Shown piece after piece: positions 1 through 64,000 of a stretch of DNA of 64,000 bases. The notes under the pieces were generated by a model. That model did not search any database and was not told where the DNA came from. It saw nothing but the letters and a program-made list of their open reading frames with translations. Source of the stretch: Deltaproteobacteria bacterium (lineage in GTDB: Bacteria > Desulfobacterota > Desulfuromonadia > Desulfuromonadales > JAAYDE01); assembly GCA_012729375.1 (NCBI GenBank), contig JAAYDE010000009.1, positions 1,177-65,176 on the forward strand, written 5' to 3'. The position numbers and the translations under genes were made by a program. The number at the start of each line of letters is the position of its first letter. Position 1 is the first letter of the stretch.

Positions 1-455
1 GCTGGAGCTACGGACTGTCCCTGCGCCTTCCACTCGATTTCTGGCAAACCCGCTTTCGTGAACAAATGGCCGATGCCCGTTGCCGTGAGGCCGCGGCCAA
101 TTATGAGAAGGCGGTGCAGGCGGCTTTCAAAGACGTCCGCGACGCCCTTACCCGGCAGAATTACCTGGCCGATGCGGCGACGGCTCTCACCGGCCGCCTG
201 GAGAACCTGGAGGAGGCCGTGGCCCACGCGGAAGACCGCTACCGCAACGGTTACTCCAGTTTCATTGATCTCCTCGACGCCGAACGCTCCCTCTTCGATA
301 CCCAGCTGAACTGGGCGCAGAACCGGACTCTCCATCTCCACGCGATGGTGGATCTGATCATGGCCCTGGGCGGAGGCTGGGAAGACGACCCGTCGAACAG
401 GCCCCTTCTACCCCGGATATCCACCAGGGATTTCCCGCAAGGAGAACAACCATGA
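1..455 (+). CDS. RND efflux outer-membrane factor (OprM/NodT family), C-terminal fragment; 5' end is outside the window
   Basis: The frame is open from the window edge (frame of nt 3) to TGA 453-455. The translation WSYGLSLRLPLDFWQ...RYRNGYSSFIDLLDAERSLFDTQLNW...ALGGGW resembles the conserved C-terminal repeat of OMF proteins. The stop overlaps the next start (ATGA). Confidence 0.8.
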   Translation, partial: WSYGLSLRLPLDFWQTRFREQMADARCREAAANYEKAVQAAFKDVRDALTRQNYLADAATALTGRLENLEEAVAHAEDRYRNGYSSFIDLLDAERSLFDTQLNWAQNRTLHLHAMVDLIMALGGGWEDDPSNRPLLPRISTRDFPQGEQP

Positions 456-1636
456 AATGTTTTTGGCGACCTCAAAACCTTTGGGCGGTTTGGGTTCCTG
501 GCCTGCTCTGCCTTCTTCTGGCGGGATGTTCGTCCGACAACGGCTCCGCCCAGTCAGGACCGGGACGACCTCTGCCCCAGGTCCTGGTGGAGCGGATCAT
601 GCGCCGCGATATCCCCTACACCCAAACCTTTGTCGGCCACGTGGAAGGCCAGCACTCCGCCGAGGTTCATGCCCAGGTCAGCGGAATTCTCCAAAAACGG
701 GTTTACAAGGAAGGGGAATCGGTCGCCAAGGGGCAGGTGCTTTTCGAAATCGACCCGGCCCCCTATCAGGCCCAGGTGGATCAGGCCCTGGGCCGGGTCA
801 ACAGTGTCCGGGCGCGGCTCGCCAACGCCCAAAGGGATATGGAGCGGGCCATCCCTCTGGCCCGGCGCAACTCCATAAGCCAGCGGGAAAAGGACATGGT
901 GCAGGCCGCCTTTGACGCGGCCCGGGCGGAGATGGAAGAAGCCCAGGCGGCGCTGCGCGCCGCCCGCATCCAGCTCGATCTGACCCGCGTCAGGGCGCCC
1001 ATCGCCGGCTTCGCCAGCATGGCCCTGCGCACCGAGGGCAGCCTGATCACCGCCGGCGCACCCAACAGCCTGCTGACAACCGTCAACAACATGGATACCG
1101 TTCAGGTGGTTTTCAGCGTTTCCGACTCCCTGGTGCGGCGGATCAAAGGCCACTTGAACCGGAACCGGGCCACGATGGGAAAAACCGTTGCCGCCACTCT
1201 GGTGATCGACGGCGACCATCCTTACCCCCATGAAGGTACCCTCGCCTTCGGCAATCCCGTCATCAACCGGGATACCGGCAGCATGATCGGCAAGGCCCTC
1301 TTTCCCAATCCCGACAGGGAGCTGCTGCCAGGCCAGGTGGTGCGCCTGAACCTCCACCTGATGACCTTTCGCAACGCCCTGGCCGTGCCCCAGCACGCCG
1401 TCCTCCAGACCGACCAGGGGTCGATGGTCGCCGTCGTCGACGAGGAAGACAGGGTGTCTTTCCGGCCGATCAGCGTGGCCGCCATCCTCGACCGGGAGTT
1501 TCTGATCGACACCGGACTGACCGGAAATGAGCGCGTCGTCGTCGAAGGGGTGAACAAGATCGCCCCGGGGATGAAAGTGATCCCCCATGCCGCCGACAAC
1601 GGAACGGCTTCCCACCACGGGGCGGGAAAGGGGTAG
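452..1636 (+). CDS. RND efflux membrane fusion protein (periplasmic adaptor, AcrA/MexA/HlyD family), lipoprotein
   Basis: Signal peptide with lipobox LLAGC (MKCFWRPQNLWAVWVPGLLCLLLAGCSS). Adaptor-type motifs VLFEIDPAPYQAQVDQA and RVRAPIAGF. RBS GGAGA at 441-445. Confidence 0.9.
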   Translation: MKCFWRPQNLWAVWVPGLLCLLLAGCSSDNGSAQSGPGRPLPQVLVERIMRRDIPYTQTFVGHVEGQHSAEVHAQVSGILQKRVYKEGESVAKGQVLFEIDPAPYQAQVDQALGRVNSVRARLANAQRDMERAIPLARRNSISQREKDMVQAAFDAARAEMEEAQAALRAARIQLDLTRVRAPIAGFASMALRTEGSLITAGAPNSLLTTVNNMDTVQVVFSVSDSLVRRIKGHLNRNRATMGKTVAATLVIDGDHPYPHEGTLAFGNPVINRDTGSMIGKALFPNPDRELLPGQVVRLNLHLMTFRNALAVPQHAVLQTDQGSMVAVVDEEDRVSFRPISVAAILDREFLIDTGLTGNERVVVEGVNKIAPGMKVIPHAADNGTASHHGAGKG

Positions 1637-1642
1637 ACACCG

Positions 1643-4600
1643 ATGAAGGATTTCTTTTTCCTGCGGCGGCCGGCACTGGCCATTGTGGTGTCGGTCATCA
1701 TTGTCGTCCTTGGCGCCTTGGCCCTGCGCCAGCTGCCGGTGGCCCAGTATCCGGATCTGGTGCCGCCGGCGGTTTCGGTGACCGCCTTCTATCCCGGCGC
1801 CAGCCCTGAAGTCATTTCCCAGGTTGTCGCCGCGCCCCTGGAGAAGGCCATCACCGGGGCCAAGGATCTCCTCTATCTGCAATCGACCAGTGCCGCCAGC
1901 GGCATGATGGCACTGACCGCGACCTTCAGCCTGGGGGTCGATCCGGAGGTGGCCAGCAGCCGCATCAGTAATCTGGTCCAGGGGGCGCTGGCCCAGCTTC
2001 CGGAGGAAGTCCGCCGCCTCGGGGTCAGCGTCACTGCGGGAACCGGCTCCTTTTTGCAGATCATCACCCTGTCCAGTCCCGACGGCCGCTATGACAGCCT
2101 GTTTCTGAACAACTACGCGGCCCTGAACCTGATCGACGCCCTCAAACGGATTCCCGGCGTGGCCTCCGCCGACTCGCTGATCTCCGAAGAATACTCCATG
2201 CGCGTCTGGTTCGATCCCGCCAAATTGGCGGCTTTCGGCCTCACCCCCCAGGACATCGCCGCGGCCATCCGCGAGCAGAACGCCCAGTACGCCGCCGGCA
2301 CCGTCGGCCTGCAGCCGGCGCCCGACGACCTGAAGATGTCCTGGCTGGTCAGCACCCGGGGCCGCATGGCCACGGAAGAGGAATTCGGCAACATCATCCT
2401 GCGCGTCGACGAACGCAAGGGGATCATGCGCCTGCGCGACGTGGCCAGGGTGGAACTGGGCGCCGCCGACTACAGCGTGCGCAGCAAACTCAACGGCAAG
2501 CCGGTGGCCGGCATCAGCATCTCCCTGACCCCCGGCGCCAACGCTCTGGCGACGGCGGACCAGATCGCCGCCACCATGGCGGAACTGAGCCGGGATTTCC
2601 CTCCCGGCATGGAATACGCCATCCCCTACAACGTCACTACCTTCGTGCGCATTTCCATCGAGGAGGTCATCCAGACCCTCTACGAGGCCATGTTCCTGGT
2701 GGCGCTGGTCATCTTCCTCTTCCTGCAGAACCTCCGCGCCACCCTCATCCCCTGCATCGCCGTTCCCGTTTCCATCATCGGCACCCTGGCGGGGATGTAT
2801 CTGCTCAATTTCTCCATCAACACGCTGACCCTTTTCGGCATGGTGCTGTCCATCGGCGTGGTCGTTGACGACGCCATTCTCGTCCTCGAGAACGTGGAAC
2901 GGCTCATGCGCGAGGAAGGAATTTCCGCCTGGAAGGCGACCTCCCAGGCGATGCGCGAGGTCACCGGACCGGTGATCGCCTCGGTCCTGGTCCTGGCCGC
3001 CGTTTTTGTGCCGGTCTCCTTCATAGGCGGAATGACGGGGGAGATGTTCCGCCAGTTCGGCATCACCATCGCCCTGTCCGTGGCCCTGTCCGGAGTGGTC
3101 GCCCTCACCCTCACCCCGGTCATGTGCTCTTCACTGCTCCGCATCTCCCACGGAGCGCCCCAGGGACGTTTCTTCCGTCTCTTCAACCGCGGTTTCGAAC
3201 TGCTGACCGAAGGTTATATGTGGGCCGTCCGCCTGGTGCTCCGCTATGACCTGCTGGCCGTCCTGGCCATGGTCGTGCTGCTCTGGGGAACCTGGTTCCT
3301 GTTCAAACACATCCCCGCCGGCCTGGCTCCCGATGAGGATCAGGGCTACATCATCGCCGCCGCCATGCTTCCCGACGGAGCGGCCATGCCGCGCACCGAC
3401 CGGGTTCTCGACCGGGTGTCGGCGGCCATGCGCGAAGACTCGGCAGTGGACGCCGTGCTGACCATCGCCGGAAGCGATATTTTCGGCGGCAGCGGCTCCC
3501 TGGGCAGCGCCGGCGCCGCCTTCATCATGCTTCGCCCCTGGGACGAACGCAAAGAGCCCTCCCGCTCCGCCCAGGCGATGGCGGCCAAGGTTTTCGGCAT
3601 CGGCATCACCGACGGCATGGTGGCCGCCTTCAACCCGCCCCCCATCGTCGGCCTCAGCGCCCTGGGCGGCATCGAAGGCTTCTTGCAGAACCATACCGGC
3701 GCCGCCATCGAGGAGATGGCCGAACAGGCGGGCAAACTGGCCGCCGCCGCCGCTTCCCGTCCGGAACTGCGCGGCGTCGGCAGTTCTTTCAGCCTGGGCA
3801 CGCCCAAGATCTATCTGCAGCTGAACCCGGAAAAGGCCAAGCTGATGGATGTGCACATCGGCGATGTCTATCAGGCCCTCAGCGCCACCCTTGCGGGCAG
3901 CTACATCAACGATTTCACCTTGCAGGGCCGGGCCTTCAAGGTGTATATGCAGGCCGAAGCCAAATTCCGCTCCAGCCCCAAAGATCTGGAGGCGATCTAC
4001 GTCCGCAGTCGTACCGGCAACATGATTCCCCTGGCCAACCTGATAACCGCCACGACCACCAGCGGCGCCTTTTCCCTGACCCGTTTCAATGGTCTGCCCG
4101 CCGCCCGTCTCTCCGGCCAGGCCGCTCCAGGCTACAGCAACACCCAGGCCATGGCCGCCATTGAGGAAATCGCCCGCAGCGAACTTCCCACAGGCTACTC
4201 CCTCGCCTGGAGCGGTTCTTCCTACCAGGAGAAAACCAGCGGCGGAACCAACTACACCGTCCTGCTCCTGGGCCTGGGCATCGTCTTTCTCATCCTCGCC
4301 GCCCAATACGAAAGCTGGAGCCTGCCCACCGCCGTCATTCTGGCCGTACCCTTCGCCCTTTTCGGCGCCTTGGCGACAATTTTCCTTGCCGGATACGCCA
4401 ATGATATTTATGTTCAGGTAGCCTTGGTCACCCTGATCGGACTGGCCGTCAAAAACGCCATCCTCATTGTCGAGTTCGCCGCCATCGAGCTGAACAACGG
4501 CAAATCGCCCACGGAGGCGGCGCTGACCGCCGCGGCGCTGCGCTTCCGCCCGATCATGATGACCTCCCTGACCTTCATCCTCGGCTGCATCCCGTTGGTG

Positions 4601-4762
4601 ATTTCCAGCGGTGCCGGCTCGGCCAGCCGCCACGTTCTCGGCAGCAGCATCATCGGAGGGATGGTCGCCGCCTCTCTCATTTCGCCGATCTTTGTGCCCT
4701 GGTTTTTCAAGGTGGTGATGGTTTGCCAAGGCAAGCTGACCAAAACAACGGAGGAAAAATGA
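1643..4762 (+). CDS. RND multidrug/metabolite efflux permease (AcrB/MexB, HAE1-type)
   Basis: 1039 aa with the typical N-terminus FFLRRPALAIVVSVIIVVLG, the conserved VVDDAILVLENVER motif and two large periplasmic loops between TM bundles. Confidence 0.95.
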   Translation: MKDFFFLRRPALAIVVSVIIVVLGALALRQLPVAQYPDLVPPAVSVTAFYPGASPEVISQVVAAPLEKAITGAKDLLYLQSTSAASGMMALTATFSLGVDPEVASSRISNLVQGALAQLPEEVRRLGVSVTAGTGSFLQIITLSSPDGRYDSLFLNNYAALNLIDALKRIPGVASADSLISEEYSMRVWFDPAKLAAFGLTPQDIAAAIREQNAQYAAGTVGLQPAPDDLKMSWLVSTRGRMATEEEFGNIILRVDERKGIMRLRDVARVELGAADYSVRSKLNGKPVAGISISLTPGANALATADQIAATMAELSRDFPPGMEYAIPYNVTTFVRISIEEVIQTLYEAMFLVALVIFLFLQNLRATLIPCIAVPVSIIGTLAGMYLLNFSINTLTLFGMVLSIGVVVDDAILVLENVERLMREEGISAWKATSQAMREVTGPVIASVLVLAAVFVPVSFIGGMTGEMFRQFGITIALSVALSGVVALTLTPVMCSSLLRISHGAPQGRFFRLFNRGFELLTEGYMWAVRLVLRYDLLAVLAMVVLLWGTWFLFKHIPAGLAPDEDQGYIIAAAMLPDGAAMPRTDRVLDRVSAAMREDSAVDAVLTIAGSDIFGGSGSLGSAGAAFIMLRPWDERKEPSRSAQAMAAKVFGIGITDGMVAAFNPPPIVGLSALGGIEGFLQNHTGAAIEEMAEQAGKLAAAAASRPELRGVGSSFSLGTPKIYLQLNPEKAKLMDVHIGDVYQALSATLAGSYINDFTLQGRAFKVYMQAEAKFRSSPKDLEAIYVRSRTGNMIPLANLITATTTSGAFSLTRFNGLPAARLSGQAAPGYSNTQAMAAIEEIARSELPTGYSLAWSGSSYQEKTSGGTNYTVLLLGLGIVFLILAAQYESWSLPTAVILAVPFALFGALATIFLAGYANDIYVQVALVTLIGLAVKNAILIVEFAAIELNNGKSPTEAALTAAALRFRPIMMTSLTFILGCIPLVISSGAGSASRHVLGSSIIGGMVAASLISPIFVPWFFKVVMVCQGKLTKTTEEK

Positions 4763-5607
4763 AGTTTCAAACAATCGCCGTGGTCGGCGCCGGAGTCATG
4801 GGGCGGGGGATCGCCCAGGCTCTGGTGATGAACGGCTTGGATGTCGTTCTCATCGATGTCGATATCGGCGCCCTGGACAAGGCCTGCCTGGAAATCCGTC
4901 AAAGCCTGCGCATGCAGGGGCTTTTCGGCAAGGACAGCGTCGATGTCGAAGCGTGCCTCGCCCATATCCGCTGCACGACGGAACTGGGTCATGCGGCGGC
5001 GGCCGATTTCGTGGTCGAAAACATCACCGAGCAGCCCGACCTCAAAGAACCCCTCTATCGGCGTCTGGATGAAGTCTGCCGCCCCGAGGTCCCTTTCGCC
5101 GCCAACACCTCGGTCATCTCCATCACCCGCATCGGCTCCTGGACACAACGCCCGGACCGGGTCGTCGGCATGCATTTCATGAATCCGGTGCCCCTCAAAC
5201 CGGTAGTCGAGGTCATCCGCGGCCACCACACCAGCGACGACACCCTCGACCGGGCCAGGGCCTTCCTCAAACAGATGAAAAAGCGGGCCGTCGTTGTCAA
5301 CGATCTGCCCGGCTTCGTTTCCAACCGGGTGCTGATGCTCACCGTCAACGAAGCCGTCTGGGTGGTGCAGGACCAGGTCGCTTCCGCGGAGGATGTCGAC
5401 CGGATCTTCAGATCCTGTTTCGGGCACCCCATGGGTCCTCTCGAAACCGGCGACCTCATCGGCCTCGACACGATTCTCTATTCCCTGGAAAGGCTTTTCG
5501 AAAGCTACAATGACCCCAAATTCCGCCCCTGCCCTTTGCTGCGCAAGATGGTTGACGCGGGTCTTTTGGGCCGCAAAAGCGGCAGGGGTTTCTACAATTA
5601 CCAATGA
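4759..5607 (+). CDS. 3-hydroxyacyl-CoA dehydrogenase family protein; FkbK/ZmaG-like candidate glyceryl-ACP dehydrogenase
   Basis: Rossmann motif VVGAGVMGRGIAQ; HADH core HFMNPVPLKPVVEV and ETGDLIGLD. ATG 4759 overlaps the pump stop (ATGA). The ORF-track start at 4723 would overlap the pump by 40 nt. Confidence 0.85.
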   Translation: MKFQTIAVVGAGVMGRGIAQALVMNGLDVVLIDVDIGALDKACLEIRQSLRMQGLFGKDSVDVEACLAHIRCTTELGHAAAADFVVENITEQPDLKEPLYRRLDEVCRPEVPFAANTSVISITRIGSWTQRPDRVVGMHFMNPVPLKPVVEVIRGHHTSDDTLDRARAFLKQMKKRAVVVNDLPGFVSNRVLMLTVNEAVWVVQDQVASAEDVDRIFRSCFGHPMGPLETGDLIGLDTILYSLERLFESYNDPKFRPCPLLRKMVDAGLLGRKSGRGFYNYQ

Positions 5608-5647
5608 TCCGGCTGCCGCTGAAGCCGGAGCAGAAAAAGGATGAGGA

Positions 5648-5893
5648 ATGGCTGAGGAAATCCGTGAAAAAATTCGGGATTTTGTGCTCAAATATGTCAG
5701 GGATGAGGAACTGGCCGATGACGAGAACATGTTCGACCTCGGCTACGTCAACTCCCTCTTTGCCATGCAGTTGGTCATGTTCGTCGAAAAGGAATTCCAG
5801 CTGACCCTCGGCCGCGACAGCATCCGTCTGGCCAATTTCCAGTCCATTGACGCCATCGTCGCCCTGATTGAAGGGCAGCGGCAGGGGGCCTGA
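5648..5893 (+). CDS. Free-standing acyl carrier protein (FkbJ/ZmaD-like)
   Basis: 81 aa and acidic. Phosphopantetheine-attachment pattern GYVNSLFAMQL (Ser codon 5753-5755). Sits between two dehydrogenase genes and fkbH. Confidence 0.8.
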   Translation: MAEEIREKIRDFVLKYVRDEELADDENMFDLGYVNSLFAMQLVMFVEKEFQLTLGRDSIRLANFQSIDAIVALIEGQRQGA

Positions 5894-5894
5894 T

Positions 5895-7031
5895 ATGGAT
5901 CGGGCCGCCTGCATGCGGGAGTGGATCGACGCCTTTGTTTTCCCCCAGGCCAACGCCTGGGAGGAAAGACAACAGCTGCCCCCCGCCATCCTTGACGACT
6001 TCGCTTGCCGCGGCTGGTTCGGTGCCGCTCTCCCGCCGCGCTGGGGGGGGCTCGGTTGCGACAGCGAAACCCTGGCCCGTTTCTGTGCCGAAATGGCCCG
6101 GGGCAGCGTCTCCCTGCTGAGCATCTTCACTGTCCACAACATGGTCTGCCAAGCCCTGTTGCGCTGGGGGGCCGCCGACCAACAGGCGGTCTGGCTGAGA
6201 CAGCTGGCCTCCGGCGCGGTGCGGGCCGCTTTCGCCCTGACCGAACCGGAGTTCGGCAGCGAAGCGACGGGGATTCGCTGCCGGGTGGCTCGAAACGGAG
6301 ATGAGCTGATCGTGAACGGCGCCAAAAAATGGATCTCCGGGTCCTGCCACGCCCAGCTTTTCCTGGTCATGGCGCGGGCCAAGGAAGAGGGGCTGATGGC
6401 CCTTCTGGTTCCCGCCGACACTGCCGGCCTGCGAATCACGCCGATGCCCGATCTTTTGGGCTTCCGCGCCGCCGGCATCGCCCGCCTCGACTTCGCCGAC
6501 TGCCGCCTGCCCGCCTCCGCCCTGATCGGCGCGCCGGGCGCAGGCTTCACCTTCGTCGCCGCCCATGCCCTGGATCACGGCCGCTTCACCGTCGCTTGCG
6601 GCTGCCTCGGGGTTATCGAAGCCTGTCTGAGGGCCAGCGTCGCCTACGCCAACCAGCGCACCCAGTTCGGCCAGCCGTTGCGCCGCCACCAGCTCATCCA
6701 GGCGCTGGTCGCCGACATGGCCACCGACCTGGAGGCGGCGCGGGCGCTGGTTGAGCGGGCCGCCAAACAGCGCGACAGCCAGGCCGCGGAGTCGATCACG
6801 GCCACCACCATCGCCAAATATTTCTGCTCGCGGGCGGCGCTGCGTGCAGCCACGGACGCCCTGCAGATCCACGGCGGCAACGGCTGTTCTCCCGAGTATC
6901 CTGTGATGCGCTACTACCGCGACGCCAAGATCTGCGAAATCATCGAGGGAAGTTCCCAGATGCAGCAGCTGATGATAGCCAGCCACGCGTTCATGAGGGA
7001 ACGTCCCCAGCGGAGACGCCGCCATGGCTAA
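5895..7031 (+). CDS. Acyl-CoA dehydrogenase family protein; FkbI/ZmaE-like
   Basis: ACAD-type segments LTEPEFGSEA, QRTQFGQPL and C-terminal CEIIEGSSQMQQL. ATG 5895 lies 1 nt after the ACP stop. Confidence 0.85.
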   Translation: MDRAACMREWIDAFVFPQANAWEERQQLPPAILDDFACRGWFGAALPPRWGGLGCDSETLARFCAEMARGSVSLLSIFTVHNMVCQALLRWGAADQQAVWLRQLASGAVRAAFALTEPEFGSEATGIRCRVARNGDELIVNGAKKWISGSCHAQLFLVMARAKEEGLMALLVPADTAGLRITPMPDLLGFRAAGIARLDFADCRLPASALIGAPGAGFTFVAAHALDHGRFTVACGCLGVIEACLRASVAYANQRTQFGQPLRRHQLIQALVADMATDLEAARALVERAAKQRDSQAAESITATTIAKYFCSRAALRAATDALQIHGGNGCSPEYPVMRYYRDAKICEIIEGSSQMQQLMIASHAFMRERPQRRRRHG

Positions 7032-8052
7032 GACCATCAAGTGCCTGGTCTGGGATCTCGACGACACCCTGTGGGACGGGATCCTTCTCGAAGGAGGCGG
7101 CAACCGCCTCCGCGAAGGGGTTCGCGAGGTTTTGGAAGCCCTCGACCAAAGGGGCATTCTCCATTCCATCGCCAGCCGCAACGACCATGATCACGCCATG
7201 GAGCGGCTGGCCCGCTTCGGCCTCGAGTACTACTTCCTCTATCCGCAGATCCATTTCGGCATCAAAAGCGCTTCGCTGAGCACCATTGCCAGGAAACTCA
7301 ACATCGGCATCGATACCTTCGCCTTCATCGACGACCAGGCCTTCGAACGGGAGGAGGTGAAGCAGGCGCTACCCGAGGTGCTGTGCCTTGATGCCGCGGA
7401 CCTGGCGGCGCTTCCGGATCTGCCCCGTTTCATGCCCCGTTTCATCACCGAGGATTCGGCCCAGAGACGCCGCCTGTACCTGACCGACATCAGCCGCGCC
7501 AAGGCCGAAGAGAACTTCACCGGCCCGGCCGAGGCCTTCCTGGCCACCCTCGGCATGCGGTTCACCATCGCGTCCGTCAGCGACGGGGACCTGCAGCGGG
7601 CCGTCGATCTGACCGAACGCACCCACCAGCTGAACGCCACCGGGCTTACCTTCAGCCATGACGAGTTGGACGCCCTGCGCCTTTCTTCCAACCACCTGCT
7701 GTTCATCAGCAGCCTCGAAGACAAATTCGGGCCGTACGGCAAGATCGGCCTGGCCCTGGTGGAAAAAGGGACCGAGGCGTGGACCGTCAAACTGCTGCTG
7801 ATGTCATGCCGGGTCATGTCCCGTGGGGTCGGTTCGGTCATGCTCAACCACATTGTCCGCGAGGCGTCCCGGGCCGGCAAAAAACTGCGCGCCGATTTCG
7901 TCGAAACCGACCGCAACCGGATGATGTACGTCACCTATAAATTCGCCGGCTTCGAGGAAATGCAACGGTTCGGCAACCGCTCGGTGCTGGAATACCAGGG
8001 AGACGGCCGGGTCAGTTTCCCTGCCTATCTCGATGTGGTGATCCAGGGGTGA
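7024..8052 (+). CDS. FkbH-like HAD-superfamily phosphatase / glyceryl-S-ACP synthase
   Basis: HAD motif I DLDDT (7054-7068). FkbH-type C-terminal domain with conserved Cys in LLMSCRVMSRGVG (Cys codon 7807-7809). 8-nt overlap with the ACAD gene. Confidence 0.85.
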   Translation: MAKTIKCLVWDLDDTLWDGILLEGGGNRLREGVREVLEALDQRGILHSIASRNDHDHAMERLARFGLEYYFLYPQIHFGIKSASLSTIARKLNIGIDTFAFIDDQAFEREEVKQALPEVLCLDAADLAALPDLPRFMPRFITEDSAQRRRLYLTDISRAKAEENFTGPAEAFLATLGMRFTIASVSDGDLQRAVDLTERTHQLNATGLTFSHDELDALRLSSNHLLFISSLEDKFGPYGKIGLALVEKGTEAWTVKLLLMSCRVMSRGVGSVMLNHIVREASRAGKKLRADFVETDRNRMMYVTYKFAGFEEMQRFGNRSVLEYQGDGRVSFPAYLDVVIQG

Positions 8053-8234
8053 CCCTGCCCGCTCTTTACCGGGGCGACGCCATGAGAGCAATGGCGACCC
8101 ACAGACTGAAGGAAACGGATATCCCCGAAAATCAGCCCTGCCGCCCTGCCGTCATGAACCGGTTGTCGGGGGTTGACCGGTTCCGGTTTCTGCCAGCCGC
8201 CGGTTTCCAGTTGGCGACTCGCTAGGGAGGTGTC

Positions 8235-11200
8235 ATGGATAAAATGGCTTTCGTATTTTCCGGGATCGGCACCCAGTGGCCGGAAATGGGCCGGGATCTT
8301 TGGGAAACCGATGCCGATTTCGCCGCCGGCTTCGACGCCTTCGACACCCCTTTCCGCCGACTCTCCGGATGGTCGGTGGCGGACGTCCTCTACCGGAACC
8401 CCGCCGACATCGGACCGGCCCAATGGGGCCACCCCTGCGTCCTGGCTGTGGAATTCGGCCTCTTCCAGGTCCTCCAGCACCACGGATTCCACCCAGACCT
8501 CATCCTCGGCCACAGCGGCGGGGAAGTCGCCGCCGCCTGGGCGGCGGGCATCCTCAGACCCTCGGAAGCGGCCCTTCTCGCCTGGCGCCACTCGCTGCTT
8601 CTGGAACAGGCGGCCGGCGGCGGGAAAATGCTCTTCATCGCCCTTCCCGCCGCCGAAGTGGAAACACTGCTGGAACCCTACACCGGGCACATCACCATCG
8701 CCGCCGTCAACTCGCCCCGCGGCACCGTTTGCGGCGGCGAGGAGGCCCTCCTTCAGGAATTGGCCGCGGCTCAGCCCCCGGATACCTTCTGCCGCCTGCT
8801 GCCGGTGGACGTCCCCTTTCACACCGGAGCCATCGAACCGTTTCTGGAGAGTTTCGAAATGGCCCTGGTCCCTTTGAATCCTCGCCGACCGCGGTTGCCC
8901 ATTGTTTCCACCCTCCATGGCGGCCCCTGGCGGACGGGGGACTTTGGCGGCGCTTACTGGCGGCGCCACGTCAGGGAACCGGTACTTTTCGCGGCGGCGC
9001 TGCAATGCGCTATGGACCAGGGCTGCCGGCGCTTCGTCGAACTGTCCCCCCACGCCGTGCTCCAGGCTTCCATCCAGGAAACCGCCGCCGCCCGGGGAAT
9101 CAGGGTGATCAGCTGCGGCCTCATGGCCCGGGACCTGGAGGGCTCGGTCACCCTTGCCCAGGGCCTCGATCTGCTGCGATCCTGGCAGAACGCGGGAGCC
9201 CCCTCGGCCGGGGTTTCAGCGGGGGATGATAGGCGCGAGGATGAGCAGAAGAGCCCTGGCACCCAGCGCCGGCTGCGGGAGTGGATCCGCACCGATTTGG
9301 AAAAACTTCTCCCCGGCCAGAACCTGGCGGAAAACGCCCCTTTTCAAAGCCTCGGCGTCACTTCCCTGACCGCCCTGCGCCTCTGTGCCGCCCTGACGGA
9401 GCGCCTCGGCGTGCCGGTACCGGCGTCGGCCGTATTCAATTATCCCGACATCGGTTCCCTGGCCAACCACCTCGCCGCCCTTGCCCAGGGAACTTCTTCC
9501 CGAAACGCCGCCGGCGCTCAGGATGACAACCCCGCCGCCGCCCGGGAACCCCTGGCCGTCATCGGCGTGTCCTGCCGCTTCCCCGGCGGCATCAACGACA
9601 TGGATGGGTTGTGGAATTTTCTCGCCGCGGGGCGCGACGCCGTAGTGCCCATTCCCGCGGAGCGCTGGGACCGGGAGCGCTATTACAGCGCCGACCGCCA
9701 GGCCCCGGGCAAGATGTACACCAGGGAGGGGGCTTTCCTCGCCGCGCCCAACCCGCCCATCGAGAATTTCGACGCCTTTTTCTTCAACATCTCGGCGCGG
9801 GAGGCCCTGCAGCTCGACCCCCAGCAGAGGCTGCTCCTGGAGCTCAGCTGGGAGGCCTTTGAGAACGGGGCCATCGATCCCTTTGCCTGGCGAGGTAAAG
9901 AGGTCGGTGTCTTTGTGGCCATGACCAACAACGAATACAGCCACGCCCACCGCGAGTCCTACCACCGCGAGCGCATCGACGCCTATTCCCTCACCGGCAC
10001 GACGATGAGCGGCGCCTGCGGCCGGCTCTCCTATTTTTACGGCTTCGAAGGCCCCTGCTTTACCGTGGACACCGCCTGTTCCTCGGGCATCGTCGCCCTC
10101 CACGCCGCCTGTCAGAGCCTGCGCCGCGGCGAGTCGGCAATGGCCCTGGTGGCGAGCGTTACCCTGATGCTGACCCCCGATCTGCACATCTGCTTCAGCA
10201 AGCTGGGGGCGATTAGCCCCGATGGGCGCAGCAAGGCCTTTGACGACGGCGCCGACGGCTACGGACGGGGCGAAGGCGGAGCGGCGCTCGTCCTCAAGCG
10301 ACTCAGCGACGCGGAGCGGGATGGCGACCCGATCCTCGGCCTGATCCGCGGCACCGCCATCAACCAGGACGGCAAAAGCAACGGCCTCACCTCCCCCAAC
10401 GGCCGCGCCCAGCAAAAGGTCATCGCCGGCGCCCTGGCCGACGCGGGGCTGCTTGCCGAGGAAGTGGACTACGTGGAAGCCCACGGCACCGGCACCGCCC
10501 TCGGCGATCTGATCGAGCTGGAAGCTCTGGCCGACGCCTACGGCGCCCGGCGCCGGCAGCCGTTGCGGGTCGGCTCGGTGAAGGCCAACATCGGCCATCT
10601 GGAGCCCGCCGCGGCCCTCGCCTCCCTGCTGAAACTGCTGCTCTGCTTCCGTCACGGCGCCATCCCGGCCAACATCCACATCAAAACCCCCAACAGCCGC
10701 TTTGACTGGCACAAGCGCCTCCTTCAGGCGCCGACTTCCCTGGTCCCCTGGGATAGTGACAGGCGGCGCCGCGCCGGCATGAGCGCCTTCGGCTTTTCCG
10801 GCGTCAACGGCCACGCCATCGTCGAGGAATACAGCCGCCCGGAACCGGCTGCCGACGGCGCGCCGTCGGCCTTTCTGCTCCTGCTGTCCGCCAAAAGCGC
10901 CGATGCCCTTCGTCAGCTCGCCCGCGCCTGCGCCGACAAGGTGGAGCAGATGACGCCCGCCATGCTGGCCGGGCTGTGCCGTTCCGCCGCCTGCCGGCAC
11001 AGCCATTTCCCCTGGCGAATCGCCATCACTGCCACCGGCCCGGCCGACATGGCGGCGCAACTGCGCCAGGCCAACCCCGCGGCCGCTTCCTCCCCGCCTT
11101 CCTCCCTGGCCCTCCTTTTCACCGGCCAAGGTTCCCAGTACCCCGGGATGGGGGAAGAACTTTACCGGAACTATCCCGTTTTCCGTGATGCCATCGATCA

Positions 11201-14200
11201 TTGCGCGCGCATTCTGGAGAAGCAAGGGATCGATCTGATCGCCCTCCTCTATGGCGCAACCCCGGCCCAGGAACTGGCGCGGACCGCCCATGCCCAGCCC
11301 GCTATTGTCGCCGTCTCCTATGCCCTGTGGCGCCTGTGGGAAGCCTGCGGGCTCCGTTTCGAGCACACCGCCGGCCACAGTATCGGGGAGTATCCGGCGG
11401 CCGTCGCCGCCGGCATCATGACCCTGGAAGAGATGCTGCGTCTGGCGGCGGCCCGCGGTCGGTGCATGGAGGATGCCCCGCCCGGCGCCATGGCGGCGGT
11501 TTTCAGCGGCGCCAGCGAAATCCACGAGGTGCTGAAAAAGCACCCGCAAATCACCTTGGCCGCCGTCAACGCTCCGGCGAGCCTCACCCTTGCCGGGGCC
11601 GAGGACGCCATGGACGGCCTTCTTGAAGAACTGGCCAAGCGCGGCATCGGCCACAAAAGGCTTCATGTCGCCCATGCCTTCCACTCCCCGGCCATGGAGA
11701 GAGCCGCTTCCCGTTTCCTCGCCCACCTCCAGGACGTCGCCCTGTCCCCGCCGACCGGGATGGCCTTCGTCTCCACCGTGACCGGCGCCGCCGAGGAGAG
11801 TAGGGTTTGCCGCCGTGATTACTGGGCCGGCCAGATCCTGGCTCCGGTGCGCTTCGCCGCTGCGGTAACGGCCCTGGCCCGGGAAAGCGCCCTGGCGGTC
11901 GAGGCCGGCCCTTCCGCTTCCCTATCCGGATTGGTGAAACAGTGTTCCGACTCCTGGCGCTCGATTCCCTCCCTGGCTCCCGGCCAGGGGAGCCTCTTTT
12001 CCCTGCTCACGGCGGCGGGGCACCTGTACCAGGAAGGCCTCGATCTGCGCTGGCAGGAACTCTTCGCCCCTTTCAACCCCCAAGTCGTGCCCCTGCCCCC
12101 CTACCCCTTTCAGCGGGAGCGGTTCTGGATGCCGGTGCAGACCGATCCGCCGGAGGGCTTCGATCGCCGCCGTTCCGTCCTCGGCCGCCGGCTGTCGACC
12201 CCGGCCCTCGGCGCCACCGCCGTCTTCGAAACGACCTTCTCCGATGCCGGACCGCTCTTCGTCCAGGAACATGTCATCTGCGGCAAGGCCATCAGCCCGG
12301 CGGCCGGCCACCTGGCCATGCTGCTGGCCGCGGCCCGGGAGCTGTGGGGGGAGTCCGCCTGCGAACTGCACAACGTCGACTTCCTCCACCCTCTGGTGGT
12401 GCAGCCGGGGGACCGGCGCCTGGTGCAGGTCATCGTCGACAATCCCGGCGCCGCCGCCAGCGCTTTGCGCCTGGTCAGCCGCGGCGACGGCGAGGAACTC
12501 TGGCTGGTGCACTGCACCGCCACCCTGAAACGGGATCCCTCGGCGGCGCCCCTGCCGGCCTTTCAACCAGGCGAGGTTTTTGCCGAGGAACAGGCGCCGG
12601 AATCATTCTACGAACGGTTCCTCAGCCACGGCTATGAGATCGGCCCCGGTTTCCGCCGCATCGACCGCATCAGTATCCGCGACGGGGAATCCCTCTGTCG
12701 GGTGCAGGCCCGACGCGGCGACTCCTGTGAGGATGGGCATGTCATCTACCCCGGCGCGCTGGATTCCATCCTGCAGACCATCCTGCCTCCCTTTTTCCAG
12801 GAGTTGGCCAAAACCATGGCCGCCGAGGAATCGCTGCTGATCCCGCTGAGCATGGAACGACTCCGCCTGTGGCGCCAGGTCCCCGGGGAGGTTTGGTGCC
12901 ATTCCCGCGCCCGGCGCAGCCTGCGGGACGCCGCCCTGGTGGGGGAAACCCTGGCGGTGGACGGAGAGGGCAACCCCATTGTCCAGCTCGCCGGCCTGAC
13001 CTTCCGCATGACCGACCGCGCCACCCTCTACCGGCAACTCAACAGCGATCCCCTGGAACTGGTGTATGCCCAGCATTGGGAAGAGGCTGACATGCCCCCG
13101 GCCAAGGGTGAAAACCCGTTATTGGTGTTCCCTGTCGGCGACGGCGTGCTGGCCTCAGCCCTGGCCACCCTCCCCGGCACGGCAGGCATTCCCGCCGCTT
13201 TGCAGAGCGCCGCCCTGGCCGACTGGCTAAAGCGGAACCTTCCCGGTGCCGGCGGCGCCGAACTCCTGGTCGCCCACAGCCGGAAAACCAGGGAGGCAAA
13301 GGAGATCCTCGGCGCCGAGGCCGGAGCATGGGAGGAGGCGGACTGCCGACGTTTTCTGGAGCTGCTGCAGGCGGTGAGCCGGACGCCCCTCAATGTCCGC
13401 CTCCATCTGCTCACATCCGGGATCATGGCGGTGCAAAAGGGGGACCCCTGTCGGCCGGCCGGGGCGGGATTGTGGGGGATGGCGGCCAGCTTCGCCCTCG
13501 AACATCCCCACCTGTGGGGGCATGCCATCGATATGCCTTCCGACCTGGGAAAAGACCACCAAGAGGATCTCCAGCAGGCGCTGCACCTGTGCCGCTCCGC
13601 CGCGGCGGCGGAAACAAGCGCGCTGCGCCAGGGGGTTCTTTACCGGTGCCGTCTGCACCGGGCCAAAGGCAAGGTGGAAGCCGCCCGCCCCTGGCGGGGG
13701 ACCCACCTGATTAGCGGCGGTAACGGCGCTCTGGGCCTGCAGACAGCCCGCTGGCTGGCCGAGCAGGGGGCCGAGGCGGTAGCCCTCCTCTCCCGCTCGG
13801 GAATCCCCCCGGCGGCGCAAGACCAGGTGACGGCCCTGCGCCGTTCGGGAGTGCAGGTCATCGTCCTGATCGGCGATGTCTCCAAGGGCGAGGACGTCGA
13901 CCGGGCGCTGCAACAGATCAGACTTGAGGCGCCACCTTTGCGGGGCGTTTTCCATGCCGCCGGCGTCCTCGACGACGGCGTCGTCGCCGACCTGACCGCG
14001 GCAAGGCTGAGTGCCGTTCTGGCACCGAAAATCCGCGGTGCCGTCCACCTCCATCGGGCGACCTTGGGGGTGGATCTCGACCATTTCGTCCTTTACTCAT
14101 CGGCGGGCACCTTCCTCGGCAGCCAGGGCCAGAGCAACTACAACGCCGCCAACCATTTCCTCAACGCCCTGGCCCGCCACCGCCAGGCCCTGGGCCTGCC

Positions 14201-14870
14201 CGCCGCCGCCATCTGCTGGGGTCCCTGGGCGGACGGGGGGATGGCCGCCGAATCGGCACGGCACAGCGACCATCTGTCGCGGCAAGGCATTCTCCCCATC
14301 CGCGGCAAGGAAGCCTTTGCCGCCTTCCAGGCCGGAAACTCCCTTGACTTTTGTGAATTCGCGGTGATGATGATCGACTGGCAGCGCTTTGCCGCGCGCC
14401 GCCGCGACCTGGGGCAGGCCATCGACGGGCGGGGATATTTTCAGTCCCTGGCGGCCGCAAAACAGGCGGACAAGTCGCGGACCGCACCGCCCCAGGCCGT
14501 CCTCGGCAAAAACGATGATGCCGCGGCGCTGCTGACGGGATTGCGCCGCATCGCGGGCAATCTCCTCGGGCTTTCCGAGGTGGCCGCCATCGCCGCCGAC
14601 AAACCCCTGATGGAGCAGGGTTTCGACTCCCTGCTGGCGGTGGAATTCCGCAACATCGTTGCCCGCGAACTGGAAAGGACGATTCCCGTTTCCATGATAT
14701 TCGAATACCCGACCCTGGAAAAGATGGCCGGCTGGCTCTGCGCCGGCGAAAATTCGGCCCCGCAGGCCACCGCTCCGGCCGACCGGCGTACCCCGGCCAC
14801 CGGCCCCAGAAAGGACGGCGCCGATGAGCTGCTGGCGGATATCGACCACCTTCTCGGGAGCGACGCCTGA
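8235..14870 (+). CDS. Type I polyketide synthase, AT(L)-ACP(L)-KS-AT-DH-KR-ACP
   Basis: AT(L) GHSGGE (Ser 8514-8516) and VPFH (8811-8822). ACP(L) LGVTSL (Ser 9363-9365). KS DTACSSG (Cys 10077-10079), EAHGTGT, NIGHLE. AT GHSIGEY (Ser 11379-11381) and HAFH (11673-11684). DH HVICGKAISP (His 12270-12272) plus DSILQ. KR GGNGALG (13716-13736), LDD, SNYNAAN. ACP GFDSLL (Ser 14628-14630). Confidence 0.95.
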   Translation: MDKMAFVFSGIGTQWPEMGRDLWETDADFAAGFDAFDTPFRRLSGWSVADVLYRNPADIGPAQWGHPCVLAVEFGLFQVLQHHGFHPDLILGHSGGEVAAAWAAGILRPSEAALLAWRHSLLLEQAAGGGKMLFIALPAAEVETLLEPYTGHITIAAVNSPRGTVCGGEEALLQELAAAQPPDTFCRLLPVDVPFHTGAIEPFLESFEMALVPLNPRRPRLPIVSTLHGGPWRTGDFGGAYWRRHVREPVLFAAALQCAMDQGCRRFVELSPHAVLQASIQETAAARGIRVISCGLMARDLEGSVTLAQGLDLLRSWQNAGAPSAGVSAGDDRREDEQKSPGTQRRLREWIRTDLEKLLPGQNLAENAPFQSLGVTSLTALRLCAALTERLGVPVPASAVFNYPDIGSLANHLAALAQGTSSRNAAGAQDDNPAAAREPLAVIGVSCRFPGGINDMDGLWNFLAAGRDAVVPIPAERWDRERYYSADRQAPGKMYTREGAFLAAPNPPIENFDAFFFNISAREALQLDPQQRLLLELSWEAFENGAIDPFAWRGKEVGVFVAMTNNEYSHAHRESYHRERIDAYSLTGTTMSGACGRLSYFYGFEGPCFTVDTACSSGIVALHAACQSLRRGESAMALVASVTLMLTPDLHICFSKLGAISPDGRSKAFDDGADGYGRGEGGAALVLKRLSDAERDGDPILGLIRGTAINQDGKSNGLTSPNGRAQQKVIAGALADAGLLAEEVDYVEAHGTGTALGDLIELEALADAYGARRRQPLRVGSVKANIGHLEPAAALASLLKLLLCFRHGAIPANIHIKTPNSRFDWHKRLLQAPTSLVPWDSDRRRRAGMSAFGFSGVNGHAIVEEYSRPEPAADGAPSAFLLLLSAKSADALRQLARACADKVEQMTPAMLAGLCRSAACRHSHFPWRIAITATGPADMAAQLRQANPAAASSPPSSLALLFTGQGSQYPGMGEELYRNYPVFRDAIDHCARILEKQGIDLIALLYGATPAQELARTAHAQPAIVAVSYALWRLWEACGLRFEHTAGHSIGEYPAAVAAGIMTLEEMLRLAAARGRCMEDAPPGAMAAVFSGASEIHEVLKKHPQITLAAVNAPASLTLAGAEDAMDGLLEELAKRGIGHKRLHVAHAFHSPAMERAASRFLAHLQDVALSPPTGMAFVSTVTGAAEESRVCRRDYWAGQILAPVRFAAAVTALARESALAVEAGPSASLSGLVKQCSDSWRSIPSLAPGQGSLFSLLTAAGHLYQEGLDLRWQELFAPFNPQVVPLPPYPFQRERFWMPVQTDPPEGFDRRRSVLGRRLSTPALGATAVFETTFSDAGPLFVQEHVICGKAISPAAGHLAMLLAAARELWGESACELHNVDFLHPLVVQPGDRRLVQVIVDNPGAAASALRLVSRGDGEELWLVHCTATLKRDPSAAPLPAFQPGEVFAEEQAPESFYERFLSHGYEIGPGFRRIDRISIRDGESLCRVQARRGDSCEDGHVIYPGALDSILQTILPPFFQELAKTMAAEESLLIPLSMERLRLWRQVPGEVWCHSRARRSLRDAALVGETLAVDGEGNPIVQLAGLTFRMTDRATLYRQLNSDPLELVYAQHWEEADMPPAKGENPLLVFPVGDGVLASALATLPGTAGIPAALQSAALADWLKRNLPGAGGAELLVAHSRKTREAKEILGAEAGAWEEADCRRFLELLQAVSRTPLNVRLHLLTSGIMAVQKGDPCRPAGAGLWGMAASFALEHPHLWGHAIDMPSDLGKDHQEDLQQALHLCRSAAAAETSALRQGVLYRCRLHRAKGKVEAARPWRGTHLISGGNGALGLQTARWLAEQGAEAVALLSRSGIPPAAQDQVTALRRSGVQVIVLIGDVSKGEDVDRALQQIRLEAPPLRGVFHAAGVLDDGVVADLTAARLSAVLAPKIRGAVHLHRATLGVDLDHFVLYSSAGTFLGSQGQSNYNAANHFLNALARHRQALGLPAAAICWGPWADGGMAAESARHSDHLSRQGILPIRGKEAFAAFQAGNSLDFCEFAVMMIDWQRFAARRRDLGQAIDGRGYFQSLAAAKQADKSRTAPPQAVLGKNDDAAALLTGLRRIAGNLLGLSEVAAIAADKPLMEQGFDSLLAVEFRNIVARELERTIPVSMIFEYPTLEKMAGWLCAGENSAPQATAPADRRTPATGPRKDGADELLADIDHLLGSDA

Positions 14871-14873
14871 CCG

Positions 14874-17831
14874 ATGGACATGGCTTTGGAACAGCGCTAC
14901 AAAGAGATCCTGCTCAAGGCTCGGGCCACCATCCAGCGGCTGCAGCAGCAGGTCGACGCCTTTCACGAACCGGTGGCGATCATCGGCATGGCCTGCCTTT
15001 TCCCCGGTGACAACGGCGGCGACGCCGACACCCCCGATCTTTTCGGCCGGCTGCTCGCCGCAGGTTACGACGCCGTCGCCGCCATTCCCCCCGACCGCGC
15101 CCGCTGGTGGCGCTCCCGCCATGGCGAAAAGGAAAAACCGCAAAGCCCCGGCCTCGACCGGGCCGCCCTGCTGAAACAGGACATCTTCTCCTTCGACCGG
15201 GAACTTTTCGGCCTGACGCCGGCCGAGGCGCGCATGACCGATCCCCAGCACCGCCTGCTCCTCGAGCTCTCCTGGCTGGCGCTCCTCGACGCCGGGCTGT
15301 CACCGGAAAGCCTGCGCGGCTCCGACACCGGCGTTTTTGTCGGCAAAAGCGGCACCGACTTTCTTTTCGACATTCTCGGGACAGGGAGAAGTTCCGCCGA
15401 CGACCCCTATACCCTGACCGGCAACATGCACAGCGCCCTGGCGGGGCGCATCTCCCACTTCCATGACTGGCACGGCCCTTCCCTCTCCTTCGAAACCGCC
15501 TGCTCCACCGCCCTGGCCGCGGTGATGGCGGCGGTCACCAGCCTGCGCTCCGGGGAATGTTCCCTGGCCCTGGCCGGCGGGGTCAATCTGCTCCTCGGGC
15601 CGACCCCCAGTCACTGGCTCAACAGCATGCATTCCCTGGCTGCCGACGGCCGCTGCAAGGCCTTCGGCGCCGGCGCCGACGGCTTCGGCCGCGGCGAGGG
15701 GGGCGGCGCCGTAATCCTGCAACGGCTGGCGGACGCCCGGCGCGCCGGCAACCGCATCCACGCCCTGATCCTCGGCGGCGCCGTCGGCTCCGATGGGAAA
15801 AGCGGCAGCTTCACCGCCCCCAACAGCAAGGGGCAGCGCCTGGTAATGACCCGCGCCCTGGCCGATGCCGGCGTCGCTCCGGCAGAGGTCGCCTTTGTCG
15901 AAACCCACGGCACCGGCACCCCTCTCGGCGATCCCATCGAGGCGGAGAGCCTCGCCCAAGTTTACGGCCCCCGGGAGGAGAAACTGCTCATCGGCTCGGT
16001 CAAAAGCAATATCGGCCATCTGGAAGGGGCCTCCGGCATAGCGGCACTGATCAAGGCGGTGCTCGCCGTCCGTGACGGCCGCATCCCCAAGACCCTTCAC
16101 AGCGAGCCCCCCAATCCGCTCCTCGACTGGGACTCCCTGCCCATAAAACCCAACCGCCACACTCTGGCCTGGCCCGCCGTTTACGAACGGCGCATCGCCG
16201 CCATCGACAGCTTCGCCATCGCCGGCACCCTGGTTCACCTGCTGGTGGCCGAATTCGTTCCCCCGCCCCGGCCGGAAAATGACCAAAGGACCACGGCCGC
16301 CCCCCAGATCCTGACCCTGTCCGCCCGCAGCCGCGAAGATCTTCAAGTCATGGCCGACGACTGCCTGCGCCGACTTGAGGAGGGAAACCCATTGGCCGAG
16401 ATGTGCCTGGCCTGCGCCCTGGCCAGGCCCCACGAGGAGGAGCGCCTGGCGCTGACCGCCGCCGACGCCGCGGAAGCTATCCAGGGCCTGCAGGCCTTCC
16501 GCGCCGGCAAAAGCCAGCGCAACCTCGTCTGCGGCCGCCGCCAATCCGGCCCGCCGCCGGTCCTGTTCCTGTTCAGCGGTCAGGGATCCCAACTGGCGAC
16601 CATGGGCCGGGAGCTTTACGCGGCCTTCCCCTCCTTCCGCCAGACCCTGGACCGCTGCGAGGAAGTGGCGGCGCCACGCCTCGGCGCCTCCCTGCGGGAC
16701 ATCCTTTTCGCCGCCGACGAGCCCCGCCTCCATCAGACACGCTTCACCCAGCCGGCCATCTACGCCCATCAGGCGGCCCTGGCTGACCTCTGTCGGGAAC
16801 TGGGCATCGGTCCCGCAGCGGTCCTCGGCCACAGCATCGGCGAATACGCCGCCGCCTACGCCGCCGGCGTCTTCACTCTGGAAACGGGCCTGGAAATCAC
16901 CCTCAAGCGGGGCGAACTGGTCTCCGGGATCACCACGGCCGGGGGCATGGCGGCGGTTCTCGCCGGTGAGACGGATGTCCTGCCGACGCTGGACGCCTTG
17001 CCGGGAGTGTCCGTCGCCGCCGTCAACGGCGACGCCACGGTCACCATCGCCGGGGTGCTGAAAGAGGTGGAGGAGGCCTGCCTCAGGCTCCGGGAACAGG
17101 GGCTGGAGAGCCGCCCGCTGCCGGTTTCCCATGCCTTTCACTGCCCCCTGGTCGAGCCGCTGCTGGATGACTTCCGCGCCTTTCTGCGCCGCTTCGACTT
17201 CCGGAAACCGGCCGTTCCCTTCCTTTCGGCCTGCCGCGGCGCCTATCTTCCCGCAGAAACCGACTGGCCCGATTATTTCTGCGCCCAGACCCGGCAGCCG
17301 GTGCGCTTCGCCGACGCCGTCAAGCGGGCGGAGACCGCCACCTTCCTGGAACTGGGGGCGCAGCCGACCCTCACCGCCTACGGCCGCCAGATCCGCGGCG
17401 ACGCGACCTGGCTCTTCACCCAGAACGGCGCCCTCGGCCTGCGCCCATTGGCCCAGGCCCTGGCCCGGCTCTACGTGGCAGGCTACCCGATCGGCCGCGG
17501 CTGGCCCTTCAGCGGGGAATGGCGGCCCGAGGCGGCACCCCGCTACCGGTTTAGGCGGGAACAGCTTCTGCCCCCCCCCTGGGCCGCCGAACCACAGGAC
17601 CAAGCCGTGCCGCCGCCTCCGGAAACCTTTTTGGCCCCTCCTCCCGCGATCCGCACCTTGGCGGACAGGGAAGACCCCGCGGTACAGCTGGCCATCATGC
17701 AGTGCGATATCTTCCGCCAAGTGTGCGCCATGCAGAATTCCCTGCTCGCCGGGGGCGCGGGCAACGCCGGGCCGACGCCGATGCAAGGCGGGCGTGACAA
17801 AAATCCGGAACCGGATGTCTTAACGGGATAA
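14874..17831 (+). CDS. Type I polyketide synthase, KS-AT didomain with a Pro-rich C-terminal tail (no ACP, no TE)
   Basis: KS ETACSTAL (Cys 15501-15503), ETHGTGT, NIGHLEGASG. AT LFSGQGSQ, GHSIGEY (Ser 16833-16835), SHAFH (17130-17141). The last ~100 aa are Pro/Ala-rich and lack a DSL carrier motif. Confidence 0.9.
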   Translation: MDMALEQRYKEILLKARATIQRLQQQVDAFHEPVAIIGMACLFPGDNGGDADTPDLFGRLLAAGYDAVAAIPPDRARWWRSRHGEKEKPQSPGLDRAALLKQDIFSFDRELFGLTPAEARMTDPQHRLLLELSWLALLDAGLSPESLRGSDTGVFVGKSGTDFLFDILGTGRSSADDPYTLTGNMHSALAGRISHFHDWHGPSLSFETACSTALAAVMAAVTSLRSGECSLALAGGVNLLLGPTPSHWLNSMHSLAADGRCKAFGAGADGFGRGEGGGAVILQRLADARRAGNRIHALILGGAVGSDGKSGSFTAPNSKGQRLVMTRALADAGVAPAEVAFVETHGTGTPLGDPIEAESLAQVYGPREEKLLIGSVKSNIGHLEGASGIAALIKAVLAVRDGRIPKTLHSEPPNPLLDWDSLPIKPNRHTLAWPAVYERRIAAIDSFAIAGTLVHLLVAEFVPPPRPENDQRTTAAPQILTLSARSREDLQVMADDCLRRLEEGNPLAEMCLACALARPHEEERLALTAADAAEAIQGLQAFRAGKSQRNLVCGRRQSGPPPVLFLFSGQGSQLATMGRELYAAFPSFRQTLDRCEEVAAPRLGASLRDILFAADEPRLHQTRFTQPAIYAHQAALADLCRELGIGPAAVLGHSIGEYAAAYAAGVFTLETGLEITLKRGELVSGITTAGGMAAVLAGETDVLPTLDALPGVSVAAVNGDATVTIAGVLKEVEEACLRLREQGLESRPLPVSHAFHCPLVEPLLDDFRAFLRRFDFRKPAVPFLSACRGAYLPAETDWPDYFCAQTRQPVRFADAVKRAETATFLELGAQPTLTAYGRQIRGDATWLFTQNGALGLRPLAQALARLYVAGYPIGRGWPFSGEWRPEAAPRYRFRREQLLPPPWAAEPQDQAVPPPPETFLAPPPAIRTLADREDPAVQLAIMQCDIFRQVCAMQNSLLAGGAGNAGPTPMQGGRDKNPEPDVLTG

Positions 17832-17890
17832 AGCCGCCGCGGAGCAGAGAAAAGCTTTTGCCGCCCCGGCGCAGAACGGAGCGATAAACC

Positions 17891-19543
17891 TTGGAACAAT
17901 TCGAGTTTCTTTTCAGCCTCATTCGCCGCTCGGGAAACGACAACCGCAAACTGCTCTGGTCGTCCATCGCCTCGGGCGTTCTCCAGGGGATACTCCTCTA
18001 CACCATCGGCGCCTCGGTGAGCGAGCTGTCGACGGACGGGGTTCTGTCCCTGCGCACCTTTCTGCTCTTCGTCCTCAGCCTGGTCGGCCTCTACAAGAGC
18101 CTCAACATCTCCATGAACATCAGTTCCGGGGTGGCCAGGGGCATCGTCACCGACCTGGAAGTCCGCATCACCGACAAACTGAGCCGAACCAGCTACGCCC
18201 ACTTCGTCACCCTCGAGCAGGGGCGCATCTACGACGCCATCACCGGCAGCAAGGATATCGTCAACGAGGCGGCCATCATGCTGCCGGTATTCATCTGCAG
18301 CAGCACGATGCTGGTCTGCTCCCTGGCCTTCTCCGCCTTTATCTCCGTTGCCGCCGTCACCTCGGTGCTGCTGGTCATGGGGTTGGGGGCTGTTACCTTT
18401 TTTTACAGCGACAAACAGTTCATCGCCGCCCTCCACGTCTATCGCGATTCCGTCCAGCGCTTCCAGTCCGCCCTCAAGGATGTCATCCTCGGCTTTACCG
18501 AACTGAAGATGAACGAGAAACGGCGTCAGGCCGTCTTTGCCGAGCTGATCGCCCCCCTTTCCCAAAAAGCCCTCGAGGGGCGCACCACGGCCGACGGCTT
18601 CCGCGTCAAGAATACGGTCATGTACGGCCTTTTCGTCTATTTTCCGGCGGGGGCGTTGCTCTTCATTCTCCCCCAGACCGGCCTGGCCACCCTCGATCAA
18701 TGCATTACCGTGGTCGCCATAACCATGTTCAGCACCATTCCTCTGATCGGCCTGCTCTCCTTCATGCCGCTGGCGGCCCGCGCCTCTTTCATCGTCAAAG
18801 GTCTGGAGCAGTTCGAGGCCTCCCTCGAGAAGATGGTCGATACCGCCAACGGCGCCGCCGATGCGCCTGCCGATTTCCTGGAAATCTCCATTCCCGAAGC
18901 GCGTTTCCACTATCCCCTGCAGCCGGGGGCGACGATTCCTTTTCAGCTGGAGGTGCGGGGTTTCCGCCTCAAGCGAGGGGAACTGGTCGTGCTGCGGGGA
19001 GGCAACGGCAGCGGCAAAAGCACCTTCATGCACCTGCTGGCCGGACTGATCCCTTTCAACCAAGGGGAGGTTTTCCTAGATGGAAAGTCCATGCAGGCCG
19101 AGCCGGCCCGTTATCGCTCCCTCTTTTCAGTTGTTTTCCCCGATTTCCACCTTTTCGGCGGCATCTACGGTCTCCCTGCGCCCCGGGAAAAAGTCCTGGA
19201 ATTGCTGAAGCTCATGGATCTCGACCGCAAGGTCGAGGTGGATGAACAGGGGCGCTTTTCCACCATCGAACTTTCCTCCGGCCAACGCAAACGCCTGGCG
19301 TTGATCTGCGCCATGCTGGAGAACAGGCCGGTTCTTCTCCTCGACGAGGTCGCCGCCGATTTCGACCACCACTTCCGGGAGTTCTTTTACCGCGAGCTTC
19401 TCCCGAACCTCAAAGCGGAAGGAAGAACGCTGCTGGTGGTATCCCACGACGACCGCTATTTCGATTGCGCCGACCGGGTTCTCACCCTCGAATACGGCTC
19501 CTTCATCCCCACCGCCAACGCAAACGGAGCCGGCCGGCCATGA
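17891..19543 (+). CDS. ABC exporter, fused permease-ATPase (SyrD/YojI-type cyclic-peptide exporter family)
   Basis: N-terminal multi-TM domain. NBD with Walker A GGNGSGKST, signature LSSGQRKRL and Walker B LLLDEVAAD. The TTG start comes from the ORF track. Confidence 0.85.
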   Translation: MEQFEFLFSLIRRSGNDNRKLLWSSIASGVLQGILLYTIGASVSELSTDGVLSLRTFLLFVLSLVGLYKSLNISMNISSGVARGIVTDLEVRITDKLSRTSYAHFVTLEQGRIYDAITGSKDIVNEAAIMLPVFICSSTMLVCSLAFSAFISVAAVTSVLLVMGLGAVTFFYSDKQFIAALHVYRDSVQRFQSALKDVILGFTELKMNEKRRQAVFAELIAPLSQKALEGRTTADGFRVKNTVMYGLFVYFPAGALLFILPQTGLATLDQCITVVAITMFSTIPLIGLLSFMPLAARASFIVKGLEQFEASLEKMVDTANGAADAPADFLEISIPEARFHYPLQPGATIPFQLEVRGFRLKRGELVVLRGGNGSGKSTFMHLLAGLIPFNQGEVFLDGKSMQAEPARYRSLFSVVFPDFHLFGGIYGLPAPREKVLELLKLMDLDRKVEVDEQGRFSTIELSSGQRKRLALICAMLENRPVLLLDEVAADFDHHFREFFYRELLPNLKAEGRTLLVVSHDDRYFDCADRVLTLEYGSFIPTANANGAGRP

Positions 19544-20274
19544 AGCTGTTTCTTTTGGGGCACGCCGGGGGCAGCCCCGGCACCTACGTCCCCCGCCTCG
19601 CCTCCCTGGCCCGCCGCCTGGAACTGATCCCCCTTGATCTGCCGGGGCATGGGCGGCGCATCGATGAACCTCTTGTGGAAACGGTGCCGGACATGGTGGC
19701 CGACCTGCGCCATCAACTGCGCCCCTTTTTCCAGGGGAAGGGGGAACGCTACGCCCTCTTCGGCCACAGCATGGGAGGATTGCTCGCTTTCGCCCTGCAG
19801 TTGTCCCTGGCCGCGGAAAGGCGCTATCCCCTCGCCGAGCACCTTTTCGTCTCCAGCACCTGTTTTCCGGGGCGGCACCACATTCCTGCCGAGCTGCCCC
19901 ATCTTGCAGACCGTGAATTGTGGTTCAAAAGCGCCGCCTATTTCAGCGGCATAAGCCAGGAGGTGGCCGCCAGCAGCGAACTGATGGCCCTTTTCGCCCC
20001 CATCCTGCGCGCCGACCTCAAGGCGGTGCTCGCCTGGTCCCCGCGGGAGATAGAACCTGTGCCCGTCCCCTTGACCGTCATGGCCGGAAAAGCCGATATC
20101 GTCAACCGGAAGGATCTGGAATTCTGGCGGAATTACACGACCCGGAGTTTTTCCGCCCATCTTCTCCCCGGCAATCATTTCCATCTCCTCGACAATCCCC
20201 GGGCCGTGGCAGCTCTGGTTCTTTCCTCCCTGCCAACCCTTAAGGATTCCTTGGGGAATCCCCTTTTCCCTTGA
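19540..20274 (+). CDS. Type II thioesterase (alpha/beta hydrolase)
   Basis: 244 aa. Begins MKLFLLGHAGGS. Nucleophile elbow GHSMGG and C-terminal His in GNHFHLL. ATG 19540 overlaps the ABC stop (ATGA). Confidence 0.85.
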   Translation: MKLFLLGHAGGSPGTYVPRLASLARRLELIPLDLPGHGRRIDEPLVETVPDMVADLRHQLRPFFQGKGERYALFGHSMGGLLAFALQLSLAAERRYPLAEHLFVSSTCFPGRHHIPAELPHLADRELWFKSAAYFSGISQEVAASSELMALFAPILRADLKAVLAWSPREIEPVPVPLTVMAGKADIVNRKDLEFWRNYTTRSFSAHLLPGNHFHLLDNPRAVAALVLSSLPTLKDSLGNPLFP

Positions 20275-20285
20275 AGCCAGCGCCC

Positions 20286-21728
20286 ATGAACCTGCCGATC
20301 CGCAACAAGCTTTTTCTGAGCCATCTTCTTCTGGTGGTGTTCATCGCCGGCACCATCGGCGTCTATTTCTACATCAGCGCCTCGCAAAGCCTTCTGCTCC
20401 GCCTTCAGGAACGGCTTCAGGCCAGCGCCGCCCTCATCGGTCCCATGATCGACGCGGACGAAATCCGCCACCTGCGCGGCATCGAGGACACCTCCCGGCC
20501 GGATTACATTAACAATCTGGCCAAGCTTCGAACCCTGCGGCGGATGAATCCAGACATCGCCTATCTCTATGTGATGAGACAGGAAGGGGAGAAGGTCTAT
20601 TTCGTTCTCGATTCCGATGAAACCAAAGACCAGGCTCTCCCCGGCCACGAATACAAACACAGGATACCCAGTCTCCTTCAAGGCTTCACCGCCATGGCGG
20701 TTGACGATAAAATCATCCGGGACGAATGGGGATCCTTTCTGTCCGGCTACGCCCCGATCCGCAACAGTCAGGGGGAATTTCTGGTGGGCATCGACATGCG
20801 CGCCGACGAAGTCACCGATAAATACCGGCATCTGAGGATTTCCGGCCTGGTTTCCCTCCTCGCCGCCGGCGGCCTGGCCTTTGTCCTCTCCCGGTTTCTG
20901 GCCGACCGTTTCATGGTGCCCATCGATCTCACCATTTCCCGTTGCGCGAGAATAACCGGGGGACATCTCGACGAGCAGATCTCCTTGCGAACCAACGATG
21001 AATTTGACCGTCTGCTCGGCGCTTTCAACACCATGTCGGCCACCCTTGCTGCGGCGGAGGAAAAGAAGCGGCAAGTTATGGCCTCCTTGCGTCAGGCCAG
21101 GGACGAACTGGAGATCCGCGTCCGCCAAAGAACCAACGATCTGAAAGAGGTCAACGACAAGCTGACCCGGGAAATCGCCGAACGTCTGGCCGCCCAGAAG
21201 GCCCTTCAGGAAGTCGCCACCATCGACCCGTTGACCCGCCTGTACAACCGCCGCTCCTTTCTGGAACAAATCGAGCACGAAGCGATCCGGAGCCGCCGAA
21301 ACCGACGTCCCTTTGCGGTCGTTATGGTCGATATCGATCACTTTAAAAACATCAACGATGATTTTGGACACGCCGCCGGGGACAGCATTCTGATGGAAAC
21401 CGCCCTGCGGATGAAAGGCATGCTCCGCGGGCAGGATATGATTGCCCGCTGGGGAGGAGAAGAGTTTGTCATCCTGCTGGTTGATACCGACCTCGATGGG
21501 GGCGCCATCGTCGCCGAAAAGATCCGTCGCCGGATCGCCGACGGAATCTATTATTTTGCGGGAGAAACACTGTGGGTAACCGCCAGCTTCGGCCTGGCGG
21601 AATATCAGGGGGAAACGAATCTGGAGGAACTCATCAAGGCGGCCGACACGGCCCTTTACCGGGCCAAAGAAAGGGGCCGCGACCGGGTGGAAATTCACCG
21701 GGCTCAACAGCCCGGCAGTCTATCGTAA
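20286..21728 (+). CDS. Sensor diguanylate cyclase (TM - periplasmic sensor - TM - HAMP - coiled coil - GGDEF)
   Basis: GGEEF active site (21453-21467). RxxD I-site (RGQD) five residues upstream. DIDHFKNINDDFGH metal/substrate motif. An alternative TTG start at 20271 overlaps the TE stop. Confidence 0.85.
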   Translation: MNLPIRNKLFLSHLLLVVFIAGTIGVYFYISASQSLLLRLQERLQASAALIGPMIDADEIRHLRGIEDTSRPDYINNLAKLRTLRRMNPDIAYLYVMRQEGEKVYFVLDSDETKDQALPGHEYKHRIPSLLQGFTAMAVDDKIIRDEWGSFLSGYAPIRNSQGEFLVGIDMRADEVTDKYRHLRISGLVSLLAAGGLAFVLSRFLADRFMVPIDLTISRCARITGGHLDEQISLRTNDEFDRLLGAFNTMSATLAAAEEKKRQVMASLRQARDELEIRVRQRTNDLKEVNDKLTREIAERLAAQKALQEVATIDPLTRLYNRRSFLEQIEHEAIRSRRNRRPFAVVMVDIDHFKNINDDFGHAAGDSILMETALRMKGMLRGQDMIARWGGEEFVILLVDTDLDGGAIVAEKIRRRIADGIYYFAGETLWVTASFGLAEYQGETNLEELIKAADTALYRAKERGRDRVEIHRAQQPGSLS

Positions 21729-21756
21729 ACAGATGCGTTTAGAAAATCACCTTTCC

Positions 21757-22500
21757 TCAGTAGGCGGCACGGCAATCGATATTCCGCTGGCGGCATTCCT
21801 CCTCGATGCGGCGCCGCATGGCGGAAAAATACCCGTCGCTGTTCATTTCCCGCCAGCCGTAGCGGGCATAAATCGCGTCGGCGTAATGGTAATTCATCCG
21901 GTCGAGGATGAGATAATCCACCTTCCCCGCCAGGATGGCCACCAGGTTTTCCCCACCGGGCAGCAAAGGCGCGATCATCACGTAGGTGGCGATACCTTTA
22001 TCGTGGAGTTCCGCGACGGCCTTCAACCGGGCGCCGATGGGCGGCGCCTTCGGCTCGAAGATTTGGCGGATGCGGTCGTCGGCGGTGGTGATCGACAGGC
22101 CGACCTGCCAGCTTTCCGCTTTCTTGAACAGATCCATATCCCGCAGCACCAGCGGGGAGCGGGTCTGGATGACCACCGGCCAGCGGTTTTCGGCGAGGAT
22201 TTCGAGGCATTGCCGGGTCAGCCGGTATCGGGCTTCCAGCGGCTGATAGGGGTCGCAGACACCGCTGACCCAGACTTCCCCTTTTTTCTTTCTGGTGATC
22301 TCTTTGCGCAGCAGCTCGGGGGCGTTGATCTTGACATCGACGAAATCCCCCCACGGTTCCCGATGACCGGTGAACCGCTTCATGGAGCGGGCGTAACAGT
22401 AGCTGCAGCCATGCTGGCATCCGACATAGGGGTTGATGACGTAGTCATAAACCTGGGATGAAGAGAGGATGGTTTTGGAGCGGATCTCGGCGATTTTCAT
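21757..22500 (-). CDS. Radical SAM protein, SplB/COG1533-like
   Basis: CxxxCxxC cluster motif CQHGCSYC near the N-terminus. 247 aa. Convergent with the diguanylate cyclase gene. Confidence 0.8.
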   Translation of the reverse strand: MKIAEIRSKTILSSSQVYDYVINPYVGCQHGCSYCYARSMKRFTGHREPWGDFVDVKINAPELLRKEITRKKKGEVWVSGVCDPYQPLEARYRLTRQCLEILAENRWPVVIQTRSPLVLRDMDLFKKAESWQVGLSITTADDRIRQIFEPKAPPIGARLKAVAELHDKGIATYVMIAPLLPGGENLVAILAGKVDYLILDRMNYHYADAIYARYGWREMNSDGYFSAMRRRIEEECRQRNIDCRAAY

Positions 22501-22658
22501 TGGGTTGAGGATAGGAAATTTAAAAAACCCGTGACGTCAGTTTTCTCTGCGCTTTTCATAAAAAACCTCCCAGACCCGCTCGATGTGTTCGCGCAAACCA
22601 GGGTTATCGATGAGATGAAAAAGAGACAGGTCGAACCTGCAGGGCAGAAACAAAAATT

Positions 22659-23297
22659 TTATTTTTTCTCTCTTTTATATCCGATCGGCGCAACGTCACG
22701 GCAACGCTGGTCAAGCTGATGTGAAATTCTTTGAATCAATTGATCAGAAAAACTAACCTCTTTTTGCACAAAAGCCCATGCTTTAGGATTTTTCCCATTA
22801 TAAATAATCACCTCACAGGGGCACTTTTGATCGATAAACCATCCTGGCAGAGCAAGGACCGGTTTTGCTCTGACATCTTCCCCAATCGCGGAACTTCCCC
22901 ACCGACTTAACCAGTTGGCTTGATATCTGGCCTGTTCAATACATTTACGTTCTTCCCATCCAGGAAATTGTAAATTTTTACCATTAAAAATAACTTTTGC
23001 GTCAAAAGAACCCCTCTCCCTATTAGGCTTCAATCAACCTTTTGTTTCAATGGCAAAAAGCCCCCCGGGTCCTACAACAACCTGGTCAATATTAAAATTT
23101 TCCGCAGAAAAATCATGGTAGACATGATACCCGATCAGAATAAGCTGATTGAGTTCTTGGCCAACAGCAATTTCCGCCTCCAATCCTAAACGCAAATTGC
23201 GAACTTGCTTAAATATTGTGTAAAGCTTGCTCATACTCCAAAAATTTAATAAAAAATATAAAAGGAGGCACGATCCAACAGCCCACCAAGGAACCAA
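22659..23297 (-). pseudogene. NERD (nuclease-related domain) protein gene interrupted by a single in-frame TGA
   Basis: Two abutting same-frame ORFs (23297-23034 and 23033-22659). They read ...IDQVVVGPGGLFAIETKG*LKPNRERG..., with the TGA at 23034-23036. NERD-type D...ExK motif. Lies in a low-GC stretch. Confidence 0.7.
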
Positions 23298-23543
23298 ATT
23301 ATTATAAATCTTTAAATTACACTGTTATTAATAAGTTGTCAACGCGGAGGGGGAGAGAACTGGCCCCTGTTGCGGCGCCGGGCGGATATTTCCCTTACTC
23401 CGGAAGTTTCGGCCTTTTCATGCCGAGTTTTCATTCTGTTCTGATATGTTTAAGGAAGGCCGAGGGATTGCGGGTCGTTTACCCTTCGCCCCGAAGATAT
23501 CATCTAAAACATTGAAAACACATCTGAACGTATGGAGAATTCA

Positions 23544-24149
23544 ATGGGAAAAATAAAGGCTGTCTTGTTCGATTTCGGCGGCGTGCTGGCCGAGGAGGGC
23601 TTTCGCAACGGGCTTCTCGAACTCGGCCGCCGTCAAGGACTGAATCCGCAAGCGGTCAGCGAAAACGGTCGGCGGATCGTGCATCAGTCCGGCTACGTCA
23701 TCGGCCGCGGCAGCGAAGGGGATTTCTGGCGGCAGATGCGCCAGGAAACAGGCCTGCGGGGAACCGATGAAGAGCTGTCGGCGGTCATCCTTTCCTCCTT
23801 CGTCCTGCGCCCGCGGATGCTGGATTTCGTCCGCCGGCTGCGCGCCGGGGGGCTGATTACCGCCATCGTCAGCGACCAGACCGACTGGCTGGAGCGCCTC
23901 GACCGGCGGGACGGATTCTCCGCGGAGTTCCACCGCGTCTTCAACAGCTACCGGCTGGGAAAATCCAAGTGGGACGCTTCCGTCTTCGACGATGTGGCGC
24001 GGGAGCTGGCCATCGCCCCCGCAGCAGCGCTCTTCACCGACGATACTCGCGAACATGTGGAAAGGGCCATAAGCCGGGGGATGCAAGGCATTGTTTTCGA
24101 GGATGAGGAGAGTTTCCTGCGCCAGGCGGAAAAACTGCTGAAAGCCTGA
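23544..24149 (+). CDS. HAD-superfamily hydrolase
   Basis: Motif I FDFGGVL directly after the start MGKIKAVL. Later SDQTD and a C-terminal DD motif. GGAGA precedes ATG 23544. An alternative ATG lies at 23532. Confidence 0.8.
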   Translation: MGKIKAVLFDFGGVLAEEGFRNGLLELGRRQGLNPQAVSENGRRIVHQSGYVIGRGSEGDFWRQMRQETGLRGTDEELSAVILSSFVLRPRMLDFVRRLRAGGLITAIVSDQTDWLERLDRRDGFSAEFHRVFNSYRLGKSKWDASVFDDVARELAIAPAAALFTDDTREHVERAISRGMQGIVFEDEESFLRQAEKLLKA

Positions 24150-24237
24150 GTCCGTTGCGGTATCGTCGCGGGCGAAAAAAAACCTCCCGGTGCCGAGGAG
24201 GCCGTTTTTCCTCAATGAAATCCCAGCGGGAATCGTC

Positions 24238-24759
24238 TCACTTGCCCCGGCTCCGCCAGCCGGACCAACGAGGCATGCCGTCCTTGTCGCGGAGAACAAG
24301 AACCTGGTCTCCTTTTTTGACTTCGGCGGCCATGAGGAACTCCCGGTCATCCATCATCCACGGACGTCCGCCCATCATCCCCTGGCCGTGGTGCATTTCC
24401 CCTTTGGCATGACCTTTCACCCTGGCCCCGGTGACTTCCACCGGGTCGCCGGCTTCGAGCTTCACATCCTGGTTCTCAATGTACCAGGCCGGCCCGAGAT
24501 GCACGGGGATCTCTCCCTTGTCGCTTTTCACAACCATCCGCACGCCGTGGCCCATGCCCATCCGCAGCGTGCCTTTTTCGATGGAAACAATCTCCCCTTT
24601 TATGGTTTCCAGATTGTCGGGAGAAAACATACAGCAATATTCACCCCTCGCTCCCCAGCCGCCGCTTCCATGCCACATCATTCCCTGCTGGGCGCCGGCC
24701 GCGGATACCATCAGGCCGATGGTCATGACCGTGCCCCAAAAAGTCCACATCCCTTTCAT
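24238..24759 (-). CDS. Secreted hypothetical protein, Met/His/Gly-rich
   Basis: Signal-like N-terminus MKGMWTFWGTVMTIGLMVSAAGA. Stretches GMGHG and HAKGEMHHGQGMMGG. I cannot assign a family with confidence. Confidence 0.55.
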   Translation of the reverse strand: MKGMWTFWGTVMTIGLMVSAAGAQQGMMWHGSGGWGARGEYCCMFSPDNLETIKGEIVSIEKGTLRMGMGHGVRMVVKSDKGEIPVHLGPAWYIENQDVKLEAGDPVEVTGARVKGHAKGEMHHGQGMMGGRPWMMDDREFLMAAEVKKGDQVLVLRDKDGMPRWSGWRSRGK

Positions 24760-24943
24760 AGCGTCCTCCTTTGCCGAAAAAAGGCCCTTCAAATATTATA
24801 GCACTCGGTCTCCGGCCTCCCGGACCTCGCTCCCTTCCGCAAAACCTGGTCAGGGGCGGGATAAACCCCTTGCGGACTATTTTGACACCGGGGAAAGATC
24901 AGGTAGCCTGTTGGATGAAGGAAAAAACGCCCAGGAGGTTATC

Positions 24944-25300
24944 ATGAGCGAACCGACGGAACAGGCTCAGGATCTGTCTCAAAAACACTGCCGGCCCTGC
25001 GAAGGAGGCGTCCCTCCCCTGGATCAGCAGACCATCGACGCGCTGCTCAAGCGGCTCCCCGAATGGCGATATTACAAGGGGCGAATCGCCAAAACCTTCA
25101 CCTTCAGGAACCATTACCAAACCCTGGCCTTGGTGAACGCCATCGCCTGGATCTCCCACCGGGAGAACCATCATCCGGTACTGGAGGTGGCCTACAACAC
25201 CTGCGAGGTCCGCTATCATACCCATGCCATCGGCGGCCTCTCGGAGAACGATTTCATCTGCGCGGCCAAGGTGGAGAAACTGCTCTCTGCGGAGGAATGA
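24944..25300 (+). CDS. Pterin-4-alpha-carbinolamine dehydratase (PCD/DCoH family)
   Basis: 118 aa. Signature RENHHPVLEVAYNTCEVRYHTH. RBS AGGAGG 6 nt upstream of ATG 24944. The longer ORF-track start is implausible because it is antisense to the neighbouring gene. Confidence 0.85.
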   Translation: MSEPTEQAQDLSQKHCRPCEGGVPPLDQQTIDALLKRLPEWRYYKGRIAKTFTFRNHYQTLALVNAIAWISHRENHHPVLEVAYNTCEVRYHTHAIGGLSENDFICAAKVEKLLSAEE

Positions 25301-25364
25301 GCCTCTTGCAACCGGGGGAAATCCTGATTTTCCCATTTGGGAAACAGGCCTGCCATTCCAGGCC

Positions 25365-26246
25365 TTACGGGTCTGCAAAAGGTTTTCCGCGATAGGACTC
25401 GATAAGAGCCTGGAGGCGGGCGACATCGAAAGGCCGCCGGAACAGAGGGGGGGCATCCCCTTCAAAAACCCCCGTGCTCTCTGCAAAGGCGGAACGGCTT
25501 TCGGCGGCGTAAAAAACCCCCAGCGGCAGACGATCCTCTTCGGCAGCCCGCCTCAGGGCCAGGTCGCGGTTTTTTACGTCATGGCCATCATCGAGATAAT
25601 AAGTCTTCTCTTTGAACCAGCGGAAGGTATTGACGCGGTTGAAGGTCACGCAGGGTTGGAAGATGTCGACCAGGGCGTATCCCTTGTGCTGAATGGCCTT
25701 TCGGATGATGGCCGCGGTCTCGGGGATGTCGCCGGCGAAGGCCCGGGCCACAAAGGAGGCGTTGAGGGCCAGGGCCAGCGTCAACGGATTGAGGGGATTG
25801 TTGACCACCCCATGAACCTGGACGGGGGTCTCAAAACCCCGGCCGCTGGTGGGCGAAGCCTGCCCCTTGGTGAGGCCGTAGACCATGTTGTTGTGGACGA
25901 TGTTGGTGATGTTTGGATTGCGCCGGACGGCGTGGAGAAAATGGTTGCCCCCCTCACCGTACATGTCGCCGTCCCCGCTTTCGGCAATCACCGTCAAGCC
26001 CGGATGGACGGCCCGGATGGCCGTGGCCACGGGCAGGGCGCGTCCGTGAAGGCCGTTGAAGAAATTGGCGGCGAGGTAGTGGGGAAGTTTCGCGGCCTGC
26101 CCGATACCCGAGACAAGGACCACCTCCCGCGGGGCGAGGCCCGCATCGGCCAGGGCCTGCTTGAGCGCCTGAAGAATGGCGAAATTGCCGCAGCCGGGGC
26201 ACCAGGCGATGTCTTCCAGATCCATATCGAAAGAATTCCCGCTCAT
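25365..26246 (-). CDS. korB: 2-oxoacid:ferredoxin oxidoreductase, beta (TPP-binding) subunit
   Basis: WCPGCGNFAILQAL and GDGDMYGEGGNH TPP motifs. ATG 26246 overlaps the alpha-subunit stop (ATGA). Confidence 0.9.
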   Translation of the reverse strand: MSGNSFDMDLEDIAWCPGCGNFAILQALKQALADAGLAPREVVLVSGIGQAAKLPHYLAANFFNGLHGRALPVATAIRAVHPGLTVIAESGDGDMYGEGGNHFLHAVRRNPNITNIVHNNMVYGLTKGQASPTSGRGFETPVQVHGVVNNPLNPLTLALALNASFVARAFAGDIPETAAIIRKAIQHKGYALVDIFQPCVTFNRVNTFRWFKEKTYYLDDGHDVKNRDLALRRAAEEDRLPLGVFYAAESRSAFAESTGVFEGDAPPLFRRPFDVARLQALIESYRGKPFADP

Positions 26247-27988
26247 TTCCTTACCCTTTCCGGCAACGCCTTGTCGAGGCCGGCGCGAACCTCCTCGACG
26301 GAGAACATGAGGCCGTTGTACTTGAGCAGGCGGTGATGCCAATCAATCCCCCAGCGCTGTCCGAGAAACGCGCCGAACTGTCCGGTGGCGTTTCCCTCGA
26401 GGAGGATGCGGCACTCCGCTTTTTGGAGTCGTTCCCTGGCCCCCTCGGGCAAGGGGAATACCTGCCGGAAATGCAGCACCGCCACATCCTCCCGGGCAAG
26501 GCCGGCCACCGCTTCCCGGGCGATTTCCAGAGTCGAGCCCCAGCAGACCAGGACGTTGGAAGCCTGTTCCGGGCCGATCCATTCGGCGGAAAACGCCTTT
26601 TCCGCCAAAAGGACGAGCTTCCGCAGGCGCTTGTCGACCATGCGCACGCGCAGATCAAGGTCTTCCGTGATATGCCCCTTTGCGTCGTGTTCGTCGCTGT
26701 CCGCCCCCACCAGCCCCTCTCCCCAGCCGGGAACGCCACGGGGTGAAATGCCGCTTTCGTTCAGGGCATAGCGGGCGTATTGCCGCGATGTTTCGACCAC
26801 GGCCAAAGGGGGGATCGCCCGGGGCAGCGGAAGATCGACCACATCATAATGGGAATCCAGGAGATACTGATCGGTGAGGAGGATCACCGGAACCTGAAAG
26901 GCGTCGGCCAGGCGGAAAGACTCCGCGGTCAGGGCGTAAGCCTGTTCGAGATTGCCCGGCGCCAGCAGTACTCTGGGGTATTCCCCATGCCCTCCGTAAA
27001 GGGCGAGATTGAAATCTCCCTGCTCGGTGCGGGTGGGCAGCCCCGTGGCCGGTCCCGGGCGTTGCGCGAGGTGGACAACCATGGGGGTTTCGGTCATACC
27101 GGAGAGACTGACCGCCTCGGTCATCAGATCGAACCCGCCGCCGGAGGTGGTGGTCATCCCCCGCGCCCCGCCGTACCAGGCTCCGAGGACCATATTGGCG
27201 GCGCTGATCTCGTCCTCCGCCTGCTCGACGATGATCCCGAAATCGCGGCCATGCCTGGCCAGGAAGGTCAAGACCCCGGTGGAGGGGGACATGGGATAGG
27301 CCGAGACGAAATTGCAGCCGCCGGCGATAGCCCCCAGGGAAACGGCTTCGGTCCCGTTGAGGTGCAGGTTGCCCCGGTTGTCTCCCGGCGGCGGAAGGGC
27401 CAGGGAAACCTTCCCGGAATGGCTCAGTTTCCGGCCCAGTTTCAGGCCGATTCCCGCGGCGGCCAGGTTGCCGTCGATGGTTGCCGGCTTTTTCCCTGAA
27501 AAAAAACGGCGGATGACATCAGCGAGGGTCTCTTCCCGCCCGTTATAAATTCCCCAGAGAACACCGGCGGCGATGGTGTTGACGTAAAGGCTCCCGCCCG
27601 CCTCTTGCGCCATCTCGGCGAGGGGGATGTCGATGAAACGGGAACCCTCCGGCGCCTGGAGGTTGTCACCCAGAACAAAGGTTTCCGGCTGCAGACGTTG
27701 TTGCAAACGGGTTATGGCTTTGTTGTCAAAGAGGATACAGAGATCGGTTCGATCGGACCAAGCCCTGACCGGACGGGGGCTCACCCTGATCAGGGTGGAA
27801 TTGCTGCCGCCGCGGATCCGGGACATGAATTCCTGCCCGGAAAAAACATAATATCCCAGTCCCCGAAACGCCTCGCTCAGCAGGGCCTCCACGACCTGCA
27901 CCCCCTGCCCCGCTTCCCCGGCCAGAACCAGTGCCAGACCTTTCCCTTTACCGTGCGGGCTGTCAATCATGGGCGGCTCTCCTTCCAT
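26243..27988 (-). CDS. korA: 2-oxoacid:ferredoxin oxidoreductase, alpha subunit (fused gamma-alpha type)
   Basis: 581 aa. N-terminal gamma-like domain (LAGEAGQGVQ) followed by an alpha domain (SAYPMSPST). The start could be 27988 or 27970. Confidence 0.88.
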   Translation of the reverse strand: MEGEPPMIDSPHGKGKGLALVLAGEAGQGVQVVEALLSEAFRGLGYYVFSGQEFMSRIRGGSNSTLIRVSPRPVRAWSDRTDLCILFDNKAITRLQQRLQPETFVLGDNLQAPEGSRFIDIPLAEMAQEAGGSLYVNTIAAGVLWGIYNGREETLADVIRRFFSGKKPATIDGNLAAAGIGLKLGRKLSHSGKVSLALPPPGDNRGNLHLNGTEAVSLGAIAGGCNFVSAYPMSPSTGVLTFLARHGRDFGIIVEQAEDEISAANMVLGAWYGGARGMTTTSGGGFDLMTEAVSLSGMTETPMVVHLAQRPGPATGLPTRTEQGDFNLALYGGHGEYPRVLLAPGNLEQAYALTAESFRLADAFQVPVILLTDQYLLDSHYDVVDLPLPRAIPPLAVVETSRQYARYALNESGISPRGVPGWGEGLVGADSDEHDAKGHITEDLDLRVRMVDKRLRKLVLLAEKAFSAEWIGPEQASNVLVCWGSTLEIAREAVAGLAREDVAVLHFRQVFPLPEGARERLQKAECRILLEGNATGQFGAFLGQRWGIDWHHRLLKYNGLMFSVEEVRAGLDKALPERVRK

Positions 27989-28021
27989 TAGCCGGAATCA
28001 ATTCCAGTAGACATCGTTTTT

Positions 28022-28561
28022 TCAGGCCGGTCCCTTTTGCAAATCTTCGACGACAGTTTTGTACTTTTCCTGAACCATTTTTTTGTCGAATTCGAGAAAT
28101 TCTTTAAGCATGGCCGCTTGTTCCGCCTCGGAAAAATATTTCTCCGAATCCGGGAAGAAACGATGATCCTCTTTATCGATATGACCCCGGTAAATTTCCA
28201 CAAGGAATTCAAGCTTTTCGACGATCACTTCCAGGGCGTTCTCTTCTTTCGGGTACCTCTTTCTGGCCTGGGCAATAGTTTCCACCGCCCGCCGGCTGAT
28301 CTCATGCTCGTGGAGCAACTCCTTCAGCATTCGCGCTTCAGCCGCCGTCATTTCCTTCTTGGCGCATTCCCGGAAATATATTGCCTCTTCCTTCCCGTGA
28401 TGGATCTTGTCCGTATAGGTTCTCATGAAGTCGATCACCGGATCGATGAAAGCGGGCTCGACCTTTTGCGCTTCTCTGATTTTGGGGATTTTGTCGGCAA
28501 GGATCCGCATCATCTTTTCAATCAGCCGGTGTTCGATCATCAAAGGCCCGCGGGGGCGCAT
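28022..28561 (-). CDS. Hemerythrin-like (HHE cation-binding) domain protein
   Basis: Repeated His/Glu ligand motifs HHGKEE, HEHE and HIDKEDH. Start chosen at MRPRGPLMIEHRL. The gene has visibly lower GC than its neighbours. Confidence 0.75.
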   Translation of the reverse strand: MRPRGPLMIEHRLIEKMMRILADKIPKIREAQKVEPAFIDPVIDFMRTYTDKIHHGKEEAIYFRECAKKEMTAAEARMLKELLHEHEISRRAVETIAQARKRYPKEENALEVIVEKLEFLVEIYRGHIDKEDHRFFPDSEKYFSEAEQAAMLKEFLEFDKKMVQEKYKTVVEDLQKGPA

Positions 28562-28728
28562 GGGATCTCCTTTCTGCCGTTTCCTTCCCGCCAGAGCAGA
28601 TCGAAAAGCGGGTGAGGAAGCGACCGCTTCTGTGGTGAAATATTTTTCATCCAGTATATCACCCTCGGCAGACTTGAAAACCGCACTCGAAAAGCACAAT
28701 TTCACGGAGCCGCCCGGTACCTCCCTCA

Positions 28729-29475
28729 TCACCGGAACATCAGCGCGAACACCCCCCAGCCCAGGTATTCACGGGTGTAAGCGGCATAGCGCGCGGGTTC
28801 CGAGGTCAGTTTGCCGCGAACCTCCTTCGCCAACTCGTCGCCAGGATTGGCTTCAAGCCATCGGCGCATGGTGAGCCACTTGGCCGCCTCGTACCTGTCC
28901 CAGCCATCCTGGTCAGCCAGAACCATTTCCACAACGTCGTAGCCGTGGTTGCCGAAAGAGGCAAGAAGGTCCGGAAGCAGGAGAAATTCGGAGATGGAGC
29001 CGGCAAGACACCCCCTGGCAACCTCTTCCGTCGGCGGCAACCGCCGCCAGTAGGGTTCGCCGATAAGAATGATCCCTCCGAGGCGCAGGCTCCGCGCCAG
29101 AAGCTCGATAGTGCCGATGACTCCCCCACCGATCCACGTGGCGCCGACACAGGCCGCCACACCGACCTTCTCGCCAGAGACGTAGCCCGCAGCATCGTCA
29201 TGGATGAACCTGACCTGTTCGGCGACGCCGAGCTCTGCGGCACGAAGTCTGGCTTGCTCGGTGAACAACCGGCTCATGTCGATACCGGTGCCGATGATGC
29301 CGTGATCCCGTGCCCAGGTGCACAGCATCTCCCCCGAACCACTGCCGAGGTCGAGCACTCGGGTTCCCGCTTCCAGGCGCAGCGCCGCGCCGAGAGTGGC
29401 GAGCTTTTCGGGCGTTATCGGATTGTGGATGCGGTGGGCACTTTCGGTGATGTTGAATATCCGTGGGATGTCCAT
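28729..29475 (-). CDS. Class I SAM-dependent methyltransferase
   Basis: SAM-binding motif VLDLGSGSGEM; 248 aa. Confidence 0.8.
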   Translation of the reverse strand: MDIPRIFNITESAHRIHNPITPEKLATLGAALRLEAGTRVLDLGSGSGEMLCTWARDHGIIGTGIDMSRLFTEQARLRAAELGVAEQVRFIHDDAAGYVSGEKVGVAACVGATWIGGGVIGTIELLARSLRLGGIILIGEPYWRRLPPTEEVARGCLAGSISEFLLLPDLLASFGNHGYDVVEMVLADQDGWDRYEAAKWLTMRRWLEANPGDELAKEVRGKLTSEPARYAAYTREYLGWGVFALMFR

Positions 29476-29927
29476 TGCGGAATGTCTCCTTGCCGGTATG
29501 AATAGGTTTGGTCACGGCCCGACACTGGGGTTTGGCGGGAATTTTGGCGGCGGTAATTCCGGGATTCCGGACGGAATTCCGCGGGGCGAAAGGAAATCTC
29601 CGTTTTCCCCTTGACTTTACTTATCATGGATGGCCCCGGAACGCATCCGTTGCGGCGCGGGCGGAACCCGCCGACGGTTTTGCCTGGGGCCAGGAACCCT
29701 GTTGACACCTGGGTGGAGACTCCTACGGTTATCTGTTGGTAGTATGGGGTGGTATGAAGTTTTTCAGAGGACACTCTAGTGGACACCGAAGTGTTCTCTG
29801 GGCTTTAATATGGGAAATTCGACACAAGGAAAGAAAAAAGATAATCCATAGGGAATTTTGCAAAAGGGTTGCCATCCTCGAATGCTTCTATCGGGGAACC
29901 AGCGTTTTTCATTGGATACAAGTCTGG

Positions 29928-29952
29928 ATTCCGGCTTGAAACCTGCCGGAAT
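29928..29952. other. REP-like inverted repeat (8-bp stem ATTCCGGC / GCCGGAAT, 9-nt loop)
   Basis: Read directly: attccggc-ttgaaacct-gccggaat. It resembles the short palindromic 'WIPA...GMT'-type intergenic elements seen in many proteobacterial genomes. Only a single copy occurs in this window. Confidence 0.4.
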
Positions 29953-30012
29953 GACGTTTTAGTCGACCTTCGCAAGAGGGTTAGTATATCAGATTTATTA
30001 AAAGCTAATTTC

Positions 30013-30099
30013 TGGTGCCCGGGACGGGATTTGAACCCGTACACCCTATCGGGCGAGGGATTTTAAGTCCCTTGCGTCTGCCAGTTCCGCCACCCGGGC
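30013..30099 (-). tRNA. tRNA-Leu (anticodon UAA), CCA encoded
   Basis: The reverse complement reads GCCCGGGTGGCGGAACTGGCAGACGCAAGGGACTTAAAATCCC...GGGTTCAAATCCCGTCCCGGGCACCA. It has a 7-bp acceptor stem, anticodon loop CUUAAAA, a long variable arm and a T-loop GGTTCAAATCC. Confidence 0.9.
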
Positions 30100-30183
30100 G
30101 AAGTGAAGTCTTTTAATAGCCGATTCCGGCCGCCAGTGTCAATGAAATTTGATTGCCGGAAAATGCCTCGAGGGAGCTCCTAA

Positions 30184-30624
30184 ATGTCTGAAGATGTTCA
30201 AAAATGTCCCCACTGCGGCAAAACCGTCAGGGTCTATCGCAACCCTTTCCCCACGGTCGACATCATCATTTCCACAGGCGAAAAGATCGTTCTCATCCAG
30301 CGTCGCAATCCGCCATTCGGCTGGGCGCTGCCCGGCGGTTTCGTCGACTACGGAGAATCACTGGAGGCTGCCGCGGAACGGGAGGCCCGGGAGGAAACGG
30401 GTCTGTCGCTGACCGGCCTGCGCCAATTCCGCGCCTATTCCGCACCGGGGCGCGACCCCCGCCAGCACACCATTTCGGTAGTCTTTACCGCCCATGCCAC
30501 AGGACAACCGCGGGCCGGGGACGACGCCCTGGAGGCCGGCCTCTTTTCTGTGGACGAGCTGCCGTCACCCCTTTGTTTCGATCACGCTGAAATCATCGAG
30601 GATTACCGCCACTCCCTGGGATGA
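30184..30624 (+). CDS. NUDIX hydrolase with N-terminal zinc-ribbon-like CxxC
   Basis: Nudix box [24 protein letters not shown]; N-terminal CPHCGK. Confidence 0.85.
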
Positions 30625-30636
30625 TAGGATCCCTGC

Positions 30637-31464
30637 TCACCTGCCGAATGTCCACGCGTCGTTTTCATATTTGCTCCGCTGCAAGTCCACCGCCTGGGCC
30701 ATTTCCGCGGCGGTGACGGCCTCCCTTTCCAGGCGGACCTGCCACAAGGCGGCAATGGCCTCTTCAATGGCCTCCCGCAGATCGTCAGCGGCAACCGGTT
30801 TCGCGGCGAACCGGTTGATCCAGCCGATGGAATCGGCCAGCTCCGGAAACGCCTCCTTGTGGGAAGCGGTCGTCCCCAGGGCGCCGCCAAGAAGCTCCAG
30901 GTCCATCTCCAGGGGCAGGGAACCATGCTGGAGAAAACAGCCCTGGCGCCTGGTCTGGGCGCTGCCGGCCACCTTGCGGCCGGCAACGGTCAATTCATGG
31001 ATTGAAGGAGCATGAAAGCAGATATGGTGACGGAAATCGTCGGTGTCGACAGGAACTCTGCCGCGACCCGAGGCGAGGACGGCGGGGATGCCGAAACGGC
31101 GCAGGGCGTGCCCGAGAACCTCGGCGATCACCCGGTAATTGTTCTGAATACCCCCCGGGAAGATGGCATTTTTTTCCGGGGATACCACCGCGTAGGTCAG
31201 CTCTCTATGGTGCAGGACGGAGCGCCCGCCGGTGATGCGCCGCACCACCGCAATCCCTTTTTCCTGGCAGAAGCCGCCATTGACCGCGCGGGCCGCGGAC
31301 TGGGCGTAGCCGAGGCTCAGAGTCGGCCGCTGCCATTGGTAGAAACGGACCAGGGGCGGGCACCGTCCCTGCCGGACCGCTTCCAGGAGCACCTCGTCGA
31401 GGGCCATGTTGAGGGACCCCGGCAAGGCTCCGGAGACAATCAGACGCCAGGTGAAGCGTTCCAC
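30637..31464 (-). CDS. Lipoate-protein ligase A / octanoyltransferase family protein (BPL_LplA_LipB domain)
   Basis: LNMALDEVLLE, RRITGGRSVLH and the conserved Lys region GRKVAGSAQ. Confidence 0.8.
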   Translation of the reverse strand: MERFTWRLIVSGALPGSLNMALDEVLLEAVRQGRCPPLVRFYQWQRPTLSLGYAQSAARAVNGGFCQEKGIAVVRRITGGRSVLHHRELTYAVVSPEKNAIFPGGIQNNYRVIAEVLGHALRRFGIPAVLASGRGRVPVDTDDFRHHICFHAPSIHELTVAGRKVAGSAQTRRQGCFLQHGSLPLEMDLELLGGALGTTASHKEAFPELADSIGWINRFAAKPVAADDLREAIEEAIAALWQVRLEREAVTAAEMAQAVDLQRSKYENDAWTFGR

Positions 31465-31478
31465 GACAGCTGCGGCAC

Positions 31479-32816
31479 TCAGCCGCGGAACCTTTCCAGG
31501 AAGCCGGTGTCGAATTTTCCTTCCTGGAACTCGCGGCTGTTCATGATGCGCTGATGAAAGGGGATGGTGGTTTTGATCCCTTCGATGATGTATTCGTCCA
31601 GCGCCCGCGACATGCGGCGGATCGCCTCTTCGCGGTTATCCGCGTGGACGATCAGCTTGGCGATCATGGAATCGTAGTGGGGCAGGACGGTGTATTGATC
31701 GTAAACGGCGCTCTCCACCCGCACCCCCAGCCCGCCGGGAGGGTGATAGCCGTCGATTTTGCCGGGTGAGGGGGTGAAGCGTTCGGGGTCCTCGGCGTTG
31801 ATGCGGCATTCGATGGCATGCCCGCAAAGATGGATATCCTCCTGCCGGTAGCGCAGGGCATGGCCGGCGGCCGAATAAATCTGTTCACGGATGATATCCA
31901 CGCCGGTCACCATCTCCGTCACCGGATGCTCCACCTGGACGCGGGTGTTCATCTCCATGAAATAGAAATTCCGCTCGTCATCCACCAAAAACTCGGCGGT
32001 GCCGACGCTGGTATAGTTGACCGCCTTGGCGGTGGCGACCGCCGCCGCTCCCATCCTTTCCCGCAGTTCGGGGGTCATGATGGGACAGGGGGATTCCTCG
32101 ATCAGCTTCTGGTGGCGGCGCTGAATGGAACAATCCCGCTCACCGAGGTGAATGACGTTGCCGTGCTGGTCCGCCAAAAGCTGGATCTCCACATGGCGGG
32201 GCCGAAGACAGTATTTTTCGATATAGACCTCGGGGTTGCCGAAGCCGGCCTGAGCCTCGGAACGGGCCGCGGCCAAGGCATTGGGCAAGGAGGCCGGGGA
32301 GTGAACCACCTTCATTCCCCGGCCGCCGCCGCCGGCGGTGGCCTTGATGATCACCGGGTAACCGATCTCGGCGGCGATCCTCTTGGCTTCTTCCACCGTG
32401 CGCACGGCATCGGTGGTGCCGGGAAGAATCGGCACTCCGACCCCCGTCACCGTCTGCCGGGCGCGGATCTTGTCGCCCATGAGACGCATGTTTTCAGGGG
32501 TCGGGCCGATGAAGGTCAGCCCGCACTGGCTGCAGATCTCGGCAAAATCAGCGTTTTCGGCCAAAAATCCGTAACCGGGATGGATGGCGTCGGCGTCGGT
32601 CACCTCGGCGGCGCTGATGATGGATTTGATGTTCAGATAGCTGGCGGAACTGACCGCCGGACCGATGCAGATGCTTTCATCGGCCAGTTTGACATGAAGG
32701 GCCTCGGCGTCGACATTGGAATGGACCGCCACCGTCTGAATGCCCAGTTCCTTGCAGGCCCTGATGATGCGGAGGGCGATCTCCCCCCGGTTGGCAATCA
32801 ACACTTTATGAAACAT
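31479..32816 (-). CDS. accC: Acetyl-CoA carboxylase, biotin carboxylase subunit
   Basis: [29 protein letters not shown]-grasp GGGGRGM, 445 aa. Immediately downstream of accB. Confidence 0.95.
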
Positions 32817-32887
32817 CGTTTCCCCTCTCCGGCTGAGATCACGGCTGCCACCGCCGCCCAGTCGATACGTCCGTCAACGGAACCCAA

Positions 32888-33379
32888 TCAGAGACGCTCC
32901 ACCAGGAAAAGGACCTCTCCGTATTCCACGGGCTGGGAGTTCTCCTTGAGAACCTCCCGGATGCGGCATTTGAAATCGGCCTCGATCTCGTTCATCAGTT
33001 TCATCGCCTCGACGATGCACAGAATCTGGCCTTTCTCGACAACGCCGCCGACCTCGACGTAAGGTTCGGAATCGGGTGACGGTGCCCGATAAAAGGTACC
33101 GACGATGGGTGATTTGATCTCTTCCAGCTTTTCAGCGGCCTCTTCCTTGGCCGGGGGGATTTCCCTGCCGGCAGCAAGAGATGCCGCGGGAGCAGCGACA
33201 AAGACAGCCGGATTGGGCGCAGGAAAAGCCGGAGCGGGCGGCGCCGCCAAGGGAGACTTTCCTCCGGCTGCCGAGCTGCGCCGGATGGCGATCTTCTTGT
33301 CCCCCTCTTCCATCTCGAATTCGGTGATATCCGATTCAATGATCATCTTGATCAGGTTGCGCAGTTCTTTGGTATCCAT
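32888..33379 (-). CDS. accB: Acetyl-CoA carboxylase, biotin carboxyl carrier protein
   Basis: Biotinyl-Lys motif [11 protein letters not shown] and an Ala/Pro-rich linker. Start chosen at [10 protein letters not shown]. Confidence 0.9.
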
Positions 33380-33439
33380 CAGGAAACTCTCCTCATAATG
33401 ACAGCGTATGGCAGGTTTCTGCACAGGGCTGTTGAAGCG

Positions 33440-34516
33440 TTATGGGACACAGGTTCGCAGGTTTTTGGGAACGGCTGTCAGCAGATCGCAGCCGTGGGCG
33501 CTGACAACAGCCATGTCTTCAATGCGGATCCCGCCGAGGCCGGGGATATAGATGCCCGGCTCGATGGTGACCACCATGCCCTCCTCGGCGACATCCTCGG
33601 AGCGCGGGGACAACACGGGGAACTCGTGGATTTCCAGCCCCACGCCGTGCCCCAGTCCGTGGCCGAAAAACTCTCCGAAACCGCGGGAACGGATGTGGTC
33701 CCTGGCGACGGCGTCCACATCCTTCAGGGGCTGCCCCGGCCGCAGGGCTTCCAGGGCCAGATCGTGGGCCTGGAGAACCACGTCGTACGCCTCCAGCAAC
33801 CGTTGCGGGGGATGACCCAGAGCCAGGGTAACGGTCTCATCGGAATGGTAGCCGTTCAGCCGCACACCGAAGTCGATAGTGACCATCTCGTCGGCGCTGA
33901 GAACCTTTTGCGAGGCGAGGCCATGGGGCATGGCGCCGCGCCTTCCCGAAGCGACGATGAAATCGAAGGCCTTTTCCTCTGCGCCCCTTCTCTTGAGGGC
34001 AAACTCCAGTTCCACGGCCAGTTCCCGTTCACTGACCCCGGCGTGAATCCCGGCGGCGATTTCCGCAAAGGCCACGGCATTGAGGCGCGCGGCGGCCCGT
34101 ATCGCTTCGATCTCGGCGTCACTTTTGACGCCCCGCAACGGCCGCATCTCTTTGGCCAACGGCACCCACTCCACTTCCGCGCCGGCCTGGGAGCGCAGTT
34201 TCTCCAGCCGGGAAACGACGAGATATTCCCCTTCGAACCCGATTTTCCCGCATCCCCTTTCACGCAGCCGGGCGACGATCCCTTCTTCCGGGAGCCGGTA
34301 CTGCCCCAGATGATCCGCCCGCACCTCTTCCTGGGCCTGTGTCGTGTAGCGGGAATCGGTGAGAAAGGAGGATGCGTCCCTATCGACGAGCAACGCCCCC
34401 TCGCTCCCCGAAAAACCACACAGGTAACGGATATTGGCCCGGCCGGTGAAAAGGATGGCATCCAAGCCCCGTAAGACGAGCAGCTCCCGTACTTTTTCAA
34501 CAGGCTTTCCCCTCAC
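33440..34516 (-). CDS. Xaa-Pro aminopeptidase (M24 family)
   Basis: Metal ligand motifs [13 protein letters not shown] and TIEPGIY. GTG 34516 forms a GTGA overlap with the aroQ stop. The ORF-track TTG start at 34558 would overlap aroQ by 46 nt. Confidence 0.85.
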
Positions 34517-34965
34517 GGTGCGGCCAGCCCCTTTCTGAGCCGGGAAACCAGTCCGCAAAGGGCCATCAGATAGCCTTGCGGACCGAAACCGCAGACCTGC
34601 CCTACCGCCACCGCGGCCAGGTAGGAATGGGCTCGGAAAGCCTCGCGGGCGTGGATGTTGGAAAGATGAACCTCGACGGTGGGAATGGCCACGCCGCTCA
34701 CGGCATCCCGCAGAGCGATACTGGTGTGGGTGAAGGCGCCGGGGTTGATGATGATGCCCGCCGTGTCATCGGCGGCGGCGGCGTGAATCCGGTCGAGGAG
34801 CGCCCCTTCATGGTTGGACTGGAAAAAAGTAAGGGATACCTGAAGATCTTGCGCCGCCTTCACCATCTCCCCTTCGATCTCGGCCAGGGTCATGCTTCCG
34901 TAGACGCCGGGCTCGCGCCGCCCGAGAAGGTTTAGATTGGGACCGTTGATGACCAGAATCTGCAT
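34513..34965 (-). CDS. aroQ: 3-dehydroquinate dehydratase, type II
   Basis: [30 protein letters not shown] and [10 protein letters not shown] signatures. Confidence 0.95.
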
Positions 34966-34982
34966 CGTTAAGCCGCCGCCCT

Positions 34983-35342
34983 TCAGCTGAGCGCCTCGAG
35001 GATCTTGATCCGGTCCCGGGTCAGCAGATAGCGCGCCTTGCCCAGGTTCCCCCTGTCGTTGATAGCCAGGGCGACAAAATAGTTGTCGTCCAGGGTGCGA
35101 ACCAAAACGTGAAAGGAGCTGGTCTTGAGGGACACCTCGTCGAGTCCCCCGAGGTGGAGAAGGGCAACCGCTTTTTTAACCTCTTTCAGCGCACTGACCA
35201 GTTCCACGGCCACCAGCCCCAGGTTGAGTCCCCCTTCCGGTTTGACGACCTGTTCGATGGGTATACCGTCGTACCCGATCAGGATGGCGCCGACCCCGCC
35301 TTCGGCCTCTTCGACAAGAGGTTGCAAAATTTTTTTAAACAT
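34983..35342 (-). CDS. Roadblock/LC7 (MglB-like) domain protein
   Basis: 119 aa. The pattern [16 protein letters not shown]...[27 protein letters not shown] is typical of Roadblock/LC7. The start overlaps the upstream gene by 8 nt. Confidence 0.7.
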
Positions 35343-35694
35343 GTCCCTTCCTCTCTCTGATTGCCAACAGCCACCGGTTGAGTTCATTCAGCATCGGGTT
35401 CTGAAAGGAACCTCTTTCCTGCGCCGCTTCGCCCGCTCCCGCCGCCTTCACAGTCAGGGATCCCGTATTCTGGGAAGATGGGGGGACAGGATCTTCCATT
35501 CGCTGAAGCTCCTCGTTCAATTCGGCAACGCGTTTTTGCAGTTGGGGGTTCATGGGGGCGGCGCGGAGCAGTTTCTGATAAATAGCCAGCCCCTGAGTAA
35601 GGTGACCCTGTCTGATAAAAACTTCCGCCAGAGTTGGTGTGACAAAGGGGGTTTCCGAAGAAGCCAAGGGGTCTTCCTTCGTTCTTTTAGTCAT
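35335..35694 (-). CDS. Hypothetical protein with a TPR-like helix pair
   Basis: LAEVFIRQGHLTQGLAIYQKLLRAAPMNPQ resembles one TPR unit. Translationally coupled to the roadblock gene. Confidence 0.5.
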   Translation of the reverse strand: MTKRTKEDPLASSETPFVTPTLAEVFIRQGHLTQGLAIYQKLLRAAPMNPQLQKRVAELNEELQRMEDPVPPSSQNTGSLTVKAAGAGEAAQERGSFQNPMLNELNRWLLAIRERKGHV

Positions 35695-35830
35695 GCTGTT
35701 GGCCGATTTTACCGATAAATGTCATTTTAAGCAAATCCCGAAAACCCGCCCCTCCGGGCTCCATGAAAAATGCTGGTCATCCGCCCCTGTTTGCAGCGAA
35801 ACCCCTCTGCGAAAGCCGTGCTGCCTTTTT

Positions 35831-37453
35831 TCACCCTGACCCCAGGTCACTCAGAATATCGGCTAAAAAGTTGCGGGGATTGGAAATCTCCTCGATGCAA
35901 TGCCCGCCTATCCCTTTGTTGAAAACAAAACGCAGGATCCCTTCATGACTTTTCTTGTCCCGGCCCATGGCGGCGACAACTTTTTCCAGGGACAGGGCCG
36001 GCGGCAGCACGGGAAGATGAAAGGATTTCAGCAGGCGAACCAGCCGCTCCACATCGGCCGCGGTGCACCAGCCCAGGCGCCGCGCTCCCAAAGCGGCCAC
36101 ATGCATGCCGATGGCCACCGCCTCGCCGTGGCGGTAGACCCCGTAACCGGCCAGGTTCTCCACAGCGTGGCCGAAGGTATGGCCGTAGTTGAGGATGGCG
36201 CGCAGGGAACTCTCCCTTTCGTCCCGGGCGACGATCTCGGCTTTGATCCGGCAGGACTGGCGGATGGCGACAACCAGAGCCTCGGGCGCCAGCCGCAGCA
36301 GATCGTTCACATGGCTCTCCAGCCAGCTGAAAAAACCGCCGTCCCAGATCATGCCGTATTTAATGACCTCGGCCATGCCGGCGGCAAACTCACGGGCGGG
36401 AAGGGTTTTCAGGGTCTCCACATCGATGTGGACGAGGCGCGGCTGATGGAAGGCGCCGACCAGGTTTTTGCCGAGAGGGTGATTGATCCCCGTTTTTCCG
36501 CCCACGGAGCTGTCAACCTGGGCGAGCAGCGTGGTCGGAACCTGCGCATAGGGGATGCCGCGCATGAAGGTGGCGGCGGCGAAGCCGGCGATATCCCCCA
36601 CCACCCCTCCACCCAGAGCCACCAAGGCCGAACCCCGGTCAAACCCGCCTTCGATGAGACGACCGTAAATGGAGGTCACGGTGTCCTGGGTTTTGAACTG
36701 TTCACCGTCGGGAAGCAGGATGCTATGGCATTCAAAGCCGGCGCGGCGCAGGCTTTCCTCCACCCGTCCGGCGTAAAGGGGGGCGACGGTGGTGTTGGTC
36801 ACCAGCGCCACCCGCCGCGGGAAATTACCTCCGGTCAGGCTTTCCCCGAGGACATCCAGAATGCCGCGGCCGATGCGGATGGGATAACTCTGCTCTCCCA
36901 GATGCACCTCCACTTCCCGGCACCGGGGCTGCTCCTGGCTCGCCAGCCCGGCAAGAATGCGGGACGCCGTTTCCTGGGCAGTCAGGCTGTCGGTGTCGAT
37001 AATCAGGTCGGCCTCTTGATAGAAAGGTTCACGGGTCGCCAAAAGGGAGCGCAACCGGTGGCGCCCTGCCCCGCTCAGATCGGCCAGAGGCCTGGCGTCG
37101 GAAGCCGCCATGCGGCCGCAGAGGGTCTCCAGGGCGGCCCGCAGGTAGACAATCCTGCCCAGGCGCTTCATCATCTTCCGATTGTCGGGGCGCTGGACGA
37201 TCCCGCCGCCGGTGGCGATCACCGCTCCACGGCAGGAAGCGAGCTCACCCAGCGCCGCGGTTTCCATTGCGCGGAAGGCTTCCTCCCCCGACGCGGCGAA
37301 GATGGCGCGGATGGCGCGCCCCTCTCTGCTTTCGATGCACTCGTCGAGATCGATGAAACGGTACCCCAGATGGAGGGCCAGCTCGCGGCCCACGGTACTT
37401 TTACCCGCCCCCATGAAGCCGACGAGGATGATATTATCAGAGTTCTTCCACAT
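35831..37453 (-). CDS. aroKB: Bifunctional shikimate kinase / 3-dehydroquinate synthase (AroK-AroB fusion)
   Basis: N-terminal P-loop GFMGAGKSTVGR (AroK). This is followed by an AroB core (GGGVVGDIAGFAAATFMRGI, HTFGHAVE). ATG 37453 overlaps the aroC 3' end by 17 nt. Confidence 0.9.
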   Translation of the reverse strand: MWKNSDNIILVGFMGAGKSTVGRELALHLGYRFIDLDECIESREGRAIRAIFAASGEEAFRAMETAALGELASCRGAVIATGGGIVQRPDNRKMMKRLGRIVYLRAALETLCGRMAASDARPLADLSGAGRHRLRSLLATREPFYQEADLIIDTDSLTAQETASRILAGLASQEQPRCREVEVHLGEQSYPIRIGRGILDVLGESLTGGNFPRRVALVTNTTVAPLYAGRVEESLRRAGFECHSILLPDGEQFKTQDTVTSIYGRLIEGGFDRGSALVALGGGVVGDIAGFAAATFMRGIPYAQVPTTLLAQVDSSVGGKTGINHPLGKNLVGAFHQPRLVHIDVETLKTLPAREFAAGMAEVIKYGMIWDGGFFSWLESHVNDLLRLAPEALVVAIRQSCRIKAEIVARDERESSLRAILNYGHTFGHAVENLAGYGVYRHGEAVAIGMHVAALGARRLGWCTAADVERLVRLLKSFHLPVLPPALSLEKVVAAMGRDKKSHEGILRFVFNKGIGGHCIEEISNPRNFLADILSDLGSG

Positions 37454-38600
37454 ATTTCCGGTAGGCGGCAAGGTTGGCGGCCACTTCCTCCATGGAATCG
37501 CCGCCGAACTTTTCCAAAACGGCCTGGCTCATTTCGATGGCGACCACCGCTTCAGCGGTCACCGCGGCGGCGGCGACGGCACAGACATCGGAGCGCTCGA
37601 CGGAAGCCTCATGGATCTCCTTGGTTACCAGGTCAACGGTGCGCAGGGGGCGGTACAGGGTCGGAATGGGCTTCATCGCCCCACGGAGGATCACCGGCTC
37701 GCCGCTGGTCATCCCCCCTTCCACCCCTCCGGCGCGATTGCTGAAACGGATGAAGCGCCCTTCGCGGTAGCCGATCTCGTCATGAACCTGGGAGCCGGGC
37801 AAGCGGGCGGCGCCGAACCCGAGGCCGAACTCCACTCCCTTGAAGGCCTGGATGCTCATCACCGCGGCGGCGAGCCGGGCGTCCAGCTTCCGATCCCAGT
37901 GCACATAACTGCCGAGACCCACGGGGACGCCGAGGACGACAACCTCAACGACCCCGCCCAGGGAATCACCGGCGGCTTTGGCGGCATCGATACGCGCCAT
38001 CATGGCCGCTTCGACGGCGCCGTCGAAGGTGCCGCAACAGCTGGCGGAAGCCAGTTTCCCCCGGCTACGGTAATCCAGGGGCAGATCAGCGGCGGCGATC
38101 CCGCCGATCTCGGTCACGTAGGAGACGGTTTCGATACCGAGGGAACCCAGGAAGCAACGGCACAGCCCGCCCACCGCCACCCGCATAGCGGTTTCGCGGG
38201 CGCTGGACCGCTCCAGAATGTTGCGGATATCCCGTTGCCGGTATTTGATGGCGCCGTTCAGATCGGCATGGCCGGGACGGGGATGGCGGACCTCGACCCC
38301 TTCCTGGCGATCCTCCCCGCGGCTCGACATGGTCCTCTCCCAGTTGGCCCAGTCCCGGTTTTCGATCTGCAAAGTAATGGGCGACCCGAGGGTTTTCCCC
38401 CAGCGGACCCCGGACAGAAAACGGAGCCGGTCCCGTTCGATGGCCATCCTTCCACCCCGGCCATAACCCTTTTGGCGCCGCGCCAACAGGGCGTTGATCG
38501 CCTCCTCATCGACGGCGAGGTTGGCGGGCAGTCCCTCGATGATGGCGGTCAGGCAGGGACCGTGGGATTCTCCGGCGGTCAGGTATCTCAACATGGGCAA
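37437..38600 (-). CDS. aroC: Chorismate synthase
   Basis: LRYLTAGESHGP, RPGHADL and GRSSARETA-like signatures. The start may be 38594. Confidence 0.95.
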   Translation of the reverse strand: MPMLRYLTAGESHGPCLTAIIEGLPANLAVDEEAINALLARRQKGYGRGGRMAIERDRLRFLSGVRWGKTLGSPITLQIENRDWANWERTMSSRGEDRQEGVEVRHPRPGHADLNGAIKYRQRDIRNILERSSARETAMRVAVGGLCRCFLGSLGIETVSYVTEIGGIAAADLPLDYRSRGKLASASCCGTFDGAVEAAMMARIDAAKAAGDSLGGVVEVVVLGVPVGLGSYVHWDRKLDARLAAAVMSIQAFKGVEFGLGFGAARLPGSQVHDEIGYREGRFIRFSNRAGGVEGGMTSGEPVILRGAMKPIPTLYRPLRTVDLVTKEIHEASVERSDVCAVAAAAVTAEAVVAIEMSQAVLEKFGGDSMEEVAANLAAYRKYVEEL

Positions 38601-38626
38601 CGGGTACCTCCCGGCAAGGTAACAGA

Positions 38627-38652
38627 AAAGGACAGGCTTTTGCCTGTCCTTT
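38627..38652 (-). terminator. Rho-independent terminator downstream of pilQ
   Basis: Perfect 11-bp stem aaaggacaggc/gcctgtccttt with a tttt loop. On the minus strand it is followed by TTTTCTGTT. It lies 59 nt after the pilQ stop. Confidence 0.7.
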
Positions 38653-38710
38653 CCAAGATTACCCGTTTTCAGGGCTACTTTTCAATTTAAAAGCCTAATC
38701 CGGCACCGAT

Positions 38711-40984
38711 TTATTCGAGGATTTTGGGCGTTATGAAAACCAGCAGCTCATTGCGCTCATAGGATTTGTTGGTGGACTTGAAAAGATGTCCCAAAAGGGG
38801 GATATTCATCAGCACCGGTACCCCGCTGGTCGAAAAACTTTCCGCATCGACAAAGATGCCGCCGATCACCGTGGTTTCGCCGTCGTTGACCAAGACCGTG
38901 GTTTTGGCCTCCTTTTTGTCGATGGAAGGCGCCGTGGCCAGGTCGGGAGCCTGGGTGGAGGGCTGGTTGTTGGTGGCCTCGATCTTCATGATGACCGAGT
39001 TGTCCGGATTGATGGTCGGGGTCACCTTGAGTTCGAGGTTGGCGTCGACGAACTCGGTCTTGGTCCCCTCGTCGCTGATGGTCTGGTAGGCGATGGAAGT
39101 CCCCTGGGCGATGGTCGCCTCCTCGCCGTTGAGGGTCACCACCCGGGGCTTGGAGATGATGCGGGCGTTTCCGGATGTTTCGGCGGCGGCCAGGCGCATG
39201 TCGATTATCGTATTGTCCAGGCCGCTGTAGGTAAAGAGAGAGCCCATGCCGTAAACGGAACTGTTGAATACGGACGCCGGTGGAATCAACAGGCTGCCCC
39301 CCAGGCCGACGCTGCTCCCGGTGCTGTTGCTGAGGTTGGAGATATTCCACTTCAGCCCGAGATCCCGGCTGAATGTCGAGCGAACCTCGACGATGCGGGC
39401 TTCGATCATGACCTGGCGGACCGGGGTGTCGATCATGCGGATCAGTTCCCGGATGGCGTCGACGGAAGAGGGCACGTCGATGATGATCAACTGCTTGTTG
39501 CCTTTGTCCAGATTGTAGCGGCCGCGGTCGCTCAGCCGGTCCTTGACCGGTTTCTCCAGGGACTCGAGGGGAGCGTAACTCACGGGGATGGCCACGGTAA
39601 TGAGATTTTCAAGCTTTTCTTTGGTGCGCGTCGCCATCAACCGCGCCTCGTCCATCTCGGATATCTTCCTGCGGGGGAGGATGCGAACGATGTTGCCATC
39701 CTGCAACTTGCCAAGTTCCTTCATCTCCAGAACGAGATCAAAGGCCTGATCCCAGGGGACATCGATGAGACGCAGGCTGATACTGCCCTTGACCTCTTCT
39801 CCGAGGACCAGATTGAGGTTGCTGACCTCGCCGAGCAACTGGAAGATTTTGCGGATATCGGCATCATCGAAAACCAGGGAAACCCTGGTGCCGGTATACC
39901 GGCCCCGGCTTTTGCCGCTTTCCAGGGCGGCGGCCAGTGAGGTCGCGCCGTCACCGCTTTCCCTGCCGTAGCCCCCTTCCGCCATTTCAATGGCACGGCG
40001 CGCCGGCGCCGGCTGTTCCTTCGATGCCGGCAGGGGAACCGCCTTGATCTCGATATCTTCCGGAGCGCCGTTCCGGTCGCCGTAAGAGCCATTGTCGACG
40101 GAAAAGACGAGGGTGTTGCCGCTCAGGGTCAGATCCATGGGCACCACTTCCTTCATTTCCGCCGCGAAACGGACCTCTTCCGAACTTCCCCGCACCACCG
40201 TGTACGGGGTTATTATGCGCACCGCGCTGGGGAAGGAAGAACTGTCAAAGGAGCGCCGAAAGCGTTGGGCCAGATGGGCGTTTTTCACTCCAAAACGGAC
40301 GATTTTCCCCATTCTGTCGAGAGGAACCAGTTCCGCCGGTCGGGAGAGGGTGACGGTAAAGAGGGATTTTCCTTCCCGGACCATAAAATCCATGGCTTCG
40401 ATGGAAACGGGCGCGCCCATGGCGGAAACGGGAGAGGGTCGGTAAGCCGGTGCGGTCTCTGCCGGTGCTGTCCCTGCCGGTGCTGTCCCTGCCGGTGCTG
40501 TCCCTGGCGCCGAAGACCAGGAAACCAGGACGCCCTGGCCGGTTTTGGCGACGGAGTAAGAAGGAAGGTTGGACTCGCCGGCGTCGAAAACAAACCTTGT
40601 CTTGCCGCTGTCGCCGCCGACGCGCAGGATCGAGAACCCGTCATTCAACAGAAACTGCCGATCTGCAAAGGAGGGCTGGGCATCATAGATATCCACCACC
40701 AGGCGCTGTGGATTTTCCAGGGCGAAATAGCGTAACTTCGCGACCGGGCCATCGGTGGAGATGACCGTCCGCCCCAAGTCGATGTCCACCCGCCCGATGG
40801 TGCGCAAGGGAATCCGGGAGGGCGCCGCGGCCGTCTCTTTGACGGTTTCCCCCTGGCCTGCCACCGCTTCCACATTGGCTGCGTCGCAGAAAGGAACGGC
40901 CACCGCAAGGGGGCCCAGCAAAGCGGCCAAGCCAAAACAAAGGACCAACCTCTCTCCCGTCTTCGACAAGAATCCAGTCGCCAT
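38711..40984 (-). CDS. pilQ: Type IV pilus secretin PilQ (AMIN domains + secretin)
   Basis: 757 aa. N-terminal AMIN-like repeats (RLVVDIYDA) and a C-terminal secretin domain (GVPVLMNIPLLGHLFK...ELLVFITPKIL). Last gene of pilMNOPQ. Confidence 0.9.
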   Translation of the reverse strand: MATGFLSKTGERLVLCFGLAALLGPLAVAVPFCDAANVEAVAGQGETVKETAAAPSRIPLRTIGRVDIDLGRTVISTDGPVAKLRYFALENPQRLVVDIYDAQPSFADRQFLLNDGFSILRVGGDSGKTRFVFDAGESNLPSYSVAKTGQGVLVSWSSAPGTAPAGTAPAGTAPAETAPAYRPSPVSAMGAPVSIEAMDFMVREGKSLFTVTLSRPAELVPLDRMGKIVRFGVKNAHLAQRFRRSFDSSSFPSAVRIITPYTVVRGSSEEVRFAAEMKEVVPMDLTLSGNTLVFSVDNGSYGDRNGAPEDIEIKAVPLPASKEQPAPARRAIEMAEGGYGRESGDGATSLAAALESGKSRGRYTGTRVSLVFDDADIRKIFQLLGEVSNLNLVLGEEVKGSISLRLIDVPWDQAFDLVLEMKELGKLQDGNIVRILPRRKISEMDEARLMATRTKEKLENLITVAIPVSYAPLESLEKPVKDRLSDRGRYNLDKGNKQLIIIDVPSSVDAIRELIRMIDTPVRQVMIEARIVEVRSTFSRDLGLKWNISNLSNSTGSSVGLGGSLLIPPASVFNSSVYGMGSLFTYSGLDNTIIDMRLAAAETSGNARIISKPRVVTLNGEEATIAQGTSIAYQTISDEGTKTEFVDANLELKVTPTINPDNSVIMKIEATNNQPSTQAPDLATAPSIDKKEAKTTVLVNDGETTVIGGIFVDAESFSTSGVPVLMNIPLLGHLFKSTNKSYERNELLVFITPKILE
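40446..40505. repeat. 15-bp x 4 in-frame tandem repeat inside pilQ
   Basis: gccggtgcggtctct followed by three copies of gccggtgctgtccct. On the minus strand this encodes GTAPA-GTAPA-GTAPA-ETAPA. Confidence 0.9.
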
Positions 40985-40985
40985 T

Positions 40986-41528
40986 TTAAATTAACTCCTT
41001 TTTCGTTAAAGGGAGCGGAATTTTTTGATTGACAGCCCGGGAGGTCCCCCCGAAATCATAAATGGTTTCCTGTACGAGCACCGCCTCGCGGGTGATGTCG
41101 GTCACCACGCCTTCGTTCTGACCGACTTTGACCCCTTTCTTCAGAACATGGGACTTTCCGTCAGGGCTCACGACCATGGCCCGCGGTTCACCCTTGCCCC
41201 AAACCACGCCGATGATGCGCAACTGGTTGAGTGCGTACTTCTGCAGGGGGGTTTCCGGAGCGGCCGATTTTCTGACGGTTCTTTCCAGTTCCATCAGCGA
41301 CTGAAACGGGTCCCTCTTACCAGCGGGACTGTAGACAAACCCCGGAGCGGCCTCCTTGCCGATTGCCGGGGTCCGCTCTTCGGCCTTCTTCGCCGCCGGC
41401 GCCTCCACCTTCTGACGGACGGGAGCCGGTTTCGAGGCCTGGGCCGGCGGCGCGTCGGGACCACATCCGGATGCCACCAGGAGCAACAGGATGAAAACCG
41501 GCAGCAGTTTGGGAATTCGGGAGATCAT
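40986..41528 (-). CDS. pilP: Type IV pilus assembly lipoprotein PilP
   Basis: Lipobox LLVASGC. Position between pilO and pilQ. C-terminal beta-domain pattern LRIIGVVWG...AMVVSPDGKSHVLKKG. Confidence 0.75.
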   Translation of the reverse strand: MISRIPKLLPVFILLLLVASGCGPDAPPAQASKPAPVRQKVEAPAAKKAEERTPAIGKEAAPGFVYSPAGKRDPFQSLMELERTVRKSAAPETPLQKYALNQLRIIGVVWGKGEPRAMVVSPDGKSHVLKKGVKVGQNEGVVTDITREAVLVQETIYDFGGTSRAVNQKIPLPLTKKELI

Positions 41529-41531
41529 GGC

Positions 41532-42158
41532 TTATCTCCTTCCTCTTGCAGGGGCGCCTTTTCTGCCCGCGGCGGGCGGAGCGGCCGTGCCCGCATCCAG
41601 AAAACGATAGGTCGTGGCCAGGCAATCCACATCCAAAATCATTACCCCTCCGGAAGCCCTCGGCTTGCCCATCTTCAGATTGCCCACATTGACGATGCGG
41701 GAAAGGCTCCCCACATCGGAGAAAAAGGAGGCCACCTGATGGTAGTTTCCGACCAGGGACAATTCCACGGGTACCGCGGCGTAAAAGCCCTGGGGCTGTT
41801 CGGCCCCCGGTTTGAATTTGAGGACGTCGAGGCCGTTATCCTTGGCCAGAGCCGAGATGGTCGTGAGCAGAGTCGGGATCTCCTTTTCATTGGGCAGTTC
41901 GGTGAGAGCCAACTCAAGCCGCCCCTGCATCCGTTCGTATTCATCCTGAAATTTTTTCAGATTGGCGGCCATTTTCCGATCCTCTTCCAGTTTGGCCTGA
42001 AGGGAAATCCTTCTTCTTTGCAGCTGGTCAAGCTCTTCCATGGCAGGCATATAAAGGAAGAAATAAAACAGGGAGGCGATGCCCAGCAGAATAGCGGCCA
42101 AGACCCCGATCCGCTGATAGAGGGGACGTTTCAACAGCTTTTCCAGGCGTGGATTCAT
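41532..42158 (-). CDS. pilO: Type IV pilus assembly protein PilO
   Basis: Single N-terminal TM, coiled coil, then a ferredoxin-like C-terminal domain. Gene order supports the call. Confidence 0.8.
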   Translation of the reverse strand: MNPRLEKLLKRPLYQRIGVLAAILLGIASLFYFFLYMPAMEELDQLQRRRISLQAKLEEDRKMAANLKKFQDEYERMQGRLELALTELPNEKEIPTLLTTISALAKDNGLDVLKFKPGAEQPQGFYAAVPVELSLVGNYHQVASFFSDVGSLSRIVNVGNLKMGKPRASGGVMILDVDCLATTYRFLDAGTAAPPAAGRKGAPARGRR

Positions 42159-42170
42159 AACCTTTTTCCC

Positions 42171-42743
42171 TTATTTTGACGAGGCGGTTTGGGCGATAGG
42201 GGTAGCTTCCTGGACTCTGCAGGTGGCCTTGAACTTCTGCACCCTCATCCCCTTGCCGCTGGTCAGCTCCGTCACCGAAAGTTCGACATTGCGGAAATTG
42301 GGCGAGGCCTCCAGGCGCTGCAGAAAAGAAGCGACGCTCTGTTCGTTCAGACCCACCCCGTCAATGCTGATGGCGCCATTGTTTTCGACAAAGGAGATGA
42401 GCCACACCTTGTCGTTGACGGAACTGGCCAACTCGTCCAGCATGCGGGCGGGTCCAGACTTGTTTTCCTTCAACTTCTGCAGAACACCCAGCTTTCCTTC
42501 CAGTTCTTTCTGCAGCTTTTTGAATTCGGCGATTTTCCCCAGGGTTTTCTGCAGGTTCCTGATTTCGTTTTCGGCCGTCTGGATGGCGTTTTTTTCGGCA
42601 CTGATCTTCATCGACGCAAAGGCATACAGCCCGCCACAGCCCAGAAGAACTACGACCAGCGCCAAGGCGGCGATTAACAACTGATCGCGAATTTTTTCCT
42701 TTTTCTGCAGATCCCGGACAGGTAAAAGATTGATTCGTATCAT
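42171..42743 (-). CDS. pilN: Type IV pilus assembly protein PilN
   Basis: Canonical N-terminus MIRINLLPVR that binds PilM, plus a TM segment. 4-nt overlap with pilM. Confidence 0.8.
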   Translation of the reverse strand: MIRINLLPVRDLQKKEKIRDQLLIAALALVVVLLGCGGLYAFASMKISAEKNAIQTAENEIRNLQKTLGKIAEFKKLQKELEGKLGVLQKLKENKSGPARMLDELASSVNDKVWLISFVENNGAISIDGVGLNEQSVASFLQRLEASPNFRNVELSVTELTSGKGMRVQKFKATCRVQEATPIAQTASSK

Positions 42744-43798
42744 TTGTCGCCCACCCTTCTCATGGCCAAGCCGGTCGCAACAGCGAAAAAGGGACTTATG
42801 GAACGGACATAAGAGAGATCGAACCGGCCCTCATCGAGGTGGATCCTGACAAAGGGATCCATCACCCGGACCGGAATCCCCAAAACAACCTCGAGGGATT
42901 CCCGGACCCTTGGGTTGATGCTGACCCCTCCGCTGATGAAGACCTTTTCAACCTGATCGTCGGCCGATGTCGCCGAAAAGAAATCCAAGGACCGCTGAAT
43001 TTCGAGACAGAGATTGTCGATGGCCCGTTCGATCACCTCCAGGGCGGCGGCAGGATCAACCCCGTCAACCTTTTCCCCAAGCTTGACCATTTCGGCCTTT
43101 TCGCCGCTCAGACCAAGATTCTTCTGAAGCTCATCGTTGATCATGTTGCCGCCCGCCTGAAGATCACGGGTGAAAACCGACATCCCGTCCTGGACGACAT
43201 TGACGTTCACGGCGCTGGCGCCGATATTGATCAGGGCGACGATACCCTCTTTGGAGCCCTCATAATTTTCCTCGTAGCTGTTTTCGAGAGCAAAACCGTC
43301 AACATCGACAACCTTCAAAACCATCCCCAACTCATGGAACATCATAACATAATCGTTAATGACATCCTTTTTAGCCGCGACAAGAAGTATATTCATCTGG
43401 GTCGCATCATTTTTGGATGGACCGAGTATCTGATAATCGATATTCACGTCTGACATTTCAAAAGGAATATATTGCTCGGCTTCCCATTGAATTGTAGAGT
43501 CGAGTTCTTCGGCAGACATAACCGGAAGAAGAATTTTTCGGATGATAACCGAACTACCGCTTATCGATGAAGAAACGTTTTTCGTTTTTATTTTATTTGC
43601 TTTTATAAGTCCCTTTATGGCTTCGACAATAGAAATAGATTCCATGATTGTATTATCAACAATAGCCTCCGAGGGGATGGAAGCCATGCCGATATTTTCG
43701 AGATGGTATTCTCCATTGATTTCTTTCAACTCAACCATCTTGACTGAACTGGAACCGATGTCAATGCCAACAAGATTTTTTTGTGGTTTGAAAAACAT
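42740..43798 (-). CDS. pilM: Type IV pilus assembly ATPase-fold protein PilM
   Basis: Actin-like fold motifs LVGIDIGSSSVKMVEL and INIGASAVNVNV; 352 aa. Confidence 0.9.
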   Translation of the reverse strand: MFFKPQKNLVGIDIGSSSVKMVELKEINGEYHLENIGMASIPSEAIVDNTIMESISIVEAIKGLIKANKIKTKNVSSSISGSSVIIRKILLPVMSAEELDSTIQWEAEQYIPFEMSDVNIDYQILGPSKNDATQMNILLVAAKKDVINDYVMMFHELGMVLKVVDVDGFALENSYEENYEGSKEGIVALINIGASAVNVNVVQDGMSVFTRDLQAGGNMINDELQKNLGLSGEKAEMVKLGEKVDGVDPAAALEVIERAIDNLCLEIQRSLDFFSATSADDQVEKVFISGGVSINPRVRESLEVVLGIPVRVMDPFVRIHLDEGRFDLSYVRSISPFFAVATGLAMRRVGDK

Positions 43799-43890
43799 TT
43801 TTCCGTCCTATCGGTGATGGATAGAAATATAAGAACTTTTCAAGACTCATCGATTTGCAAATATTTGATTTTTTGAAGCCCCACAGTCTG

Positions 43891-44667
43891 TTAAAGGAAG
43901 CAATCAACATACCACTGGATAAGAATTCTTCCGTAAAGGAGATAAACCAAAGCTCCCAGGGCCAAAAACGGTCCGAATGGAAGGGCTAACTGCGGGTCGC
44001 CGCCGCGGAACAGCATCAGCGGAATGCCGATGAGACAGCCGACGGCGGAGCTGATGAAGATGACCGGGAATACCGCTTTCCAGCCCAAAAAAGCCCCGAT
44101 CATGGCGAGCAGTTTGATGTCCCCGCCGCCCATCCCGTCAACTTTTCTAAGCAATTTATATGCCACGGCCACGGCATACAGCAATCCTCCCCCAATGAGA
44201 ACACCCAACAGGGAATCCAACCAGGACAGCCAGGGGATGAGAAAGGAAAGCAGAAAGCCGGCACCGACGCCGGGCAGGCTGATGACATCGGGGATGATGC
44301 GGTGATCGAGATCGATAAAAGAGATGGTCACCAGGATGGAAACAAACAGCCAATAAACCGGGGTTGCCCATTGAAAACCGAAGCGCAGGAAGACCAGGAG
44401 AAAAAGCAAACCCGTGATCAGCTCGACCAGGGGATAGCGCAGGGGAATGGGCTGGCCACAAAAGGAGCAGCGAGCGCGCAAAAAAACAAAACTGGCTACG
44501 GGAATGTTGTGGTACCAGCGCAGAGAGGCCCGGCAGAAAGGGCAGTAGGAGTGGGGCCAGACGATGGATTGCCCCTGGGGGAGGCGGAATATGCAGACGT
44601 TCAGGAAAGAACCGATGGTCAGTCCAAGGGCGAAAATCAGAAGGGAGAAAAGAGTTGTCCCGGTCAC
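43891..44667 (-). CDS. pilD: Prepilin peptidase / N-methyltransferase (A24 family)
   Basis: FLNVCIFRLP, the CxxC pairs (YCPFC, RCSFCG) and Asp motifs FIDLDHRIIPD and GGGDIKL. The GTG at 44667 is preceded by AAGGAG. The N-terminal extension in the ORF track looks non-coding. Confidence 0.85.
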   Translation of the reverse strand: MTGTTLFSLLIFALGLTIGSFLNVCIFRLPQGQSIVWPHSYCPFCRASLRWYHNIPVASFVFLRARCSFCGQPIPLRYPLVELITGLLFLLVFLRFGFQWATPVYWLFVSILVTISFIDLDHRIIPDVISLPGVGAGFLLSFLIPWLSWLDSLLGVLIGGGLLYAVAVAYKLLRKVDGMGGGDIKLLAMIGAFLGWKAVFPVIFISSAVGCLIGIPLMLFRGGDPQLALPFGPFLALGALVYLLYGRILIQWYVDCFL

Positions 44668-45139
44668 AAGAAACTCCTTACATAGTGTCCAATCCAATAC
44701 ATGCAACCGGCTGTCGGCCGACCCTCTGAATATTTGCCGAAGGTTCACCAGCGGCGGGCAGGCCGTCTCGGGAACAATCGCCGCCTGGCGCCCGGACGAC
44801 CGAAGGCCTTCCTGCCGAAAGCCTGCCGGACCGGCCGCAAACGCCCCTCCATGCAATTTTCAAAACGTAAAAAAATGGACCCGGTCCCGGCCGGTATTTC
44901 TTCCGTGATTTTCTCCCCCGCAGGTGACCAAATCGGGCATCCGGACAATGAATTCACCCAAGGCGGGCTCGCCCCCGCCATCATCTTAGTCACAATGCCT
45001 CCGCAACAAGGCAAAGAAAAGCATTAACTGGAGACTACTCCACTTATTAACTTTTCCCAACTGAAAAAACAACATAAAAGGCCCTCTTGCCGCGACAACC
45101 TGCAGAATTTGATCCGTCGCCGGCAACGGGTCGTCGGAT

Positions 45140-45721
45140 TCAGCCAAGAGCGTTCTCGATTCGGTCCCAGATGTCTTCCCTTCCCTCGCGGGTTACGCTT
45201 GAAAAACAGGAAAAAGCTTCCCTGGAAAGGGCCGTGATCCGCGAAATCCTGTCCATCTGGGCGGAACGTTCTCCGTGCCCCACCTTGTCCACCTTGGTCA
45301 GAACGGGAATGGTGGGAACAGTGTACTCCTCCAGCCAGTCGAGCATTCGGATATCCTCTTCGTTGGGAATACGGCGGATATCCAAAAGAAGAATCACCGC
45401 TTTCAGTTGGGAGCGCCGGCTCAGATAGCCGCGGATCATCGGCTCCCACTGCTTCCGCACCTCCCGGGGCGCCTTGGCAAATCCGTAACCGGGCAGATCC
45501 ACCAGGAAAAAGGCGTCATTGATGAGAAAGAAATTGATCGTTTGGGTGCGGCCCGGGGTTCGCGAGGTACGCACCAGGGAGCGCCTCCCGAGAAGCCCGT
45601 TGATGAGGGTGCTTTTCCCCACATTGCTGCGTCCGATAAAGGCCACCTCGCCGCAAGGGGTGTCCGGGTAGTGGTCGGCGCCGACGGCGCTCTTGACAAA
45701 TTGGGCTGATTTGACGATCAC
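45140..45721 (-). CDS. engB: Ribosome-biogenesis GTPase EngB (YihA/YsxC)
   Basis: G1 GRSNVGKSTLIN, G3 DLPGYG, G4 TKVDK. The GTG start at 45721 gives a typical ~194-aa length. The ORF-track start at 45841 is probably too long. Confidence 0.8.
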   Translation of the reverse strand: MIVKSAQFVKSAVGADHYPDTPCGEVAFIGRSNVGKSTLINGLLGRRSLVRTSRTPGRTQTINFFLINDAFFLVDLPGYGFAKAPREVRKQWEPMIRGYLSRRSQLKAVILLLDIRRIPNEEDIRMLDWLEEYTVPTIPVLTKVDKVGHGERSAQMDRISRITALSREAFSCFSSVTREGREDIWDRIENALG

Positions 45722-45905
45722 GGGCCGATTCTCCAGATGTTTTGCCGAATTGCCGAAGCAAGGCGGGCAATCAATTTTTGCCGGTGGCGGGAGAAGCGCC
45801 GTTGGTGTATCATGAAGAGAAAATTTTCCCCGGCTTGCCATCCCCGGACGATCTTATCACACCGCAACGCGCCTGTCTTAAGCCTTTGCCCCTGCCAGGA
45901 AAGAA

Positions 45906-46394
45906 ATGGTGAAAGAAGAACAAAAAGAAAAAGGACTCCTGGGCAGTGTTTTCACCGCCTACTTTGTACTGGTTTTTCATGTGCTGCTGATCGTTCTCCT
46001 GTGCCTGGCGGTCGTTTTCCTCCGCGGTTTCAACGAATATCTGGGCTGGATCGTCTTTGGCGGCATCGCCTTGATCGGCCTTTCGATCTATCTCTTCATC
46101 CGCAAAATGCGCCGCGACAACCAGAAGATCCGCGACCTCATCAGGGATCCGGCCTTCCAGGGGAAATCCCTGGAAATCAGCTTTCTGGGCGGAATGGCCA
46201 CCCTCAAAGTGGCCAACAACGGCCCCTTTTCCGCGGAGTTGGGCGCCGCCCAGGCGCCGCCGCAACTGGAAGACCCGCACACGATCCGTATTCGGGAACT
46301 GTCGCAAATAGCCCGTCTGCTGGAAAACAACATGATAACCCAGGCGGAATTCGACAGTCTCAAGGAAGAAATCCTCAAAAAATTCAACCAATGA
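45906..46394 (+). CDS. Hypothetical membrane protein with SHOCT-like C-terminus
   Basis: Two predicted TM helices. The C-terminal ITQAEFDSLKEEILKKF resembles the SHOCT short C-terminal domain. Confidence 0.55.
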   Translation: MVKEEQKEKGLLGSVFTAYFVLVFHVLLIVLLCLAVVFLRGFNEYLGWIVFGGIALIGLSIYLFIRKMRRDNQKIRDLIRDPAFQGKSLEISFLGGMATLKVANNGPFSAELGAAQAPPQLEDPHTIRIRELSQIARLLENNMITQAEFDSLKEEILKKFNQ

Positions 46395-46514
46395 CGAGAA
46401 CAGAAAAGCCCGTCCTTCGAAAGAAAGGCGGGCTTTTCCGTCATGCCGCTTTTCACCGCCCGCCCCTCCGCGGGATGGCCGTGGCCGTAGACGGCAAGGC
46501 TCTGCGGTGAAGCG

Positions 46515-48209
46515 TCACTTCGGGCCGGTCTCCAGCGGGTAGGGCCAGGCCAGAATCCCGCCCTCCATATAACGCACCCGGGAGAAGTCGGCCGCTTTGA
46601 GGATTAAGGCGGCCTCATAGCCGCGCAGGCTGATCTTGCAGAAAGGGATGATCTCCTTGTCTTTGGGGAGCTCCTGTAAACGTCCGCGCAGCGCCCCCAG
46701 GGGAATCAGCAGGGCGCCGGGAATGCGCACTTCCTCGTATTCCTTGGGGCTGCGCACATCCAACAAGACAAAATCCTCCCCTTTCTGCTGTTTTTCGTAA
46801 ACAGCCGCCGGTTCCAGGCTTTCCATGAAACCGTCCAGCTTGTTGCGCAGAGCGTTGGCGGCCTGATGGAGGGGGTCCATGGCCGAGGAAAAGGGCGGGG
46901 CATAGGCGAGGTCCAGCTGGGCCAGCTGATCGACGGTGATGCCCAGGGTGATGCCGGCAACCAGCGTGTCGATCCGCTTGGCGACATCCCCCGGCCCCAG
47001 GATCTGGGCACCGAGAACCTTGCGGCTGACGCGATCGGCGGTCAGTTTGATCAGAATCGGCTTGGAGCCCGGGTCGGTATGGGCGCGGTCGGCGGAGGGC
47101 ACGAGGACGGTGACCGGATCGAAGCCGCATTTGCTGGCCTCCTCGGCCAAAAGGCCGGTCCGGGTCACGTTGCAATCGAAAACCTTGACGATCAGGGTAC
47201 TCAAAACACCGGGAAAGGAGGCTTCCAGGCCGGCGACGTTGTCGGCGACGACACGCCCCTGCTTGTTGGCGGTGGAGCCCTGGGGAACATAGACCTTGCC
47301 CCCGGAAAGAAGATGCTTCGATTCCACGCAGTCCCCGGCGCCGTAGATAGCGGGATCGGAGCTGCGCATCCGCTCGTCGACCAGCAAACCGCCGGTAGCC
47401 CCGATTTCCAAGCCGGCCGCCTTGGCCAGCCCGACCTCGGGCCTGACGCCAATAGCGACAATCACCAGATCGGCCGGGTAATGTCCTTTGCTGGTTTTGA
47501 CACCGGCGACCTCGCCCTGGCGCCCGTCGATGCTTTGCAGGCCCTCGGCAAGACGCAGATTGACACCTTTTTTGCGCAATTCGCGGTGGACCAGGGCGGC
47601 CATGCCGGCGTCCAGCAATCCGGCCATGACCTGGTTCTTCATTTCCACCAGGGTGACATCGAGGCCGCGATGGATCAGCGCCTCGGCCACTTCCAGGCCG
47701 ATGAAGCCGCCGCCGACCACCACCACCCTGGTGGCGGAGCGGGCTTTGTCCAGAATCCTGCGGGCGTCCCCCATGGTCTTGAGGGGATAAACCCCCTTCA
47801 GGTCGATTCCCGGCAAAGGCGGCATCAGCGGCCGGTTGCCGGTGGCCAGAACCAGCTGAGAATAAGGGATCTCCCGCTCCTCGCCGCTTTCCACGTTCTT
47901 CACCCGCACGGTCTTCCGCTGCCGATCGATGGCCACGGCTTCGGTCAGGGTCAGAACCTCGAACCCTTTGCAGTTGGCAAAAAACTTTTCGTCCCGCACC
48001 ACCCCGACGGGGGTTTTGCGCACCTCATCCAGATCCTCGAAAAGACCCTCGATGTAATAGGGGAGAGAGCAGGCCCCGTAGGAAATCTCCTTGCTTTTGT
48101 CAATCACCACAACCTGGCTGGCAGGCTGCACCCGCATCAGGCGGCAGGCGGTTTTCATTCCGGCGGCGACACCACCGATCACAACAATTTTTGGCGCTTC
48201 TGGCGGCAT
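46515..48209 (-). CDS. CoA-disulfide reductase/NADH oxidase-family flavoprotein fused to a C-terminal rhodanese domain
   Basis: GGVAAGMK FAD motif, redox Cys in SYGACSLPYY, a second Rossmann VVVGGGFIGLE, and a C-terminal rhodanese with active-site loop CKISLRG. Confidence 0.85.
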   Translation of the reverse strand: MPPEAPKIVVIGGVAAGMKTACRLMRVQPASQVVVIDKSKEISYGACSLPYYIEGLFEDLDEVRKTPVGVVRDEKFFANCKGFEVLTLTEAVAIDRQRKTVRVKNVESGEEREIPYSQLVLATGNRPLMPPLPGIDLKGVYPLKTMGDARRILDKARSATRVVVVGGGFIGLEVAEALIHRGLDVTLVEMKNQVMAGLLDAGMAALVHRELRKKGVNLRLAEGLQSIDGRQGEVAGVKTSKGHYPADLVIVAIGVRPEVGLAKAAGLEIGATGGLLVDERMRSSDPAIYGAGDCVESKHLLSGGKVYVPQGSTANKQGRVVADNVAGLEASFPGVLSTLIVKVFDCNVTRTGLLAEEASKCGFDPVTVLVPSADRAHTDPGSKPILIKLTADRVSRKVLGAQILGPGDVAKRIDTLVAGITLGITVDQLAQLDLAYAPPFSSAMDPLHQAANALRNKLDGFMESLEPAAVYEKQQKGEDFVLLDVRSPKEYEEVRIPGALLIPLGALRGRLQELPKDKEIIPFCKISLRGYEAALILKAADFSRVRYMEGGILAWPYPLETGPK

Positions 48210-48342
48210 TTGGTCCTCCCCTGTTTTGAATTTTTATTTATATGGAAATATATATATTAAACTAAATAGGTTTTTGCAACCATAAAGTTTCACCGTTCAT
48301 CATTTTATCACACCCACCGGACTCCACGGCGGAGGCTTCGCA

Positions 48343-48379
48343 AAAGAAAAAAGCCCGGCCGTTTTCTCCGCGGCCGGGC
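48343..48379 (-). terminator. Rho-independent terminator downstream of the DHOD-like gene
   Basis: 9-bp GC stem gcccggccg/cggccgggc with a 9-nt loop. On the minus strand it is followed by TTTTTTCTTTTG. It lies ~25 nt after the stop at 48405. Confidence 0.7.
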
Positions 48380-48404
48380 TTGAAAGCTGATGCTGATTTG
48401 CCGG

Positions 48405-49460
48405 TTATTCGATGCCGACAAACAGTTTGATGTACTGAAGGCGTTCGTGGGCGGCGGGGAATTCGCTCTTTTTCTGGCTCAGGGCGCCGCGGAAATCAGC
48501 GATTTTTTGATACTTGTGGGCCGCCATCCAGTTTTTAACCTCCTCAAGCATTTCCTGAACGGCCCCCAGTCCTTTCTGATAAAGAACGGAACAGACCTGC
48601 ACCGCATTGGCTCCGGCCAGAAGCTGCTTGATAACTCCCTTGCCGTCATGGATGCCGGTGGAAGCGGCCAGGTCGCATTCCACTCGTCCCGACAGGAGGC
48701 TGATCCAGCGCAGCGATTCATGAATCTCGTCGGCGCTGCTGAAGGGATTGCCGGCCACCAGCTTGACCTTGTCGATATCGATATCGAGATTGTAATAGCG
48801 GTTGAAAAGAACCAGGGCGTTGACCCCGTTCCAGCTCGGTTTCGATTCCGCCGCGCCGCGGCCGCACCAGCCGACGATGAATTCCCGGGCCTCGATCTTG
48901 CCGCGGCTCAGCGCGGTGGCCAGGTTGGCGAAGGAACTGAAATTGGCGCCGATCTTCAGGGCCACGGGGATCTTGATTTCCTGCTTGATGATCTTGACGA
49001 TATCGAGATAAACGGCTTCCACATCCTGGGCCGTTTTCAGCGGATCACTGGGCAAAACCCCGATGTTGAGCTCAAGGCCGTCGGCCCCGGCCGCCTCGAC
49101 TTTTTTGGCGTAATTGACCCACCATTTTTCGGAGAAGCAGTTCAGACTGGCTATAATGGGGATTTTGCACTCTTTTTTGGCATCCTGAATGAGTTTCAGA
49201 TAATCCCTGGTGCCGAACTCCCGCCCATAGGCTTCAATGAATTCAGCAGCTTCGGTGTCATAGAGATTGACCCCCTGGCCTTGCATCTGTTCCGTTTCGG
49301 CATAGATCTGCTCTTCGAAAAGGGACTTCAAAACGACGGCGCCGACGCCGGCTTTTTCGAGTTTTTTGACCCCCTCGACGGAGTTGGCCAGACTGCTGCT
49401 GGCCGCGACAATGGGGTTGGCCAGTTCAAGACCCATATACTTGGTAGAAAGATCAGCCAT
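48405..49460 (-). CDS. Dihydroorotate dehydrogenase-like (PyrD/PreA family) flavoprotein
   Basis: TIM-barrel DHOD pattern MGLELANPIVAASS...GAVVLKSLFEEQ...ASLN. Start chosen at MADLSTKY. Confidence 0.8.
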   Translation of the reverse strand: MADLSTKYMGLELANPIVAASSSLANSVEGVKKLEKAGVGAVVLKSLFEEQIYAETEQMQGQGVNLYDTEAAEFIEAYGREFGTRDYLKLIQDAKKECKIPIIASLNCFSEKWWVNYAKKVEAAGADGLELNIGVLPSDPLKTAQDVEAVYLDIVKIIKQEIKIPVALKIGANFSSFANLATALSRGKIEAREFIVGWCGRGAAESKPSWNGVNALVLFNRYYNLDIDIDKVKLVAGNPFSSADEIHESLRWISLLSGRVECDLAASTGIHDGKGVIKQLLAGANAVQVCSVLYQKGLGAVQEMLEEVKNWMAAHKYQKIADFRGALSQKKSEFPAAHERLQYIKLFVGIE

Positions 49461-49734
49461 TACAATTCTCTCCCTTCTTTTCCAATATGGTGAAACCCTG
49501 CCAATGGGAATGGTTTGTCGAAATATTCCGGGCAAGCGGCGCCTTTTTCAAGAAAGGTTCCCTCTCTGATCAGCCGCTTCGCCGCTCAATTAAATAGCCT
49601 ATTCTAAAACTTAAAACAACAGGAATATATATCATTTGTAATTCTTACTCAAGAGATGTTCGCCGGCAACGGGATGAAATCCAAGTTCGACGGAGGGAAA
49701 AATCGCCATGCCGCCGTTGCCCGTTGACAAATTG

Positions 49735-50916
49735 TCACCTTCTCAGCCAAATGCCGATGCGGTCGAAGGCCTCATTGATTTCATCTTCATCGCCGCCGAA
49801 GGAGAGACGCAAATGCCCTTCCCCGGCGGCGCCGTAATTGCTCCCCGGCACGGTGATGACCCGGGCGCCGTGAAGGATATCGACGGCCACCTGCCGTGAC
49901 GGCGCAGCAGAAAAATGGTAGCGGGGCATGACATAGAAGGCACCGCCGGGGCGGACATAGGAGAAGGCATCGCCCAGGGCGTCCAGGCGTTCACAGCAGA
50001 GATCCCGCCGGCGGCGCAGCGCCTGCCGCATCTCCTCGACGCCGCTGGCGGGACCGCGCAGGGCGGCCAGGGCGGCGATCTGGGCCGGAGTGGGAGCGCA
50101 GATCGCCGCGGCGTCGTGGACTTTCATGATCTGTTCCATCCACACGGAAGAAGCGGTGAGCCAGCCCACCCGCCACCCGGTCAGGGCATACTTTTTGGAA
50201 AAAGAGGCGACGGTAATGACATGGTCCCGCCATTCGGCAACACTTTCCAGACTCAAGGGGGAGGGACCGTCGTAAACCAGGGCGTCGTAGGTTTCGTCGC
50301 TGATGATCACCAGGCCGTGGCGGCGGGCCAGGGCACCGAGGGCGCGCATCTCGTCGTCGCCGAAAACGGCGCCGGTGGGGTTGCTGGGATTGCAGACGAC
50401 GATCGCCCGGGTCCTCGCGGTCACCGCCCGCTCCATCCCTTCCACATCCAGTCCCCAGTTCTCTCTCTGGAGAGGGACGAAAACCGGCACCCCTTCGGCC
50501 AGCAGGATTTGTTCGATATGGGAGGCGTAGGTGGGAGCCGGCAGCAGCACCTCGTCCCCCTGCTCGACCACCGTCAGAATGGCCGCCACCAGAGCCTCCA
50601 TGCCGCCCACGGTGACGAGGATTTCCTTTTCCGGATCCCGGGCCACGCCCTTGGTTTCCAGCAGATGGGCGGCGATGGCGGCACGCAGTTCCGGCATTCC
50701 CGTCTGCAGAGAATACTTGCCCGCTCGCGGGTCGTTGCGCAAGGCGGCGCAGACGGCCTCGATAATATGGGGGGGGGTGGCAAAGGAGGGAATCCCCTGC
50801 CCCAGGGAAACGCAACCGCCGATACGGGCGGCGAGAATCGGCATCTCCTTGGTGGCGGAAATCTCGATGCGGCTGACGCGGCGGCTGACCCGATGTGGAT
50901 TCATCTTCGCGACCAT
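49735..50916 (-). CDS. Class I/II PLP-dependent aminotransferase (aspartate aminotransferase-like)
   Basis: PLP-Lys motif SFSKKYALTGWRVGW plus NPSNPTG. An alternative start lies at 50904. Confidence 0.85.
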   Translation of the reverse strand: MVAKMNPHRVSRRVSRIEISATKEMPILAARIGGCVSLGQGIPSFATPPHIIEAVCAALRNDPRAGKYSLQTGMPELRAAIAAHLLETKGVARDPEKEILVTVGGMEALVAAILTVVEQGDEVLLPAPTYASHIEQILLAEGVPVFVPLQRENWGLDVEGMERAVTARTRAIVVCNPSNPTGAVFGDDEMRALGALARRHGLVIISDETYDALVYDGPSPLSLESVAEWRDHVITVASFSKKYALTGWRVGWLTASSVWMEQIMKVHDAAAICAPTPAQIAALAALRGPASGVEEMRQALRRRRDLCCERLDALGDAFSYVRPGGAFYVMPRYHFSAAPSRQVAVDILHGARVITVPGSNYGAAGEGHLRLSFGGDEDEINEAFDRIGIWLRR

Positions 50917-50921
50917 GGATG

Positions 50922-52307
<1,386 letters not shown>

Positions 52308-52358
52308 ATATTACCTTTAACCCAGCAGAATTTTTCACTTGTCATTTGCCACCGCTTT

Positions 52359-53024
52359 TCAGCCCTTGCCGAAACCGGGGATATAGAGCTTTTTCTCCAG
52401 CTTCTTCAGGCCGAAGTCGGCGGCGGTGACCATCACCAGATAGTAGAGACCGATGGCCAGAAAAACCTCGGTGAAGCGGAAATAGCGGGTCGCCAGGATC
52501 TTCCCCTCCCCCGTCAACTCGATGAAGGTGATGATATAGGCCAGAGACGAATACTTGATCAGATAGATGATTTCATTGCCGCAGCCCGGCAGGGCGCGGC
52601 GCAGGGCCTGGGGAACGATGATCCAGACCAAGGCCTGCAAGGTGGAAAAGCCGAGGGCCTGGGTGGCCAGCAGCTGCCCCTTGCGGATGGAGAGAAGGGC
52701 ACCGCGGACATATTCGGACTGATAGGCGCCGGTGCAGAGGATGAAACCGAGGACGGCGGCGACATAGGGTTCGAGATAAATGCCCAGATTGGGAAGTCCG
52801 AAGTAGAGAACGAAGAGCTGGATCACCAGGGGGGTTCCCCGGAACAGGGCGGCGTAGCCGTCGCCGATCTTCTGGAGCACGGGATGGCCGAAGGTGCGCA
52901 CCGTTCCGACAAGGACGCCGACACAGAGGCCGATGGAGGCGGAAGGCACAATGAGCAGGAAGGTGTTCCACAAACCCCGGTTCAGCGCGGGGACCAGTTC
53001 CTTGACGAAAAAATCCCATTCCAT
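52359..53024 (-). CDS. Amino-acid ABC transporter permease (His/Glu/Gln/Arg/opine type)
   Basis: 3-TM N-terminal region and EAA-like loop ALGFSTLQALVWIIVPQALRRALP. Confidence 0.85.
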   Translation of the reverse strand: MEWDFFVKELVPALNRGLWNTFLLIVPSASIGLCVGVLVGTVRTFGHPVLQKIGDGYAALFRGTPLVIQLFVLYFGLPNLGIYLEPYVAAVLGFILCTGAYQSEYVRGALLSIRKGQLLATQALGFSTLQALVWIIVPQALRRALPGCGNEIIYLIKYSSLAYIITFIELTGEGKILATRYFRFTEVFLAIGLYYLVMVTAADFGLKKLEKKLYIPGFGKG

Positions 53025-53797
53025 CAGACTTCCGGCTCCTCGGAGAGTTCCTGGAGTTTGGAACAGAAGGCCTGGGTGCGGCTGTTTCTCCCCGGCATCA
53101 GCAAATCGAAAGGGCTTCCCTGTTCGATGATTCTGCCCTCCTGCATGAACAGGATTTCGTCGGCCAGCGCCCGGATGAAGCCGATCTGATGGGTGGCCAT
53201 GATCATCGTCATGCCGTCCTGAGCGAGATTGCGGATGACGGTCAGGACCTCGCCGATCAGTTCCGGGTCGAGAGCCGAGGTGGGCTCGTCGAGGAGCATC
53301 ACTTCCGGGTCCATGGCCAAAGCCCGGGCGATGGAGACACGCTGTTTCTGTCCACCGGAGAGCTGCGCCGGATAGAGTTCCGCCTTGTCGCCGATGCCGA
53401 CCCTCTCCAGTTCGACCATGGCCCGCTCGCGGGCCGCCGACCGGGTCATCTTCTTGACCTTGCGCAGGGCGATGGAGACATTGTCCACCGCGTTGAGATG
53501 GTCAAAGAGGTTGAAATCCTGGAAAATCATGCCGACCTTCTGCCGGTAGGCGTAGAGATCCCGCTTGCGGTGGATATGGATCTCCTGTCCCTTCAGGCTG
53601 ATCTTCCCTTCATCGGGGGGGATCAGAAAGTTGATGCATTGCAGCAGCGTGCTTTTCCCGCCCCCGGAAGGACCGATCAGAACCTTCAGTTCCCCTTTGA
53701 AAAGTTCGAAGGAAACCCCCTGCAGAATCTGTTTGCCGCCCAATTTCTTGGAGATGTTTTTGACCTGCAGAACAGGCCTCGGTTCAGGATTGATCAT
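53024..53797 (-). CDS. Amino-acid ABC transporter ATP-binding protein
   Basis: Walker A GPSGGGKST, signature LSGGQKQR, Walker B MLLDEPTSALD. Confidence 0.9.
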   Translation of the reverse strand: MINPEPRPVLQVKNISKKLGGKQILQGVSFELFKGELKVLIGPSGGGKSTLLQCINFLIPPDEGKISLKGQEIHIHRKRDLYAYRQKVGMIFQDFNLFDHLNAVDNVSIALRKVKKMTRSAARERAMVELERVGIGDKAELYPAQLSGGQKQRVSIARALAMDPEVMLLDEPTSALDPELIGEVLTVIRNLAQDGMTMIMATHQIGFIRALADEILFMQEGRIIEQGSPFDLLMPGRNSRTQAFCSKLQELSEEPEV

Positions 53798-53800
53798 GTC

Positions 53801-54478
53801 TCATCCTTGAAGGTGGGAATAGCCTGGAATGCGGACCTTTTCCTCGAGTTTGCGCAGCACTTTGACACCCATCCAGGTCAGCATGAAATAGAGCAGGGCC
53901 GCCAGCAGATAAAGGGGCAGGTGCTGATAGGTGCGGGAAGCGACGAAATGGGTACGGGCCATGATTTCCGTCGTGCCGAGCACGAAGGCCAGCGCCGAAT
54001 CCTTGAGGATGATGGAATATTCGTTGGAAAAACCGGGAATGGAGAGACGCAGGGCCTGGGGCAGAATGATGGAGAGGATCGCCCGGGTATCGCTCATGCC
54101 GAGGGCGCGGGCCGCCTTGAGCTGGCCGTAGGAGAGGGACTGGATCGCCCCCCGGTAGATCTGGGACTGATAGGCGCCGCTGGTCATGCCGAGGACGAGG
54201 ATGACCGAGGTCAGGGCACTGAGGTTGATGCCGATGAGGGAAAAAAGTCCGAAATAAAAGAGAAAGAGCAGCACCAGAATGGGCACGCCGCGGAAAAACC
54301 AGACATAGAGGCCGACCACGCGGCGCAGCCACCAGGGCCCGTAAACCTGGAAGACGGCGATATGGATGCCGATGACAAAACCAAAGGCCATCGCCCCGAC
54401 CACGGCGAGGGCCGTCACTCCGGCCCCCTCCAGCAGGTAGGGGAAGGCATCCTTTAAGACCTCAAAGGTTTCGAGCAT
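53801..54478 (-). CDS. Amino-acid ABC transporter permease
   Basis: EAA-like loop ALGMSDTRAILSIILPQALRLSIP; paralog of 52359-53024. Confidence 0.85.
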   Translation of the reverse strand: MLETFEVLKDAFPYLLEGAGVTALAVVGAMAFGFVIGIHIAVFQVYGPWWLRRVVGLYVWFFRGVPILVLLFLFYFGLFSLIGINLSALTSVILVLGMTSGAYQSQIYRGAIQSLSYGQLKAARALGMSDTRAILSIILPQALRLSIPGFSNEYSIILKDSALAFVLGTTEIMARTHFVASRTYQHLPLYLLAALLYFMLTWMGVKVLRKLEEKVRIPGYSHLQG

Positions 54479-54573
54479 GTAATTTCAGCGCCTGGATTAC
54501 AAACATGAAAAACCGGAAGGCGCGCTGCATTGCGCCTTCCGGCGTGGAAAAACCACAGCGGCAAAGAACCCTT

Positions 54574-55332
54574 TTACTTCTTCAGGTGTTTTTCGATCAG
54601 CACCTGCCAGTAGGGATCGGCCATGAGCATCGTAAGCCCTTTGTTGAGGGCTTCCAGCAGTTCCTTGTCTTCCTTGCGGACGGCGATGCCGAATTTCTCT
54701 TCCTTCATGCCGAAGGTGCCGAGGATCTCCACCGGTTTCTTGGTGACGGCGTCTTCCGCCGGGGCATCGTCCATGGCGGCGGCGGCGATACGGCCATTGA
54801 CAACGTCCTCGATGGCCAGCGGCGCCGAATCATAATAGGTCAGAGTGAAATTCCAGCCCTGTTTTTCAGCCTCGGTTTTCAGCCATTCGGCTTCCGTCGT
54901 TCCCCTCTGCACGCCGAGCTTCATCTTCTTGGTGCGCACGTCGTCCACCGTCAGGCCGGAGCCCTTCTTGCCGACGAAAACCTGTTTGATGTCATAGTAA
55001 GGAATGCTGAAATTGACCACCTTCTCCCGTTCGGGGTTAATGCTCATCCCCGAGGCGATGAAATCGATCTTCTTGGCGTTCAGATTGGGGATGATGCCGT
55101 CCCAGTCCATCGGCTGATGCTTGACCTTGAAGCCAAGTTTGGCAGCGATCCAGTCAATAGCGTCGACGTCGAATCCGGCCGGCTTCCCTGTTTTATCCAC
55201 ATAGGCAAAGGGAGGGAAGTTGGCGTCAATGCCGTTGATGTAGCTCTTCTCCAGTGCCGAGGCGGTAGGTACCGTCATGGAAATCATCGCGAAAATCCCC
55301 GCCAATCCAAACCAAATCCTATTTTGTCCCAT
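54574..55332 (-). CDS. Amino-acid ABC transporter substrate-binding protein (family 3)
   Basis: Signal peptide MGQNRIWFGLAGIFAMISMTVPTASA and the SBP_bac_3 pattern GFDVDAIDWIAAKLG...DFIASGMSI. Confidence 0.85.
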   Translation of the reverse strand: MGQNRIWFGLAGIFAMISMTVPTASALEKSYINGIDANFPPFAYVDKTGKPAGFDVDAIDWIAAKLGFKVKHQPMDWDGIIPNLNAKKIDFIASGMSINPEREKVVNFSIPYYDIKQVFVGKKGSGLTVDDVRTKKMKLGVQRGTTEAEWLKTEAEKQGWNFTLTYYDSAPLAIEDVVNGRIAAAAMDDAPAEDAVTKKPVEILGTFGMKEEKFGIAVRKEDKELLEALNKGLTMLMADPYWQVLIEKHLKK

Positions 55333-55384
55333 TTTTTTTCTCCCCGCAAAAAAATTAAAGAAACGGTAAAAACGATCCATCGGA

Positions 55385-55413
55385 AATATAGGGAGAAGGC
55401 CGTCCTCTGTCAA
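55385..55413 (-). promoter_or_regulatory. Sigma-70-like promoter for the amino-acid ABC operon
   Basis: On the minus strand: TTGACA (55413-55408), a 17-nt spacer, then TATATT (55390-55385). About 50 nt upstream of ATG 55332. Confidence 0.45.
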
Positions 55414-55577
55414 GAAAACAAAGATCAACAATTCCCCGTGGATTTCAAAAATATTCTTTTATTCCCGATCGGCATGATGTTAGCATAAAAAATTGCCGAA
55501 CGGGGCGGCTTTCGGCCGTTCCCGGGATTAAGTTTGTGGCCGGCGTTCACCCGGACCCGCCAACGCCAACAGCGGAT

Positions 55578-55910
55578 ATGAAACAGATCACGATCGTGGA
55601 TATTCTCGAAAAATTCAACACCCAAAGGGTTATCGAGTCCCTGGCCGAACTCGACATCGGCACCCTGCTCCACAACCCCTTGGTCATCGCCGCCATCGTG
55701 GCGGCGGCGGCTCTCGCCCTCTATCTGAAGTGGCGGGTTCTTTTCGTCACCATTCTGACCGCGACAGCCCTCGTCTGGCTGTTGAACTTCATAATGGAGC
55801 GGGGAACCGATATCGACACCATGAGCAACCCGACCCTGCTGGTCTTTATCGGCATAGGCTGCGGAATCATCGGGCTCATCATCTATTTCATGTTCATCCG
55901 CAGCGACTGA
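55578..55910 (+). CDS. Small hypothetical membrane protein
   Basis: 110 aa, starting MKQITIVDILEKF, with three hydrophobic helices. Ends 6 nt before the dehydratase-like gene. Confidence 0.5.
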   Translation: MKQITIVDILEKFNTQRVIESLAELDIGTLLHNPLVIAAIVAAAALALYLKWRVLFVTILTATALVWLLNFIMERGTDIDTMSNPTLLVFIGIGCGIIGLIIYFMFIRSD

Positions 55911-55916
55911 CCCGCC

Positions 55917-56900
55917 ATGATTGGGATCACCACCACCATACCCCTGGAGATACCGCTGGCGGCGGGAAAAAAGGTAATCGATCTCAACAACCTCTTCATT
56001 ACCCACGAAGACCCCCGCGATTTGACGGAAGAAGCGGAACTGGCCGGTTTCCCCCGCAACACCTGCAATTGGATCAAGGGGATTTACAGTATCATCAAAC
56101 GCCTGGGCATCACCGAAGTGATCGCCGTCACCGAGGGGGACTGCTCCAACACCAAGGCGCTGATGGAGGTGCTGACCACCGAAGGAATCCGCTCGATCCC
56201 TTTCGCCTATCCTTTTTCCCGCTCCCGCAAAGAACTGGCCGCGCAGCTGGAACTTTTCTCCCAGGCCTTCGGCGTGCCGCCGGCGCCGGTCCTGAAAATC
56301 AAGGAGCGGCTGGACAAGATCCGCGCCAAGGTCGGTGAAATCGATCGCCTGACCTGGCAGGAAGGCCGCGTCGGCAGCCTCGAAAACCACCTTTTTCTGA
56401 TCAACACCTCGGACATGAAGGGGGATCCCGAAGCCTTCGAAAAGGAGACCGACGCTTTTCTGGAAGAGGCGCGGCACCGTCCGCCCGCCCGTCCGGAATT
56501 GCGCCTCGCCTTCGTCGGTGTGCCGCCGATCTTCACCGATCTCTACCCGCTGGTGGAAAGCCTCGGCGGGCACGTCGTTTTCAACGAGACGCAGCGCCAG
56601 TTCGCCATGCCCGGACTCCGCCCCTCCCTGGTCGACCAGTACCTGGCCTACACCTACCCCTACGGGATTTTCGCCCGCCTCGAGGACATTCAGGGGCAGC
56701 TGGCCCGGCGGCGGGTGGACGGGGTCCTTCACTACGTCCAATCCTTCTGTTTCCGGCAGATCGAGGACATCGTCCTCAAAAAGGAACTGAACCTTCCCGT
56801 CCTCACCCTGGAAGGGGATCAGCCCGGCCCCCTCGATGCCCGCACCCGCATCCGCCTGGAGAGTTTCATGGAGATGCTGAAAGCGGCAAAAAAGAGATGA
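55917..56900 (+). CDS. 2-hydroxyacyl-CoA dehydratase family protein (HgdB/BcrC/BadD-like), short single-subunit form
   Basis: 327 aa. Three Cys in conserved contexts (NTCNW, GDCSNT, SFCFRQ). The C-terminal LTLEGD pattern is typical of the family. Confidence 0.75.
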   Translation: MIGITTTIPLEIPLAAGKKVIDLNNLFITHEDPRDLTEEAELAGFPRNTCNWIKGIYSIIKRLGITEVIAVTEGDCSNTKALMEVLTTEGIRSIPFAYPFSRSRKELAAQLELFSQAFGVPPAPVLKIKERLDKIRAKVGEIDRLTWQEGRVGSLENHLFLINTSDMKGDPEAFEKETDAFLEEARHRPPARPELRLAFVGVPPIFTDLYPLVESLGGHVVFNETQRQFAMPGLRPSLVDQYLAYTYPYGIFARLEDIQGQLARRRVDGVLHYVQSFCFRQIEDIVLKKELNLPVLTLEGDQPGPLDARTRIRLESFMEMLKAAKKR

Positions 56901-57685
56901 CGCCTCAAGCCCTCGGTCTCGACCTGGGCAGCCGTCGGGTCAAAATCGCCGCGCTGAGCGGCACCCGGATCGCCTGGCTCAAAACCTTCGACACCATCCC
57001 CTTCTACCGGAGCTTCAGCCGCCTCGACAACAATGAGCTGGTGATCGATTTCCAAGCCGCCGGCATCGACTGCGGTTCCGCCGAAGCCCCCGTCGCCGTG
57101 GCGGCCACCGGTTACGGGCGCAACGCCATCCGCCTGCGCGGCGCCCGCATCCTTCCGGAAATCCAGGCCCACTGCCGGGGAGTCACCTTTCAGACCGGCT
57201 TTGCCACCTTCACCCTTCTCGATCTCGGCGGGCAGGACACCAAGGTGGCCCGCGTCGAAAAGGGTCTGTTGACCGATTTCGTCATGAACGACAAATGCGC
57301 CGCCTCCTCCGGACGCTACCTGGAGAACATGGCCGCGGTCCTCGATGTTTCCCTGGAGAAACTGTCCAGCCATTGGCAGGACCCCGTTCCCCTGAGCGCC
57401 ACCTGCGGCATCTTCGGGGAAAGCGAGCTGATCGGGCGCATCCTCGAAGGGCACCCTCTGGAAAACCTGTGCGCCGGCGTCAACCAGACGCTGCTCAAAA
57501 GAATCCTGCCCATGCTGCGTCCCTTCCCCCTCGACCTTCTGGTCGTCACCGGCGGGGTCGCCCACAACCAGGCGCTGATCACCCTGCTGCGCCGCAAAAC
57601 CGGCGCCTCGATCATCATTCCCGAACACCCCACCCACAACGGCGCCATCGGCTGCGCCGCCGGCCTGCTCGAAGACGGGCGCTAA
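56897..57685 (+). CDS. HgdC/BcrA/BadF-type ATPase (activase of 2-hydroxyacyl-CoA dehydratase-like enzymes)
   Basis: ASKHA-fold motifs LGLDLGSRRVKIA and DLGGQDTKV, plus cluster-bridging Cys contexts NDKCAASSGRY and SATCGIF. 4-nt overlap with the upstream gene. Confidence 0.85.
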   Translation: MTPQALGLDLGSRRVKIAALSGTRIAWLKTFDTIPFYRSFSRLDNNELVIDFQAAGIDCGSAEAPVAVAATGYGRNAIRLRGARILPEIQAHCRGVTFQTGFATFTLLDLGGQDTKVARVEKGLLTDFVMNDKCAASSGRYLENMAAVLDVSLEKLSSHWQDPVPLSATCGIFGESELIGRILEGHPLENLCAGVNQTLLKRILPMLRPFPLDLLVVTGGVAHNQALITLLRRKTGASIIIPEHPTHNGAIGCAAGLLEDGR

Positions 57686-57738
57686 AGACGCCATTTCCCC
57701 TGAAACATCTCGGCGCCGGAAAGATGGGCTCTCCCCCT

Positions 57739-58398
57739 TCAGGACGGGGATTTGGCGGAAGGCTGGCCGTATCCCGTGAACTTTTCGAGAACCCGGTCCA
57801 TCTCCGCCGCGGAGAGGATGGCCGGCTCGCCGACCATCTTTGCCTGCAGATACACCCTGGCCACGAACTCGATCTCCTCGGCCACATGGAAGGCTTTCTC
57901 CAGGCTGGCGCCGATGCTGACCAGGCCGTGATTGGCGAGCAGGGCCGCCTGGTATCCGTCGATGGCCCGAACCAGGTTCGCGGCCAGTTCCGGGCTGCCG
58001 AAAGTGGCGTAGGGAGCCACCGGCACCTTCCTGCCGGCGCAGCCGACCAGATAATGGGCGGGCGGAATCTCCCACCCCAGGCAGGCCAGAGTGGTGGCAT
58101 AAACGGAGTGGGTATGGACCACGGCGCGAATCTGCGGATAGCGTTCATAGAGGGCGAGATGCAGGGGCAGTTCGCTGGACGGCCGCGGCTTTCCCTCCAC
58201 CGCCCGGCCCTGGAGATCGACCAGCACCACGTCGCCGGCGACGATTTCCGGGTAGGGAACCCCGCTGGGGGTGATGGCCACAAGCTGCCGCGCCCCGTCC
58301 AAAATGCTCAAGTTCCCCCCGGAACCGGTGGTCAGGGCCGAGGTGATGAGCCGTTTGCCGAATTCGACGATACGTTCCCGTTCTTCCCGAAGCATCAT
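57739..58398 (-). CDS. Class II aldolase/adducin-family protein (FucA/MtnB-like)
   Basis: GSGGNLS and HTHSVYAT zinc-ligand motifs. Start chosen at MMLREERERIV. Confidence 0.8.
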   Translation of the reverse strand: MMLREERERIVEFGKRLITSALTTGSGGNLSILDGARQLVAITPSGVPYPEIVAGDVVLVDLQGRAVEGKPRPSSELPLHLALYERYPQIRAVVHTHSVYATTLACLGWEIPPAHYLVGCAGRKVPVAPYATFGSPELAANLVRAIDGYQAALLANHGLVSIGASLEKAFHVAEEIEFVARVYLQAKMVGEPAILSAAEMDRVLEKFTGYGQPSAKSPS

Positions 58399-58567
58399 AA
58401 GCCGATATCCTTTCCGGAACTGGCGGACATTCTTGGCGCCGCGCAACGATCACCAGGGTTTAAAAAAGCCACCATTCCATAACCCAAAGCTTGCAACAAA
58501 AATGGGAAAAGGCCGCCCGGTAACTGTTTTTTTGATTTCAGCCAGCAGCCATTTCCCGGCGCCCCTT

Positions 58568-58610
58568 CCCCTGCTCCCGGCTGATCGGCCGGGGGCAGGG
58601 GCCGATTTTT
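58568..58610 (+). terminator. Orphan intrinsic-terminator-like hairpin in a divergent promoter region
   Basis: 14-bp stem cccctgctcccggc / gccgggggcagggg (one G-U pair) with loop tgatcg. After 4 nt it is followed by TTTTT. There is no plus-strand CDS upstream. Confidence 0.45.
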
Positions 58611-58671
58611 CGACTGGGGAAAATGTATCAGAATCAGCCTTTTTTCGTCACCAAATTGTCACCCGTCGCGG

Positions 58672-58700
58672 TTGACATTCTTTTCGGGGTCATATATATA
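58672..58700 (+). promoter_or_regulatory. Sigma-70-like promoter for the Lpd-like gene
   Basis: TTGACA (58672-58677), a 17-nt spacer, then TATATA (58695-58700). RBS AAGGAG at 58731-58736 and ATG at 58745. Confidence 0.5.
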
Positions 58701-58744
58701 ATATTCAATATACATAAATTTTCCATACCAAAGGAGAATCGTCC

Positions 58745-60163
58745 ATGGGCAAATACGATTTCGATATCCTGGTCATCGGCCTTGGTCCCGCCGGCATGGC
58801 CGTCGCCGCCATGGGAGCGGAAATGGGCCTCAAGGTCTGCGCCGTCGAGAAGAACCGGATCGGCGGGGAGTGCCTCAATGTCGGCTGCATCCCCAGCAAG
58901 GCCTTGCTGCGCATCGCCAAGACCCGCCACACCTTCGCCGGGCTGAAGGAGATGGCGCTTTCGGGAAGCGTACTCCCCGAGCCCGGCGACCTCTTCGGCA
59001 AAATCGCCGCGGATTTGCAATATATCAATGACAACAAGACCGTCGGCATGTTCAAAAAGGTCGATCTGCGCCTCGGGGAAGGGGCCGCTTCTTTTGTCGA
59101 TCCCCACACCGTCGAGGTGGCCGGCAAAAAAATCAGCGCCCAACGGATTTTCATCGCCACGGGCACCCGCCCCCGCCTGTTGCCGATTCCGGGCCTGGAC
59201 GGGGTGGAAGTCCTCACCAACGAGAATATTTTCCATCTCGATAAAGTTCCCCGATCCCTGGCCATCATCGGCGGCGGCGCCATCGGCTGCGAAATGGCCC
59301 AGGCTTTTAGCCGCCTCGGCTGCCCCTGCAGCATCGTCCAGGCCGATCCCTTCCTGATTCCCAACGGCGACCCGGAAGCGGGCGAACTGCTGGAAAAGGT
59401 TTTCGCCGCAGAGGGAATCCAGGTCTATAACGCCCGCCGTATCGACAGCATCGAGAAAAAAGACGACGGCGTATCGATACGGACCGACCGGGGGGAAATC
59501 ATCACCGGCGAGCGGCTGCTCATGGCCGCGGGGCGGACGATCGACCTGTCTTCCCTCAAGCTGGAACACGCCGGCATCGAAACCACTCCGGCGGGAGCCG
59601 TCCGGGTGGACAGATACCTGCGCACCTCCCGGAAAAACGTCTTCGCCGTGGGGGACTGCAACGGCCACTGGCAGCTCTCCCACGCCGCCATGCATCAGGG
59701 CATGATCGCCCTCATGAACTGCCTGCTGCCCTGGAAGGCCAAGCGGGATTTCCTCGGCTACGCGGTCCCCTGGGCGGTCTTCACCGAACCCCAGGTCAGC
59801 TATGTGGGCCTGCGGGAGAAGGAGCTGAAGGAGCAAAACATCCGCTACGAAACGATCCGCGTCAACTATGGCGACTACGGCGCCGCCATCGCCGAGAACG
59901 TGGCCACCGGCTTCGTCAAGGTCTTCGCCGGCCGCGCCGGAAAGATCCTCGGCGTCAGCATCGTCGGCGAGGGTTCCGGGGAGATGATCAACGAATGGGC
60001 GCTGGCCATCCAGAAAAAGATCCGCCTCCACGACATTCTGCTGCAGCAGCACGCCTTCCCCACCATGGGTTTTCTTTCCAAGCGGGCGGCAGAAGTGTGG
60101 ATGATGAAAAAGATGGGCTCCATTACCTTGCAGAAAATCTGCCGCTGGCTCTTCCGGCGCTGA
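58745..60163 (+). CDS. Dihydrolipoyl dehydrogenase-family pyridine nucleotide-disulfide oxidoreductase
   Basis: FAD motif GLGPAGM, redox disulfide GGECLNVGCIPSK, a second Rossmann IIGGGAIGCE, and an interface-domain HAFPTM. Confidence 0.85.
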   Translation: MGKYDFDILVIGLGPAGMAVAAMGAEMGLKVCAVEKNRIGGECLNVGCIPSKALLRIAKTRHTFAGLKEMALSGSVLPEPGDLFGKIAADLQYINDNKTVGMFKKVDLRLGEGAASFVDPHTVEVAGKKISAQRIFIATGTRPRLLPIPGLDGVEVLTNENIFHLDKVPRSLAIIGGGAIGCEMAQAFSRLGCPCSIVQADPFLIPNGDPEAGELLEKVFAAEGIQVYNARRIDSIEKKDDGVSIRTDRGEIITGERLLMAAGRTIDLSSLKLEHAGIETTPAGAVRVDRYLRTSRKNVFAVGDCNGHWQLSHAAMHQGMIALMNCLLPWKAKRDFLGYAVPWAVFTEPQVSYVGLREKELKEQNIRYETIRVNYGDYGAAIAENVATGFVKVFAGRAGKILGVSIVGEGSGEMINEWALAIQKKIRLHDILLQQHAFPTMGFLSKRAAEVWMMKKMGSITLQKICRWLFRR

Positions 60164-60356
60164 TCTGTTCCTTGCGGACGGCGGTGCCTGAAGGCTTCCG
60201 GGGCAGGCGAAATCCGCCCTTTGCCCCCGCAAACCCATAAAAAAGCCCGCCTCCTCGAATACAAAGGGGGCGGGCTTTGGTTCCATTTCCCGCAAACAGC
60301 GAACCCGGTCCGGGCCGGGTTCGTCTTGATGCCTATCCTGTCGGAGGCAATGGGGA

Positions 60357-60575
60357 TCAGCGGGTGTGCTTGCGCGGCTTGGGGATACTGTGGAGGTGTT
60401 CATCCTTGTATTCACGGTCCCGTTTCTTCATCTCCTCCTGGATACTTTCCTCACTGGCCTCCAGAGAATCGGGGTGCTCCTCCATGATCTTCAGCTCCTC
60501 ATCGATCCGGGATACCTCATCGACCAGAACTTCCTCTTCCTGGACCACGGAAATTTTCGTCACTTTACGGGGCAT
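60357..60575 (-). CDS. Small acidic hypothetical protein
   Basis: 72 aa, starting MPRKVTKISVVQEEE, Glu-rich. GGAGG RBS upstream of ATG 60575. No recognisable domain. Confidence 0.4.
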   Translation of the reverse strand: MPRKVTKISVVQEEEVLVDEVSRIDEELKIMEEHPDSLEASEESIQEEMKKRDREYKDEHLHSIPKPRKHTR

Positions 60576-60685
60576 GGCTCCTCCTGTCGGGTGAAGATTG
60601 ATATTTCCGCTCTTGTCTGGGATTCGCGAAGCGAACCCTTGTTTCAATTATAGTCCGCTTCCTGCGCCTTTTCCCGCCGGCGCCG

Positions 60686-62062
60686 TCAGCGACTGCGCAG
60701 ATTCTCCGGAAGAGGATGCTTTCCGAGCATTTCCCGGGCCCGGTCGATCTCCCTTTCATCCAGGTCCGCATCCGTCAACTGACCGGAGAAATAGCGGTCG
60801 TAGGCCGCCAGGTCGAGCAACCCGTGGCCGCTGAAGCAGGCCAGGATCACCTTCTCTTTCCCCTCCTCGCGGGCCTTTTCCGCTTCGCTCACCACCTGGG
60901 CCAGGGCGTTGCAGGTTTCCGGAGCCGGGATGTGCCCCTCGGTACGGGCCCACAGTACGCCGGCCCGATAGGCATCCAGCTGGGAAACCGACTTCGGTTC
61001 GATAAGCCCCTCATGGGCCAGTTGGCTGACGGTGGGGGCCATGCCATGATAACGCAGGCCCCCGGCATGGATGGCTGGCGGAATGAAGGTGTGTCCCAGG
61101 CTGTACATGGCCAGCAGCGGTGTATAGCGGGAGGTGTCGCCGTAGTCGTAGCCGAAGGGGCCGCGGGTCAGGGAGGGACAGGCCTTGGGTTCCACCGGCA
61201 GTATGGAAATCTCCCTGCCGTTCATCTTGTCGAGAACGAAGGGAAAGGAAATCCCCGCGAAATTGCTGCCGCCGCCGGCGCAGCCGATGATCACGTCGGG
61301 TTCATCGCCGACCAGGGCCAGCTGCTTTTTCGCCTCCAGGCCGATGATGGTCTGATGCAGCATGACATGGTTGAGAACGCTGCCTAGGGAATAGCGCGTC
61401 TGCCCGCTTTTGTCGGCGACGGCGGCTTCCACCGCCTCGCTGATGGCGATGCCGAGGCTGCCGGGGGTGTCGGGGTCGGCGGCCAGAGCCGCCCTGCCGG
61501 CGGCGGTTTCGGTGCTGGGACTGGCCAGGCAATTGCCCCCCCAGGTCTGCATCATCGCTTTCCGGTACGGCTTCTGATCGAAGCTGATGCGCACCATGTA
61601 CACCTTGCACTCCAAACCGAACTGGGCGCAGGCGAAGGCCAGGGCGCTGCCCCACTGACCGGCGCCGGTTTCCGTGGTCAGCCTCTTGATGCCGAAAACC
61701 TTGTTGTAATAGACCTGGGGAACGGCCGTATTGGGCTTGTGACTGCCGGGCGGGCTCCCCCCCTCATACTTGACATAGATCCGCGCCGGCGTGCGCAAGG
61801 CCTTTTCGAAAGCGCCGGCGCGGATCAGCGGCGCCGGCCTCCAGATGGAGAGGATTTCCAACACCTCTTGGGGGATGTCGATCCAGCGTTGGGTGCTCAT
61901 CTCCTGTTCGATCAGGTTCATCGGGAAAACCGGCGCCAAAGACTCCGGCGAAATCGGTTTTCCGTCCGCCCCCAAGGGAGGATTGAGCTTGATATCGGCG
62001 AGAATGTTGTACCACTGGCGGGGCATTTCTTCCGGTTTGAGCAGAATATTCTTGCGGGTCAT
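60686..62062 (-). CDS. TrpB-like PLP-dependent enzyme (tryptophan synthase beta, TrpB2 type)
   Basis: 458 aa. TrpB2-type N-terminus ([11 protein letters not shown]), PLP-Lys context GSHKPNTA and GGGSNFAG. Confidence 0.9.
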
Positions 62063-62204
62063 GGGGCCTCCTGGAGAAAAAAACTTCCACAGAGCTATAC
62101 CCTAACTTTTTTAAAACAGCGTGTCAATATGGCCGGAAACAATGAACCGCCTTCGGCAAACTTTTACAACCTTCAGGTAAAAAGCCCATGGAAAGGGTAA
62201 AAAT

Positions 62205-63023
62205 TTAAAATGACGTTAGATCGAAGTCTTTTGCCTGCTGACTTTGTGGTTCGTCCTCCGGCCGCGGCGGGTAATCGAACCAGACCAGGGTGGCGCCGAT
62301 GACGCCAAGAGGGATGGACACGAAATTGAGGAAGGGAACGGCCAGCAGAACGAAAACCCCCGTGCCGAACCCGGCCAGCAGGGAGAAACGGGAGAAAAAG
62401 TAGCGGCGCAGCTTCTTGTAGGTGAACTCCTTTCTGGCAGCGACGAAACTCAGGTACTCCACGGCCAGAAAGGAAATCGTCAGCAGGAAGGCGAGGATGG
62501 AAAAGAGAAGACTGCCGACGACGGGCACAAAGTTGAGGCCGAGGAGGAGCAGCATGAGAGCGACGAACACGGCCATTTTCCTGGCTTCCATGGCCAAAAT
62601 CCGCTTGCCGTCGGCCCAGAAGCCGGCCCAGGAAAAGTGCTCCCTCGCCGGCGTGCCGACGATCATCTCTTCGGTCTTTTCCGACAGCAGATCGTTGAAA
62701 GGAGACGCGACCAGGTTGCCGACCACGGTAAAGGTGAAAAAAACCAGCATCCCGGTCACCGCCGCGGCCAGCGCCCACAGGGTATAGTAGAGAATGAGCC
62801 AGTACCAGGCCTCGCCGCTGGGCACCATCTGCAGGACGTAGGCATCGAAAAACAGGAATCCCAGATAAATCAGGGAAGAAAAAACGACGATGTTGATCAG
62901 CAGGGGAACGAGAACGAATTTCCACAGGCGCGGGTGCCCGACCAGGTAGCGGCCGGCCCGAAAGGGATAGAAAAAGCCCCGGGAAAAGCGGGCCAGCGGG
63001 TTGTCGGCAAGAAGGTCGCTCAT
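62205..63023 (-). CDS. EI24/CysZ-family membrane protein
   Basis: 272 aa with multiple TM segments. The N-terminal FFYPFRAGRYLVGHPRLWKFVLVPLLIN pattern is typical of the EI24/CysZ family. Confidence 0.65.
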   Translation of the reverse strand: MSDLLADNPLARFSRGFFYPFRAGRYLVGHPRLWKFVLVPLLINIVVFSSLIYLGFLFFDAYVLQMVPSGEAWYWLILYYTLWALAAAVTGMLVFFTFTVVGNLVASPFNDLLSEKTEEMIVGTPAREHFSWAGFWADGKRILAMEARKMAVFVALMLLLLGLNFVPVVGSLLFSILAFLLTISFLAVEYLSFVAARKEFTYKKLRRYFFSRFSLLAGFGTGVFVLLAVPFLNFVSIPLGVIGATLVWFDYPPRPEDEPQSQQAKDFDLTSF

Positions 63024-63868
63024 AACAGGTGGTTCCTTTCTTCACAAGCGGCGGGAACGGATGCCCGGGGGCCGGCGGCCAGCAGGGTTCCGCACCCGCC
63101 TTCGGCCTGTTTCCGCCAACGGTTGCCGCGCCTCACGTTGGTCAGGCGCGAAGCGAGATAGTCGAAAATCTCCTGGCGGGCTTCGCCGCCGGGGGACCGG
63201 AAGGGGCGATCCGGCATCGGGTTGCATTCCAGAAGGTGCAGCGTCGCCTCGGGAAGGGACTCCATCCGCGAGGCCAGTTGGCGGATCTCCGCGGGGTGGT
63301 CGTTGATCCCCTCCAGGAGCAGGTAGTTGATGCCGATCTGCCGCCGGCGCCGCCGCGACATCTGCGGCACACACCGGTTCAGCATTCGCCACAGATCGTT
63401 GAAGTCCGGACCGCGGGGGATCAGCCGCCGATGGGTTGCCGCGGTGCCCGCATGGATGGAAACCATCACCCCGTTATGATCCATGTTGAGCATTTCCTGC
63501 AGAAGGGGGAGCGGCCGGCCAACCGTGGTCACCGAAACGGGAAGCTCCTGTCGACGGCAAAAGGTCAGGAAGGCCTGGACATTTTCCCAGTTCAGCAGGG
63601 GTTCGCCGATGCCGGAGAGGGTAATCCTCCGCACCCGGCAGCCGTCGCGGCCGGCACCGGCAAGCTGGGAAATCATTTCAGAAAAATGCAGGTTCCGGAA
63701 AAAGCCTTTCCGGCCCGAGGCGCAGAAAGGGCAACCGAGGGCGCATCCCGCCTGGGTGGAAACACAGAGGGTGCCACTGCCGTAAAAGACCGCTTCAACC
63801 GTCAAGCCATCGGCCAGCGGCACGGCGAATTTAAGGTTGCCATCCTCTTTTCCGGCTGCACGGACCAT
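63020..63868 (-). CDS. RlmN/Cfr-like radical SAM enzyme lacking the N-terminal RNA-binding domain
   Basis: TLCVSTQAGCALGCPFC (CxxxCxxC plus the upstream mechanistic Cys), SGIGEPLLN, and C-terminal GGCGTL (second mechanistic Cys). ATG 63868 is preceded by GGGAGGG. The ORF-track start at 63982 lies in AT-rich, apparently non-coding DNA. Confidence 0.75.
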   Translation of the reverse strand: MVRAAGKEDGNLKFAVPLADGLTVEAVFYGSGTLCVSTQAGCALGCPFCASGRKGFFRNLHFSEMISQLAGAGRDGCRVRRITLSGIGEPLLNWENVQAFLTFCRRQELPVSVTTVGRPLPLLQEMLNMDHNGVMVSIHAGTAATHRRLIPRGPDFNDLWRMLNRCVPQMSRRRRRQIGINYLLLEGINDHPAEIRQLASRMESLPEATLHLLECNPMPDRPFRSPGGEARQEIFDYLASRLTNVRRGNRWRKQAEGGCGTLLAAGPRASVPAACEERNHLL

Positions 63869-64000
63869 AGCCAAAACCCTCCCGACAAAGGCTATTTTAA
63901 TGGAAACGAAAAAACTTGTCGAAGGAAAGACTCGGAAAAGGTGCTGGTCATTTCCAAACAGCCTTTTAAATTTCTTCCACATGCCTCTTGTAACGATCTT

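Follow-up and report, generated by a model that had tools for sequence, protein, structure and literature searches.

Two described systems serve as precedents for the locus examined here. MycA follows an ACP-KS-aminotransferase-NRPS logic, and the export of the lipopeptides syringomycin and syringopeptin in Pseudomonas syringae involves SyrD together with the RND system PseABC (PMC3039948). In this study, a DNA stretch of 64,000 nt from a Deltaproteobacteria bacterium (the window) was analysed, with attention to the genes at nt 1-21728. Judging from sequence, we hold it about three-quarters probable that these genes form one arm of a divergent hybrid PKS-NRPS cluster of ~45 kb, which is cut at the left edge of the window. 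The run makes up half of a larger, uncharacterised polyketide-peptide (lipopeptide-type) cluster, the half for export, precursor supply and polyketide assembly. An earlier note on this DNA could match the genes to no characterised pathway, and likewise no pathway with the gene set of the run was found in the searchable literature (MIBiG outside scope). The Desulfuromonadales-type host suggested in the note is a putative one; the deposited MAG bears the label Deltaproteobacteria bacterium.

The gene run and its export genes

The run consists of twelve co-directional genes, whose families were assigned with Pfam and NCBIfam profiles:

..455, + strand, 3' part of the OMF gene, outer-membrane factor of the tripartite pump (PF02321 OEP, E=2.7e-15)
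452-1636, + strand, MFP, periplasmic adaptor (TIGR01730, 249.9 bits)
1643-4762, + strand, RND permease of HAE1/AcrB type, 1039 aa (PF00873, 1044.8 bits; NF000282, 1262.6 bits, above the cut-off of 1250)
4759-5607, + strand, FkbK/ZmaG-like 3-hydroxyacyl-CoA-dehydrogenase-family enzyme (PF02737, PF00725)
5648-5893, + strand, free-standing ACP, FkbJ/ZmaD-like (PF00550, 28.9 bits)
5895-7031, + strand, FkbI/ZmaE-like acyl-CoA-dehydrogenase-family enzyme (three ACAD Pfam domains)
7024-8052, + strand, FkbH-like HAD-IIIC glyceryl-ACP-forming enzyme (TIGR01686 FkbH domain, 267.5 bits against a cut-off of 146.65; DLDDT and MSCRV motifs)
8235-14870, + strand, PKS1, 2211 aa (Pfam domains, motifs)
14874-17831, + strand, PKS2, 985 aa (KS, AT and linker Pfam families only)
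17891-19543, + strand, ABC exporter, fused permease-ATPase, YojI/SyrD-like (NF007813, 264.7 bits; TIGR01194, cyclic-peptide exporter, 253.2 bits; both sub-cut-off)
19540-20274, + strand, TEII, type II (editing) thioesterase (PF00975, 88 bits; GHSMG nucleophile elbow)
20286-21728, + strand, membrane-bound HAMP-GGDEF diguanylate cyclase (PF00990, 161.8 bits; HAMP)

All of these genes, with their overlaps and gaps, were found where the earlier note had placed them. ATGA overlaps occur at 452/455, 4759/4762 and 19540/19543 and an 8-nt overlap at 7024/7031; the remaining gaps measure 6, 40, 1, 3, 59 and 11 nt, with a lone long gap of 182 nt (8053-8234). The overlaps and short gaps bear out the operon-like packing proposed in that note, and both profile collections agree with the families it named, with the caveat that the ABC exporter reaches 253 bits in TIGR01194 against a cut-off of 286. 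The run stops at 21728 because the next gene, a radical-SAM gene (21757-22500, - strand), is convergent. A promoter and terminator search returned nothing above chance level.

The OMF gene is cut by the window edge and starts 1144 nt to the left of it; full-length forms have 486-532 aa, the 532-aa version lying at 8259-9857 of an identical metagenome contig (L026). For the MFP, most metagenome annotations use a start at nt 599 (345 aa), but nt 452 has a strong AAGGAG Shine-Dalgarno in addition to the ATGA overlap with the OMF stop. This overlap is also present in the relatives L013 and L014, where the MFP is 60-61% identical. The linkage of pump and pathway suggested earlier is strengthened by three other lineages (L007, L013 and L014), which carry the OMF-MFP-RND set directly upstream of the pathway genes, with the RND permease 76-77% identical and unchanged in position. 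This conserved arrangement marks the pump as a component of the cluster. The first biosynthetic gene, that of the 3-hydroxyacyl-CoA dehydrogenase, begins before the RND gene has ended (4759/4762), and this overlap may couple pump synthesis to pathway expression.

It could be argued that the pump serves multidrug or housekeeping efflux in general and lies upstream by chance, the ATGA overlap having no pathway-specific meaning. The permease does fit the generic multidrug RND models NF000282 and TIGR00915, the more distant relative L012 has no pump at the corresponding position (in L105 the flank upstream of the cassette was not recovered), and the overlap is not kept, being replaced by gaps of ~70-200 nt in L007, L013 and L014. 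However, the pump stays directly upstream of the pathway in four lineages although the PKS genes have diverged to 55-62% identity; here it stands at the head of the operon, with an AT-rich divergent intergenic region common to the pump and the NRPS arm, and for syringomycin the pairing of an ABC exporter with an RND system in a lipopeptide cluster is documented. Chance placement is distinctly improbable.

At the other end of the run, the ABC exporter is 63% identical and kept in position in L010 and L011, and in most relatives TEII (35-59% identity) comes after PKS2 or the ABC gene, with a place upstream of PKS1 in L105. The GGDEF gene gave no tblastn match in nine related loci, and it is therefore probably a lineage-specific neighbour rather than a conserved cluster member. 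That it takes part in the cluster, linking sensing of the product or environment to c-di-GMP signalling, is rather unlikely. The gene shares the strand and begins 11 nt after TEII (ATG 20286), or overlaps it by 4 nt if TTG 20271 is used, and the enzyme looks active by its GGEEF, RxxD I-site, two TM segments and periplasmic sensor region. Against this, besides its absence from all nine loci, stand a weak Shine-Dalgarno, a local fall in GC to 58%, and, just upstream of the gene, a hairpin (20244-20261) with a T-run behind it at the TEII 3' end. The earlier description of the run as a signalling unit is not upheld.

Extender-unit cassette and PKS genes

The 3-hydroxyacyl-CoA-dehydrogenase gene is 71-80% identical in eight relatives and heads the cassette every time. 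In the free-standing ACP the motif GYVNSLFAMQLV, its Ser included, is invariant across eight orthologues; this protein is the conserved ACP of FkbJ type on which the cassette carries its extender unit (glycerate-derived). For the acyl-CoA dehydrogenase, the mechanical ORF begins at TTG 5868, and metagenome contigs call ATG 5895; among solved structures the enzyme matches FkbI (PDB 1r2j) with 206 bits, near the best match of 220 bits. The family assignments establish the four-gene cassette as the type that makes hydroxymalonyl-ACP from a glycolytic intermediate.

The PKS genes comprise the following parts:

8235-9134, + strand, PKS1 AT_L (Pfam; GHSGG..VPFH)
9267-9509, + strand, PKS1 ACP_L (Pfam)
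9546-10682, + strand, PKS1 KS (Pfam; DTACSS/HGTGT/NIGH)
11115-11993, + strand, PKS1 extension AT (Pfam; GHSIG..HAFH)
12177-13022, + strand, PKS1 DH (Pfam; HxxxGxxxxP)
13698-14234, + strand, PKS1 KR (Pfam; LDD, B-type KR)
14541-14738, + strand, PKS1 C-terminal ACP (Pfam; GFDSL)
14967-16103, + strand, PKS2 KS (Pfam)
16566-17513, + strand, PKS2 AT (Pfam)
17571-17828, + strand, PKS2 tail of 85 residues, Pro-rich with a conserved helix (no ACP motif)

When the AT domains were checked for the signature reported for ACP-linked extenders (GYSxG/GAAH/hydrophobic patch), none carried it. Both extension ATs have the malonyl-CoA signature GHSIG..HAFH, which was counted against the hydroxymalonate part of the model. 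In PKS2, Pfam shows no PP-binding domain and the tail lacks a GxDS motif. The KS-AT architecture is a family trait, found in 26 members of 941-1117 aa, with Cys210, His345, His382 and Ser654 invariant throughout and Q943 and Q954 conserved. The operon holds no chain-releasing type I TE.

The NRPS arm beyond the window

Over 11,636 bp the metagenome contig L026 and the window show 0 mismatches, and L026 runs on to the left, where three genes form the divergent arm:

left of the window, on L026, - strand, DUF697 gene, divergent from the pump/PKS arm
left of the window, on L026, - strand, S12 peptidase-like autotransporter, 1231 aa
left of the window, on L026, - strand, NRPS, 5484 aa, start ~6 kb to the left of position 1

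Over its first 1144 residues, the NRPS has the order ACP (11-77, GLDSL)-Aminotran_3 (243-553, GK lysine present)-C (649-1056)-A. From adjacency, conservation and domain complementarity, this N-terminal part is the predicted missing partner of PKS2. The PKS1/PKS2 pair adjoins an NRPS with the same start in five relatives (L007, L008, L009, L015 and L105). Among them, L007 is Desulfoplanes formicivorans (order Desulfovibrionales), a cultured relative and the nearest named organism with the cluster, which has the PKS pair, the pump and the NRPS; in L105 (44% identical), the PKS2 stop overlaps the NRPS start, giving a co-linear split module.

The earlier note had proposed a self-contained unit of twelve genes making, exporting and signalling with a small polyketide. 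On that reading the polyketide would be a free one, PKS2 would draw on the free-standing ACP, and the chain would be released by TEII. The tight packing on one strand and the presence of both proteins in the run speak for it, as do L010 and L011, where the core cassette-PKS1-PKS2-ABC-TEII has no NRPS in the 10 kb downstream; the same downstream result in L010 and L011/L012, whose upstream flanks are outside view or contig-broken, counts against the hybrid model. However, PKS2 has no ACP and the operon no releasing TE, the NRPS of the same organism opens with the missing ACP and an aminotransferase, five further lineages have such an NRPS next to the PKS pair or co-linear with it, the free-standing ACP belongs to the cassette, and the GGDEF gene is not conserved. 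We give this proposal very little credence: neither "self-contained" nor "small polyketide" survives the finding of a cluster cut by the window with an NRPS beyond its left edge.

Proposed product and comparison with known systems

The carrier-less PKS2, the flanking NRPS with its ACP-aminotransferase-C-A start and the conservation of the PKS pair with an NRPS together make a short peptide with a polyketide-derived beta-amino-acyl head, on mycosubtilin/microcystin logic, the most likely product. The N-terminal AT-ACP of PKS1 would load a monocarboxylic starter, and its KS-AT-DH-KR-ACP module would add one C2 unit to give a trans-2-enoyl chain. PKS2 would then carry out a further condensation, using the ACP at the N-terminus of the NRPS, and the PLP aminotransferase next to this ACP would turn the beta-keto group into a beta-amine. 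About four NRPS modules, a number estimated solely from protein length and the count of precomputed Pfam entries, would lengthen the chain, and a terminal TE would free it, possibly as a macrolactam via the beta-amine. Hydroxymalonyl-ACP may be used in one of these two extension steps; its use by PKS2 would make the head group a 2-hydroxy-3-amino-enoyl unit. The ABC exporter and the RND pump would move the product over the inner and outer membranes.

Like mycosubtilin/iturin MycA/ItuA and microcystin McyE, the locus combines KS-catalysed malonyl-type extension on an ACP with a following class-III (glutamate-1-semialdehyde-aminomutase-like) aminotransferase and C-A-PCP module, for a beta-amino-acyl head on a peptide. 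It differs in that the module is split, the KS-AT being a protein of its own (PKS2) encoded on the other arm and the NRPS beginning at the ACP; the acyl chain would come from an AT-ACP loader and a reducing PKS module instead of a fatty acyl-AMP ligase, the locus includes a hydroxymalonyl-ACP cassette, and the hosts are anaerobic Gram-negative bacteria. The cassette shares its four protein families, in contiguous genes, with zwittermicin ZmaN-ZmaD-ZmaG-ZmaE and FK520 FkbH-J-K-I-G. The locus has no O-methyltransferase, which would leave the extender unit in the hydroxy form known from zwittermicin. The ZmaA-type signature of ACP-linked extenders (GYSFG, GAAH, hydrophobic MxM) is absent from every AT.

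As with SyrD and PseABC, a lipopeptide cluster is served by a fused ABC exporter as well as by an RND system of the tripartite kind. The present locus differs in having the pump genes at the head of the biosynthetic operon, with the RND stop overlapping the start of the first pathway gene, and in its ABC protein, which scores short of the curated cut-off for the family that includes SyrD. The S12 gene, which lies outside the window, recalls ClbP/XcnG/ZmaM, the peptidases that activate N-acyl-D-Asn prodrugs, in placing an S12 serine-peptidase fold (SxxK, YxN and HxG motifs) with extracytoplasmic action inside an NRPS-PKS cluster. In contrast to these, the domain is not inner-membrane-anchored by three helices; it would lie at the outer-membrane surface, since it is an autotransporter passenger. 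Among solved structures it stands closest to alkaline D-peptidase and R61 DD-peptidase rather than to ClbP, and the first NRPS A domain in the relative L015 reads as Leu-like and not Asn.

Layout and borders of the gene run

Both the ORF listing and the sequences at the gene junctions bear out the twelve consecutive plus-strand genes at nt 1-21728 described in the earlier note. ATGA start/stop overlaps were present at 452/455, 4759/4762 and 19540/19543, together with an 8-nt overlap at 7024/7031, gaps of 6, 40, 1, 3, 59 and 11 nt at the remaining junctions, and a sole long gap of 182 nt at 8053-8234. The gene families named there were likewise recovered by Pfam and NCBIfam. A recognisable Shine-Dalgarno sequence precedes most genes of the run, whose first gene, the OMF gene, is cut by the window edge.

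Main genes of the run behind the OMF-MFP-RND pump
4759-8052, plus: cassette of four genes (FkbK-, FkbJ-, FkbI- and FkbH-like)
8235-14870, plus: PKS1, 2211 aa, AT-ACP-KS-AT-DH-KR-ACP (Pfam order)
14874-17831, plus: PKS2, 985 aa, KS-AT only (Pfam)
19540-20274, plus: type II thioesterase (TEII)
20286-21728, plus: GGDEF protein

The 182-nt gap gave no Rfam match, folded no better than its shuffles (z=0.33) and yielded no promoter or terminator match when these were looked for; the equivalent junction measures 24-248 nt in relatives. A convergent radical-SAM gene at 21757-22500, the first real gene further right, ends the run at 21728. An ORF at 21733-22461 (plus) was considered as a thirteenth operon gene, or as the PPTase of relatives, and was rejected for having no family match; its overlap with the minus-strand ORF coding the radical-SAM protein also counts against a thirteenth gene. 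No PPTase was seen among the ORFs examined right of the cluster, while three related loci (L007-L009) carry one beside TEII. The GC content is 64.9% in the cluster versus 59.0% in 21729-64000, falling to 51.6% between 22 and 24 kb; the higher cluster value agrees with an amino-acid bias of the PKSs as well as with horizontal acquisition.

The last gene of the run codes for a protein with two transmembrane segments, a periplasmic region and a HAMP domain, and it carries GGEEF at residue 390 and RGQD, an RxxD I-site, at residue 381 (PF00990, 161.8 bits), so that by its motifs it looks like a functional diguanylate cyclase. The earlier note had counted it within the unit, a placement that is not supported, since none of the nine related loci has a counterpart (tblastn), its ribosome-binding site is weak, and a 7-bp hairpin (GGATTCC..GGAATCC) followed by a T-run, CCTTTTCCCT, lies at 20244-20261, at the TEII 3' end just before the GGDEF start. 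This hairpin could set the cyclase apart from the pathway operon, as a weak terminator or as an attenuator. We therefore treat the gene as a lineage-specific neighbour, maybe read through, and not as a defining part of the unit.

Beyond the run, the following genes were observed in the window.

Further genes in the window
21757-22500, minus: radical-SAM protein
23532-24149, plus: HAD hydrolase
24431-25300, plus: protein with C-terminal pterin-4a-carbinolamine dehydratase domain
26243-27988, minus: 2-oxoacid:acceptor oxidoreductase alpha subunit
28022-28732, minus: hemerythrin-domain protein
28729-29475, minus: SAM methyltransferase
30013-30099, minus: tRNA-Leu(TAA), the sole RNA gene detected in the window (ARAGORN and Rfam)
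31479-32816, minus: biotin carboxylase AccC
38711-40984, minus: PilQ-type type IV pilus secretin (TIGR02515, 397.7 bits)
46515-48209, minus: CoA-disulfide-reductase-like flavoprotein (score below its cut-off)
60686-62062, minus: TrpB-like PLP enzyme

The four consecutive minus-strand ORFs at 40986-43798, next to the secretin, may be pilus assembly genes. The deposit is labelled only 'Deltaproteobacteria bacterium', and flanking genes such as the 2-oxoacid:acceptor oxidoreductase are consistent with an anaerobic host, as are the other core metabolic genes listed (AccC, the flavoprotein and the TrpB-like enzyme).

A carrier-less KS-AT protein and the NRPS on the left flank

The PKS1 module displays the DH motif HxxxGxxxxP and a B-type KR (LDD). 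In PKS2, both the KS (TACS/HGTGT/NIGH, the Cys-His-His set) and the AT (GHSIG...HAFH) are catalytically intact by motif, and the protein ends in a proline-rich tail of 85 residues in which there is one conserved helix but no carrier-protein motif. A PKS ending in KS-AT is unable to complete a chain alone, and a releasing type I TE is absent from the operon. A database search placed PKS2 in a distinct family of stand-alone KS-AT proteins of 941-1117 aa, 43-65% identical to it, from deltaproteobacterial, betaproteobacterial, alphaproteobacterial and Latescibacteria assemblies. Cultured Desulfoplanes formicivorans has one of them, and in 26 members the catalytic residues do not vary. Searching genome contigs with PKS1 alone gave no relative, and the PKS2-family alignment gave only unrelated PKSs at 33-43% identity, generic KS motifs having swamped the result.

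The left flank was reached through a look-up of the 345-aa MFP with 10-kb flank. By exact-sequence look-ups, the window matches a MAG labelled 'Deltaproteobacteria bacterium', whose contig carries NLV23379-NLV23384, and several metagenome contigs, one of which (L026, ENA ERZ778039 NODE_653) is identical to it throughout an 11,636-bp overlap, window position 1 being L026 position 9403.

Features left of the window on L026
8259, plus: OMF start
left of the OMF start: divergent intergenic region, 118 bp, AT-rich
3446-8140, minus: DUF697 membrane protein and 1231-aa autotransporter (S12 beta-lactamase-fold domain plus autotransporter barrel), ahead of the NRPS
beyond the window's left edge, minus (opposite to OMF): NRPS, 5484 aa

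Over its first 1144 residues the NRPS comprises an ACP (11-77, GLDSL), a class-III aminotransferase (243-553) related to glutamate-1-semialdehyde aminomutase with the GK lysine, a C domain (649-1056) and the start of an A domain. Judged by this domain order, the N-terminal ACP would be exactly the one that PKS2 lacks, and the next domain is predicted to turn the beta-keto into a beta-amino thioester. The earlier note had proposed a self-contained small-polyketide unit, and this part of it was given up, as PKS2 has no carrier domain, the operon has no type I TE, and an NRPS with an ACP lies beyond the window. The feature has to be studied over roughly 45 kb, reaching past the window; antiSMASH on nt 1-22500 alone, the check proposed in the earlier note, would wrongly class it with isolated type I PKSs. 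Related loci display the same association in several arrangements.

Arrangement of related loci
L007 (D. formicivorans), L008, L009: PKS1-PKS2-TEII, then on the opposite strand PPTase and a 5423-5431-aa NRPS beginning ACP-aminotransferase-C-A
L015: cassette, PKS1, PKS2, TEII, DUF697, S12 autotransporter, NRPS, all co-directional
L105 (PKS2 44% identical): NRPS gene (ACP-aminotransferase-C-A-PCP-C) starting on the PKS2 stop codon
L010, L011/L012: cassette-PKS1-PKS2-ABC-TEII; NRPS absent within 10 kb downstream

PKS2 and the NRPS are adjacent and co-linear only in L105, the arrangement expected for a split module. L010 and L011/L012 are not decisive on the NRPS link because their upstream flanks are unseen or end at a contig break. 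In L105 an asparagine-synthase-family gene (19323-21119) stands between two NRPS genes and TEII lies ahead of PKS1; the gene arrangement of this locus indicates that the cluster family has been rearranged across phyla. The present cluster has a mosaic look, its ABC-TEII arrangement resembling that of betaproteobacterial relatives and its pump and cassette those of deltaproteobacterial ones.

The S12 passenger domain carries SxxK (SQSK), YxN (YSN) and HxG (HGG), has Bacillus alkaline D-peptidase (PDB 4y7p, E=1.8e-10) and R61 DD-peptidase as its nearest relatives, and is followed by a C-terminal autotransporter beta-barrel. Together with DUF697 it precedes the NRPS here and in L015 (49% and 53% identity). 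Membership of the ClbP-type N-acyl-D-Asn prodrug peptidases was rejected, since the protein has a beta-barrel and not a three-helix anchor; ClbP was also not among the PDB matches, and the first A domain of the L015 NRPS is Leu-like, approximately DAW(Y/F)LGSIT by manual Stachelhaus reading. With the autotransporter N-terminus, the metagenome contig search brought up just remote S12 homologues, none of them near cluster genes, and the protein search gave no match. The role of a surface-displayed S12 peptidase in an NRPS operon deserves follow-up. In a strain variant (L004, contig ERZ764845 NODE_1706, 1-1830, matching the stretch immediately left of the window), identity to the reference stops 35 bp upstream of the OMF start and an IS66-family transposase takes the place of DUF697, autotransporter and NRPS. 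Either a co-occurring strain may have an IS inserted in its divergent promoter region, or the contig may be an assembly join.

Extender cassette, acyltransferases and export

The FkbH-type protein belongs to the HAD-IIIC group (TIGR01686, 267.5 bits against a cut-off of 146.65) and harbors DLDDT, the DxDxT phosphatase motif, and MSCRV with the conserved Cys. Beside it, consecutive genes carry PF00550 (a free-standing ACP of 81 aa), PF02737/PF00725 (a 3-hydroxyacyl-CoA-dehydrogenase-family protein) and ACAD domains, the acyl-CoA-dehydrogenase-family protein matching FkbI (PDB 1r2j) at 206 bits. The four genes are conserved in eight of nine relatives, and their order is kept wherever a relative's locus spans the cassette. 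Neither the twelve genes nor the left arm include an FkbG-type O-methyltransferase, the marker of the methoxy variant, which implies the hydroxy form of the extender unit; by gene content, the cassette is predicted to be complete for hydroxymalonyl-ACP.

The signatures of the three acyltransferases are GHSGG/VPFH/FCR in the N-terminal loading AT of PKS1 (AT_L), GHSIG/HAFH/GHK in its extension AT and GHSIG/HAFH/ESR in that of PKS2, so that both extension ATs bear the malonyl-CoA signature, GHSIG with HAFH. The signature for ACP-linked extenders (GYSxG, GAAH-type lid, hydrophobic MxW/MxM) was found in none of the three. In zwittermicin biosynthesis the ZmaA AT has GYSFG, GAAH and a hydrophobic MxM, with ZmaF as a second comparison AT (Park et al. 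2014, PMC4207774), and no AT here is similar to either. AT_L was rejected as a hydroxymalonyl-ACP AT, because its carboxylate-binding Arg position varies R/A/E/A across the family; such variation, with a conserved His behind it, is typical of ATs that load monocarboxylic acyl units. We conjecture that PKS2 is the chemically most attractive entry point; with entry there, transamination would yield a 2-hydroxy-3-amino acyl head. No mention of hydroxymalonyl together with an aminotransferase domain was found in the open-access papers searched, and the use of hydroxymalonyl-ACP without a recognisable cognate AT deserves follow-up.

Regarding export, PF02321, TIGR01730 (249.9 bits) and NF000282 (1262.6 bits, cut-off 1250) identify the OMF, the MFP and an AcrB-type RND permease as a tripartite efflux system (HAE1). 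In the tblastn synteny table, L007, L013 and L014 each have an RND permease 76-77% identical to this one immediately ahead of the pathway genes, while the identity of their PKS genes is down to 55-64%; L013 and L014 also have the OMF and MFP beside it, at 54-61% identity. This conserved position upholds the earlier assignment of the pump to the pathway and makes it a conserved component of the cluster family in the deltaproteobacterial branch. The 4-nt RND/FkbK overlap is limited to this lineage, the same junction being a gap of 72-198 nt in relatives. The fused ABC exporter scored 253.2 bits against TIGR01194 (SyrD/cyclic-peptide; cut-off 286.2) and, as its best match, 264.7 bits against NF007813 (cut-off 604). 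As the syringomycin lipopeptide cluster is served by both the ABC exporter SyrD and the RND system PseABC (PMC3039948), the dual arrangement is sensible and not unprecedented.

Proposed pathway and comparison with known systems

The pathway proposed here builds on the observed domain order and catalytic motifs, from which we infer the order of events. AT_L would load a monocarboxylic acyl starter, and the PKS1 module would make the first extension and leave a trans-2-enoyl chain, as expected from its active DH motif and B-type KR. PKS2 would then extend the chain onto the NRPS ACP, where the aminotransferase would add the beta-amine, and the C domain would hand it to roughly four NRPS modules, our estimate from the protein's length of 5484 aa and its roughly 20 precomputed Pfam entries. 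Release would be by a terminal TE, in which the NRPS of relatives ends, with TEII acting as the usual editing enzyme and the product leaving through the ABC and RND systems.

More specifically, the product might be a short peptide with an N-terminal 2-hydroxy-3-amino-enoyl unit, for which, in a combination so far unreported, hydroxymalonyl-ACP is taken by a HAFH-type AT or directly by the KS and then processed by the in-line aminotransferase, the RND pump expelling the product and the conserved S12 autotransporter trimming or activating it at the cell surface. We give this full reading only about one chance in eight. If true, the alpha-hydroxy-beta-amino acid warhead known from bestatin/microginin-type protease inhibitors would here be made by a new enzymatic route, and the S12 autotransporter step would be an extracellular maturation at the outer membrane.

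We rated the cluster as a hybrid PKS-NRPS lipopeptide-type of a known kind with some variant features, from an uncharacterised family, the comparison being made through the literature. No characterised cluster with this gene set was found in the literature, nothing relevant appeared on the gene combination or on Desulfoplanes secondary metabolism, and the D. formicivorans genome paper does not mention the cluster. To our knowledge, modular PKS-NRPS products of strictly anaerobic deltaproteobacteria are almost unknown. The family recurs in anaerobic-digester and sediment metagenomes, and it is open to experiment through the cultured type strain D. formicivorans DSM 28890, whose closely similar cluster shares the PKS pair, the RND pump and the NRPS.

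In its proposed logic the cluster joins beta-amino modules of the mycosubtilin/iturin and microcystin McyE kind to a zwittermicin-type cassette and syringomycin-type dual export. A competent KS is shared with MycA, ItuA and McyE, and so is an ACP with a class-III aminotransferase and a C domain directly behind it. In that type the KS and the ACP-aminotransferase share one polypeptide, whereas here the KS-AT is a separate 985-aa protein and the NRPS is coded on the opposite strand. Compared with these systems, the cluster differs in splitting the KS-AT / ACP-aminotransferase module over divergent arms, and further in its AT-ACP loader, the lack of a cognate AT signature, an operon headed by a pump, and a surface S12 peptidase.

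Follow-up and report, generated by a model that had tools for sequence, protein, structure and literature searches.

Zwittermicin A of Bacillus cereus and Bacillus thuringiensis is assembled by a hybrid PKS-NRPS system that is served by four proteins for hydroxymalonyl-ACP, ZmaN, ZmaD, ZmaG and ZmaE, without an O-methyltransferase. In the subclusters for methoxymalonyl-ACP (FkbG-K of FK520 and Mad11-15 of tetromadurin), a fifth gene encodes an O-methyltransferase, and mad11-mad14 specify a dehydrogenase, an ACP, a dehydrogenase and FkbH in that order (PMC7489565). The cassettes of chondrochloren and pellasoren consist of the four-gene module with no free-standing O-methyltransferase gene, the methyltransferase being embedded in a megasynthase (CndE and PelG, respectively; PMC6395733). 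The tetronate 'glycerate-utilisation' operon encodes FkbH-like, ACP, FabH-like, Agg4-like and Agg5-like proteins (PMC7489565); it resembles these cassettes in that a member of the FkbH family and a dedicated carrier protein together give glyceryl-ACP.

The window analysed here, a stretch of 64,000 nt from a Deltaproteobacteria bacterium, encodes the protein types of the zwittermicin system in the mad11-mad14 order, and the fifth gene of the methoxymalonyl-ACP subclusters is missing. The four genes that an earlier note had described as lying back to back were confirmed, with exact coordinates (nt 4759-8052), as a close-packed block:

4759-5607, + strand: FkbK/ZmaG-type 3-hydroxyacyl-dehydrogenase (HCDH), 282 aa (Pfam 3HCDH_N 1.3e-54, 3HCDH 5.7e-35)
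5648-5893, + strand: free-standing carrier protein (ACP) of the FkbJ/ZmaD type, 81 aa (Pfam PP-binding 1.4e-06)
5895-7031, + strand: FkbI/ZmaE-type acyl-ACP dehydrogenase of the ACAD fold, 378 aa (Pfam Acyl-CoA_dh_N/M/1, all three domains)
7024-8052, + strand: FkbH/ZmaN-type glyceryl-ACP synthase, 342 aa (TIGR01686)

All cassette ORFs are intact and abut or overlap; the HCDH start codon overlaps the stop codon of the upstream RND pump gene in the sequence ATGA, and the FkbH and ACAD genes overlap by 8 nt. The genes here form one contiguous run, unlike in the zwittermicin cluster, where 15 kb separate zmaN from zmaD-G. Between FkbH and PksA, where the five-gene subcluster has its O-methyltransferase, there is a 182-nt spacer. 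In the HMM search that the earlier note had proposed, FkbH scored above the cut-offs of both NCBIfam models, with 267.5 bits against TIGR01686 (FkbH domain; cut-off 146.65) and 60.9 bits against TIGR01681 (cut-off 35.75). The HAD motif DLDDT (residues 11-15, nt 7054-7068) and the catalytic-Cys motif MSCRVM with Cys262 (nt 7801-7818), both pointed out previously, are present, and across 77 homologues, ZmaN among them, D11, D13, T15 and C262 are kept in at least 97%. The phosphopantetheine site of the carrier protein is Ser36 within GYVNSL (nt 5741-5758); ZmaD has the same longer motif, GYVNSLFAMQ, and 72 of the 92 loci in which an ACP was matched carry the form G[FY]VNS[LM], more than any other. 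Identity to the zwittermicin proteins (pBMB400) was 51% for ZmaN, 55% for ZmaG, 39% for ZmaD, 36% for ZmaE and 42% for ZmaI, and FkbH is 59-62% identical to Streptomyces cassette FkbH proteins. Close solved relatives of the ACAD protein include FkbI (1R2J, 206 bits). That it is slightly nearer to ZmaI, of the aminomalonyl branch, than to ZmaE counts against a hydroxymalonyl product. The aminomalonyl branch is absent here, since there is no ZmaJ-type seryl ligase.

Among 80 genome loci fetched with FkbH, most share the HCDH-ACP-ACAD-FkbH order and spacing, across many phyla, which places the arrangement far beyond chance. The cassette is identical or near-identical (99-100%) on six contigs from several metagenomes. 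Compared with two relatives, dN/dS was 0.12-0.15 for HCDH, 0.23-0.25 for ACAD and 0.12-0.25 over the cassette, indicating stronger purifying selection than on PksB (0.31-0.33).

By homology, FkbH would dephosphorylate 1,3-bisphosphoglycerate and move the glyceryl group via Cys262 onto the 81-aa carrier, the HCDH-type enzyme would oxidise C3 of glyceryl-ACP to the aldehyde, giving 2-hydroxy-3-oxopropionyl-ACP, and the ACAD-type enzyme would carry out the second oxidation, of the aldehyde, to hydroxymalonyl-ACP. The four genes are an intact, conserved cassette of the kind that makes this glycolate-type building block, and we estimate a probability of about 0.65, from sequence comparison, that the unit stays unmethylated and is built into the product as a glycolate (2-hydroxy) extender. 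Identity as a tetronate glyceryl-ACP operon, the alternative named in the earlier note, was rejected on gene content: both oxidising dehydrogenases are present and the FabH-like, acyltransferase and dehydratase partners are absent, with no FabH-like, Agg4-like or Agg5-like gene in the context. The dehydrogenases are the cassette's own, as judged by their 55% identity to ZmaG, 36-42% identity to ZmaE/ZmaI and conserved gene order. FkbH is of the short 342-aa form, probably about half the length of the tetronate FkbH-like enzymes.

The cassette is an operon-like block of a hybrid PKS-NRPS, lipopeptide-type cluster. Genes on the + strand cover nt 1-21728 save for the single 182-nt gap, in the order OEP-MFP-RND-cassette-PksA-PksB-ABC-TE:

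1-455, + strand: outer-membrane efflux protein (OEP), 3' end only, its start lying left of the window (Pfam OEP 4.5e-10)
452-1636, + strand: membrane-fusion protein (MFP) of an RND efflux pump (HlyD_3/HlyD_D23)
1643-4762, + strand: RND (AcrB-type) inner-membrane pump (ACR_tran 1044.8 bits)
8235-14870, + strand: PksA, AT_L-ACP_L-KS-AT-DH-KR-ACP, a loading didomain and one fully processed extension module (Pfam)
14874-17831, + strand: PksB, KS-AT without a carrier domain (Pfam KS and AT only)
17891-19543, + strand: ABC exporter of the cyclic-peptide-export type (ABC_tran; TIGR01194 253 bits, under its cut-off)
19540-20274, + strand: free-standing thioesterase (TE), GHSMGG (PF00975 2e-24)
20271-21728, + strand: HAMP-GGDEF diguanylate cyclase, abutting the TE gene (GGDEF 1.5e-47)

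The full OEP gene is called on identical contigs (nt 8544-10004 of L098, a locus that matches the window at 100% identity across 11.6 kb). The membrane-fusion protein gene adjoins the cluster in relatives too, and the ABC exporter occupies an equal position in L096 and L012. The RND pump and the TE are 76% and 51% identical, respectively, to their counterparts in the cultured relative Desulfoplanes formicivorans. The ATG of the TE gene at 19540 overlaps the ABC stop; the NRPS of the cluster family has its own TE domain, seen in L095, and the free-standing TE is probably a type II editing enzyme. None of the related loci has a counterpart of the diguanylate cyclase at the equivalent position, which makes its membership of the cluster doubtful. 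The cluster continues beyond the left window end, where DUF697, a beta-lactamase-fold autotransporter and the NRPS lie on the opposite strand. The nt 1-21728 scanned in the earlier note do not span the whole cluster, the large NRPS sitting left of the window.

In PksA, AT_L carries GHSGGE at aa 92, with His replacing Arg at the FabD-R117 position; further motifs are the Cys in DTACSS at aa 615, GHSIGEY/HAFH, HxxxGxxxxP and DxxxQ of the DH, and LDD of the KR. By motif reading, the DH of module 1 is active and its KR is of the B type, and PksA would load a non-carboxylated starter and perform one extension with KR and DH. The KS-AT-only form of PksB recurs in five scanned relatives and, according to precomputed domain lists, in about 20 other proteins of the family, and its C-terminal helix (nt 17685-17735) is conserved in 8 of 8 aligned family members. 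Acyltransferases that take ACP-bound extenders are marked either by GYSxG, as in ZmaA and ZmaF, or by RXR positions that are occupied by hydrophobic residues (PMC4207774). In contrast to zwittermicin, with its GYSxG-type acyltransferases (ZmaA-AT, ZmaF), all three PKS acyltransferases here lack both marks, and AT_L, AT1 and AT2 fall outside the GYS and ZmaF-like discrete-AT clades to which cassette-adjacent acyltransferases belong elsewhere. The best matches of AT1 and AT2 are malonyl-CoA acyltransferases such as CurL, and both look malonyl-specific, which counts against hydroxymalonyl use. In D. formicivorans the cassette is deleted, with only an FkbH remnant left, while PksA, PksB and the NRPS are kept; the sole specificity-motif change is in AT2, from HAFH to LAFH, AT1 still reading HAFH. 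Because the AT2 motif alone changed in this one cassette-less relative, and because the DH and B-type KR of module 1 suit a 2-hydroxy extender poorly, we infer that hydroxymalonyl would enter at PksB, the second module.

Consistent with the earlier note, no methyltransferase was detected in nt 1-21728, either as a family match in any gene, as a PksA or PksB domain (Pfam) or as a motif in six-frame scans. None was found in at least eight related clusters of different classes (L010-L016, L024, L094-L097), and the NRPS stretches covered (the first 1193 aa in this genome and about 4500 of about 5400 aa in relatives) contain no MT domain, unlike the chondrochloren and pellasoren megasynthases. Given a cluster with neither an O-methyltransferase gene nor such a domain, the unit most likely stays unmethylated, and the best reading of the cassette product is hydroxymalonyl-ACP itself, where the earlier note had the pathway stop. 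It is quite improbable that methoxymalonyl-ACP is made after all, by an O-methyltransferase encoded elsewhere that acts on the carrier-bound intermediate. Such an enzyme may hide in a megasynthase, as in CndE (PMC6395733); candidates would be the remainder of the NRPS beyond its first 1193 aa, some gene that lies beyond the window ends, or the nearest methyltransferase in the window, a class I SAM enzyme (28729-29475, - strand) at a distance of 7 kb from the cluster. However, this last enzyme matches only the generic Methyltransf_25/31 models, with all NCBIfam scores far under cut-off, is neighboured by a hemerythrin gene in an unrelated stretch that soon gives way to housekeeping genes, and has no counterpart adjoining the related cluster L096; the relatives' clusters and the covered stretches of their NRPSs, moreover, contain no methyltransferase. 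A SAM-motif protein or domain lies within 10 kb in only about 8 of the 80 loci, and a survey recorded 73 BGCs that have the four-gene module without an O-methyltransferase, against 28 that have the five-gene module (PMC6395733). The earlier description of hydroxymalonyl as the rarer unit thus holds for characterised products but not for genomes, in which cassettes that lack an O-methyltransferase are known and occur fairly often.

The note had also suggested use as a starter, and it is unlikely that AT_L moves glyceryl or glycolyl from the free ACP to ACP_L. The invariant GHSGG of AT_L, its invariant His at the FabD Arg117 position, which is compatible with a substrate that lacks a free carboxylate, and the absence of the usual cassette-partner AT type would suit this role, as would the F-C-R at its RXR positions in the window and closest relatives, recalling the hydrophobic-Cys-Arg of cassette-adjacent acyltransferases. 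However, F-C-R is not family-wide (others read NTR, AAR, RAR, KAR or STR), GHSGG and His persist in D. formicivorans despite the cassette deletion, a glyceryl starter would make the full two-step oxidation set pointless, and neither KSQ nor another decarboxylase is present to convert hydroxymalonyl to glycolyl. The retention of the line in D. formicivorans does indicate that it is not strictly dependent on the cassette, and in L101, which has PksA-PksB, a cassette match is found nowhere in the locus. These absences and the malonyl-like AT1 and AT2 could mean that the cassette is an accessory in the course of being lost, with the line running on malonyl-CoA alone. We consider this very unlikely, given four intact, abutting or overlapping genes with their catalytic residues, the HCDH start overlapping the pump gene's stop, stronger purifying selection than on PksB and near-identity across the six contigs.

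MycA (mycosubtilin) and McyE (microcystin) have the architecture KS-AT-ACP-aminotransferase-C. On L098 the NRPS, whose start lies about 6 kb upstream, begins ACP-Aminotran_3-C-A, and a partner NRPS that starts with ACP and aminotransferase is also found in L093, L094, L095 and L097; its N-terminal ACP is most likely the partner of the ACP-less PksB. The junction thus has the PKS module, ACP, class III aminotransferase and C domain of MycA and McyE, pointing to a beta-amino acyl unit handed to the NRPS, but the module is split over two proteins on opposite strands. In cyanobacterial 3-amino-2-hydroxy lines, the 2-hydroxyl is credited to a monooxygenase domain (bioRxiv 10.64898/2026.06.02.729631). 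Here no such domain follows the aminotransferase, and the hydroxymalonyl extender could supply the hydroxyl. With hydroxymalonyl as its extender, the second module would yield a 2-hydroxy-3-oxoacyl thioester, which the aminotransferase would convert to a 3-amino-2-hydroxyacyl unit. Going by the domain count in relatives, about four amino acids would then be added, and release by a TE domain such as that in the relatives' NRPSs and export would follow. Collectively, this suggests that the product may be a lipopeptide with a 3-amino-2-hydroxyacyl head group.

The four-gene cassette lies on the plus strand, which is coding nearly throughout nt 1-21728 of the window, and its coordinates (4759-8052) and gene content proved to be those described in the earlier note:

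4759-5607, plus strand: 3-hydroxyacyl-CoA-dehydrogenase-like (HCDH) gene, 282 aa (Pfam 3HCDH_N, 1.3e-54; 3HCDH, 5.7e-35)
5648-5893, plus strand: carrier protein (ACP), 81 aa
5895-7031, plus strand: acyl-CoA-dehydrogenase-like (ACAD) gene, 378 aa (three of three ACAD domains)
7024-8052, plus strand: FkbH gene, 342 aa

The HCDH start codon shares an ATGA with the stop codon of the RND pump gene ahead of it, and the ACAD gene runs 8 nt into the FkbH gene. The FkbH product passed both models for which a search had been proposed, scoring 267.5 bits against TIGR01686 (NCBIfam; cut-off, 146.65) and 60.9 bits against the HAD-IIIC model TIGR01681 (cut-off, 35.75). The two motifs reported earlier were recovered, HAD motif I (DxDxT) as DLDDT at residues 11-15 and the cysteine as Cys262 within MSCRVM; D11, D13, T15 and C262 show conservation of 97% or more across 77 homologues, including ZmaN. 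Relative to two relatives, the cassette genes displayed dN/dS values of 0.12-0.25, with dS near saturation, indicating purifying selection.

The cassette proteins were compared with the zwittermicin proteins encoded on Bacillus thuringiensis plasmid pBMB400. Identity was 51% between FkbH and ZmaN, 55% between HCDH and ZmaG, and 39% between the ACP and ZmaD, which share the ten residues GYVNSLFAMQ; among loci with an ACP match, this motif most often reads G[FY]VNS[LM] (72 of 92). The ACAD protein was 36% identical to ZmaE versus 42% to ZmaI. The FkbI structure 1R2J is a close relative (206 bits), but ordinary acyl-CoA dehydrogenases match ACAD equally well, and ranking against the PDB did not separate FkbI-type from ordinary enzymes for either ACAD or HCDH. 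ACAD was therefore identified by synteny rather than by similarity. Among solved structures, no relative of FkbH extended past the HAD half. In a synteny set of 80 loci, drawn from a scan that took one genome for each species and spanning phyla that include Actinomycetota, Bacillota, Chloroflexota, Acidobacteriota, Myxococcota and Cyanobacteria, most loci have HCDH, ACP, ACAD and FkbH in identical order and spacing.

An FkbH enzyme, a dedicated ACP and both dehydrogenase types are thus encoded together, as in the zwittermicin-type hydroxymalonyl-ACP pathway. The gene order is also that of mad11-mad14 in the tetromadurin cluster (PMC7489565). In that pathway, an FkbH-like enzyme forms glyceryl-ACP, the first dehydrogenase converts it to 2-hydroxy-3-oxopropionyl-ACP, the second yields hydroxymalonyl-ACP, and an O-methyltransferase produces methoxymalonyl-ACP (PMC7489565). 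By homology, FkbH is predicted to load the dedicated ACP from 1,3-bisphosphoglycerate, carrying the glyceryl group on the conserved C-terminal cysteine. A tetronate-type function, which the earlier note had named among the outcomes that could refute its reading, would share glyceryl-ACP formation; such glycerate-utilisation operons are marked by a FabH-like ketosynthase and by an Agg4/Agg5-like acyltransferase and dehydratase (PMC7489565). No FabH-, Agg4- or Agg5-like gene was found in the cluster, and both oxidising enzymes are present, which speaks against this function. The aminomalonyl-ACP pathway (ZmaH/I/J) differs in that its ACP is loaded by a seryl-AMP ligase; nt 1-21728 contain no free-standing adenylation enzyme and have FkbH in its stead, which likewise speaks against this pathway. 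Hydroxymalonyl-ACP is the best-supported product of the cassette, although it is not proven.

The absence of a methyltransferase from nt 1-21728 held up in Pfam and motif scans. No Pfam methyltransferase family matched any gene product of this interval or any part of the two polyketide synthases PksA and PksB, and no FkbG-type O-methyltransferase adjoins the cassette there. A motif scan for family-3 (FkbG-type) O-methyltransferases was also negative, but had no positive control, since the candidate FkbG reference, the gene following FkbH in S. canus, has no Pfam match. No O-methyltransferase gene or domain was found in the cluster, which was covered in cis and up to the proximal part of this genome's nonribosomal peptide synthetase (NRPS), and the related clusters of eight or more further genomes likewise yielded no methyltransferase. 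Between nt 1 and ~44 kb, the sole methyltransferase found lies among unrelated genes:

28022-28732: hemerythrin-domain gene, adjoining the methyltransferase gene
28729-29475, minus strand: class I SAM methyltransferase, with generic Methyltransf_25/31 matches and no specific family

No counterpart of this gene was found beside one related cluster. A published survey counted the four-gene module without an O-methyltransferase in 73 biosynthetic gene clusters versus the five-gene module in 28, and cautions that the methyltransferase may be hidden as a megasynthase domain (PMC6395733). In our 80 loci, a free O-methyltransferase adjoined FkbH once (L044, Methyltransf_2), and a SAM motif lay within a megasynthase in approximately six. 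A missing O-methyltransferase beside such a cassette is therefore not unusual. The earlier proposal of an unmethylated hydroxymalonyl-ACP unit stands as the best-supported reading, but the unit is less exceptional than had been claimed.

The cassette itself belongs to a known kind, but it lies in an unusual setting: a compact PKS-NRPS family with an in-line aminotransferase and no recognisable partner acyltransferase. The surrounding genes are as follows:

upstream of the cassette: OEP-MFP-RND efflux pump
8235-14870, downstream of the cassette: PksA, AT_L-ACP_L-KS-AT-DH-KR-ACP
14874-17831, downstream of the cassette: PksB, KS-AT only
after PksB: ABC exporter
ATG at 19540, overlapping the ABC stop: free thioesterase, probably an editing enzyme

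Both ketosynthases carry the Cys-His-His set, and PksA has the dehydratase motifs HxxxGxxxxP and DxxxQ and the ketoreductase motif LDD. Scans of five relatives and precomputed domain lists of ~20 further family proteins agreed that PksB has no carrier domain. The protein ends in a conserved amphipathic helix, QLAIxQCExFRxVCxMQ (window 17685-17735; QLAIMQCDIFRQVCAMQ), which each of the eight aligned family members has and which may help PksB dock onto the NRPS. Rfam, tRNA and promoter/terminator scans of the cluster revealed nothing relevant.

In related clusters, the large NRPS begins with an ACP, a class III aminotransferase, C and A, and continues as (C-A-PCP)n-TE; no KS, AT or methyltransferase domain was found in the parts read. 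The corresponding gene of this genome was located on a second contig, L098, which matches the window at 100% identity for 11.6 kb (subtracting 9549 from an L098 position gives the window position):

L098 1-3581, minus strand: giant NRPS, at least 3351 aa, cut by contig ends; starts ACP-class III aminotransferase-C-A
L098 3593-7288, minus strand: autotransporter, 1231 aa, whose passenger domain has a beta-lactamase (serine hydrolase) fold
L098 7526-8287, minus strand: DUF697 gene, with the autotransporter between NRPS and window

The NRPS begins on the minus strand, ~6 kb to the left of the first base of the window, so the hybrid PKS-NRPS cluster is only partly contained in the window. This NRPS, with its N-terminal ACP, is likely the partner of the ACP-less PksB. 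An alternative in which PksB condenses straight onto the free ACP of the cassette to yield a small 2-hydroxy-3-keto acid or hydroxyketone was rejected once an NRPS with an N-terminal ACP-aminotransferase had come to light, first in relatives and later in this genome. An apparent division into clusters with and without an NRPS was an artefact of locus ends; clusters arranged like the one in the window have their NRPS at the other side, on the opposite strand. The autotransporter and DUF697 genes also accompany the family elsewhere (L097 13774-18023, where they sit between thioesterase and NRPS; L011 1-1188; L012 104-1858); product resistance, maturation and processing are possible roles.

At other loci, the cassette is partnered by a cis-AT with GYSxG or by a ZmaF-like discrete AT directly after FkbH. 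GYSxG and hydrophobic RXR positions mark ATs for ACP-bound extenders, and the GYSxG substitution occurs in ZmaA-AT and ZmaF (PMC4207774). None of the three acyltransferases here, the loading AT_L, AT1 of PksA or AT2 of PksB, carries these marks of a specialised partner; all three fall outside both the GYS and the ZmaF-like clades, and among solved structures none closely matched ZmaA-AT (4QBU). AT1 and AT2 read GHSIG, keep the carboxylate-binding Arg and carry Lys or Arg as the third RXR residue. AT_L (window 8235-9164) reads GHSGG and has an invariant His, conserved in the family members checked, at the position of FabD Arg117, the carboxylate-binding residue of malonyl-type ATs. This substitution points to a non-carboxylated starter. 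ATs with GYSxG in place of GHSxG, encoded beside cassettes in many phyla (L009, L023, L033, L035, L040, L045, L048, L051 and others), formed one clade. Most of these read HAFH at the "specificity" motif, so the HAFH of AT2 is compatible with hydroxymalonyl. For genome mining, GYS may therefore point to ACP-bound extenders better than the YASH/HAFH position does.

By chemical logic, module 2 is the likelier entry point of the unit, since dehydration in module 1 would turn a 2-hydroxy unit into an enol and the aminotransferase next in line after module 2 would yield a 3-amino-2-hydroxyacyl unit. In this scheme, the split module formed by the PksB KS-AT and the NRPS ACP would condense the hydroxymalonyl extender, through an AT of a type hitherto not linked to ACP-bound extenders, and the in-line class III aminotransferase would act on the condensed unit, so that a short lipopeptide would acquire a 3-amino-2-hydroxyacyl head group. 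We regard this oxygenase-free route as a tentative proposal, with a probability of roughly 0.3. In cyanobacterial lines, the 3-amino-2-hydroxy pattern has been attributed to an aminotransferase-monooxygenase pair (bioRxiv 10.64898/2026.06.02.729631); no monooxygenase domain follows the aminotransferase in the N-terminal part of the NRPS read in this genome.

A cassette-less relative was found in the cultured Desulfoplanes formicivorans (GCA_001748225.1), where PksA follows the RND gene directly after a 200-nt spacer. The spacer retains a trace of the cassette:

L093 (BDFE01000015.1) 3251-3400, between RND stop and PksA start: FkbH C-terminus remnant

This 51-residue remnant aligns colinearly with residues 288-338 of FkbH, at 41% identity (E 1e-8 for a small search), and ends YLDV-stop. 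PksA, PksB, the thioesterase, a PPTase and the NRPS are retained; on this sequence evidence, we conclude that the whole cassette was deleted at this locus. The unusual motifs of AT_L are kept and AT1 reads HAFH, whereas AT2 reads LAFH rather than HAFH. As one case, this change alongside cassette loss is only suggestive.

The last genes of the biosynthetic cluster end at ~21.7 kb, and a housekeeping block beyond begins just past the methyltransferase at 28729-29475:

20271-21728, plus strand: HAMP-GGDEF diguanylate cyclase, start overlapping the thioesterase stop
21757-22500, minus strand: radical SAM gene, PA0069/"mobile pair protein B" type, immediately following the GGDEF gene
30013-30099, minus strand: tRNA-Leu(UAA), with the housekeeping block
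~30.6-43.8 kb, minus strand: biotin ligase, accC/accB, peptidase, aroQ, aroK/aroB, aroC, pilQPONM

The HAMP-GGDEF gene was not found beside related clusters, and a look-up of its protein gave no record. A plus-strand ORF (21733-22461) without a family match shadows the radical SAM gene.

Holders of the cluster family, mostly uncultured and assigned to sulfate-reducing (Desulfovibrionales) and other lineages from their records, include Desulfovibrionales-like bacteria, Ca. Adiutrix, Accumulibacter, a betaproteobacterial MAG (isolate tag FACS...) and Latescibacteria. No paper on such a cluster in Desulfovibrio was found. A metagenome scan with PksB as a single-protein query returned no matches; with a PksB alignment, generic KS patterns dominated, and one family member, L101, was among the matches listed. 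This contig encodes PksA-PksB homologues (3392-12901; 46-48% identical), with no cassette, thioesterase, ABC or NRPS match in the ~3.4 kb upstream or 10 kb downstream of the pair, and is another variant of the family.

To our knowledge, few characterised products use hydroxymalonyl-ACP; the one examined here was zwittermicin. The cassette of this uncultured deltaproteobacterium adds a non-Firmicute, non-actinomycete example. With no ZmaA-type acyltransferase, the cluster tests how widely the published AT signatures for ACP-bound extenders generalise, and comparing the product of D. formicivorans with that of a cassette-bearing cluster would directly reveal what the cassette contributes. Bestatin and the microginins have alpha-hydroxy-beta-amino acids as their pharmacophore; should the unit enter at the aminotransferase module, the cluster would represent a new, O2-independent way to such residues.
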